Assembly (NCBI GenBank): GCA_004431415.1 | Contig: QPMI01000453.1 | Coordinates: 496,001-560,000 of the forward strand | Origin: Cyanophora paradoxa CCMP329 | Lineage: Eukaryota; Plantae; Glaucophyta | Direction: 5' to 3' | Length of the DNA stretch: 64,000 bases | Shown: one piece after another, positions 1 to 64,000 of the stretch | Numbering within the stretch: the stretch's first letter is position 1 | Layout of the letters: the number at the start of each line of letters is the position of its first letter | The notes under the pieces: model-generated | Database searches by the model: none | What the model was told of the DNA's origin: nothing | What the model saw: the letters and a program-made list of their open reading frames with translations, nothing else | Made by a program: the position numbers and the translations under genes

Positions 1-629
1 GACTTGTGCGCAGTCTTTCATGTGGACTCCTGAGGCCGCGGCCGTTGCCGGCCGGCCATACTCGCCCCTACTGCTCAGCGCCGCCACACCCATCCGCCCG
101 GTGCGACACATAGCGAGCTTTCCTTATTTTTCCTTATTTGCTTCCTGCATTTGATTGTCCGAGGCTCCTGCAGGGCTTCCACGCGGGATTCCTCTTCGCG
201 CTCATGATCATGATCAGCTTTATTGCAGCCGGGCTTGTGCATGTGGCCGCGTACTAGCTAAATGTGATTCAATACTCGTTAACGTTGACATCTTACATGA
301 ATTAAGTAACAGTCGATTCGACCTAATCATTTTTGAATTGTGCAATTTTCGCCTCCTCATTTCGAACTCGTAGACTCACATGTAGCTATACAGTTATAGC
401 AACGCTATTATAGACCCCCTGGGAATCTTCCGAATCCAGGTTCTTAACGGCAGACCAGCCTGAATTCGAACAGAGCTGTTCAGGACGGGCGCGATTTACA
501 ACTACAACCGATCACTGACGCGGGGACAGGCCCTGAGGCTCTCTGGGCGGCTCTGGGGGTCCTCGGGGGCCCCCGGGGCACCCCCTCCGTGCAGCTCCGC
601 CGATCAGGTGCACTGACTCGGTGACAGGC

Positions 630-7100
<6,471 letters not shown>

Positions 7101-7305
7101 CGCGGAGGCTAGAAGGAGAGTAGCAAGCGCTGCCGGCGAGCTGCCGCCGGCCTGCTGCGTGAGGCCGTGAGCTGCTCGTCAACTTCGACGAAGAACGCGT
7201 ACCCGGCACGCGCGAGTCAAAGCTGCCCCACGTGCCTCGTTCGTCGCAGGAGCGCGCGTGATCGGTGCAGGAGTGTCGGCGCTAGCATCCTCGAACGATT
7301 GCCGC
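7101..7305. promoter_or_regulatory. Probable shared bidirectional promoter/5'UTR region between Hsp70 and GNAT
   Basis: Only 205 bp separate the two divergent ATGs (7100 minus, 7306 plus). No specific motif identified. Confidence 0.5.
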
Positions 7306-8403
7306 ATGGCTCCGTCGCAGCCGGCCGAGACGCTCGCGGCGGGCGGCTCTCCGCTTCGGTTCCGCAAGGTCCGAGAGGATGAGGTGGACAAGCTGAGCTC
7401 TTTCACGTGCAGAGCTTTCGAGGCGCGCGCCCCCCGCCGCGCCCCCAGCCACGCCCCGTTGCGACATCTGACGAGACTCCGCGCCGGCGGACGCAGGAGT
7501 TCGAGGCGCACATCCTGCGCACACCGAAGCTTTTGCCGGAGGACGTGCGGGCGCACTGGGCCCAAGGGGAATTCCTCGTCTGCGAGTCCGCCGCGACTGA
7601 GGCGGGCGCCTCGGCGCCGACGTGGTTCTCCACGTGCTACATCCAGAAGGCAGGCAGGTGCGTCGCGTTCGGCGCTCGCGCGCGCGTCCCGCCGTGGTCG
7701 GTTCGCCCACGCGCCGATTCGCGGAGCGACGCGGCTGCTGCCGGCTAGCGCCAGCCACGCCACGCAGCGCCGCGCGGCCGTCGATGACACCGTCCTGGCA
7801 GCGATATCTGGCTGCGGTACCTCGCCGTCCCGCCAGAGCACAGGAAGCGCGGGTGCGCATCGATTTCGCACCGCAACCCTTGCCCGCTCGTTCCCGAGAA
7901 GCGTTCTCGGCGGGCCCCGCGCCCCGCGCCGACGCCGCTCGTTCTCAGGTTGGCGCGCGCCATGATTGAGCACGTGGAAAGCCTCGGCCGATCGCGCGGA
8001 TGCTCCCACATCGTAAATTGATCCCCGCGCGCCCGCCCGCGGCCGCGGCCGCCGCGGCGCGGCCTTCGCCCACGCCGCCCCCTTCGCCCTTCGCAGAAGC
8101 TCGTCATTGCGGAGATTCGCTCGCCGGACCTGCAGCCGCTGTACGAGCGGCTCGGCTTCGCGTACACCGGCGCCACTCAGGTGAGTCTGAGGTTGCGGGG
8201 GGGGGAGGGGAGGGGGGGGGGAGCTAAGCTTAAGGCGGCGGGACTGGAAACCTGAACGCCGAAGCGATCAACAACTACAAACAGACAAAGCCCTATGTTT
8301 ACATATCGCTCATTAATACAATCCTTCAATTTCGCAGGTGGCCGACATCCCCGCCCGCCTCCAGTTCCCCGTCAAGCTCCTCGAGATGAGCAAGGCCCTC
8401 TAG
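7306..8403 (+). CDS. GNAT-family N-acetyltransferase, ~6 exons
   Basis: Spliced product: MAPSQ...LRFRKVREDEVDKL...DIWLRYLAVPPEHRKRG|LARAMIEHVESLGRSRGCSHI|KLVIAEIRSPDLQPLYERLGFAYTG...LLEMSKAL*. It has the acetyl-CoA motif A (V.PE.R.RG.A) and the LYERLGF motif. Stop TAG at 8401-8403. Confidence 0.88.
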
Positions 8404-9341
8404 CCCTCCACGCTAGTTCTCCGATCCCAGGCCCCGCTTAGGCAGTCCGCGGACTTTCTGGTCCTATGCTTGTCTCATAGTCTTAGGCTAGGCATTTTCT
8501 TAGGGCATTTCATGCCGCACTTATAGCTTAGACATAGCCTGCACGGGGCTGCAGGCTATGCGCTTGGGGCGGCGTTTCTTATTTTTTGTTCTGCGTTTTT
8601 GCTAGCTTTATTCTTAGGCCCTCTCTTGTGGGCGCGCTGCTTTTCTTTTTGCGTTAGATGCATCAGTATCGATCAGTTAGCACACAGGTACGCTCCCAGG
8701 GGCGTTTGCCCCGCTGGGCCACCGGTTTTGAAGCTTTTTTGTCTCATGATCAGGGCGGTGTACGCATGCGTATACGTGGACCTGCCCAGTGGCAGAGTCA
8801 GCCAGTGTCAGTCATCGCATCATGCCGCTCATGCGCCAGTGCCAGGCACGGTGCAGATGCAAGCTCGCAGCTGCGCATGCATGATCATGAGCCGCCCGGC
8901 CGGCCGCCGGCGCCGCGGCCGTACGCGTCGCCTGCCGCGCATGGGCCACCGGCCGCCAGCCGCCGGCGCTAGAGCTCGAGGCCCCGGGCTTTGGGCGCGC
9001 GGCTCAGGCCTAGGTCCGCAGGTCGTCAGTATATGCATACCCCCCAATATTAATGGAAGCCTTCAAGGCCCCCCCTCCCCCCTCCCCCCTAGGCCTAGGC
9101 CCCCGCAGCTTCAGGCTTACGCGCCCTTGGCCAGAGGCCCCGCAGCGCATTCCGGCCTGGCGTGGCCCGTGGCTGCGCGCCCCTAGGCTTCGCCCTCCCG
9201 CCTCTACCCCCCGCGCTCCTCCCGCCTGAATGTTCCGCTATGGCGTCGAAGTCTCCCGCGGCCGGCGCCCTGACTACGATCACGAGGACGAGATCCGCGC
9301 CCTGACTACGATCACGGTACCCCCTTCAACCCCCACCCCCC

Positions 9342-9380
<39 letters not shown>

Positions 9381-11727
9381 CCTTCCCCCGCTATCATTGA
9401 ATCGCCGGCACTGGCGGACTACCACTGCAGCTGGCCAGTAGTGACCGCACTCGACTCGGCGAATTCAAACTTGAGCCCGAGCTCGAGCTCGAGCTCGAGA
9501 TTACAGGGGCGCGCTCCGCAAGATCTAGAGTCTCGGGAGCATCCAGCCCTCCACCACCCTTCCTCTTCTCCACCCGGGCACTGCAACTGCACCCCCCCCA
9601 CATCGCTGCTCCAGCAGCCTGTCCCATCTGTTCCATGCCGCTGCACCGACACCGCCGCCTCCGCCGCCTTCCACGCCCCCTCCTTTGTCCCGCCCGGGAG
9701 CACGCCCGCTACCACCACGGCGATCTTCTACTCTCCCTCCTCATCTTTGGTATTTCGCCGCTCGGCTTCAAACCCTGAGCCCGCTAGATAGACCAATTAA
9801 CTCCCCGGCCCCAGCCCCCCGCCACCTCTCTACCCCACCTCATCGTGACCGGCCCCGGCTCGTCACGGGAGGAGGCTCCAAGAGAGCCGTCTCAAGGGTA
9901 GAGGGGGTGGGGTTCGCACTAGGGTGTAACCCTTGGGGCGCCTAGTTGGAGACCCTATAGTGGGGAGTAGACTAGGCTACAGTTTATTAGCTGGCCTAGG
10001 GTAGACCTAGGCCTAGGGTAGACAGAAAACGATGTTTTCGTGTACCAGGGGCCCTGTCCCCTAATAAACTACGGAGAACTCAAAAAAAAATCGGGAGCAT
10101 CCAGCGCAGGCTGTACAGCAGAAATCCCCTGAACTTCGGAACCGGGACGGCAGCAACACTACGGCCTGCCGGAGGCGGCGGGACCACAGCGCCATTACTA
10201 TAGCTACGGCCGCTCAGAGGCTCAGACCCCATCGCGTTTGCGGACTGTTAAAAAGCTCGCATCAAAAACAGATTGACGGGGATCTGGCCGAGTCTGCGGA
10301 TCAGGATCCGAGTCACCGTCGTCCGCGCCCTCGAGGCGAGAACGGAGGTACTCAATATTAACGCGCTCAACCGCTGGAGGTAAAGTGACCTCAAGTACCG
10401 TAGTACGTCTAAAAATCGCCGCCACATATTTAATAGAGCGGAAAGCGAGTAAACTGGCAATTGCGCGCGCGACAGTTGATCTGGTAACTGATATGCCCGC
10501 GACAGCTGGACGATAGTGTAAATCCCCGCCAAAATGTAACCCAGATATATACCGTACACCGAAGTCAGCACTGCGGCATCAACCTCCGTTAGCAGCTTGG
10601 ACGTTACCAGGGATGCATGCGGCAGATCCAGAAACATCGGCAGCGCCTTCCGGCCTGGCGTGGCTGCGCGCCCCTCGCCCTCCCGCCTCTTAAATTCCCC
10701 CCCCCCCCCCCCCCCCCCCCTCCCCCCGCCCCTTTCCTCCTCTTCCTTCGTCCCGCCTCTTCTCCCGTCCACCCCGCCCCCACCCCTCTCGCGCCCCGCA
10801 CTGCCCGCCCCGCCCCGCCTCTTCCCCGCCCCCGACGCCTCCCCCCGCCTTGCCTCCCCCCCGCCCCTCCCCCGGCCCCCCCTCCCCGCCACCCTCCCCC
10901 CTGTACACTTGCACCGTGGCACGCGGCCATGTTCTGAGTGTCAGGAAGCCTTTGAAGTTGCCAAAAAGTTGAGCTTTGATGGTCTGGAATTTTATGTTAT
11001 GTAAGGCCGCAGATCTAGAACACTGCAGCGGCCGATTTCGTGCACGTGCACGCACGTGTTGCCGAACATATGCATTTTTGATGCCGTCACGGTCCGGTCG
11101 ACGTCCATTGCGAGGGCCCCGGGCCGCCGCGGAGCCGCCACGCAGTTTGGCGAGCGAGGAAGGGCGCGACGGTCTCCTGGGGCCGCCGGGTGCGTCGGAG
11201 AACGTGTCGAGCGAGAACGAGCCGCCACGAGCGTCAGGCGCCGGTCAGGCGGCCTGCAGGCGAGAGGCCGTTCCCTGTACCGCGGGCGGGGGCAGTGAGA
11301 CGCGATTTCGATATAGGAAGTCTAGAATTCAATGATTGAGGGCGCGACGGAGGCGGCCGCGGGCGGGGGGGAGCGGGACGCCAGAAGGGACGGCCCGCGG
11401 CCCGCGGGCAGAATTTAACTTTCAAAGTTTCAGTTTCCGAGTTCTACATAGATCTAACTTCTAGGCTGCGGCGCGACAGATGCGCCACGGGCCACGGCTC
11501 GGAAATGCAAGCTTAAGGGGGATTACCGTTCATCATCACGGTTCACGGTTCATGCCGGCACCGGCGGGATGCCGCATGATGCCTCGGATGCCGCAGTGCA
11601 CGCCATGCTGATACGTGCCATTTCCGAAGTTTCATGCTGATACGCATACAGGCTGAATACCTGGCTGATACATGCTGATCTAGATTCTAGATCTAGAATT
11701 ACGAATCTTAATTTACGATCATGCCAT

Positions 11728-12235
11728 TGTCGCGGGCGATGGCAAGACCAAGTCTGGCTAGAGCTTGGCCGGCGCCGGCTGGGCCGGGCGTGGTCGCGGG
11801 CCGCGGGCCGGGAGCCGGCTAGGCGTGGCCGGTCGCGACTTGGCTTGGTGACTTTCGGGCGCAGCCGAATGATTTTCGGTGCAGCGGTTGTTGGGGTTCG
11901 GAACCCAAGTCGGAACCCAATCGGGATCCTAGAACCGTGAAAGTCCTAGAAAATACTTGCTAGTTTGCAACGCGGGCTAGTATAAGTAGCCGCTGACCTG
12001 CCAAAGTTGTCATTCTTTGTGAGGCGCACAGCCTCGAAATACTAGCAGCGAAACTCTGCCATTTTTCATCTGCAACTTGGGAGCACATCAGGGGCGGCCG
12101 CGCGCGGGCTAAGCATTAAGGGAACATCGTCAGGGATCAGAGATCCAGGTCTGTAATTACTCTGTTATTAGGCCTCTGGTTACAAACCCCTAGACTATAT
12201 CTGGGCCTTGCCCGGATTTAACCAGGCGCTTAATA
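11728..12235 (+). repeat. 5' LTR
   Basis: TGTCGCGGGCGATGG...GGCGCTTAATA, repeated at 15662-16169. Confidence 0.93.
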
Positions 12236-12237
12236 CG

Positions 12238-12248
12238 TGGGGGCTGCT
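12238..12248 (+). promoter_or_regulatory. Primer-binding site, probably for tRNA-Pro
   Basis: TGGGGGCTGCT begins 2 nt after the LTR end. TGGGGGCT matches the start of the classical tRNA-Pro PBS. The host tRNA is not available for comparison. Confidence 0.6.
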
Positions 12249-12804
12249 CAAAACTTTCAGCTAGCTCTTCAAAGCTAGCTGGCCGACCTCTACGTCGCGA
12301 TGCGCATAGCTGCTGCGCATGCGGAAGTCGCTGCGTACTGACCGGAGCCTTTGCGCATGTTCGCGACTCCTACTATCAACTTGGCGCGACCTGCTGCGCG
12401 GGTGAGCGGACGCTACCGCGCGCCAGCGCTACGCGTCGCTTTAAAAGATGCGTACATGGTCGCCCTGCCTGGGCTAGCTACTAGGCTAGCCGCGAGCGCT
12501 CTAGCAGCCGCGGTATGACGCCGCTAGCTATAGCGGGGCCCCGGCATGCGCACGCGCGCGCGTACGTCTGCGCCGCGACCAGTGTCTGATCCGGGCCCGC
12601 TCGACGCAGCGTTCGCATCACAGGCCTAGGCCGGATCGGATTCTGCGGCGCGAGCGCACTCGAGCTCTATAGGCGTGGCATCGCCGGCCGACGGGCGCCG
12701 AGCTCCGAGGCTCGCCGATTCGACGCCGAGCTCGCGGGCCGGGGGCCGCCAGCCAGGGCAGTGGCGGGCCCGGGGCGGCGGCTGCAGCTGCGCATGCCGC
12801 AGCC

Positions 12805-13869
12805 GTGCCCGCGGCCGCGGCGGCGGCCGCTCCGGTGCCAGCGCCAGCTCCGGGGCCAGCGCCGCTCGCGCCAGTGGCGCCGGTCGCACCAGCGGCGGCT
12901 GGGGCGCCAGTCGCGATCGGGGGCCAGCAACCAGCTGCGGCGGCAGCTGACGCTGCGCTGGAGGCGCTGAAGAGCAACCTGGACATGCATACACGTCACC
13001 GCGAGCTGAAAGAATTCAAGGAGCGAATTCCGGCGTTAACAAATACTGGCGTTCTATCGTGGATCGTATCGCTGGAGCGCCTGGCAACTTTTATTCAGCC
13101 GCCGAAATTTTTGGAGCCGGACAAGATAGTAGCGGAGCTCGCAATGTCTTCGCTGCAGCGCTCAGCAAGTGATGCTTTGACTGGAGCATTCTCGGCGACG
13201 GTGCTGGGTGCTATGGCGTCGAAGGCGACGGGCGGTGAATTTGAGATGACGTCGTGGGCAAAAATTCGTGAGCATCTGATCAGCTTGGTGCCTGGCAATA
13301 AATTCGAGCTGCTGAAGAATACGATCAAGACGGCGAGCCAGCATTTCTCAGCTCTAAACAACCCCACGGAGCTGGATGCTCAGGCTCTTATCAATAACGT
13401 TGTTTTATTTCGGCGCCTGCTTCAGCTGCAAGACTCGTGTCCGGACGAGATGTTGATCGCGGAATTAATGTCCCCGGACGCGATCACTTCGCCGGCAATG
13501 GTCAAGCTCACAAGCAGAATCACGGAGGACGCGCGTACAAATCTGGCCGAGTGGGATCGCGAATTCTTCAGTCGAGTTCGGTCCCATAACGAGCTGGAAA
13601 TGAGGCTCCAGCGGGTGAGGGCCAGCGGTGGATTTTCGGACGCGTCAGTCTCTCGCGTTGCGGGGGGTGAGCTTGGCAGCAGCAGCAAGAAGCAGAAGAC
13701 GGGCGGACAGCCTCGTTGGTGTGATGAATGCGAGAGCGGCTCGCACGACACTGTCGTCTGCAGCAAGCGACTTCAGCGGGAGCTGGAAGAGATGCGGGCG
13801 CAGTATTCGACCTGTCAGCAGGAGCTCGAGAAATATCGGAGCTCCAGCAGCCTGGCGGGCGCGAAGTAA
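12805..13869 (+). CDS. gag: Gag-like protein with C-terminal zinc knuckle
   Basis: Frame open from 12673 to TAA at 13869. Ala/Pro-rich N-terminus, helical capsid-like middle, and CDECESGSHDTVVC (C-X2-C-X4-H-X4-C) followed by a coiled-coil-like tail. True start uncertain: GTG 12805, first ATG 12985, or a spliced upstream ATG. Confidence 0.82.
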   Translation: MPAAAAAAAPVPAPAPGPAPLAPVAPVAPAAAGAPVAIGGQQPAAAAADAALEALKSNLDMHTRHRELKEFKERIPALTNTGVLSWIVSLERLATFIQPPKFLEPDKIVAELAMSSLQRSASDALTGAFSATVLGAMASKATGGEFEMTSWAKIREHLISLVPGNKFELLKNTIKTASQHFSALNNPTELDAQALINNVVLFRRLLQLQDSCPDEMLIAELMSPDAITSPAMVKLTSRITEDARTNLAEWDREFFSRVRSHNELEMRLQRVRASGGFSDASVSRVAGGELGSSSKKQKTGGQPRWCDECESGSHDTVVCSKRLQRELEEMRAQYSTCQQELEKYRSSSSLAGAK

Positions 13870-15661
13870 AGTACACGCCACGGCGGTTCGGTCTCCGCCT
13901 GTGAAGAAATTAAAAGACCAGCGGTGGAGGAGTTTGGATTTAATTCGTCGCGAAGAGGGGTGGGCCCTGCGACGTGGCGGCGTGTACTTGTAATTTTTCA
14001 GCTGCAGCCGGAGTTCAAATTGTAAGCGGAACAGCTGCAGCTTCGATTCGCGGGGCTGGATATTGCACCTGCGAAGGCGGCGGCCTTTCTTCACAGTCGA
14101 TCGCGAGGCTGGTGGCGAATCCGAAGAAGGCGTCGCTCCGTTCCGGTGAACCGGCGTCCAGGCTGGAGATGCGGACCTGCCCGAGGCCAGGGCAATACAG
14201 GAGGGCATCGGATTCAGCTGTGGGCGGGTGGTGTCAGCCGTAGAGGGCGGGAGGCCCGAGTCCAAGCTAGAGGCGCGGACCTGCTCGTGCCAGGATGGCG
14301 CTCAGGACAGCAAACGGCCGGTCGGCACCCAACCGAATAGAGACCGGAATTGGCCCTGCATTAGACGGACGCGAGCTCAGCGTTATCGTCGCCGCGGGGT
14401 TACTAAACTCAAATACTAGAACTCGAGGACGGGCCGACGGAGTCTGGCAACCGCGTGGCCGGCGGGAGGGGCAGCTGGAAATCCGCGCCCCAAGAACCCC
14501 TGCTGACTACAGCTGGCAACGGCTCTGGTCGTGGTCACGTGCTCGGAATCAAGGAGGGGACGACAAAGGAACGTGGGAACCTCTCGGCAATCGGGCGGCG
14601 CGTAGGGCCCTACGAGCCCCCGTTAGCTGTGGATGGAGCCGGTTAAAGTCGTGCTCCTGACCCGGCGGAGGATAGAGCATCCCCGGTGGACATTCTGGGT
14701 CTTCGGACTCAATGTGCAAGTGCACCTACCGCCGGCGGGCACACAGCAACCATCAACTTAGCTGTGCGTCCGACCGCAATTTAATTCTCGGGTCGAAATC
14801 GGCGGAGGATCTCGTCAGGGGGACTGAGAACAAGAGCGGAAATTTTGGATGTGCTCGACGCGGCGGCGTTCGCGCTCTGATGCACAGGATTCCCTCTCTT
14901 CTTGCCGCCTACAGATTCAGACGCAGGCCGGAGGGGCCAGACTTCGCGCGATGTCGAGGGCGCAGTTTCGTCTGCAAGGCCGACATCAATCGCGAGTCCA
15001 CGGGGGCGCAGCCTAGTCAATGGGGCTGACCCTCAAGTCTCGGTTGGGGCTTCCGGCCGTGGATCAAGGGCAGTGCCTGCGGTCCCGGAGGCTTCAGCTC
15101 GAGAGAGGGCGGGTGGGGTCCCAGCGCTAGCGGATGGCCCACCGTCCAAGAAGGGGAGAGCTGAGCAGCTTGGCAGCTGCAGCTTCGCAGTTGTACATAT
15201 CGTGTACATATCAGCCGCAGCGCGCGGCGAGCTCGAGTAGCTACGGATAGAGTAGCGAGCTCGAGAAGCATTCAAATTTCACAGCTGCAGACAGGACCAG
15301 CTGTGCGACGTCTGGATCATTTCTAGGTCCAACGGAAGCTTAGGGCAAGCCTTGGAAATATTTCCTTAGCTCAGAACCGATTCGAAATATTCTTTCGCAA
15401 CGATGGACATATATTTCTGATAGCATTAGACGTCTACATATTTATTTTGCTGTAGATAGCGCAGCCTTCGAGCTGCTAGGTCTATAGTGCAGCCTTCGTG
15501 CTGCTAGGGCCGTCAGGGCGTTAGAACGCCTCGGCCACCTTTTCTTGTAAATAGTCAGAGTCGTTTTCGATCGATATCGATATTGGACTCAACGTTTTGC
15601 TGCGACGAACGTCGCGGGAGGGATGGAGGCGCCGAGGACGGCTTTTCTCTGCTGCGACGAA

Positions 15662-16169
15662 TGTCGCGGGCGATGGCAAGACCAAGTCTGGCTAGAGCTT
15701 GGCCGGCGCCGGCTGGGCCGGGCGTGGTCGCGGGCCGCGGGCCGGGAGCCGGCTAGGCGTGGCCGGTCGCGACTTGGCTTGGTGACTTTCGGGCGCAGCC
15801 GAATGATTTTCGGTGCAGCGGTTGTTGGGGTTCGGAACCCAAGTCGGAACCCAATCGGGATCCTAGAACCGTGAAAGTCCTAGAAAATACTTGCTAGTTT
15901 GCAACGCGGGCTAGTATAAGTAGCCGCTGACCTGCCAAAGTTGTCATTCTTTGTGAGGCGCACAGCCTCGAAATACTAGCAGCGAAACTCTGCCATTTTG
16001 CATCTGCAACTTGGGAGCACATCAGGGGCGGCCGCGCGCGGGCTAAGCATTAAGGGAACATCGTCAGGGATCAGAGATCCAGGTCTGTAATTACTCTGTT
16101 ATTAGGCCTCTGGTTACAAACCCCTAGACTATATCTGGGCCTTGCCCGGATTTAACCAGGCGCTTAATA
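15662..16169 (+). repeat. 3' LTR
   Basis: Near-identical copy of 11728-12235 (ATTTTG vs ATTTTT difference). Confidence 0.93.
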
Positions 16170-17200
16170 CCATGCGCTGCGATGATGCGCATATGCATGC
16201 TGATACAGGCTCACGGTAATTCGCCAAAAAAATACAGGCTCACTGACTCTGACTATGATATATACTATGATATACAGCTTAGCAACAGCTAGCTTATCGG
16301 CCTTTAGCTTAGCCCAGCGCAGGCTGCGCAGCAGTACTACTAGCTAGTAAGTTAGCAACAGCCGTAGTACGGTGGTCCGTCACGGCGTACTGTAATTTCT
16401 GTAAAACGAGAAATGTCCGGCATTACTTTATTTCGGCAAAACCCGAAAAATGCGCCGAAATTGTGGTTCGTCGGCATCATATTTTCGGCAACACAGACAG
16501 TCCGCCTAGGCGGCGGGTACATTAATCCCTCTTCTGCCATACATCTGCACAATTCTGGCAGTTTCCGTCACCGACTCACCGACTCACCGACGCGTCACGG
16601 CGTGCCAGCGCGTGGTCCGTCAGTGGACCGTCACCGACTCGAGCTCACCGTCCGACTCGCCGAGTCGGTCCGAGTCCATGGGCCCGGTGGCCCGGCGCCG
16701 GGCCGGCGGTGGGCCGTGCAGCCCGTGCCACGGTGGCTTTTCAACTTCCACGCTCGTGGGAGGCTGGGAGCTCGCCGATCGCGAGTCGATCATACGTTTC
16801 GTTTCCCCTGAATGTGATTGTTTGGTACTTGGAACGTGAAAAGACATGCCGAGTACTATTCTGGCTGTTCTTTTTTCTGCTATTTTTTTCCGAGGTATGA
16901 ATCGGGCCATCATTTCTTTTAATCGGCCCGGCCGCCCGGCCTGGCGGCGCGCGCCGCTGCCGGCGTGCCGCCGGCGCCCGCACGGCGCGCCGGGCGCCGG
17001 GCGCCGCACTGCGGCAGTGCGCTGTGCCGCTGCCACAGCCTGCCAGTACGCGGTACTACGGTTACTACTACGTCGGTTAGTACGGTACTACTACCGTAGT
17101 ACCACGGCGTGCACTGTCTCACTGAGTCAGGCTACCGTAGTACCCGGTGACCAGCCTGGCACTGGCTGGCTGTGCCTAGTAGTCACTGAGTAGTAGGCTA

Positions 17201-17430
17201 CCGTGTAAGACTTATATACCGCGCTGACTTAACTACCGCGCTGCCAAATTACCGCGCTCAAAATTTTTAGAACGCAGTAATTTGGTAGCGCAGTATTACC
17301 CCCTTTGCTAACAAATAATACATTTTCGAAGACGATGGAACGCGGTAATTTGGTAGCGCAGTAAAGCGCAAATCGGGCCCGAATTTATGGAACTCGCTAA
17401 TTTGTGACGCGGTATTTAAGTCTTACACGG
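17201..17430. mobile_element. MITE family A (Tc1/mariner/pogo-like, TA target duplication), 230 bp
   Basis: TA|CCGTGTAAGACTTATATACCGCG ... CGCGGTATTTAAGTCTTACACGG|TA: 23-bp TIR with 1 mismatch; internal repeats of GTAATTTGGTAGCGCAGTA. Confidence 0.88.
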
Positions 17431-17541
17431 TAGTACCACTGTACCGGTCCCTAGTGCCTACCATGCACTACTAGGCTAGTACTGGGCCAGACTCGAGCTC
17501 TCCGACTCGAGAGACTCCGAGGTTCTCTGAGACGTCGACTA

Positions 17542-17791
17542 CTGTAGGATGGCTTAAATTGCCGCCAGTGCCGCGGAGTAAAATTGCCGAATTCGCCCAA
17601 AACCGGAATTGCCGTGGCGATAAATTGCCGAATCCAGATTCTGCTCTATGGCGGGCTAGGGAAATACCTACTAGTACCCCCCACGGTGGGCCCCACCACA
17701 TTGCCGATTCTTAAAATTGCCGAATCCGGCCTCTCGGCAATTTACAGCAACTTGGCAAAATAAAGCTACGGCTAGAAAAGCCATCCTACAG
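17542..17791. mobile_element. MITE family B (TA-flanked), 250 bp
   Basis: TA|CTGTAGGATGGCTT ... AAGCCATCCTACAG|TA perfect 14-bp TIR; multiple internal AAATTGCCG motifs; related copy at 63296-63569. Confidence 0.87.
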
Positions 17792-18727
17792 TAGTACCAG
17801 TGAATCGCATCATCGATTCGCATGCCATGATGCATATGGGAGTCACTATATATAGCTAGTACTGAGTTATCATGATGCCATGATGAATCATGCCATGATG
17901 ATGCCATGATGTGCCATGATACTATGATACTATGATCATATGATCATCTACCACTAGTACTAGTATCGCAGCGATAATTGCACTACCGTACTACTGTAAC
18001 CGTAGTAAATTACTAGTAATACGGTACTAGCCGCCCGGCCGCATTAGCCGGCAGTATCGCGAGTCTCGCGACTCGCGAGTCACACTGAGTTGCGCGCTTA
18101 ACTTGATCTTGCCGCACTCGGCGCACTGCAGCAGCAGTGCGCAACGCGCACGCGCGCGCATCATGCCACTGGGCCACTGGCAGTGGGCCATGCCGCGGTG
18201 CGATCACGATCGCTGAGTCACGCCGTGACTCAGTGACGCCCCTACTAGGCTAGGCCTGCCGCAGTGCCAGAGGCTGTGCCGCATGCGCAGTGCTTCGGTA
18301 GATCATCGGATGTACCGGTACGGTCACGGGTAGATCATCGGATTGTCGAGTCGCGACCACGCGCGCAAGAAAGCAGAGCTGCAGCTGCAGTGGGCTGTTG
18401 TCTGCTGCCAGAGTCAACTAGTGGCAGCTGTAGCGCTAGCGCGACTCGGCGAACGCGCGCGCGCGTGCCACCGTGTGACTATAAGCTAAAGCTTCTGGGA
18501 AAAGCGCGCCGGGAGCGCTAGCATGGCGACAGCGAGACGGGCTCTTGCTGTGTGAAGGCATATGCATGCGCATTAGGTCTAGGCCTTGGCGGACGGCGCA
18601 GAGACACTGCTCGCGCGATTTCGAGAGCGCCCTCCGGGATCCCCCACGGGGGGCACGAGCAGCATTTTCAGCAGTAGGCCAGGGCCGCCAGGCTGCCGGG
18701 CTGGATCCCGCTCGGACGCTGCGCAGC

Positions 18728-21700
18728 ATGCGACACAATATATATAGCATGCGAATGCGGAAGTGTCGGATCCTGCAACTGGCTGTTGGAGCGCGCAGGC
18801 AGCGCAGGCAGAGCTGTCATTACCACATCTATGCATCTGGTCGATGCCAGACATCGGGTTGCTTGCTTCTGCTCTTCTGCACCGTCCTGGCGTTAACGAT
18901 CAGCTACTGCCAATCGCAAGGTCAGGCAGAACGACCGCTCGGACGTCGACTCGTGAAAGCGGCGCAATCCCCTGGGCCCGCGAAGCTGATTATGCTAGCG
19001 CCGTCGCATGTACATGTACACGGCGTCTGTATTCACTTTACTGATCGCATTCATGGACAGGTTTCTCACGGCTGACTGTGTCGCCACCTCCATCCGATGC
19101 CTTTGCGCTTGGTGGAATCATCACGTCCGATCCACGTGGCGTCATATGCGGTTTGCAGTTGAAAATCTAAAGACACTTGTACGCACACTAAACGATACCA
19201 ATCGGCCGCGGGCCTGCAGATCAAGGCCAATCTGCAGCGGACCCCATTTTCCGAGGTTCGGATTAATTTCATGTGAACGTGGACAGCAGCCGATGTCTTG
19301 CATATGGTCATTGGAATATCTAACTCGTGATTGGTCGCAGATCTGGATCCGAGTGGAACGGCGGAGTGCGAGCTCCACTGGATGTGTGGAGACCCCGCTT
19401 TCTGCGGCAGCATTCGGCTCGCCCTAATTGGGGGCCCGAATCTGTACACGGACGACGTTCGACTCTCCCCGGGTGCGTTACGTTGATCGGCTGTCCTTCT
19501 CGAGGGCGCCGGCCGTCCCACATCAGTTCATATCGAAGTGCAGGGGCGTACGATGATCGCCCAATTCGTGCCCGGATCGTGGATTCAGACCCTGCATTTC
19601 CGGTGACCTAGCTGTATCATACGCATATCTCACGCTGCGCTGTGCTGCACTGATCCACACGCACCCCGCAATCGCAAACACAGGGAGTCGTCTATCACAT
19701 CTACCGGTAAGATTTACCCGGCTTATCGCAACGGACTGCTCTATTTCGGTCTTCGAATCGTGATCAGGTTCACCGTCAATCACACTTCAGCCCTCAACTT
19801 ATCGCTGGGATTGACGCGCGACTTCGCGGTTCTCCACATGCCTGACGCCACGGCGCTGAATCCGGCCCCAACGCTCACGCTCGCCACAATGAATGGCGTG
19901 GGCTTCAACTTCACGCTCCACTTCTACCCCGGCGGGAAGAACGCTAGCATTGACAACGTACGGCTCCAGGGCGCCTCCGTGGTCGCTGGTTCGCAGCCGG
20001 ATAGAATCAAGCAAGCTCTAGATCTTGATCGGTTTCTGTTTATTTACCGGCGCCGGCACGGCGTGCATTTCACAGATGCGGTCGATCCTGCAAGGCTCGA
20101 TTTGCATCCCTCGGTTTGCTGCTTCCAGTTCGAATTCGTTCCTTCTCGATTCGTTCTGATGAGAGCGCGCTCGATCGACTCAGGTGCGGGCCTTCAACGC
20201 CAGCAATCCCGGGCCGTACCGCATGTACACGGGAATCAGTGCGTCGCGAACTTTACGAAGCAAGCGAGCAGCGATCTCACCCGCTATAGCTAAATTTATA
20301 CGAACCTAGAGTTTGGGCGCGGGTGCGTTGACGGGCGCTTTTGATTTGCGCAGATCGAACCGCGGAAGGGAATGTCACATACTCTTCGGCGATGCTCTCC
20401 ATTGATCGGGAAAATGCTCTTTCTGAGTACCGCGTCAAGCACCGGCCGCTCAGACTCCAGTCCGATGGCCAGCCCTACGCGTTTGAATACGCGAGAGGAA
20501 CGGACTACAGCCGGACGTGCGCCTGAAAACCCTTCACAGCGAACTGCAGCTGGCCATCCAGGCGTTTAGAACCTCAATGCATGTATATATATGCCTAAGC
20601 AACTAGCTGTCTGTGCGCAGGTCGGGCCCGTGGTACAACGTGACGCAAGTCTTCCTCGAAAACTCGGACTTCGCCTCAGACGGGTACGTCCGCGATCTGA
20701 TCGCCAAGCTTAAGTGATGCAAAGCAAATCGAAGGCATTAATTTCTTTCTTCGCACAGATTTGAGTTCGTGATTGAGACGCGGAGCGGCAACCAGAAGAA
20801 CGTGAGCGTGTACACAGTGCACGTCTTTCGTGTACTTGTACCCGCCGGCGGAGTGGACATGCGGGCCTTCACGCCGGTCCTGGTCGCCGAGCATCTCGCG
20901 TACCCCTTCACAATGTCTTCGACCGCGGACTATTTTCGCGTCTGGATGCAAGTCAACTCGAGCGCCCAGAGCACTTGGACGCCCTTGAAAAGTCCCGAAG
21001 GGAATTACCTCTGGGGTCACAATAGAGGATTCAAACAGTACGATTTCGTGTACAAGGCTTCGGACGGGGCACGCGTGCTGAATTCGAATCTCCGTTGCAA
21101 GCTCCGTTCACTGAATAATTATAATCGATCACATGCGAGCGCAGTTTGGAACCAGAACGATAATCGTGGATATGCTCCTCCCCAACGTGCGCGGGGACTT
21201 TTGTTATAATTATGCCCCAAGCTTAGACCGCCGTTGCAAAACGACGAGCTAATTGTATAAAACTTCACGATGGATCCGCGCGCAGGCTCTCTATCCGAGG
21301 CGCGTTCACGGATGGCATCGCTACCCTTCCTTGCACGTGTTCGACCCTATTCAAACTCATACTTTCGCAGCGTCCAGGCGGTCGTGAAAGGCTACAACTA
21401 CACTGCGTGGACCTCCGACGAGCGGCCCATGCGCATCCTGAAAGCTGGGTTGGCGGGGCTGAACTTTTTTATGGCCCCGGGCAGCCCAACTTTCGACAGG
21501 GAAGACTTCGAAGGTTAGCTGTATATCTAAGCCTTCCAACTGAATTCACTTACCGCCACCGTTAACGTAAAGTAACTGTAACGTAACCACGATTTGTCGA
21601 ACCCAGTTACGGTCGTCGCTCCAGCTGGCTCCACCGCAGACGTCGCGGATCTATTGGCCGGCGTTCAAGTGAACACTCCTACGAATGACGCAGGAGTCGC

Positions 21701-24700
21701 CCTTACCCCGCCGGTCCGATTTGTCGGCCTCTCGACGACCTGGGCGTTTTCGGTCCCGGTCACCGTGGAGATTAAGTTCTCCAGCCGTGTCTACAAATTC
21801 TCCCCCGAAAACTCTTTTGGCGCGTTCGAGATGTACGTCTTCGATGCTTTGGGCGACTGCGTGCTCGTGGGGGACAAAATGGCCTGGAACAACACGGGCG
21901 TAAGCAATTCTTTGATTTCCCGTTACCGTCAGTTAACCGTTTATCTGAAGCTGGCTGATCTGAAATTCGCATAATATGCAGTTCGCTTATTGCGAAGTCA
22001 AGCCGAGGATTGCGACATCGGCCGATGTTCTCCCGTCCGACGCCATGTAGCCCCCGTCCTCGCCACCCTGCTCACGCCAGGGCGCTTCGTCAACGTGAAA
22101 CTCTGCGCAGAGTCAGCACCACAACCCCGGAGCTGGGCTACTTTGCAGCTCCAGTTTACATTCCCTCCTCGCGCGCCTACCGGTGGTACTTCTCCGGCAC
22201 AGCCGGAGGATATGCGCTTTTGAGAATCAGCTGGGCTCCGGGCCGTATGCACGTCTCCAAACCATCCAGCGCAATCGCCAAATCGAAAGGCGGCGTTCCG
22301 ATTTTAAAGGGCGTTCTCAGCTGCCCTGAACGTTTGGCGCGAAACGCCTACGGTCCATGCATCCTCAAAGGGGATTATGCTGACATTCTCTTGGAGGCAG
22401 CAATGCTTGCGCCAGAAAGACACTGGTCAGGCGCCAACTTTCAAGCGGTTGCCGGAGCCGCTAACACCTTTAGCTTCTTCGCAAGTGAGATCGAGGCAAG
22501 CTTAAGCACACCTGATCATGATTTTCAGCACGCAAACGCTGATCGCCTCCCCAAAACTGGACAGCTACAATCGGGAACGGCGGAGAATGTCAAGGTGTAC
22601 TGGAGCAACTACTGGGCTTCAAATTATGGTGTTGAGGGCGAATTGAATCCAGCGGCGCGGGCTTCTGTGAAGGCGAGTTCGTTCTTGATAACAATAAATA
22701 TTTGCCAATTGTCAGCCAAAGTACATGCGGCATTCTTTTAAATTTGCGATTTGGCTCCACAGATTGTAGACATCGATACTTCTGCAAGCTTCTGTGCCCT
22801 CGCTGTGGATCCCACTGGCCTTTCCTCGACAATGGTCGGACGGTTTTGCCAGATATATATGATGAAAGAGGAATATCTCGTAACTGTGGGTCCGCATTCA
22901 TGCACGCAGCGCGGCGTGTGCTCGCTCGTCTCGGCGCGTGACGTCACGGGAGCGAGGGGTCCCCTCTCTAAAGACGATTTCTCTTACAACGGAACTTTCC
23001 CCTTTCAATACCGGACGTACTCGGAGCCTTCCGTGTCGGCAGAAAACACCTCGGTTCGCCTCCGATTTTAAATTTCCTGCATACGTCGCCGAAATTGGGC
23101 GATGTGTGCTGTAAAATATGTCCACGTATTGACTGGCATCTGCGTCTCCAGTACGATATCGTCGTCGAGTCGCGCGGCGACTTTGAGCCTGGCTGGTCGA
23201 TCAGCTTCTTCTGGTCGGACGCCCTTGGGACGCAGCCAGTCCCGTTGAGACCTGCCTTCACGGCTGTTTTTCCCGAGGTGCTTATCGGGCACCTCATGAC
23301 AACACTCGTGCGGTTTGGTTCACTCGTACGGACGCGTGCGCAGTTTAAGCAAGCAAATATGAGATGCAAATTCCATGCATTTTCGATGCCAGGCGTAAGA
23401 TCGTCCTTTCTCCTGGCTTAGTTTGCCTCGGAACACTTCTGAGTTTTTCGCGCGCACGACAGACCGGCATTCCAACGTATTCGTGCTCGATCTGGCCGGA
23501 ACCATCGAGCCCAGTCGATCTTTCTAACCTGCCAGCGCTGACGGTGGAGCCGGCTGGCGCCGGCACCGTGTCGGCTACTGCGCTGAAGACCTGCTCCGCT
23601 GACTGCCCGAATGCAGCCGACGACTCGACACTCTTCTGCTCAGGCCCTTGCTCTTCAGGAGCTATAGCTACGTTCATGTCCTTTTCCTTCACTCCCACTC
23701 GTTCGGCGAATGTCTCGAGCACCGGCGGGGCCCTGTTGCGCCTCCCTTACGACTTCAATCTGATCCACTACTGGGATAATACCCTAGCGTCCGTCGCGAG
23801 GGTCCTCATCTCCTTCCTCCGTGCGCGTTCTTTTCCGAAAGGCTGCGCTGCCTAAGTTGGTTGCTACTTATAACTCTCCGCCCCACTGTTTGCATTTTAT
23901 ACTCGCAGACGTTCAAGTAAGTTGCAACACAATGAGGCGTGCCCCTTTGTTGTGTTCATTCTCGGTTCTGCTGTTGCATACAGTATGCTGAGCCATTAGC
24001 ATTGGAGCAGAATCCACGCAACCGGCAGCGCGACCTGCACATTGACGCCGGCAGCCGATTCGTGCGCATCCAGTCTCTTCATTTTTACTCGCGTGCGGAC
24101 AAATTCATCGTGATTTTACGTGCGCAGCGGCCCGATTCCGCAAAATGCCGCGGATCTCTTCACAATAACGTCGGCCGACACAACAGCACTCACCGTCGGC
24201 CCCATCACCGTCAATTCCGACGGATTGAAGGTCGGACTTCTTGAATTGCAAACATTTGCCACACAAGGCAGTTTATCGTCCCGCTTACGCTCGCTGCAGG
24301 CGGAGTTCAAGGTGACTGCGGGGAGCCTCGCTGCCTATACAACTGGCAAGCAAGTCACTGTGTCCTACGCCTCGGCGATTGGAGGGGGGAATGTCGTCGG
24401 CTCGCCGCTGTCCTTTGACATTATTGTCTCGACCATCTCGTGCACGACTGCATCACTCGTGCTGCTGGCGGATGCCCCAATGCACACGGAGTGCACGAGC
24501 AGCCCTTCTGGTGGCACCCCCGCCATCACAGTCGCCGACATGGACGCTGCCGTCGGCAAAGAGCCCTTCTCAACGTACTCGGACATCGCGCCCGGTGGGA
24601 GCGGGGTGACGTTTAGAGCTTACCCGACACGCGCCGGCTATGATCGCCCCGTGTTTGCTCCCTTCATCTCGGGAGGCGGTCCTTCTGTTGCCGTGGAAGT

Positions 24701-27700
24701 CACAGGCGAGCGCATGATCGACTCATGGCCTCTTGCGCCAACGCGTCTTTGATTGTTCCGGATTTTCGACAGGGGTTAATGACTTCAAGTGCACACCCGC
24801 TCGCGCCCCACCGGGACAAGTCGTCCAGTGCACAGCCGAAAAGGGCGATGGTGCATGCCATGATGTGACGTTAAACTTCTTTATTTCGGCGGGCATTGAT
24901 TATTGACTTGCAAGTGTCCGGATAGGACTGCCGAATTTGGATCCTGCGTTGTTCTCCGCGATCGCTTCCGCTGGCTCCGTCTCCTCGGCCCTCTCCGCCA
25001 CAGCAAGCGGGGGCCTCACCTTCTCCTTTACGACTGCTTTCGGAGGGGCGAGCGGGCCGGAAGTGGCGATTGTCTACGTGCAGAACAATGCCAAAGCTGC
25101 CAAGACATTCGTTGCTGTGGTTCGCGCCCAGACCAGATGTCTGCAATAGCAAGCGGCGGTTTCTGGAAACATGCACGTGCATCTTATTCCCTCCTGCGCA
25201 GGTCTCGGCAACCTTGTCGTGCACATGCAATCAGGCGGGGCTGAGCCCCTCGGATTGCCGCATACGAATGAAAAACGCGTTTGTCTGCACCAGTGCGCTT
25301 TCCGCCGGCTTCTTGCTCGGCTTTCTGTGACTGATGAGCCTCGCAGTCATAAAAGGAACGCACTCTGCTGATTTAATTCCGTCTGACGTCACGCTGGGCC
25401 CTTTGATTATGGAGGACGGAACGCCACACAGCGTAGGCATCCCGGTCCGTCTCAGCTCATTTATTTGCATCGAAGGCACTCGAAAGTCATTGAAGGTTTC
25501 AAAACGTTACGCAGCGCATTGCCAAAAGATCGGCAGTCACCGCTGCCGCCAATGGCGGACTCCAGTTTTCCACTGAAGCAGCAGATTTCGCCATATCCAA
25601 GGGCAAGGCAGTGAATTTTACTGTCTCGTTGCTTGGCAATCCTCTTGCGGACTCGCCGCTCCGCGTCACTGTTCTCGGCGGTAAGATCACCTTTGCTTTT
25701 CAAAGTAGCTATATAGGCGCTCGCTGTAACATAATTCTAAGTTGTTTCGAAATTCGATTCGACTTTTCAGATGTTTTGCTGGATTGCCCGCCAAGAATTG
25801 CAGCTACCGCCACAGGGGCTTTCTACTGTTATATCGAGACCGACGGCTCGAGTCTGCGACCTGAAGATGTTGTGCTGACCGGCCTAAGCACGAACTTCTC
25901 TCGCCGATCCCTTCTTCAATCAACTGGCATTACAGTTGGCTCGCTGGAAGCCGATGGGGAAACACACCTGCGCTTCAGTGTCGCATCGCAGGCCACACCG
26001 CTAGTTCCATCGGCGCTCTTTCATGTTCGTTTTGCTTCAAGCGTTCTCTCCCCTGGGGCGCCCGAGCTCCCGGTGTTGGGCTCCCCTTCAAATATATCAG
26101 TCATTGGTTCGCACGCGAGTTCTTGTTGTCCAATTTGAGCTTCGTAGCAAATCTTGTCCTGCAAATTCATCACTGCCTTGCAGCTGCTCGGGTGCAATGC
26201 GACAGAACCGTCTTGGTGGTGCGAATAATATGTTCGTATATCAAGTATGATGAGGCACCTCGCCCTCATTTTGTGCAGGCCCGGACGCGCTTGGTGTGCG
26301 ATGTAACTGGTACAACATCGGGAGCTCCGTTGGAGACAACAGATTTCCTGTGCGACTCTGCTCCCTAAAGCTTCAGGACACCTCATTTGCTAAATGTTGC
26401 CCTTCTTTAGATTCGCTAATGCTCAAGATGCGCGATACGAGGACTACTCAGTTACAAGGGTCTCAGATTATTTGGTGAAACACTTATTTTATGTCACTCC
26501 TTAATTCAAATTCGAACGTCTTTGACAGATCAAACACATTATATTCGGACCCGCGACTGGAGGCACAACCCATCAACTATTTGCATACTACGCGGTCTCA
26601 TGGACAAAATTCTCCACGGCCCGCGTCAATGTCGACAACTCACCGATGTCGCTATCGGTCGTTTCCGGCAGACTTGAGTGCAATAAATCGCGCGCTTATT
26701 TCGGTGCATAGTAGTTCCTCGCTTCAGATATATATCACCATTCCTAACATAAGCATGGCGTGTGCGCATGCAGGCGACAACGTAGAGTGCTGGGTGCAGA
26801 ATGGTGCCACTGTTCTTCGTTTTCGTCGCCTAAATATTCCCGTACGTGTGCAAACGCCGTCCGGGGTCTCGGCAGAAGCCGGCGGCCCGACGCTGCAAGC
26901 GTCGTATTTCACCACGTCGTACTACTCGTCTTTGAGGGTGACTATGTTTCTTTACCTTCGCATGCGTCCGCTCTGAAACGGCTCACATACTTTCAGCGCT
27001 TGAGTACGGACGACACCCAGAAATGCCTCGGACCAAACACACTCGGAGGCGGGACGTTCTATCTCGGGCGAAGCTGCAACGGCGGAGCATCCGGAGCATC
27101 CTCGTTCGAAGGTCGCTCTCCCAGCATCTCCGGCTGTTTTGGTCCCCGTTGGAAATCTGATCACGGGTCGGGCCCGGTTAGGCGCGACGCCTCGATTTAC
27201 CTTGACACAGAACGCGGCTCCCGGGGGCAGGACCAATATCGCTACTATAACGGTTGGAAGCCCTAAGCGAATTGCAGTTACAGTCATAGCCGTGGGGTGG
27301 AGCGCCGTGGTTGCGGGCCCGGATGTGGACACGGTGCGCTTTTCTAATGTGCATTTGTAGTCGAGCGACATCTATAATTCTATTCCCTCCGTCATGATCA
27401 GGTCTGGGCGGTGCCGCTCACATTCAACATATCAGTGCTGAAAGGTATGCGGACTGTGTCTAGATCGATATCGTTCTCTTTGCACGCACAAAGTGCTTCT
27501 TCGCAGGTCACAAGTACAATTTCGAGTGTAGGCCAGTGGTACGCCAAAGTAAGCATGGCGCCAATAAACGCTGATCCTTTTTGTATATCCTGCAGCCGCG
27601 GGAAAAATGCTGCAATCTCGATGTCGATCTGGCAAGAAGGCGCAACTGGCTTAATTCGATCTATAACCACACTTGCACCCTGCGAAAAGACACGATATTC

Positions 27701-30700
27701 GTTACAACCAGCGACAACTTAAATGCCGGTGGCCTCTCTGCGGCCGTGACGAGTCCCCCTACTCTCTCGGAAAGTGTCTCAGACTTTGTGATGAGCGACT
27801 TTGACTGGGCGGCTGGAGCGGTGCCGTGCAACCCGACAGCTGCAGCAACGTTCACGGCACCAGCTGCGGGGATGCTCGTTCTTCCGGACGCTGCCGACGC
27901 AGAGAGCTCGCGCTCCCCTCCCACGGTCCGCATGCGCAGAGGCTGTCGTGTTTAGCGAGTGCTCTCAGCTATTCTATCTATTTACAACCGTGGTTGAAAT
28001 GTCGCTTTATTTTTGCAGTTCGTTATACGGCCGCTTGCAGCCAACGCCTACAGATTCTGCATCCGGCCGAAAGCGTCCTTGTACCCGGTAATAACCACGG
28101 CTGCGGCGGCTTTCGATTCCACTATATTGTACACGATCTATGACGCAAAACCCGGAAGTACCGCTACATTACCTTGCGCAAATGCGACATTCGATTTGGT
28201 TGTGGGCTACAATAGAGGCGTACGCGCCCGTATTTTAGTTGCGAATCTTCGGCAGAACTAATTCCTCAACGCAGGGCTGCTACATGTACAGGCAAGCTAC
28301 AACATACAGTCTGATGGAGAGAGACTTCGACTGGATTGGGGGGGAAACAGACGCGGCCAAACTTTCGGCAGCGAATTCGAACGGAGAAACTCTTGAAAAT
28401 AATAAGCAAATTCAAATGGTACGTGTGCAAAACTGGTCATACATATGCACGTCGAGAGCGAAACGCCCCCGCGCTTTAATACATACATTCAGACCGGAAA
28501 CAAGGGATCGTACAAGTACGAGAAACTCACGGTCTCTCAGTGCATTATGTAAGCGCCCATTTCTAATCACTGAACAATGTCCCGCATCAAAGGTCGGGTT
28601 TCCTGGCCCGGATGGCACGTCTCTCGGAAAAGTCCTTTGGTGCTCTCGCGATAGATCATAGAGAAAATACTTTTCTAACCCCTATCGCAGGGAGGGATGG
28701 GCGGTCAACAGTGTTCTGGAATACAGAACTTATTGCTTCATGAGGGGCTCGCCTGTGATGTATAATTCGAAAAACTTCAGAGTAGGTGGTGCGCAGAAGA
28801 GCGCTGCGGAATGCTTTCCTGAAAATGCTTGACGGGAGATACCGTCACGGCGTGCAGCTGGCGCAAAATTGTCATGCTATCTGGCACAGCAAAACGAATC
28901 GCCCGTCCTTCCTCGTGGCCAGATCGTCGGCCCCATCAAAGCGACACCGGCGGCGTTCGAGGGGAATATTACGGAGCTGCAGCCAGACTCTCCAGACATA
29001 ATGCGATACCCCCCAGACGCACCGTGCCGCGACATGCCAGGGCAGACGTACCCCATCATCAGTGCCATCTCCTGCACAGAGACCGCTTATCTGTCAAACA
29101 CTCCCTGGTTCAAAATGGTGAACTGCACCTATTCGGCCATCACGGAGACAGCAGCCTACACATGCAGAAACAGCACGCAGTACTACAGAAACTCGACAGT
29201 CTTGAATATCCCGTTCTTCTGCGAGAACAACACGGTAACCACTTGCTGCTCAACGTATCAGACGCCGTCCGGTTGCTACACACGATTCAGCTTTGAGTGT
29301 GTTTCGATATTATATTCGGCCTTGCTCAGGGCTTCAAATTGTGTGTAACATTTGAACGCTCGTATCAGGTATCAGGCATTGGATAATCCGACCAAGGCAG
29401 AAAACGTGATTCGCTTCGTTTACAACACTACAAACGCAAAATTCAGTGATACCTTCAAGGTAAGCTCTAGCATCGATATCGACTCCCCCCCTAGGAAGCT
29501 TTACATACGCAACTAGCCGCTTACCGCTTGCATCGCTCCTCCTCATCATGAATTTCCATTACGCCTTTAATTGATTGCGCCGGCCGGCGTTGAAATTGTG
29601 CATATCCATCGCAGACCGATGGTGCAAACGACGTAAGCCCGGAACTCTCGACTTTTTGTAATCCAGTCCATGAATGCGGTTTATGATCAGGTTACTTTCA
29701 GCATAGTCGCGGCCCAATCCTGGGGCTGCTATCCGACGGTTATAGCTGCGTGCGTCCCTTGGGAACCTAATCAGCTTTTTTCACGGATCTCGCCTGTTCA
29801 ACTTCGTCTAATTGAGTTTGCACAGGCGTTCAAATTTCTATGCAGCGTGCTGGGTGCGTGCTGACAAAAGCGGTCCCAAGCCGGCAAAACAAGCTTAAGT
29901 GGCGGCGCAAGCTTCAATTAATATCCTCAGCGCAGGTTCGGAAAAGTGCAATCAGCTCTCTACTGAAAACTAACGACGTAATCCTGGTTTCGTGCGCCTA
30001 GCTCCAGTTGAAGTTACCATTTCGTCATATGGTTCTGCGCGCTCACTCGGCTTGCAGAAACAATACCGACATTATAAGCCTTCCGGGCCCTACAGCCTCC
30101 GAATCGACGCATACACAATTCAATTACTTAAGATGGAACCACGCTGGACAGAACGCGGTTGTCTGGTCCATTCGCGCGAATCCGAATTCATGGCAGACGG
30201 GCAGCGTACGAATCGATTTCAAATACGCCAGCGATCTTTCCACGTTCGCGTCGATCAATATGAAGGTTGTCAGCGGGGCGCTCAGCACGCCCAGGGCAGG
30301 CGTCCGCATTCCCGTCGGCGAGACCGTCACTTTCTACATGGTTCCTTATGGAAATTCAGACCCGGACAGCCTGGATCTCTCCTCGTACACTAACCCCCTG
30401 ATGGGCGTAAAGAATGCTGCTGGTCTGGTCGAGCGCGCGGAAGAATACGCAACGCTGTCGGCTCTGGGGAGCCTCGAAACGCGAACACCCCCTTCCGATT
30501 ACACTCTATACCCTGGCGTCCCGGTCAAGTGCACGAGTTTTGAGATGAAGGGTACAGTCGTCATGGGTGCGGAGATTTATTATCACACATGCGGAGATTT
30601 AATATCACACCGGACTCGCAATCGCGATCTTACCACGCAGAGCAGGAGCGGAAGTTGTGCAGCACGTTCAGCTCATGTACTCGTACAAAGTCTGCATCCA

Positions 30701-33700
30701 TTCGTTCTCCGTTGAGCTTGCATGTCCCACTTTCATACAACTGACGGCTGCGCAGATGTATGATTCGGTAGAGTTGAATGCTTTAAAAGGGGCGAACAAC
30801 GACACGAATGCGTACCTCGCACAGTGGGGAGACGCGTGCAGGTCGTGCCCGACCTCAACGTCCCCTCCGTACCTCAAGCCTCCAAGCGAGCCCGAGCGAA
30901 CAGCGTTCTCGGAACGGCTTGTTGTCTTTAGCGCCGACACGTTTACGTGCTCCAGAGTCCTAATTTGGTTCGTGAACAAGCGATACGCATTTCGCGCTCG
31001 GATCTCCCAGCCGATGATGCTTTTCGCAGCGCAACGTGCTACGTTCGCTGCACGATCGCGCCTGTAAGCTGTTCCTGCGAATCGGTCCGCGCAATCGGCA
31101 ACAAAATTGATTATCTATCTCTTTTTGCAGGCTTTTTTGAAGGTTGGACTGGTGCCGGACGACTTCAATGTTACTCTCTTGGGAGGTTCTGTCTTTTTGC
31201 ATAAAGTGTTGCCAGTTAACGTTCCTGCCTTATGAAACCGACACCAAATCAGGAAAGCTCATCAGCGCCACGAGTTATGGATCGAACGTGATTCTTGACA
31301 TACAGGTTAGCTCTCTCGCCTCTGCTCTCTGGTACTATTAATCTACAGCTGCCGCCACCGGCCAATCTTCGAGTGCAGGGTGACCTCGACAGCGCGGTCC
31401 CTGGCTCGAACGAGCTCGTTATAGACGTGCGGTATCGCGTCGGAGGGAAGCAGATTCCATCCAGCCCCAAGAAAATCACTCTGCAGCCATTTGCCGTCAC
31501 TTGCAATGTAAAGCGTGGCGACCGCTGCCGCGTAACACAGGGCAGCTTCTCTCTCTTTGAGGTCACGGTGAGCTCGAGATTGATTCGACATTGACTTTGT
31601 GTTTCTCGTTCGTTTTTTACTTTGGCTCTTTCTAATCATGTAAATCAATACTTTTCCTACCAGCGCGAGCCATTTCTTCCCCCCATCGAGTTGACAACGC
31701 GGATCGCCTTTCTGAGCAACGTTACCATCACTCGTCCGGAACTCGTTGAGCTCATCTATGTCTCGCGTGAGAGCTCCACCGGCAAGTTCACGATTCGCTT
31801 CGGCGGGCTGAGCACAAACGACACCGACCCGGCCCGGCTCTACATCACAGCCTCCTCTGATCTGTCCGATCCCGACGTCAAGCCGCTGAGCGGCATATAT
31901 TTGGCGAACCAAGTCATCGAAGTTGTTGGGCTTGACAAGCCGCGCGGACTGATCTGCACCCCCACTCGCCTCGCTCACGGCCGAGTCTCCAACTGCTTGA
32001 GTTGGACCTCCCCGGATTCGCCACCCGTTTATTCTTCAGACTTTGTTCTGCAGAGCTCTTTCCTTCCTCAGTTCGATCCGCTTCCAAACGCGACGACGGA
32101 CGCTCTGGGCGACATTGTCACCATACCAATTCGTGCTCGTGACGTTCCGCTGACGCCCAACCTAACACTCTGGATAAACTGGATCGAGCCTCTGCAGTTC
32201 GAAGGGTCTCTGGCTGCCGGGCCGGCTGAACTCTCGTTTATCTGTGCGTTCTTATATATATTCAGCGGCTTTTCTCCTTGTTTTTGTCTATTCCCGATAC
32301 TGATGCGCGAGCCTGCACTCGCAGCGGCGAGATTGTGGTGTTGGTACGACAAGACCGTCGCTCGCAGTCAGGTCGACTGCACCCTCATTCGAATGGGTGA
32401 AAGCATGGCATTACAGTCTTCCGATTTCATGGCCCCCATCGTCCAAACGCCAAGGGGCTCCTACGCATCGTCGCCAACCCCTTACGTTGTCACGCCCGGT
32501 GGAAATGTGAGCGATTACTGCTGACTGATTTGCAAAGGTTGCACGATACATAGTAATTGCGTCGCTCAGATCACATTCTCTCTGCCAAACACGGGCAGCG
32601 TAGCAGGAGTCATCGTCGTCACTGTCCCATACAGCCCGGCGGTCGGCGGTGGCTCGGCTGGGACAGAGTACGTTCCGCCGAACGTGCTGATCGAGCTCGC
32701 CTGCGACCACACGACGAGGGCACTGCGCCAGACGACCACGTGCCATGTGCGTGGGGACCGCCACTGCGACCTTGTCGAAAACTTTCCGTTGAGCCGCTTC
32801 GAAACTTCGTTCTCACAGGTCACAAAGAACGTCGCTTCCTTTCACTCCTTCACGTCTCTCGACATCGTTGTTTCGTGGGTCGGGGTCAACGGCACTGTGA
32901 CGCTGGGCACACTCATCGACAAGGCCCCAAGTGCTGTCGACTTTGACGTTACTGCCCTTGTCCTTTCAGGCGTGGGCCAAGTGCAGGCGGTCGTTCTGGG
33001 AGATGATAGATTCAAATATTGGAATCTAACAATAGAGACGAGCCTCGCCTTTACCTGCCCGAAGGGCCGTATGGCGACTGGGCAAAGCCAGACATGCACG
33101 ATCTCCGCAAACACGCCCCTCCTCGCCTCCGATGTCAAAAGTGGGCACTCATCGAAAGATGCACTGACATTTGGCACGATAACCGCAAGCGCCGCCGGCG
33201 TGCTCAGCTTGCCTGTTACTGCGACGAAGGGGGCTTCTTCACACACGATTGCTGTTCTCCTGCCGAACGATGAACCTGTCCTTCCCATAAATTTGCCGAT
33301 CGTGGAAATCGTCGACATCAGCTGCAGACCTTCGGTAAAGCCCACGCGTATCGTACTCAACACACGTGCCAGCTGCATCCTCATCAAGACGGCTTCGTCG
33401 GCGGATCTTTTGCCCGCTGACATTGCCTACTCTGCCACTCCGGCGAAGACGATCGATCCAGCGGTTATTGGGAACAACGGGAATCTGAACTTCACGTACG
33501 TTGCCAACGCATTGTGCGGGACCGCCGGGTGCGCCCTGGACATCAAGTACTCCGCCGACCTCGGCGGCGCGACTGTGGCGCGGGCATCGAACACGTTCTT
33601 CGTCATCGACGTCGGCTCAGAGACGCACCCCTCGGGAAGGAAAGCGCGCGGCTTCGCCGACAACGCCTTGTTCGAGAAGGCGGCGAGCCAGCCCGACCTG

Positions 33701-36700
33701 CTCCCCTCGGACGTCGCTCCTGTTTGGTCGTCTAACAACTTTTTGGTCTCGAGCACTCCGCTTGTAAAGAGCGGAGGGGGCCTGACTGTTTCGCTCACGC
33801 CCTCAACTGGAGTCATCAACGGAAAATACAGGGTGAGCTGCGGTCGAAAGTGAGGGGCTCGTGTTTGAATTTAGTGCTTACACGCATCGCCTCAGATTTT
33901 CTGGTCCAGCGGCGTCGTGGATGAAATCATCGAGGGACGAGTGGGCATGACTCCGGAGACGACAATAAGCATCGTGCGCACCGTAATGTTTATGCGCATG
34001 CCCCTTATGAGTCGCAGATCTAGATTCAAAGGCTTCTATACTTATAGAAAACCCTTTGCTTCAACGCCACAGCCGACGGCGACTCGTGCACAGGTCGATG
34101 TCTCGCTCTCGTGTGCTGGCAAAACGGACCCAGCGCTGCGCATGTTGTTTGGCACGGTCGTTAACTGCGTTGTTCTGAAAACATCGACGTCGGACGATTT
34201 GCAAGCTAGCGACATCGCTGCGCCGATGGCGAGCGCAACACACGCGACAATCTCGGGCTTCACTTTTGACTCGGCCAGCCAATTTTCCTTCACGTGCGTG
34301 TGCCTGTGCGATGCGTACCATTGCTTAATATCCGGAAACATCTTAATATCGCGATGATCTTCAGTTACATCGCCCTGGATCCTCCTGCGACCGGCCAAGA
34401 CTCGATTCTACTCTACTGGGGATCAGGACTTACCGCCGACAAGCTCCTTGCAGAACTTCGTAATGTCAGCTTCGTCAGTGCACAGCTTTTCACCGATCGG
34501 CAGCGCATTCGAAAGGAAGCGGATGTCTTTGGATACATCGGTCGCACCGCCCCTTCTGCACCCCTGCTCTTGAGCGATTTCGACAATCTCGCCTTTTCCA
34601 GCACCTACACCGCGGTGAATCACACCACGTACCTTGCTGACAACGCGACTGGCAACGTCACCTTCACTGCCCGCGCCACGAGCGCCGGTGAAGGAGCGAG
34701 GTTTTCGGTGCGGTACTCTTCCAGCGTCATTGGCGGAGGAGGCGCCGTGCCTGGCGCGCCGCCTCTCGACGTTGTTGGTCCGTACGAAGTCGCCTTTTAC
34801 TGGCACGTCTTTCATATATATTCACGATGGCTTATCGCTATTTCGCAGATGTTAGCGCTATTACGTGCGACATGACCCGCGTCGGAGTTAATAGTATCGT
34901 TCAATGTGAAGTGACGAAGGCAGCTGGTTCTCCGCAGCTACGGCGTGATGACTTCCTGGACCCTTACTTTAATCAACTTTCACAGTCAACAGTGGTCACA
35001 GCAACTGGTCTCAGCTTCCCCTATCAACCGACTGTAGTTAACGGGTACATCTAATTAACGCTTAAGCTTGTTTGCACTCGTTTGCATCATACATGCCCAT
35101 TGCTGACCTCACGATCGTTCTTTTTCCTGCAGACCGGCGTTCGAGTTTCGCCTCCAATGGGCACCCGAGCTCGTGCATGGGACCGCAGCAGTCAGTCCTT
35201 TATACGTGATTTCTGCAAATGCTCAGTGCAGCGCCTCACGACGGAATCCGGACGCGCTTGGTGAGAAAATGTGTTGCGGTTGCATTCCATTGGTTTGTAA
35301 ACGGCTCGTTTGCAGCAACATGCCAGGTCATTCCAGTCGAAAACAGCGCCCCGCTAGAGCTGGCCGATTTGCGCCTCACATCGACTGATTCTACCTTGCT
35401 TCGACCGGAACCTCCCGCCCTGATCCCCGGCACCAATGGTGCCATTCTTCTTTCTGCAACTGCTCTCGAGGCGACCCCGATGACCAACCTGCTGGTGAAA
35501 TGGTCAGAAGAGGTGCAAATCAGATTGCAATACTTATTGGCTCTCTACAAGAGCGGTGCAAACATCCTTTCCGCATGCAGCTCGGAAACGGGACCGTGGC
35601 GAATGTCTCGGTGACGATCATCGATGCGGCTCTAAGCTGTCCACCGAAGTCAGTGGCAGGTCGCACTCTGTCCTGCAACATTACGCGGGCTGGAAATTCC
35701 CCTACACTTGAGCTGAGCGATTTCTTCCGCACGGTTTTCATCATCGGAAGAGGCCAGTCTTTTGTGCATGTGCTTCGAACCGCACCGGATCTGGACGGCT
35801 TTACTTTCGGAGTCACAATCCCTTCGGTCTCTCAGCTTGCTACTGCAAGCGTTTTCGCAAACGCTACCTTTGCAAATACGACCGTTGTGTTCAACGGAAT
35901 CACTCTTGGAAAGTTCGCCACAAGGGGAAGCCATATTCAGCTCATTTCCGCGACTTTGAGCTGCAATCAGACACGTGCTCGGCGCTTCACTTCCATAACC
36001 TGCCGTATTCTCCCGCAGCTCGGATTCATGACCCCTTCCGATGTTGTCATACCTCCGGGAGAGAATTCTCAAGCTCTCTCCAACATCATCGGCGATAACC
36101 AATCAGATTCGAGCTCGAGCCTAGGCCTAGTGCGTATTTTATTTGCTCTTCTTGTAATTATCTCAGACTGATTTGCTTTCGCCCGATGACCGTGCGCTCA
36201 AAGATTATTGCCGAGTTCAATGCAACCACCCTCATCACAAATGGAACGATAACGGCTCTGTACCATGAGCTCTCCGGGGGCGGCCTCATCGGCCGCTCAA
36301 ACGTGACTGTCATCGATGCGGTAGCTCGATGCAGCCAGACGCGGTTCGCGGTCGGCACGGCAATCGAATGCATCGCAGAGCCTGTTGCAGGATCCGGTGC
36401 CCTTCGGATTTCGGATTTCGTATTCTCTGGATCTTCGGTTGCTGGCGGGGGAGTGCAGATAAACATGCCCTTCATTCGGAATGGAAGCGTGACTCTTATT
36501 GCGGTAGGCTTAAGGCCAGAGACCGCGGTGCCTGTAGAAATTCGATGGTCAGAATCAGTCGGAGGAGGTGGTCTCATTCAAACTCTTTTGGACGTCGTGG
36601 GAGCCACCTTGAGCTGCCCAGAACGCGTCCGTGAGGGCATCGACACGCTGTGCATCTTGGTTCCGTCACCCGGCGGGCCTGCACTCGACACAGCGGACCT

Positions 36701-39700
36701 TCTTCCGGGGACGGTCGTGCCGGTGGACGCTGCTCGCGTGCTGCCGCTGGCGCTTCATGCACAGCAGCCGGGGAACGTGTCGCTCGGCCTCCTGAACGTC
36801 AGCCTGCACCTGGGCGGCGTGAAAGTGTCGGTCCGCTACAGCTCCAGCGTCCATCCTGGGATGCCAGCCGTCTCACAGTCGCCGTCGACGATACATGTGG
36901 TCGGGGCAGTTCTCTCTACGAACGCCACGCGAGCGGTTGCGGGTGCCCCCGTTGGTGTCACTCTCGCGAGGAAAAACGGGTCCGAGCCGCTTCTGCCCAC
37001 GGACTTTGAGGGCTTCTGGCTACTTGGCGCATCCGCTGACGGTCGCCCGCCGCAAATCTCCGATCTGGCCCCGATCACAGCAAGCAGCGAGTCCCTTGCG
37101 TTCTTCGTGCAACCAACGACAGTGGGCGAGACCCTGCGTCTGTGGGCAAACTACAGCAGCCGTGTGGGCGGCGGCCTCGTCAACGAGGTCAACATCGTTG
37201 TTGTGGAGGCTACAGTCGCCTGCGCGCCCCTCCGCATCGTCATTGGCGCCGCCATCTTCTGCAACGTATCCCGCACGGCGGCGTCCCCAGCCCTCGTGGC
37301 CTCCGACCTGACGCTCGCTGTGTCACCGCCAACCGCGGGCACCATCGGCCAGCTCATCGCTGTCAGCGGCCAGCCGCACCAGTTCGAGTTCACTTTCGTG
37401 CCTTCCGAGCCAGCTCTCGGCAGCATCCACGTCCGCTATGCTCCGCTCATAGATGCGACGGAGCAGCACATCGGTGGCAGCCCCGTGCAGTTCACCTCGC
37501 TGAACGCGACACTGCATTGCAACCCGCTGCGCCGCCACGTAGGCGCTGTGTCGTTCTGCAACGTAACGAAGTTCGGCGCGGGCGGCAACCTTCTCACGTC
37601 CGATTTCGCCGCACTGGCCTCGCCTGCAGGGGTCGCGGGCGTCATCGGACCTCACCCGACCCTCAACGGTTCCCTTGCTTTCAACTTCACCGCGACCACC
37701 CCGACGGGGCCCGGTGGCGAGCGCATCCAGGTGATTCGCAGCAGCCTCATGCTCTGCAAAGCGACTCTCTGACACGGCTCTCGTGCCCCTGCAGATCCAG
37801 TGGCATCCGTCACTCACCGTTGGGCTGCTGAATGCAATGGTCGTCGAGAGGCTATTCAACACCCTTGTTGTAATCAACGCGACCCTGCACTGCCCGCCTC
37901 GCGTCGGCGTGGCAGCAAACTTCTCGTGCGTCCTGGTGCCTCCGGCAGGCTCTGCACCACTCCTCGCGGGCGACTTTGTGGACGTAGCGCGCCTCCTGCC
38001 CTCGGACCCAGACACTGGAGGCACAGGAAGCCCTGCTGGCATAAGCATGAGCGAGGTCTTTGCCGCGTTGAACGGAGACGTCGGCGTCGCGTCTTTGCAG
38101 CTGCATGAAGCGGGCGCATGGTGGCTGCGGCCGCAGTGGAGCTTGGCCGTGGGCGGTGGCTTCGTCCGGCCTGTCCCCGTAGCAGTTGTGGAGGCCAGCA
38201 TCAACTGCCCGCCGCGTGTCCGCGAGGGCATCGATACGCTGTGCGTCTTGGTTCCGTCACCCGGCGGGCCTGCGCTCGACACAGCGGACCTTCTTCCGGG
38301 GATGGTCGTGCCGGCGGATGCTGCTCGCGTGTTGCCGCTGGCGCTTCATGCACAGCAGCCGGGGAACGTGTCGCTTGGCCTCCTGAACGTCAGCCTGCAC
38401 CTGGGCGGCGTGAAAGTGTCGGTCCGGTACAACTCGTACATCAACTCCGCTTCGGCAGACATCACGCTGTCTCCGTTGACGATACATGTGGTTGGGGCAG
38501 TTCTCTCTACGAACGCCACGCGAGCGGTTGCGGGTGCCCCCGTTGGTGTCACTCTCGCGAGGAAAAACGGGTCCGAGCCGCTTCTGCCCACGGACTTTGA
38601 GGGCTTCTGGCTACTTGGCGCATCCGCTGACGGTCGCCCGCCGCAAATCTCCGATCTGGTCCCGATCACAGCGAGCAGCGAGTCCCTTGCGTTCTTCGTG
38701 CAACCAACGACAGTGGGCGAGACCCTGCGTCTGTGGGCAAACTACAGCAGCCGTGTGGGCGGCGGCCTCGTCAACGAGGTCAACATCGTTGTTGTGGAGG
38801 CTACAGTCGCCTGCGCGCCCCTCCGCATCGTCATTGGCGCCGCCATCTTCTGCAATGTATCCCGCACGGCGGCGTCCCCAGCCCTCGTGGCCTCCGACCT
38901 GACGCTCGCTGTGTCACCGCCAACCGCGGGCACCATCGGCCAGCTCATCGCTGTCAGCGGCCAGCCGCACCAGTTCGAGTTCACTTTCGTGCCTTCCGAG
39001 CCAGCTCTCGGCAGCATCCACGTCCGCTATGCTCCGCTCATAGATGCGACGGAGCAGCACATCGGTGGCAGCCCCGTGCAGTTCACCTCGCTGAACGCGA
39101 CACTGCATTGCAACCCGCTGCGCCGCCACGTAGGCGCTGTGTCGTTCTGCAACGTAACGAAGTTCGGCGCGGGCGGCGACCTTCTCACGTCCGATTTCGC
39201 CGCACTGGCCTCGCCTGCAGGCGTCACGGGCGTCATCGGACCTCACCCGACCCTCAACGGTTCCCTTGCTTTCAACTTCACCGCGACCACCCCGACGGGG
39301 CCCGGTGGCGAGCGCATCCAGGTGATTCGCTGCAGCCTCATGCTCTGCAAAGCGACTCTCTGACACGGCTCTCGTGCCCCTGCAGATCCAGTGGCACCCG
39401 TCACTCACCGTTGGGCTGCTGAATGCAATGGTCGTCGAGAGGCTATTCAACACCCTTGTTGTAATCAACGCGACCCTGCACTGCCCGCCTCGCGTCGGCG
39501 TGGCAGCAAACTTCTCGTGCGTCCTGGTGCCTCCGGCAGGCTCTGCACCACTCCTCGCGGGCGACTTTGTGGACGTAGCGCGCCTCCTGCCCTCGGACCC
39601 AGACACTGGAGGCACAGGAAGCCCTGCTGGCATAAGCATGAGCGAGGTCTTTGCCGCGTTGAACGGAGACGTCGGCGTCGCGTCTTTGCAGCTGCATGAA

Positions 39701-42700
39701 GCGGGCGCATGGTGGCTGCGGCCGCAGTGGAGCTTGGCCGTGGGCGGTGGCCTCGTCCGGCCTGTCCCCGTAGCAGTTGTGGAGGCCAGCATCAACTGCC
39801 CGCCGCGTGTCCGCGAGGGCATCGATACGCTGTGCGTCTTGGTTCCGTCACCCGGCGGGCCTGCGCTCGACACAGCGGACCTTCTTCCGGGGATGGTCGT
39901 GCCGGCGGATGCTGCTCGCGTGTTGCCGCTGGCGCTTCATGCACAGCAGCCGGGGAACGTGTCGCTTGGCCTCCTGAACGTCAGCCTGCACCTGGGCGGC
40001 GTGAAAGTGTCGGTCCGGTACAACTCGTACATCAACTCCGCTTCGGCAGACATCACGCTGTCTCCGTTGACGATACATGTGGTTGGGGCAGTTCTCTCTA
40101 CGAACGCCACGCGAGCGGTTGCGGGTGCCCCGTTGGTGTCACTCTCGCGAGGAAAAACGGGTCCGAGCCGCTTCTGCCCACGGACTTTGAGGGCTTCTGG
40201 CTACTTGGCGCATCCGCTGACGGTCGCCCGCCGCAAATCTCCGATCTGGTCCCGATCACAGCGAGCAGCGAGTCCCTTGCGTTCTTCGTGCAACCAACGA
40301 CAGTGGGCGAGACCCTGCGTCTGTGGGCAAACTACAGCAGCCGTGTGGGCGGCGGCCTCGTCAACGAGGTCAACATCGTTGTTGTGGAGGCTACAGTCGC
40401 CTGCGCGCCCCTCCGCATCGTCATTGGCGCCGCCATCTTCTGCAATGTATCCCGCACGGCGGCGTCCCCAGCCCTCGTGGCCTCCGACCTGACGCTCGCT
40501 GTGTCACCGCCAACCGCGGGCACCATCGGCCAGCTCATCGCTGTCAGCGGCCAGCCGCACCAGTTCGAGTTCACTTTCGTGCCTTCCGAGCCAGCTCTCG
40601 GCAGCATCCACGTCCGCTATGCTCCGCTCATAGATGCGACGGAGCAGCACATCGGTGGCAGCCCCGTGCAGTTCACCTCGCTGAACGCGACACTGCATTG
40701 CAACCCGCTGCGCCGCCACGTAGGCGCTGTGTCGTTCTGCAACGTAACGAAGTTCGGCGCGGGCGGCGACCTTCTCACGTCCGATTTCGCCGCACTGGCC
40801 TCGCCTGCAGGCGTCACGGGCGTCATCGGACCTCACCCGACCCTCAACGGTTCCCTTGCTTTCAACTTCACCGCGACCACCCCGACGGGGCCCGGTGGCG
40901 AGCGCATCCAGGTGATTCGCTGCAGCCTCATGCTCTGCAAAGCGACTCTCTGACACGGCTCTCGTGCCCCTGCAGATCCAGTGGCACCCGTCACTCACCG
41001 TTGGGCTGCTGAATGCAATGGTCGTCGAGAGGCTATTCAACACCCTTGTTGTAATCAACGCGACCCTGCACTGCCCGCCTCGCGTCGGCGTGGCAGCAAA
41101 CTTCTCGTGCGTCCTGGTGCCTCCGGCAGGCTCTGCACCACTCCTCGCGGGCGACTTTGTGGACGTAGCGCGCCTCCTGCCCTCGGACCCAGACACTGGA
41201 GGCACAGGAAGCCCTGCTGGCATAAGCATGAGCGAGGTCTTTGCCGCGTTGAACGGAGACGTCGGCGTCGCGTCTTTGCAGCTGCATGAAGCGGGCGCAT
41301 GGTGGCTGCGGCCGCAGTGGAGCTTGGCCGTGGGCGGTGGCTTCGTCCGGCCTGTCCCCGTAGCAGTTGTGGAGGCCAGCATCAACTGCCCGCCACGTGT
41401 CCGCGAGGGCATCGATACGCTGTGCGTCTTGGTTCCGTCACCCGGCGGGCCTGCGCTCGACACAGCGGACCTTCTTCCGGGGACGGTTGTGCCGGCGGAT
41501 GCTGCTCGCGTGTTGCCGCTGGCGCTTCATGCACAGCAGCCGGGGAACATGTCGCTCGGCCTCCTGAACGTCAGCCTGCACCTGGGCGGCGTGAACGTGT
41601 CGGTCCGCTACAACGCGTCCATCAACTCCGCTTCGGCAGACATCACGCTGTCTCCGTTGACGATACATGTGGTCGGGGCAGTTCTCTCTACGAACGCCAC
41701 GCGTACAGTTTTTGGCGCCCCCGTTGGTGTGACGCTTGCGCGGAAGAATGGGTCCGAGCCGCTTCTGCCCACGGACTTTGAGGGCTTTTGGTACATCAAT
41801 GCATCTGAAGATGGCAGTCTCCGAATCTCCGAATTGTTCCTGACCACATCGACTGGCGACTCATTCACCTTTCTTGTTCGAATATTCGCTGTAGGAGATG
41901 CTACACGTCTGTGGGCAAACTACAGCAGCCGTGTGGGCGGCGGCCTCGTCAACGAGGTCAACATCGTTGTTGTGGAGGCTACAGTCGCCTGCGCGCCCCT
42001 CCGCATCGTCATTGGCGCCGCCATCTTCTGCAATGTATCCCGCACGGCGGCGTCCCCAGCCCTCGTGGCCTCCGACCTGACGCTCGCTGTGTCACCGCCA
42101 ACCGCGGGCACCATCGGCCAGCTCATCGCTGTCAGCGGCCAGCCGCACCAGTTCGAGTTCACTTTCGTGCCTTCCGAGCCAGCTCTCGGCAGCATCCACG
42201 TCCGCTATGCTCCGCTCATAGATGCGACGGAGCAGCACATCGGTGGCAGCCCCGTGCAGTTCACCTCGCTGAACGCGACACTGCATTGCAACCCGCTGCG
42301 CCGCCACGTAGGCGCTGTGTCGTTCTGCAACGTAACGAAGTTCGGCGCGGGCGGCGACCTTCTCACGTCCGATTTCGCCGCACTGGCCTCGCCTGCAGGC
42401 GTCACGGGCGTCATCGGACCTCACCCGACCCTCAACGGTTCCCTTGCTTTCAACTTCACCGCGACCACCCCGACGGGGCCCGGTGGCGAGCGCATCCAGG
42501 TGATTCGCTGCAGCCTCATGCTCTGCAAAGCGACTCTCTGACACGGCTCTCGTGCCCCTGCAGATCCAGTGGCACCCGTCACTCACCGTTGGGCTGCTGA
42601 ATGCAATGGTCGTCGAGAGGCTATTCAACACCCTTGTTGTAATCAACGCGACCCTGCACTGCCCGCCTCGCGTCGGCGTGGCAGCAAACTTCTCGTGCGT

Positions 42701-45700
42701 CCTGGTGCCTCCGGCAGGCTCTGCACCACTCCTCGCGGGCGACTTCAGGGATGTCGGGCGCCTCCTGCCGTCGGACCCGGACACTGGAGGCACAGGAAGC
42801 CCTGCTGGTTCAAGCATGAGCGAGGTCTTTGTTGCATGGAACGGAGACGTCGGCGTCGCGTCTTTGCAGCTGCATGAAGCGGGCGCGTGGTGGCTGCGGC
42901 CGCAGTGGAGCTTGGCCGTGGGCGGTGGCTTCGTCCGGCCTGTCCCCGTAGCAGTTGTGGAGGCCAGCATCAACTGCCCACCGCGCGTCCGCGAGGGCAT
43001 CGATACGCTGTGCGTCTTGGTTCCGTCACCCGGCGGGCCTGCGCTTGACACAGTGGACTTTCTTCCGGGGACGGTTGTGCCGGCGGACGCTGCTCGCGTG
43101 TTGCCGCTGGCGCTTCATGCACAGCAGCCGGGGAACGTGTCGCTCGGCCTCCTGAACGTCAGCCTGCACCTGGGTGGCGTGAACGTGTCGGTCCACTACA
43201 ACGCGTCCATCAACCTCGCGTCGCCAGAAACCACGCTGTCGCCGTCGACGATACATGTGGTTGGGGCAGTTCTCGCGACAAACATGACCCGCATTGCTGT
43301 TCGTGCACCCGTTGGAATTACGTTCGCGCGAAAGAATCTGTCGGAGCCTCTTCGGCCCTCGGATTGCGAGAGAGTCTGGCTTCAGAACCCGCAAAACCAA
43401 AGCAGCCTGTCACAATCGCCATCCTCATTTTCCCTTTTAACTTCGAAGTCCGGCGAGGCCCTCACTTTCCTCGTGCACCCACCGCTTGCAGGGCACCCCG
43501 TCCGTTTGTGGACAAACTACAGCAACAGCATAGGCGGCGGCCTTGTCAACGAGATCAATATCACTGTCGTGGAAGCTGCAGTTGCCTGCTCGCCTCTCCG
43601 CATCGTCATTGGCGCCGCCATCGTCTGCAATGTATCCCGCACGGCGGCGTCCCCAGCCCTCGTGGCCTCCGACCTGACGCTCTCCGTGTCGCCGCCAACA
43701 GCGGGCACCATCGGCCAGCTCATCGCTGTCGGCGGTCAGCCGCACCAGTTCGAGTTCACTTTCGTGCCTTCCGAGCCAGTTCTCGGCAGCATCCACGTCC
43801 GCTATGCTCCGCTCATAGATGAAACGGAGCAGCACATCGGTGGCAGTCCCGTGCAGTTCACCTCGCTGAACGCGACACTGCATTGCAACCCGCTGCGCCG
43901 CCACGTAGGCGCTGTGTCGTTTTGCAACGTAACGAAGTTCGGCGCGGGCGGCGACCTTCTCACGTCCGATTTCGCCGCACTGGCCTCGCCTGCAGGCGTC
44001 GCGGGCGTCATCGGACCTCACCCGACCCTCAACGGTTCCCTTGCTTTCAACTTCACCGCGACCACCCCGACGGGGCCCGGTGGCGAGCGCATCCAGGTGA
44101 TTCGCTGCAGCCTCATGCTCTGCAAAGCGACTCTCTGACACGGATCTCGTGCCCCTGCAGATCCAGTGGCACCCGTCACTCACCGTTGGGCTGCTGAATG
44201 CGACTGTCGTCAAGAGGCTATTCAACACCCTTGTTGTTATCAACGCGACCCTGCACTGCCCGCCTCGCGTCAGCGTGGCAGCGAACTTCTCATGCGTCCT
44301 GGTGCCTCCAGCGGGATCTGCACCACTCCTCGCGGGCGACTTTGCCGACGTAGCGCGCCTCCCGCCCTCGGACCCAGACACTGGAGGCATAGGGCGCCCA
44401 GCTGGGACAAGCATGAGTGAGTTCTTTGCCGCATGGAACGGAGACGTCGGCGTCGCGTCTTTGCAGCTGCATGAAGCGGGCGCGTGGTGGCTGCGGCCGC
44501 AGTGGAGCTTGGCCGTGGGCGGTGGCTTCGTCCGGCCTGCCTCTGTTGTTGTAGTGGGTGCCAGATTGAGCTGCCCGTCGCGCGTCCGCGAGGGCATCGA
44601 CACGCTGTGCGTCTTGGTTCCGTCACCCGGCGGGCCTGCGCTCGACACAGCGGACCTTCTTCCGGGGACGGTCGTGCCGGCGGACGCTGCTCGCGTGCTG
44701 CCGCTGGCGCTTCATGCACAGCAGCCGGGGAACGTGTCGCTCGGCCTCAAGAACGTCAGCCTGCACCTGGGTGGCGTGAACGTGTCGGTCCGCTACAACG
44801 CGTCCATCAACCTCGCGTCGCCAGAAACCACGCTGTCGCCGTCGACGATACATGTGGTTGGGGCAGTTCTCGCGACAAACATGACCCGCATTGCTGTTCG
44901 TGCACCCGTTGGAATTACGTTCGCGCGAAAGAATCTGTCGGAGCCTCTTCGGCCCTCGGATTGCGAGAGAGTCTGGCTTCAGAACCCGCAAAACCAAAGC
45001 AGCCTGTCACAATCGCCATCCTCATTTTCCCTTTTAACTTCGAAGTCCGGCGAGGCCCTCACTTTCCTCGTGCACCCACCGCTTGCAGGGCACCCCGTCC
45101 GTTTGTGGACAAACTACAGCAACAGCATAGGCGGCGGCCTTGTCAACGAGATCAATATCACTGTCGTGGAAGCTGCAGTTGCCTGCTCGCCTCTCCGCAT
45201 CGTCATTGGCGCCGCCATCGTCTGCAATGTATCCCGCACGGCGGCGTCCCCAGCCCTCGTGGCCTCCGACCTGACGCTCGCTGTGTCACCGCCAACAGCG
45301 GGCACCATCGGCCAGCTCATCGCTGTCAGCGGTCAGCCGCACCAGTTCGAGTTCACTTTCGTGCCTTCCGAGCCAGCTCTCGGCAGCATCCACGTCCGCT
45401 ATGCTCCGCTCATAGATGCGACGGAGCAGCACATCGGTGGCAGCCCCGTGCAGTTCACCTCGCTGAACGCGACACTGCATTGCAACCCGCTGCGCCGCCA
45501 CGTAGGCGCTGTGTCGTTCTGCAACGTGACGAAGTTCGACGCGGGCGGCGACCTCCTCACGTCCGATTTCGCCGCACTGGCCTCGCCTGCAGGGGTCGCG
45601 GGCGTCATCGGACCTCACCCGACCCTCAACGGTTCCCTTGCTTTCAACTTCACCGCGACCACCCCGACGGGGCCCAGTGGCGAGCGCATCCAGGTGATTC

Positions 45701-48700
45701 GCAGCAGCCTCATGCTCTGCAAAGCGGGTTTCCTGACACGGCTCTTGTGCCCCTGCAGATCCAGTGGCACCCGTCACTCACCGTTGGGCTGCTGAATGCA
45801 ATGGTCGTCGAGAGGCTATTCAACACCCTTGTTGTGATCAACGCTACCCTGCACTGCCCGCCTCGCGTCGGCGTGGCAGCGAACTTCTCGTGCGTCCTGG
45901 TGCCTCCGGCGGGATCTGCACCACTCCTCGCGGGCGACTTTGTGGACGTAGCGCGCCTCCCGCCCTCGGACCCAGACACTGGAGGCATAGGGCGCCCTGC
46001 TGGCATAAGTATGAGCGAGGTCTTTGTTGCATGGAACGGAGACGTCGGCGTCGCGTCTTTGCAGCTGCATGAAGCGGGCGCATGGTGGCTGCGGCCGCAG
46101 TGGAGCTTGGCCGTGGGTGGTGGCTTCGTTCGGTCTGCCCCTGTCAACGTAATGGGTGCGCGCAAACCCCAAATGACTTTCCAAAATAAATGTTTACAAT
46201 CTACCAATGCACGAATGATCGTTACTGTGCATGCATGCGCAATGCATATGGCTTCGAATTTATTTCTGGTTTTCTGCAGGCGCACGTCTGTCGTGCCCAT
46301 CTCGGAGCATCTCTGTGCTAGGAACTGTTCGGTGCTCCATCTCAACTCTCGTCGGTTCTTCGGAAGTTGTTCTCTCCGACATCGACTCGACTGCATTTAT
46401 TCTACCGAACCCTTCTTCTGGCGATGCTCCGTACGCGGAGCCATCAGCAGTACAGGCTAAGAACGCCAACGGAACGGACATCTACATTGACGTTAGAGGC
46501 TTGCGTGTCACGGAAGAGCTTGCTGACCAAGGGGACAACTTGAAGCTGTTCGTTCGCTACGCAACGCGCGATAGCATCCGTAACAGTCCAGCGCCTTTCA
46601 TCACGGATGCCCCTCAGCCTCTGCAGGTGGGCGCAAGCGCATGCACAGCGTGCACGTGCACCTAGCTGGTTGGAATGACTAAGCGCGCGGCATTCAGGTC
46701 CAAGGCTCGATGGCTATCATTTCGTCCGGAGTTCTCAGCAATGGTAATCCTCGTTTGCGTTACGTGCTGGCATCGCGAGTGCTCATACCTATGCAGGCAT
46801 CCAATTGGCAGTCACTTTCAACTACCCCGCGCGCCGGGAGAGCGGCACGCTACCAGCGACCTTCTACCTTACCGACGACTCCGCGGCCAGGCTGGGAACC
46901 GGTCAGTCGCTTCTTTGCCATGCGGTGCTCTCGCCGCTTTCGAACAAGCTAGTGCAGGAGCGACCGCGTTCTGGTCTGGGCCGGACACACTTGTGTTCTC
47001 GATAATGCCCGATTCGACGGTCGTCGGCGGAGACATTCTTCGCTTCCGCATTCCCATTTACCGCGGCGACACAACCGATGTCGAGCGCTTCCGGGGATTT
47101 TTCGAGGTGCACAGGCTTTCTGTTCGATTTTCATCTATCCTTTATAATAACATCGCTCAATCATCACTTATGATCAGGTCGACGTCGAGAACTTCACACC
47201 CGTCATCTCGGCCACGTTTCCTGAAGTCGTCGCTGTTTGTCGGAAGGCAAAGCTCGTTGCGTTTCCTGTTTCTGGAACGGGTCGCCGGCCCCTCACCTAC
47301 CACTGGAGCTGCGACGACGAAGCGACGTGCAAGTCGCTTGCGCAGCGCGGAATCTCCGTCAATTCAACGCGAAACGACACAATCATTGTACCCGAGGATG
47401 CTCTGAACACGCGCAACTACAAAATGTCGGTGTACGCGCGGAACTTCTTGGGCGCGAAATCAAACGTCGTTCCCATCAGATTCTTCAAGTCGGGTCTATT
47501 TGTGCGCATGCGTGATTGAAACAGGCACTAGTAGAAGTGTGAGTTTTGTTCACATTGGCGCCAGGCACCATTCTTGGAGGTCGATGGGGGCACGACCATC
47601 TTCTCAAAGGCGTCGACTCTGACGACGATTAAAGTCGTCGTTCAGGTTCGCCAGCTGTACTTTTGGAGTCTCGCAAAAGCTGACAGTCTGGCAGCGAACA
47701 ACTTGCAATAAAGAGCTCGACGATCCCGGAGCATGTGCGACCCTGTCTCGCGCGCACGGTTTCAAGAATACAAAACTAATTCCGTGCTATGATGCAGTCA
47801 TAATCCTTCGGGAATTTCAGTGGCTCCGCGCGTCGGACATGGATATTCAGTGGCACCTGCCAGACGCGGCATTGCAATTTTTACCCGTCAGTGTTGAACT
47901 GGACCGCCCAACCCTGCTCATTGTGCGAAGCCACCGCCCCTGCTGGTTTAAATTAACGCTTGCAAACGTTGACTGAGACCGCTTCGAATTCACAGCCAAA
48001 GAATACGCTGCAGCCGAACAGCAAGTTCCTAATGAGCATGACCGCCCGCGATTTGCTGCAACAAGGGGCGCCAACGGTGTGTGAAATTTATTAATGCATG
48101 GATTAATGCATTCTCTTACGTGTACTTGTTCTGTTTCAGGCATCCATCAACGTGACTCTGGTGATTCTCAGCGAACCACTGAGCGCTCGCATTGCTGGCG
48201 GGAATCGTGTCGTTTCTCCCACGCGCCCCTTTGTTCTGGACGCGAGCCTAAGCCGCGACCCGGACTACGCAGCCTCCAGCGACGACGGCAGCGGCGCCTC
48301 GCTAGTCAGCAGTACCCTGCGGTACCAGTGGGAGCTCCGAAAAGCGACGACTGCTGCCGGGGCCACCTCGCCGGAGGGGAGCGCTGTCGGGCCAATCGCG
48401 ACAATCGAATCAAACCACCCAATCGTGACCATCGATCCAAAGGAGCTCGGCCTCGAAGCGGGCACTGCATACACAGCCACGCTGAATCTTCTCTCTGCTC
48501 GCTTCCGCCGCGGCGAGCCGGAGGGCAACGCGACGGACAGTGCGTCTGTAACTATCACTCTCGCCTCGGAGAGCGTCCCATCAGTTTTCATTACGGTGTG
48601 CATCGTGACTGTGTGCAATTTCAGTTCCCAATATATACTCTAACTTTGTTTCCAGTCGACGTTCCCTGTGGACCCAACACACGCCATCGAGGAGCTTGGT

Positions 48701-51700
48701 CTGAGGGTAATCAAATCGAATTCCTCTCAGTACGGGGCGATCTTGAACTTTTCCAATACTGCGTCTGCAGGTTCGCTGCGAGGCGTCTCAGCCAGACAGG
48801 CCCGAAAGCTCCGCAAACGAACTCGTCTTTGTTTGGTCAAGTGCTGACGACGACACATCTATAAGCAACATCTCCAGGTCTACCGTGCCACATGATCGGA
48901 CTAGATCGTGTTCTATTAAGGCTTGCACTTTATGCAGGCTTGCCGTGCGGACTTCGGCGAACTCTTCCACCCTCATAATCGACAGAAAGCAGCCATTTGC
49001 CTCGGCCTTTGCGCTTGACCGCCTTTACCGGTGCTTCTGAGTGTTTGTCGTGTAGGCAGTATTGTACACCCTGCAGATACTTATCGCAATCTCCATCAGG
49101 ATTCGGTGCAGCGTGTACACCAAGGCCCAGGGGCCCGAACTGAGCGGTGAACCTCACCTGCAGCCTGCGTATGTCAAAAGATGGTTAACGCGCTCGGGCT
49201 CCTTTCTCGCAGCTTTCCAAGACACATCGATTCGTTTCATTTCAGGACCGATTCCGGGCGAGTGCACTGTCAACCCGCCGAAAGGCATCGCTCTACAGAC
49301 GCAGGCGCGGCATTTCACATTGGTTTTGTTGCGAAAATAACCAAGGAATGGAGGCTCACGGATCACTGCCACACAGTTCGTTGTCACATGCACGAACTGG
49401 ATGTCGCAGTACACATCCGACCCGCTACTGTATAAGCTTCAGGTACGCTATAGCGTCTCTAAAATGCAGCTGGTTCCGATTGCAACGGCTAACCGAACCA
49501 TCTACCTAGATTATCCCGCCTGCGAGTCGGCCAGGCGTGTTTGTGACACAGAGCCAGCCCAACTCTGCGCCGGTGGTGCGCGCCGTGCTTCCCCGCGGAG
49601 AGGGGCAAGACCGCATCGTTCGCCTGGTCCTCGTCGTTCAGGATGCCTTCAACGCATCGACCTGTGAGAGCCACCCCTTTTCGAGACGAATTTGAATCGG
49701 GGAGACTGAAATGAATGCGGCAGCATATTTCTTGAACGCAACTTCCGATTTGGAGACAAGCGTGGAGAATCTCGACAAACTGCAGCTGAAATCATCCGTG
49801 CTTGACATTCTCGGCATTGGGACTAGATCGCTTGCCGTGACCGGCGGCGATGGCGACCTGGAGGCATCGCTGGCGACTATCGGCAACACCGCCATAACGA
49901 TCTCTGGTACTTATAATCTCAGAACGCAGTCGCTCGCACCTTGCGATTGTCTAACGCGTTGTCGTAGACATTCTGGAGCAGTACATCGGAGCAGGCACGG
50001 AAACAGCCTATCAACCGGCCTCGCATCTGGATCAGACTCCAGAAGCCACGAAGTGCGCTATTGTAATCGATTGCTTTAATGATTCAAACAAAGTGCGACG
50101 GTATGTCGCTCACACCGCATTTAGGAAAATAGCGGACACACTGGCGCCAATGCTCCAGGTTATCAACTGTGCGTGTACAGACGCACTCTTTCGGGGCGTT
50201 TCCAATGAGGGGTCGGTGACATATTTCGAGCTCTCACGTGTGCATCCCGCATGCGCAGCCGTTGGGTCCAACACCCGCTCGTCGAAGTTCCAGGTTGTTC
50301 AAGCCGTCTCAGTAGGCACAGTGCTAACCCGCGTCGTCACTCGGTTCGTTGCGCTTCTATTTCCCTTCGCGATACAATCGCGCGTCTGCTGATCCATGTG
50401 CACATAGCACCGGTTCGTCGGAGCTTCAAACCGGACTGGCGGACGCGATGCACTCGTTGTACAACGCTTTAAATCCTTGCGACGATTCCGCTGCTGTAAA
50501 CGAGCTACTCATTGCCGGAGCCGGTGCGTGAAGGCCCGATCCGTGTATACATATTGCGCCCATCAGAGCGCTGCGCAGATACTTTCGTTGGCTCGTCGTG
50601 GTGGCTTGCCCAAAATTCGAATGGGACGGACACTTCGCAGTTTGCCGACTCAGTGATGCGCATGTTCAAGACGTTCACTTCGAAGTCGGTAAAATGCGGC
50701 TCTTGCGGCGCGGCCCCGTCTGTCAGCTCGGGGCTCCGTGTCGCTATCTTCACGGGCCAAGTATGCCACAACCGGGAGAACGAGGGAGAATTCAACGTCG
50801 GCGGGTCCCGCAAAGAGACCGCGGGCCTCGTCGTGCCTCCCGAGCTGCAGAAGCTTTCCAGCTCTCTGAATGGCACGGAGGGCACGCAGCTAACGGTCTA
50901 CGTGTACCCGCGCGGCCCGTACCCCGAAGCGACGGCTGGGGCTATCAACGGGACTAAAACCTACGTGAAGTAGTGCGTCATGAATTCTCGAGGGCGCAGG
51001 AAGCGAGACGAGCGCTTACACTGAATGGTCGCTCGCAGCAACGTGTCCAGCTACGTTATGGAGGTGGAAGTCCCGGGGCTCAAAGTTAAGAACCTTTCAG
51101 AGCCTATCACGGTTCGGCACTGTTTTCGATTCCAACACCGACATCGATAGAGAAGCATCCCCTGGCATGGTGTCTCGCTTCTGAATTGCGAGCGCAGTTC
51201 CAAATCCCCCTTCGCATGCCCAACGGAGAGCTCGGTGATCCCAAGCAGAAGCTCGAGCTCATCTACTACGACAAAATAAACAAAGTGTGGATTAACTGGT
51301 CTGCAGCTGTTCACGTCTGCAGTTCACTGAAGAAACAAACTCGCTCACGCATGTGGTCTCGCTGTTTTGCACGCGCAGCGGAAATGTCACGACGATACTG
51401 GACAAAGCCGTGATCACCGCCGTCGCTTCCTGCACCCATCTCACGCCGTTTGCGAGTGCGAGCTTAACGGGCTTCGCTTCTTGAGAACGTATTTTCTACT
51501 CGATGAATACCAATATGCTCGCAGTTGGCGTGGGGGAGGTTATCACCTTGGCAGATTCGACGGGGCAAGGTGCTGGAGGGCACGGTTCGGGCGTCAATCC
51601 GGTGGCGGTGGCTGTGCCTGTCGTACTCGGCGTCGTCGCATTGGTGCTGCTCGGCGTAGCAATCGCCTATGCAAAGGGCGTATTGGCGACGAAGGCATTG

Positions 51701-53767
51701 GCAGCGAAGACGGCTCCGGAGCCGGCGCCGATAGCGTATCCACCAGCCACACCCAGCGGTCTTGTGGCTTCTTCGCCGCTGGTTGTCACTGTTACACCTG
51801 GAGAAGCAGCTGCTGCCATGGCCAGCGCGGGCCCTCAAATAAGCGCTGTTTCCAGCGAAGCCCTTCCAGCCGCAGCTGCAGCACCGGCCGTGACGCCTAT
51901 CGTAAGCACCGGCCCGTGGATGGCGGGGGCTGTCGTGGGGGGCGCAGCCACGGGAGTCGCGGCCGCCGCAGTTGCGACCCCAGTAGTCGCTATTGCACCG
52001 TGGCTGTTCGCTGCGGCTATTCTTCCCTCTTACTACGTAATCCGGCGCAATGGGAAGGAGATTGGCAAGGTTCCCCGCACTCAGCACTCGTTTAAGATCA
52101 ATGACATGGAAGTGGACGGCAACGCTGTTTACGACGTTTACGCGGTGGATGCTGGCGGACTTTCTGGTCCCCCATCATACGCCCTTTCTGCGGGCATAGC
52201 TCTAAACGATACGACCGGTATTCACCTGACCGTTCGACCCACCCAAATCAACGGTGCCAGCGCCAAGCTACTTTGGAACACTCCCAAGGCGGCGTCCGAA
52301 GACGGCTGGTCCAAGTACGCAACGCATTCGCTGTTGACAAACACCTATACGATCATATAACATATCATCTGGTCTCGATTTGATTTCTCCCTGCAGCTAT
52401 GAGATTTCGATGAACGGAGTGCGCATCGCGTCGGTGCCAGTCGGCAAGCCGGATGATGATGGTGGGCTGAACACGTTTTTGATCGAAGATGTCCCTCGCA
52501 AAGCCGTGTTCCAGGTAATTACAACTTGTTCCACGCACACAGCATTCTAGATCTCAAGAAATTAATTGGGCTCTACAGGTCACGGTTATCGCTTCAATCT
52601 CTGATCCCTCTCCAATCAATGTATACATTGCCGCGAGTCGCGAAGTGGAGTTGGAACCCTACGACGAGAGCGAGGAGGACTACAGGGGCGACGAGGACGC
52701 TCCGAGACCGTCGGCGCCGGCCAACCTCGAGCTCGCGCTGAACAGAGTCGTGGAAGACAGGGATGACCCGAAGCGGGCCGCCTCCATTCTCACCTGGAAA
52801 TTCCCTATTCCTTCTCACTACGTAATCCGGCGCAACGGCGCTGACATTGGCGAAGTTCCCCGCACTCAACACGCGTTCAAGATTGATGACGTGCAGTTGG
52901 ACGGCAACGCCGTTTATGACGTGTACGCGGTGGACGCTGGCGGGCTTTCCGGCCCGCCGTCTTACGCCCTATCTGCGGGTGTTGCGTCTAGCGCGAGTGG
53001 CGGAATCCACCTTACGGTTCGTCCAACGCGCGTCAGCGGAACCAGCGCCAAGCTGCTGTGGAACACTCCCAAGGCGGCGTCCGAAGACCGCTGGACCAGG
53101 TGCTTGACGCTTCTCTTGGGATTTTCATCATCACGATTGCGACGCTCATGTGCATTTTAAATCCCGCAGCTTCGAGATATCGATGAACGGGAATCGCATA
53201 GCCAGTGTGCCCGTTGGCAGGCCGGGCGAGGCGCTCAACACGTTCTCGGTCGACAATATTGAAGTTCCTCCCCAAGCCGTATTCCAGGTTAGATCGATCC
53301 GTTCGGTTTCGTGAAGGCTTCTTAAGCATTCATGATACGTATACTGTTACGGGTACAGGTGATGGCGATCGCGTCTCTTTCGGGGCGAAACGCAGTCGCG
53401 TCGAGCCGCGCCGTTGAGCTGAAGCCATACGAGCGCGAGGAAGTGGACCTAGAGGAGGAGGAAGAGCAGGGCAAGGGAGAAGACGAGGCACCGGACCCCG
53501 CGGCGCCGGCCGACCCCGAGCTCGAGCTGAACAGAGTCGTGGAAGACGAGCTGGACCCCAGTTCGAAGCGTGCCTCTGTCTTTCTCACTTGGAAGCCGCC
53601 AGCCTCGTCCGCGACCGGCCGCGGCGCAACGGAATCATCTCCCTCTGACCATTCCCCAGACGCGCCGAACTTTGAGGTCATACAATATATTTAGAGCTAG
53701 CTATAAATTATTTGATGTCTATACAGACACGTTTAGTACACAGGTTCGCCCTACTGTAGACTCTTAA
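18728..53767 (+). CDS. Giant multi-exon cell-surface protein: signal peptide, PA14-like head, many Ig/filamin-like repeats, REJ, GAIN/GPS, TM, FnIII-like repeats (polycystin-1/adhesion-receptor-like)
   Basis: Co-oriented exons separated by short (about 60-110 nt) GT/GC-AG introns for 35 kb with no obvious intergenic gap. Hydrophobic leader GCLLLLFCTVLALTISYCQS near 18855-18918, abundant N-x-S/T sequons, and ordered C-terminal REJ, GPS and TM motifs. Single-gene continuity, exact start and final exon (stop at 53694 or 53767) are inferred. Confidence 0.72.
36611..46155 (+). repeat. Six tandem ~1.59-kb coding repeat units, each ~510 codons (five ~100-aa modules) plus a ~64-nt intron
   Basis: The intron GTGATTCGC...CCCTGCAG starts at 37731, 39322, 40912, 42500, 44097 and 45694 (spacing 1591, 1590, 1588, 1597, 1597). 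The translated ORFs are near-identical. Confidence 0.97.
47178..49650 (+). other. REJ (receptor for egg jelly)-like region of the giant gene
   Basis: GTGRRPLTYHWSC...SVYARNFLG; PLSARIAGGNRVV...FVLDASLSRDPD...LRYQWE; GPIPGECTVNPPKGIALQTQ|FVVTCTNWM...DPLLYKL. These match characteristic PKD1/REJ module motifs as I recall them. Confidence 0.82.
51198..51455 (+). other. GPS autoproteolysis motif at the end of a GAIN-like domain
   Basis: Two exons join to give YYDKINKVWINC-GNVTTILDKAVITAVASCTHLTPFA, with H-L-T codons at 51437-51445. It is preceded by VKNLSEPIT|FQIP, typical of GAIN-B strands. Confidence 0.85.
51602..51673 (+). other. Transmembrane helix of the giant protein
   Basis: VAVAVPVVLGVVALVLLGVAIAYA followed by Lys residues (KGVLATK), shortly after the GPS motif. 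Confidence 0.85.
52024..53430 (+). repeat. Duplicated FnIII-like domain block after the TM segment (two ~0.78-kb copies with matching introns)
   Basis: PSYYVIRRNGKEIGKVPRTQHSFKI...YDVYAVDAGGLSGPPSYALSAG...SAKLLWNTPKAASED at 52024-52315 recurs at about 52810-53100; YEISMNG/FEISMNG exons follow each copy. Confidence 0.75.
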
Positions 53768-56610
53768 ACCAAATAGTATACATAGGTTGCATGCTGCATT
53801 GAAAGTATATCAGGTTGAGCTTTTCGAATTCTTTATCCCCCCCTTTCTACAACATGTACATGTGCCCGTGGTCTTGCAGGAACTCAATACCTAAATCAAT
53901 ACTTCACACACTGGGCGAAGCATTGCGCTGGAGTTTGCGAGATCGCTGGAATGCATTTGATCATGAGCACGCAGATGCTCACGAACATTTTTTTTGCAAA
54001 AGTGGACGTCGCATTGATACACCACGGCGCATGTATCAATGTTCTACGCAGATGCTCACGAACATCTACGTATACAGCTAGAGGACGCCGACGAACCATG
54101 CAATTGAAGCTTCGGTATATAACAGAAGTCCTGTGTGTAAGCCTTGACATACCGGAGTACACGGACAAATCTAAATATAATACCTCTACCTGGGGGGCAC
54201 GTGCACGCGAGCGAAGAGTCAACGCCGTTTGACGCAAGCCGTCCTATAATTTAAACTCCAGAAAGATACAGAGCACAAGTTCGCGTATACGTATGCATAT
54301 GCATTGCAATTGCCGCACTGGAGCAATAAGGCTGCACCGCTAGCACTGCGGCACTGTACATGTATATCTGCAGCCTGCGCCAGGCCTAGGCCCTTTATAT
54401 CGATCGCATCTACATGTACCAGACATTTGCTAACCTAATGCGCATGCTAGGCTCATAGTCCGACGCCGACGGCCGCGCGCGGTCAGGCCGCCGTGGCACC
54501 GTGCACGGTGGCACGATAATGAAACCTCAGTCTGAGCCAGCCCGGCCTCAGAACCCTCGGAGCCCGCCGCGGCCACTAATTATAATTATATAAGAATGCG
54601 CAACTAAAACTGCGCACGGGGCTCGCGGGATGCTTCCTCGGAGAAGGGAAGCAGCCAGATATATATAGCCCGTCGGACGCGAGGCGGAGGCGGAGGCCGC
54701 GGCGGGTGGCGCCGGCGAGGCCGGGGGCCACGCGCGGGGTGCCGCAGTCCCCCTGGAGAGGGGGAATTCTCGAAGGGACGGGGGAGCCGCTGAGCGGGAC
54801 CGCCCTGAACGTGGCGAGTCGGGGCCCGGGGGAGCCTAGCCTTGCGCCCCGCAGGAGCCGCGGGACGCCTAGATCTCGGGGGGCGCTGTCTTGCCTGGCC
54901 GGGCCCCCATGGGCGGGTCAGCCAGAGGCCTACTACTAGACTAGGGCGGGCGATGCCGAGAATTAGGAGAGCTAATCAGGGAGAGTTAGAATCAGGAGGC
55001 CTAGGGGTCGGGCAGAGTGATGGCTGAAGAGTCTCCGGCGACTGAGGGAGGGGGAATGGGGAAGAGGCCCTGAGGGGTGAGAGGGCGGGGGGCAAGGAAC
55101 ATGACATATAGCCGCCGATGATCACAGCCCCATCGATATCGATCGAACCGTAATACTTTGATCTGCGAGCGTGCGCACGCGCGCTCTGCGCTGCGCGCCG
55201 CCGCCCTTTCTGTCTGTAGCTCACATCGATATCCGATGATCATGATCTGACGCCGTGACGCGTAGAGCTAGACTGATTATCAGAGCTAGACTGGCCGCGG
55301 CGAGCCTCGGAGATCAGATCTAACCAGATCTAGACAGACTCTGAGAGCATCGATCGGATCAGTTCTGGATTTATTTATAATTATGATTGTACCGTAGCCA
55401 CCGTGGCACGGTAGTACTATATGGCTACAAGCTATTATTACATTGCTTGCCGCGGCGGGGCGCGCGCACTGGGTCAGCCGGGGCCGGCGTCCGCGCCGGC
55501 ACTGCGGCATGCGCAGGCCGTCGACGCGCGCGGCTGACATGTACAGATCATCGCGTCGTATGCTTCGAGCTAGATCGTATACTATGATAATTCCAATTTC
55601 TTCAAGATCTAGAGGCCTAGGTCTAAGGTGAATGGCCATGGTACCGGTCGACAGGGCTGCACTGCAACATAACCTAGAGCGCTAGCTAGCGCCAGGGCAG
55701 GCGCCGTCGACGTCGCGGCGGGGCCTACCCGGCGCGGGGCCCGGCGCGGGGCCGGCCGCGGGGTGGGGCAGGACGGGCTGGGCCGCGGCCGGGGTGGGGG
55801 CAGCCAGCTGCAGGCGGCGGCCGCGGGGCGGGCCCGCGCCCGGGGTGGGGGCCGCCGCGGCGCCCCTAGGCCCCAGCTTTCAGAGGGGGAAGGGGTTCCG
55901 ATATGCACCGCCAGCATCTTTTCATCGCCTACGCCAGGGGGGGGGGGGGGGGGGGGGGGGGGGGGAGCCATCTTGACGGGGAGGGGGGGGAGGGGTGGGG
56001 GGTAATTTGCGTTAATTTGCGGTTGCGGGGGAGCGAGAGGACGGGGCGATCGCGAGGCGGTGCCCCTCAGTTCGAACAGAATATGTACAGGCATAGCTAT
56101 AGCTATAGGAACCGTTGAACAGGCCTGCACGATATCGATATCGATGTTAGGAGACAGGGGGAAGTCAGAACATACACCCACGTACGCATGCCGCGCACGT
56201 ACCGCACATGCATGTGTGATACTATGATAGCTGCATGCGCAGGATATATATATAGTCACGTACAGTACAACGCCGCCCCCGCCCGGTCCGGCGCGGGGGC
56301 AAGATCTAGAGGGGCGGGGGCAAGATCAGGATCAGGGGGGGGGGGGGGGGGGGGAAAGGATGGGGGCGGGCGGGCCGGGAAGGGGGGGGGGGGAGGGATG
56401 GGGGAATCTGATCTAGATCTAGATCTAGCTACAGCTATAGAGGCGCCGACGCCGCGACGCGCAAGCTCGCGCCCGGCCCGGCCCACCGATCGAATTCGCT
56501 GCACACGGTAGCTATATATATAGCCTAGTAGCCTGCGCGTACGCGTCTAACGGTCCCGGCCGGCTCGCGCAGGGGGTCGGATCCGAGACTTACACTCGCT
56601 TCTTGCTCGC

Positions 56611-56750
56611 CACGAGCCAGCTCGCCACGACTGCCATGGCCAGCTGCAGCGCGCGCTACCGGTAGATCGTCACGACTGCCAGCGCTAGCTCGTCACGACT
56701 GCCAGCTCGTCACGACTGCCAGCGTTAGCTTGCCGCGACTGCTAGCTCGC
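56611..56750. repeat. Short degenerate tandem repeat (GCTCGTCACGACTGCCA)
   Basis: About 5 visible copies or variants of CTCG(T/C)CACGACTGCCA. Confidence 0.7.
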
Positions 56751-57399
56751 GATCGCCCCTCCATCGCCCAGACTCGAGGAATTGTTGAAGTTGTATTCCG
56801 AGGAATTTGTATTCCGAGAACAACATATTCCGAGAACAACACATGTGTGCGTGATGAGAAGTTTTCACGCTGTCTATGGTGCTGCTGCCACCCAACCTCT
56901 CCTTTTGGTCGCAAAGCAGATTTGCGATTGTCCGGAGTAGCGTAGTAGGAAAGTTACGCAGCCTCAGCCAAGCCGACCAGTGCGGACGCAGCCTATTTTG
57001 AGATGAGTGTATAAAGCGCCAATAAAACCTCGAAAATCGGTTTCTAGGCAGCGTTGGCAACTTATAATTAGCTTAGCTGCTGAGTCGTGACACATACACA
57101 CTCAGTAATTTATTTGAAATCGGTGAGCCTACTGAGTCGAAGTGCAGTCTTAGTTCAAACTCAAACCGACTGGTATTGAAATATTTGGCCCAAGGCTTGA
57201 GATGTTATATAGCTTAGTAGTGGTTTTACAAATATACAATTTTGAGGTACTCGTATACGTAAAAGTAATTGCAGCTGCAGCGTGCGCACCTGCACCTCTG
57301 CTTCGTGGTACAGGCCTAGGGCCTCAGCCTCTTCCTGATCGCAATCAATTTCCGCATCGATTTCCGCATCCTGCGGCGCGGATTCGACGAGTTCGAGCT

Positions 57400-60300
57400 A
57401 TAGGCGGACCGGCCGCTGCAAAGGACACATAGGAAGGCGCACCTCCAGCGTCCCGCCTTCGAGCTCGTCGATGCCAACAACGTTGGATTCGTCGTCGTAC
57501 TGTGGCGCCGGCTGCCCGCGAAGAGGCTAGTCGGCGGATGGGCGGATTTGAAGATTGCGTGATTCGATCGCGAGCACGAACCATTGGGTGGCACCTGTAG
57601 CCTGCACCGATGTCCATGTAGGATTTTGCCCAGTCGGGACATTTGAACATCGGAAACTTGTCTCCAGGAATGCTCCTGCGTGCGTGACATCCGCGGCGAG
57701 AAGGGATTGTTAATGAATTCAATGAATTCACAAGATTTCAGACGAAAGGCGTACGTTCCGTCAGAAAATGCGGATCCAAATCTGGCCTCAGTATCCGACA
57801 TTTCGCCGCAGTCTTCCTTCGCATGTGGAAATCAGAAAGATCGCGAGATACATCGATTAATGCATTAATTGCTCTTACTGCAACGAAGCAAAGGGGGAGC
57901 CAAGTGCAGGTGCCAGTCGCGGATTCCATCGCTGAAGCCGTATATTCGCTCCCTGGCGCCAAGGCATTGATGTTCATGTTTGCATTTCGATTTACAGCGG
58001 TGCAAACAGACACGCACAGTTCGGGCACTCGCTCGGATGCCGGGCGACCGCAAAAGGAGTTCCGCTGCATCCTATCTCGGGCTCTCCGTTATGAATTAAC
58101 CAGTAGAAGTTGTGCTGAAAGAAATAATTATCCTCGTAGCACTTGAAAGGCGTCTCTTGGCACTGCCCGTCCGAGAGCTGCACGCTAAGCGTTGTTTCTG
58201 CGGGGCACCGCTCCCTGCGCTTGATATCAAAACTCGTGCAATTAACGAGGCGCATGCATGTTCAATGTGTGTGCGCGCATAGAGAAAGCGTAGGTCCTGC
58301 CCGTTGTGCACGCCTTGTCGGTCTGCGAGGATGTAATCGCAAGTCATGATTAATGCGCCATGCTCTTTAGGGCATATGCGAGTGCAGAAATAACTCACGA
58401 AGCACTGAACGCCCTTGTGTATATTCGTGTTGCAGCCGTAAGATTTGGCTCGGCTTCCAGACTCCGTTATGGCGAGAGTCCCTCCGGGGCAGCGCTTGTA
58501 CGCCACCTCAGGGGGCTCGTAGTAAATGCTCTTCGGCTTGCTGAGCAGAGGCAAAGGAGTTACACCGCAATAATGAGAATCACACATGCACACTGAGAAA
58601 AAGCATTGTCACGTCTGCGTACTAGAAATCGTGGCTCGTGGCCGTGCCCGCGTCCGAGCAGTCGGAAGTCGAGAAGCTGGCCGGGATTCGTTCATGATCA
58701 GACATTTATGCCGTCAAACTGGAAGAGCGATATCGATGCAAATTCGTGCTCCATTCACCAAATGAGCTTGGTTTGGAAGCATTCAGGAGCGCCTGAAGCA
58801 TTTAGCTGCATCTTCTGCAGAGCTCGAGGTCGAAATGGTGTACGAAAGCTACAAGCAAAATCATGGGGAGGTTGCGTCGCACAGAGAGTGTTCCAGCGGG
58901 GCAGCTGGTCGCGTTGTAGACCCACGTGGGAGCAGTGCGGCACTCGAGGTCGGAGTAGCTGCCCCAGGACGCCCCTTGTCAGTGTCGAGTGGAAAAGGGA
59001 AGTCGTAATATATTGGATGCGAATAGAGCGCTATATATGTTAATGTGGCGTCAATATCCGTTATTTAGAGATAGAATACCAGGCGGTGCCATACGGCACA
59101 TTCTTGCACTGATCTGAGAATTCGGTTTTTACGGAGGTGGTGCCACGCTGAGAGAGGATTATATTCACATCGAAGCTTCAACACCGCTTCCATCCCTTCT
59201 CACCGGGCAGTATTTAAGTCCCCACGCCTCCTCATCAGACATGCCGTCTGTGTTGCTGCGCGCGCGCTCGGGCATCATGATCAAACGCGACTCAATGTAA
59301 TTGTGTGACAGAAGAGCTTGCGTACTAGGAAGTGAGGGCATTGCCAGCCGCGTCCTTGGCGATCGTCCAATAAGATGTGCACCCCTTCCCAGAGTAGCAA
59401 TAAACGGCCGGGCGTTTGCATTCATCAACAGGAACGCCCCAATAATCCGACTCTTTCATCTGCAGAATTATACATATGAAAACGTGGTCGCGTGCAATCG
59501 GCGAAAACAAGAGGAGAGCGAATCGCACCGATTGAGTTCCAGCGGGGCAATCGGTGTGTTGGTAGACCCACGTGGTGGGGGTAGTGCGGCATTCCGGGTC
59601 AGAATAGCTGTCCCGGGGCGCAATTTATTTTTTCGAATTTCATGAATCCATGATTTGGAAATGTAATACCAGGCGGTGCCGGGCGACACCCTGCGACAGT
59701 AGTTTAAGTATCCCTCCATTACCGAAGCAGTGCCGGCCTGCAAGAGAACATTCGATTCACGAAGATGCTATACAGCGCCGCGGCGCTTCCAAGCTCGTCT
59801 CACCGGACAGCGTGCGAACGAAACCGGATTGAAGAATCCGACTGTTCCCTCCCAACTGCACATGTGCGTTACTTGCAAACATTGCTCTAGCGTTTCTGTG
59901 CAATAAAAGCGCGTGCGCACTAGGAAGTGACGATGTTGCCAGCCGCGTTCTTGGCAATCGTCGGAGTAGATGAGCAATCACTGCTTTTATAACAGAGGGC
60001 GGCCATGGTGATGCATGTTCTGAAATCTCCTTCCTTTATCTACAGTACTCTTGGTTCGCAAAAGAGTGCGATTGGAGAGAACAGAAAAGTTTCATTTCGT
60101 ACAGATAGAGTGCCGGCGGGGCAATTGGGTTTATCGAAGACCCACGTGGGAGTAGTTCCGCACGCCAGGTCAGAGTAGCTGCCCGTGGACGCCCTCCGTG
60201 AGCATCGGGCGCAAGGGGGGCACGATCTGATGTAGAGCCATGATTCGACTCAGAGAGCATGTACCAGGCGACTCCAGACGGCACGACCCTGCACTGATCG

Positions 60301-62440
60301 GAGTATCCATCCTTTACCGACGTAGTGCCAATCTGAGACGAAAAAAGTTCCAAAACTGCAACATCATGGTGAGGTTCTCAATGCCTCACCGGGCAGCGCG
60401 CCCAGGCATCCTGGGCAGACACCCCCCCGGGCTGGCTGCACAGGCACGTGTCTATCATGCGCCGCGCAACATGGCGCATCATCATGGCATATATATGCCT
60501 TCAGAAATTTTCGCACTAGTAGGTGACGATATTGCCAGCTGCGTCCTTGGCGATCGTCGGTGCAGACGAGCAGTCCCTGTCAGAGTAGCAGAGGGCAACC
60601 GTGTGGCTGCACTTTTGGACGTAATCTGTGCCATCCAACGAAGACATCGGCTTAAGAGCGCTCGCCATTATCGCTGGACATTTTAGGCTGCAGACGAAAC
60701 GTGCTCAAGTCATTGCCCGCAGACTACGAAGCGATCCTAATCATTTGTAGCGAAGCATGCGCAGAGAATACAATATCCATGCGCACGCGTTCAGATTTTG
60801 CATACTTGTGTCGTAAAAGGTGATGACGTCGCCCGCAGGTGAGGTGCAATCGAAGGTCTTGTGGCACTCAAGAGCTTGAACGGCGGGAGAGCACGTGTCG
60901 CTGCCGGCATCCTTGACGCCATCTGTGCCGACCTGGAAGACAGGCATATGCCGGCGCCGTCAGCTCGAAGCGATTTGAATTCGTGTATTCGTCAAATCGA
61001 TATCAAATAAATAGCTTGAACGCACGGGGCAGCGGCGGAAGGCTTCTTCGTTGGACACGCCAGCCGGCTTGCTGCAGGCAGTCAGGCGGCACACTTGCGT
61101 TAGGCGACAAATCAAAATTTGATCTGAGCTCAAGCTCGCGGGTGACTGAGGAAACGTCGCACTACTCTTTGAGAACGTTGCCTGCCGCGTCCTTGGCGAT
61201 CGCCAAAGCATTTTTGCACTGAGTATCTGCGTAGCAGAGGGCGGCCGTGCGGACGCAGGAAGCCGAATAGCTCGCGCCGTCCGCTGCCAGCGTCTGCACT
61301 CGCATGCTCGCGGTGGAGGTAGGGCACTTGGCGCTGCGTTCCCGATCGCGAAGTCGATCAGACGGGCCCGGCCGCGGGAGTGCGCCACCCTTTTATGTGA
61401 ATGCATGCACAGATCTAGATGGCCAAATCTAGAGCGCGAGGCGGCGATCGCGCGCACGGGTCGAGAACGTCGGTGACGTCGGCTCCGGTGCTCGAGCAAT
61501 CGAAGCTCTTGTGGCACTCCACCTCCTTGTGAGCCGTGCCGCAGCTGGTCGCATCGGCATCCTTGAAGCTGCTGGTCCCCTTCTGCAGAGAGACGGCGTC
61601 GGCGCAATGTGCTCGTGCGGAAAAGATATAATTCGATAAGGGCTGGATTTAAATTTTTGAGAAGAGCTAGCTATAGCGCTTAAGACAGAAGGGGAGAGAA
61701 AACTCTTGAACGCTAGCCCGAGCCAGCTGCAGGTTGACGAGTGTACGTATGCGTGCACGGAGGCTGCAGCGCTTATGAATGAAATTCGCGCACGGGGCAG
61801 CGGAGGAACGCGTCCTCGTTCGACGTGCCCTCCGGTTGGCTGGGGTCACGTGCACGGGTGTCGATCAGGCGGGCGCAACCGATTCAATGACTTGAAGGGG
61901 CGAGGCATATGCATGCGATCGACGCATGTGCGCACTACTTTGAGACCAGGCTGCCCGAGGCAGGATCTCTCCCAAGCGAGACGGTGCCGGAGCATCCCCT
62001 GCAAGCCGAAGCAGCAATGTAAATGATCATGAGCGACGCGCACTGCAGCACAGACAGAAAGGCAGGGCGCCGAGCCGGGGCCGGGGGCGCACTGGCCACT
62101 GTAGCATAACAGCTTGGCTGGAACGCATGTGTCGCTGTCCTTCGCCTTGCCGGAGACGTACGTCGCATCTTTCGAGCAGATGGACGAAACGGATCCAGTG
62201 CTGCGCACGCCACGCGCGGTTCATGCTCAGAGCTCGCGGCCATGCATATGTGCATAGCGGCCGCGGGACGCGATTGATTTCGATATCGGCGGGGCAGAGT
62301 CGCGCATGCCGCATGCGCAGTGCGCACCTGTCGACGGCGTACGCCGGCTCACCCGAGCAGTCGACCGAAGTGTAGCACCTCAGCTTGGACGTCTTGGGTC
62401 CCATGGCGATGCGACCGTATGCGTATTCGTTGGGCGATAG
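57400..62440 (-). CDS. Multi-exon Cys-rich repeat protein of unknown family, possibly 5'-truncated or degenerating
   Basis: Recurring exons encode CY.D..C...(T/A)IAK(D/N)AAGN (59341, 59936, 60532, 61178), G(V/M)S.EEA...CP, GT.SVKD..SD.C and G.AWY.IS at ~600-bp spacing, bounded by GT..AG. No signal peptide found, and one junction (about 60807-60687) did not join in phase. Confidence 0.65.
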
Positions 62441-63295
62441 CTACCGCGTATACTAGGCTAGGCTACTCTAAGTTACAGCCAGTTACCGTAGTACTCCGAA
62501 TCTAACGCGTAACGTTTAACGCGTATACGTACGGTAGTTACAGACTTACCGTAGTACAGTCTTACGACCTCACTGAGTCAGTGCCACGGTGAGACCCGGT
62601 GACCGTCGGACGGGACTCGGACCGCGAGTCCCCGAGCCGCGGGCCGCGGCCTGCGCGGGCCAGCATGCGCAGCGCGGCTGCACCGGCGCCGCCGGGCCAC
62701 CGGCGCCCGGGCGGCCGGGCGGCCCGGGCCCCGCCGCGGCGCAGCCGGCCGCCGCGGCCGCCGGCGCGGGCGCCAGCGCTAGCGCCGCCGCCCGGCCGGC
62801 CCGCTGGCCCGGCGCGCCGGGGCCCGGTCCGGACTCCGGAGTCCGGACCGTCCTGTCACCGTGTGTCATGAATCATTGATGCGGAACTGCAGCGCGGCAG
62901 TGGGGCCTGAGTGGGCCCGGGGCCCCCGGGCCAGTGGGCCAGTGGCGGCCGCGCGCGGGCAGCACCGCGGCCGCGCGCTGCCGCAGTACGGTGCCAGTAC
63001 CTGCCACTGGCTGCCAGTCTGTGCCATGCCAGTGCGGCGCTGGTCCCGCCGGGCTGTGCGGCAGCCTGTGCCGCTGAGGGCCTGATCATGATCATGAGGC
63101 CCGCCCGGGCGCCGGGCGGCCGTGGCGCCGCGCTGGGCCGTTGCATGTGCCTCTCATGATCAGTCTCTCGAGTCTCACCGTGGCACCGAGTCAGATGCTG
63201 GGTTTTTTTCATTCCGGGAAAGAGCCGCGCCCGGCGGCCGCGCCGCGGCGCGCTGAGTCGCGGACTCATGATCACGTGCACGGTCCCTCCCATTA

Positions 63296-63569
63296 CTGTA
63301 GGAATGCTTAACTTAGTAGTAAATTGCCAGAGTTGCCGCGTAGTAAAATTGCCGAATTCGCCCGAAACCGGAATTGCCGTGGCGATAAATTGCCGAAACT
63401 CTGGATTTCTTGTATGGCACCCTACCGTTAGCGGACGTTTAGCCCTGCATACAAAAGCGGACGTTTAGCCCTACCCCCTAAGAATTGCCGTGGCTTAAAA
63501 TTGCCGAATTCGGCCTCTCGCGGCAATTTACGGCAATTTAAAACATCGGCTAAAAAAGCAATCCTACAG
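63296..63569. mobile_element. MITE family B, second diverged copy
   Basis: TA|CTGTAGGAATGCTT ... AAGCAATCCTACAG|TA. Shares GTAAAATTGCCGAATTCGCCC(A/G)AAACCGGAATTGCCGTGGCGATAAATTGCCGAA with 17542-17791. Confidence 0.85.
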
Positions 63570-64000
63570 TACCTCTGGATCCCAGCAGTGAGTATTACTA
63601 CTAGGCTAGGCTAGTACTAGCCTAGTAGTGCCGCATGCGCAGTGCTCCGGTCCGGTTCCGCCGGCCCGGCGCCGGCGCCGGGCCGCCTGAGGCCCGCCTC
63701 TCGAGCCTCGGAGCTCAGACCGTCGACGTCGGACGCTAAGTTTTTTTAACCCGGGAAAGAGCTTTCAACACTGTGACAACTGCTTCGAGTCGAAAGTCTA
63801 GATCTGGCCCACCGCCATATACAACGCCCGGTACCATACAAATAAAAATTCTAGGGGGGGTATGCTCGCGAAAATTTCATATTCTCGCGCGCGAAAGTTA
63901 CAAATTCCGTGCACCCAGCTGCAGGCCAGGGAAGTCCTGCTTAGTTCATCTTCCTGCTCTCCTGCGCTCCTGCGCTCTTCAATCCGACGGAGCCCAAGGG

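Follow-up and report, generated by a model that had tools for sequence, protein, structure and literature searches.

A probable giant polycystin-1/REJ-like surface glycoprotein gene with a filamin-like stalk in Cyanophora paradoxa

Which protein, if a single one, is encoded by the intron-rich + strand region that closes at position 53694 of the window (the whole 64,000-nucleotide stretch of Cyanophora paradoxa DNA that was analysed)? The original prediction saw a new system, a giant self-cleaving receptor lacking both channel and 7TM modules. Our analysis makes it reasonably probable that the region is a single ~35-kb gene for a type I surface glycoprotein of ~6,000-7,500 residues (many thousands, as predicted), which is polycystin-1/REJ-like and belongs to a lineage-specific expansion. 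Most likely, the base of the protein resembles the kidney protein polycystin-1 and its outer part is a long chain of Ig-like beads. On the + strand, the parts follow each other as a signal-like segment, at least 47 Ig-like modules, a REJ domain, the motif C-T-H-L-T-P-F (hereafter HL/T, the slash marking the predicted cut), one membrane helix, an FN3-like tail and a stop codon. This order, with no channel or 7TM part, is essentially the architecture that had been proposed.

The family assignment is carried by the REJ domain. Pfam REJ (PF02010) matches 48152-48640 with 39.4 bits (E 3.7e-10), above the curated cut-off of 25 bits, which bears out the REJ that had been predicted and places the gene in the PKD1/REJ family; a second piece, weak and colinear, is found at 49113-49322 (15.7 bits, profile positions 302-332). 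Upstream of it, a Pfam PKD_4 hint at 47178-47501 is not significant (E 0.15). The strong-scoring library relatives of the REJ exon are exclusively Cyanophora paradoxa EukProt models, including P0003 (tig00020553_g10756, 7,652 aa), P0004 (tig00000405_g442) and P0005 (tig00020824_g14231). These paralogs carry 62, 14 and 11 module copies, respectively, score 93-116 bits for REJ and are laid out as modules, REJ, C-D-H-L-T-P-F, one helix and a short tail, so that the predicted plan recurs in all three. They share with this gene the module family, the REJ domain and a V-P-V-V-L-G helix, with 29-35% identity across REJ and the GAIN-like region, and P0003 is colinear with the locus from 46954 to 51592. 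Unlike this gene, they have short tails devoid of FN3-like units and their models lack an N-terminus, whereas this gene has T where they have D ahead of H-L-T, as well as recent 1.59-kb tandem units. The features of this part of the gene are as follows.

46698-47645, + strand: pre-REJ exons, colinear with residues 6426-6619 of P0003
47821-49663, + strand: REJ domain exons (Pfam PF02010; colinear with the REJ of P0003, P0004 and P0005)
49724-50523, + strand: helical part of the GAIN-like region, with incomplete exon models (colinear with a paralog 7-helix bundle, pLDDT 60-80)
50567-51455, + strand: beta-rich part of the GAIN-like region, with the GPS-like motif at its end (aligned with P0003, P0004 and P0005)
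51437-51445, + strand: H-L-T codons read from the sequence, with predicted cleavage between L (51440-51442) and T (51443-51445)
51456-51524, + strand: 69-nt phase-1 GT-AG intron (GTGCGA...CTCGCAG) interrupting the strand that follows the motif (sequence, gene finder)
51602-51673, + strand: transmembrane helix of 24 residues, then a Lys-rich stretch (hydropathy scan)

The motif C-T-H-L-T-P-F (51431-51451, + strand) lies 50 residues upstream of the helix, and C-[DT]-H-L-T-P-F is invariant in this gene and the three paralogs. The intron 51456-51524 was picked by the gene finder with and without homology hints, and the product joined across it aligns with uninterrupted paralog sequence; the motif is predicted to be linked in frame to IGVGEV, as had been claimed. 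After this predicted splicing, the site is followed by a hydrophobic strand (H-L-T-P-F-A-I-G-V-G), the arrangement of GAIN-type HL/T or HL/S sites. The fold around it is less clear. Even with the threshold relaxed to E 10, Pfam GPS (PF01825) does not match, a profile search against PDB sequences is blank, and an exon near 51166-51260 was missed by the exon model. The canonical GPS motif has two conserved disulfide pairs; here, counterparts exist for W-x-x-C and C-x-H only, and this gene, like the paralogs, lacks the first and the third cysteine. The A2 model of the GAIN-like region, built on a paralog as proxy, has an overall pLDDT of 46.6, with 60-80 in the helical part and 22-43 in the beta part; its last two strands flank H-L-T. 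Foldseek with this model finds nothing at E<=1e-3 (the BAI3 GAIN, 4dlo_A, comes at rank 24, E 0.18), and VIA places 6v55_A at rank 15 (Z 10.6) amid unspecific helical-repeat matches. By language model, the paralog post-REJ region has GPS (PF01825) clusters as its neighbours (0.85-0.87), a lead only. Of the predicted GAIN/GPS module, the HL/T motif and its predicted in-frame splicing stand, and the GAIN fold, with Pfam GPS blank and a poor proxy model, is putative; we infer that the motif sits in a GAIN-like fold.

These data leave a serious, if lesser, chance that HL/T is a conserved juxtamembrane motif without cutting, in which case the protein would be an adhesin or coat protein that stays uncleaved. 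The blank Pfam GPS search, the missing cysteine pair and a GAIN fold resting on a low-confidence paralog model all point that way, and cleavage fails in several animal GAIN proteins whose sites are close to the consensus. Against this, C-x-H-L-T-P-F is invariant in paralogs that are just ~30% identical, and the GPS families found by the language model favour a cleavage site. Moreover, the motif stands right after REJ and 30-50 residues before the helix, as in all cleaved PKD1-family members of PMC1934368. The self-cleaving reading, which we retain, thus stays conditional.

Upstream of the REJ domain, the gene consists largely of repeated modules.

24006-36130, + strand: diverged Ig-like modules over many short exons (15 HMM matches, E 1e-2 to 5e-20)
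28890-29296, + strand: Cys-rich insert inside the module region (ORF translation)
36204-45758, + strand: six tandem units of 1588-1598 bp each (repeat spacing, intron sequence)
40127-40131, + strand: 1-nt deletion shifting the frame in unit 3 (C4 vs C5 in units 1, 2 and 4)
43563-43859, + strand: folded module, the fourth of unit 5 (AlphaFold2)
45759-46626, + strand: partial seventh unit and last module (HMM matches 45837-46046 and 46279-46506; exon model)

The module of ~100 aa gives 47 HMM matches between 24006 and 46506, on the + strand only; the diverged modules at 24006-36130 have tblastn matches to modules of P0004 and P0005, and the Cys-rich insert is blank in Pfam and PDB searches. The modules were amplified recently as six 1.59-kb tandem units, each encoding five Ig-like modules in 508-511 codons and interrupted by a 64-65-nt intron, with unit-to-unit identities of 75-99.9%. 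AlphaFold2 with a 32-sequence alignment folds the module 43563-43859 as an Ig-like sandwich (pLDDT 93.9, pTM 0.84), which among solved structures is most similar to filamin Ig repeats (2bp3_A, E 2e-4, TM 0.65/0.70, followed by dozens of other filamin repeats); in the ESM Atlas, models carrying Big_1, Invasin_D3 or Filamin domains give TM 0.69-0.75. The stalk modules are thus of the filamin type, i.e. seven-strand Ig-like sandwiches matching solved filamin repeats, this likeness being at the fold level only, as they have no Pfam match, Filamin PF00630 included. They are not recognised by Pfam as PKD repeats (PF00801 or PF18911) either, their fold being that of a filamin-like Ig. Taken as a whole, the 47 matches and the one confidently folded module substantiate the very long Ig-like stalk that had been put forward.

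Downstream of the GPS-like motif, the helix 51602-51673 has an insertion-energy sum of -1.24 and is the single strong membrane segment, in agreement with the one clear helix of the original prediction. It is followed by the tail.

51917-52024, + strand: Ala/Gly/Val-rich stretch, unlikely to be a second helix, standing where an FN3-like unit would have its first half (hydropathy, tail-copy comparison)
52025-53691, + strand: tail of alternating FN3-like units with acidic linkers between them (three-frame reading, exon model)
51917-52195 (B'), 52217-52632 (A), 52717-52980 (B), 53002-53403 (A) and 53506-53691 (truncated B), + strand: FN3-like units
52315-52396, 52515-52578, 53100-53169 and 53288-53358, + strand: tail introns (exon model)
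53692-53694, + strand: stop codon TAG, beyond which the sequence is AT-rich and the GC skew reverses

The tail comprises 577 residues with no Cys and one sequon, in ~5 units of which the last is truncated and diverged. Pfam fn3 and PDB sequence searches with the units are blank; they read as FN3-like by a W in strand B and by the motif Y-x-V-x-A-x-D-x-x-G-x-S, and the language-model neighbours of 52645-53157 belong to fn3 and Ig_J clusters (0.92-0.93, 10/10 in one clan; a lead only). On this motif reading and this lead, the predicted FnIII-like repeats after the helix are recovered as five putative FN3-like units. Searches of the tail ORFs with Pfam give no PLAT/LH2 match at E up to 1 and no channel or 7TM match, and no helix cluster that could form an 11-helix channel part occurs downstream on the + strand, where one strong helix is followed by the stop at 53692; PLAT/11-TM and 7TM modules are missing, as announced.

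The stalk units contain 16 N-glycosylation sequons and 9 Cys per 511 residues, vs one sequon and no Cys in the tail, and Lys follows the helix; the stalk would therefore be outside and the FN3-like tail is probably in the cytoplasm. The reverse would hold for the tail if 51917-52024 were a second membrane helix, as in the two-helix layout of SpREJ2 (PMC1934368), and a mean hydropathy of ~1.9 over 19 residues and the usually extracellular location of FN3 domains could be taken in this sense. This is quite improbable, as the insertion-energy sum of the stretch is +2.5 vs -1.24 for the first helix, it contains two prolines, the FN3-like B units that come later align with it over their first half, and a tail of this length would be outside with hardly any sequon and no Cys.

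The frameshift of unit 3 and the truncated last FN3-like unit suggest that this copy might be decaying, and a pseudogene, silent or in decay, within an expanded family would also account for the lack of the locus in any RNA run among those searched and of a model of it in the protein library. The three sequencing runs that contain the locus are DNA-like, crossing introns. Such decay is nevertheless rather unlikely. The deletion removes a single base from a C5 run, a kind of error frequent in long-read assemblies such as this one, and units 2 and 3 otherwise differ by two bases only; it may be a homopolymer error or a real lesion. The other units are all open, with dN/dS of 0.33-0.59 among tandem units, the path is open from 30 kb to the stop, and one possible RNA contig (n=1) covers 51626-51817 only. 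An intact gene remains the preferred reading.

Whether this gene begins near 18.7 kb depends on its least well modelled part.

18728 (ATG) and 18860-18910 (core), + strand: candidate start codon and signal-peptide-like hydrophobic core (hydropathy scan)
19600-24000, + strand: N-terminal 'head' exons, assigned to no family (ORFs with raised GC3, exon calls)

The segment 18860-18910, with a favourable insertion-energy sum (a rough one), is the sole strongly hydrophobic segment found by the hydropathy scan upstream of 51.6 kb in a plausibly coding + strand ORF, which supports the predicted signal peptide. The head ORFs have a raised GC3 (0.63-0.67), and searches of the 18.7-24 kb ORFs against Pfam and PDB sequences (E up to 1) returned no lectin (C-type, SUEL or other) and no other family; the 'lectin-like head' is not upheld. 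The unforced GT-AG gene finder yields + strand exons at 21429-24752, with the - strand nearly empty, and one open path from 30029 to 53694. When the start is forced at 18728, it gives 57 exons and 7,532 aa, yet the signal segment is skipped and the model of 18.7-30 kb is weak. One could thus envisage at least two genes, a separate upstream one in 18.7-30 kb and a module-REJ-helix gene from near 30 kb, all the more so as 25-30 kb shows a weak coding signal, no homology links the head to the paralogs and the public paralog models are themselves fragments. We consider this unlikely: a gene starting at 30029 would lack a signal peptide despite its glycosylated, Cys-paired modules, its REJ and its outer juxtamembrane region, and the + strand has one signal-like segment, at 18.86 kb, for one strong membrane segment. 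Furthermore, same-strand module matches occur at 24.0, 24.2, 25.8, 26.3 and 28.8 kb, no - strand gene lies between, and no coding signal comparable to that of the + strand was found on the - strand across the span. The 18.7-30 kb region would hence belong to the same transcript as the downstream gene.

The following model can be drawn for this single-gene protein. Its outer part would be an extended glycosylated stalk. By analogy with polycystin-1 and SpREJ3, the chain may be cut at HL/T between L and T, after which the stalk would be held non-covalently to a stub starting with TPFAIGVGEV, and could be shed. The FN3-like tail, probably cytoplasmic, would link the stub to partners in the cytoplasm. 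Lacking channel, PLAT and 7TM modules, the protein could relay a signal only by way of its one helix and the tail, or with the help of a separate partner protein.

Compared with known systems, the general plan is not new. REJ and GPS with a single membrane helix and neither PLAT nor channel have already been published for SpREJ1, SpREJ8 and SpREJ9, sea-urchin sperm receptors of the PKD1 family, and SpREJ2 has the same layout with two helices; just half of the sea-urchin members have PLAT/LH2, and the 11-helix part is absent from SpREJ1, 2, 8 and 9 (PMC1934368). The plan is also common to the Cyanophora paralogs, and REJ and GPS have been reported together in the brown alga Ectocarpus. Like SpREJ1/8/9, this protein has REJ, a putative GPS site before its sole helix and a large (here predicted) glycosylated outer part, and it lacks the 11-TM channel part. 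Unlike them (~1,500 residues, C-type lectin, EGF or PKD repeats, short tails), it is ~5 times longer and of glaucophyte origin; its Ig modules, at least 47 in number, are filamin-like, no lectin is recognised, the FN3-like tail reaches 577 residues and the putative GPS goes unrecognised by Pfam. It shares with human polycystin-1 (PKD1) the order signal peptide, Ig-like repeats, REJ, HL/T site and membrane, but is devoid of LRR, WSC, C-type lectin, LDL-A, Pfam PKD repeats, PLAT, 11-TM and coiled coil, and its Ig-like modules are closer to filamin repeats than to PKD domains. Adhesion GPCRs (GAIN and 7TM) and their single-helix isoforms, as far as covered by bioRxiv 10.1101/2023.01.11.521585, also have a membrane-adjacent HL/T with a hydrophobic strand after the site; here, there is no 7TM, REJ precedes the site and the GAIN fold is putative. 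The Ectocarpus protein Esi0130_0068 also combines REJ and GPS in a non-animal alga but is 1,427 aa long, with 6-7 membrane helices predicted (PMC4700764). What is particular to this gene is its lineage, its size, its filamin-like modules and its short FN3-like tail.

The ~35-kb locus on the + strand lies in eukaryotic DNA that is rich in GC and has short introns of the GT-AG type. It is real, it is probably one giant gene rather than several, and it codes for a REJ/GPS-like surface protein that crosses the membrane once. The REJ domain, for which the original prediction proposed a Pfam search, is matched at 48152-48640 (E 3.7e-10, 39.4 bits for a cut-off of 25) and a weak colinear REJ piece is found at 49113-49322 (profile positions 302-332). 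A phmmer search of the full protein library with the REJ exon (48107-48640) gave just 14 proteins with E<=1e-3; those that match strongly are EukProt models of Cyanophora paradoxa. A model of the studied locus is absent from this library.

Cyanophora paradoxa protein models (EukProt) related to the studied gene
P0001, tig00020685_g12976: 269 aa, 71% identical, paralog fragment
P0003, tig00020553_g10756: 7,652 aa
P0004, tig00000405_g442: 2,699 aa
P0005, tig00020824_g14231: 2,242 aa

The segment 46954-51592 is colinear with residues 6426-7473 of P0003 (tblastn), and likewise with P0004 and P0005. These three public models begin within the array of Ig-like modules and carry no signal peptide, so that their N-terminus is probably truncated.

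Continuity was assessed using a home-made GT-AG gene finder, whose codon and splice-site scores were trained on the studied locus. It mis-models several small exons (it skips an exon close to 51166-51260 as well as part of 50.1 kb), and its output serves continuity only, not annotation. When unforced, it traces a single open path across 30029-53694, with 36-41 exons and ~6,100 codons; when forced to start at 18728, it gives 57 exons and 7,532 codons, the N-terminal part being unreliable. The best argument in favor of one gene is a biological one: there has to be a signal peptide for the modules, the REJ domain and the juxtamembrane region on the outer side, and its sole candidate is located at 18.86 kb. 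There, as originally predicted, an ATG (18728) is followed by a signal-peptide-like hydrophobic segment (18860-18910), the only one on the + strand. The lectin-like head that was also predicted is unsupported, as the ORFs at 19.6-24 kb, which show a raised GC3, match no Pfam family and no PDB sequence.

Three sequencing runs containing the locus are DNA-like, with contigs that read through introns. The short-read contigs matched to the locus (5,901 letters) are DNA-like and include no splice joint, and one possible RNA run provides a single 192-nt contig (51626-51817). DNA runs from 2012 carry, at 48054-48626, 49505-50293 and 50569-51223, an exact copy together with a second version that is ~1-4% different and has an 18-nt insertion behind 51132, within a predicted intron. 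This second version could come from another allele of the locus or from its very recent duplication.

An HMM was built from the five modules (~100 residues each) of a single tandem unit and then iterated over all six-frame pieces. It detects 47 modules at 24006-46506, all of them on the + strand, whereas the - strand yields two weak, isolated matches only. Six tandem units of 1588-1598 bp (36204-45758) comprise five modules apiece and a conserved 64-65-nt intron. Units 2 and 3 share 99.9% identity, which indicates that the array was recently amplified or homogenised, and the dN/dS among units (0.33-0.59) would be compatible with a translated frame under selection. In unit 3, a run of four C at 40127-40131, instead of the five found in units 1, 2 and 4, causes a frameshift; apart from this length, units 2 and 3 differ at two bases only, and the frameshift looks like an error that the long-read assembly made in a homopolymer.

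The fold of one module (43563-43859), predicted from an alignment of 32 modules from the studied gene and three paralogs, has a pLDDT of 93.9 and a pTM of 0.84. Its best PDB matches by Foldseek are filamin Ig repeats (2bp3_A, E 2e-4, TM 0.65/0.70), and Big_1, Invasin_D3 and Filamin models are found in the ESM Atlas at TM 0.69-0.75. The predicted Ig-like stalk is thus borne out at the fold level. The module profile finds nothing among PDB sequences, and an assignment to the Pfam PKD repeats was ruled out. Amid the modules lies a Cys-rich stretch (28890-29296; ~10 Cys in 130 residues, many N-x-S/T sequons) that matches neither Pfam nor PDB sequences.

The GPS-like site, C-T-H-L-T-P-F-A, is encoded at 51431-51455 and is joined to I-G-V-G-E-V by removal of a phase-1 intron of 69 nt (51456-51524, GTGCGA...CTCGCAG). 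The gene finder picks this intron whether or not homology hints are supplied, and the spliced product can be aligned to uninterrupted paralog sequences; the exon join proposed earlier, with its new end TPFAIGVGEV, is therefore correct as a model. Furthermore, C-[DT]-H-L-T-P-F is invariant in four proteins that share ~30% mutual identity. The Pfam GPS match that was also to be sought did not appear: PF01825 leaves short and long paralog cuts and the GPS exon of the studied gene unmatched at E up to 10.

The surrounding GAIN-like region was folded by proxy, using an aligned paralog region (A2, from three sequences) that stands in for the studied gene. The model has a mean pLDDT of 46.6, with a seven-helix bundle at 60-80 and a strand-rich second half at 22-43, in which H-L-T is flanked by the last two strands. 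No structure matches it in Foldseek at E<=1e-3; 4dlo_A, the GAIN structure of BAI3, comes only at rank 24 (E 0.18) with this low-confidence paralog model. In VIA-align, designed helical repeats come top and the outer region of Gpr126 (6v55_A) is at rank 15 with a Z of 10.6, within the range that VIA-align regards as unspecific when a model is helical. Among PDB sequences, the profile of the GAIN-like region has only chance matches. Word-index protein searches meant to deepen the GAIN alignment added no sequences: the paralog GAIN region, its GPS end and the three-paralog profile each retrieved at most the query itself. Language-model neighbours of the paralog region include three PF01825 GPS clusters (0.85-0.87), which are a lead only. 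Taken as a whole, the motif, the place where it lies and its surroundings are compatible with a putative GAIN/GPS site, for which the GAIN fold is a candidate only.

The helix at 51602-51673 is the sole strong membrane helix. Of the one clear helix, perhaps two, announced by the original prediction, it is the first that stands. The other candidate (51917-52024) is a stretch rich in Ala, Gly and Val; it is of moderate hydrophobicity, contains two prolines and has an unfavourable insertion sum (+2.5 versus -1.24 for the 51602-51673 helix, on a rough scale); it aligns with the first half of later tail units. Neither PLAT, nor channel, nor 7TM is matched in Pfam, and no helix cluster occurs downstream of the tail on the + strand, in agreement with the claimed lack of PLAT/11-TM and 7TM regions.

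The tail consists of two alternating kinds of units, ~90 residues each, with acidic linkers between them, and ends with a truncated unit followed by TAG at 53692-53694. Its description as FnIII-like repeats agrees with the language-model neighbours (fn3 and FN3-like Ig_J clusters, 0.92-0.93; the best ten all from one clan); the Pfam and PDB sequence searches leave the units unrecognised. Over 577 residues, the tail has no Cys and one N-glycosylation sequon, whereas 9 Cys and 16 sequons are counted in the 511 residues of one stalk unit; this contrast and the lysines that follow the helix favour a tail that would be cytoplasmic. A low-depth short-read contig skips 856 bases (52309 to 53166) between two tail repeats. 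A splice joint was rejected, as the ends are TC..CC and the contig is a single one of low depth. The skip has the look of an assembly collapse between these repeats, the alternative being copy-number variation in the FN3-like tail.

Past the tail, the GC skew reverses at ~54 kb, where an AT-richer stretch (53800-54400, GC 0.45-0.48) probably marks the place at which two convergent genes meet; longer ORFs are found beyond it on the - strand. At the other end of the window, very G-rich low-complexity DNA (3248-5754) includes a 55-G run and a 13-nt G-rich unit that is present 17 times. The region has a GC content of 72%, and long ORFs overlap each other on both of its strands; C-rich repeats occur at 10.8 kb (10821-10901). 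Pfam matches neither the ORFs tested in this G-/C-rich region nor ten neighbouring ORFs, and Rfam has no match in the whole window.

The mechanism originally proposed, i.e. shedding through self-cleavage and signalling by the stub, is hypothetical but plausible. In a more elaborate model, which we consider unlikely, a self-cleaving REJ/GAIN base would, in this glaucophyte alga, bear surface filaments a few hundred nm long and the stub, devoid of channel and 7TM, would report force or stalk loss via its cytoplasmic FN3-like chain. If true, GAIN-type mechanosensors would have a third type of output, and the REJ-GAIN module would be older than animals, as a stand-alone device. If the protein is expressed and cleaved, the REJ-plus-cleavage-site module of polycystin-1 would extend to Archaeplastida as a simple version with one helix, and what this module does alone could be studied there without a channel. 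The FN3-like tail, probably intracellular, would be an unusual output. For genome annotation, a ~35-kb locus is missing from the searched protein library and the other public models of the family appear truncated.

No paper of the searched library treats Cyanophora together with the REJ domain, and those mentioning both Cyanophora and polycystin look unrelated, as judged by title. In the brown alga Ectocarpus, a protein with REJ and GPS has 6-7 helices (PMC4700764), and sea urchin SpREJ2 has two (PMC1934368). The original claim of a new system does not hold, as REJ, GPS and one helix are known together from sea urchin SpREJ1, 8 and 9, in which the GPS lies ahead of the first helix and the helix is single (PMC1934368); the studied gene shares with them the REJ domain and the single helix, and has a candidate GPS site before this helix.
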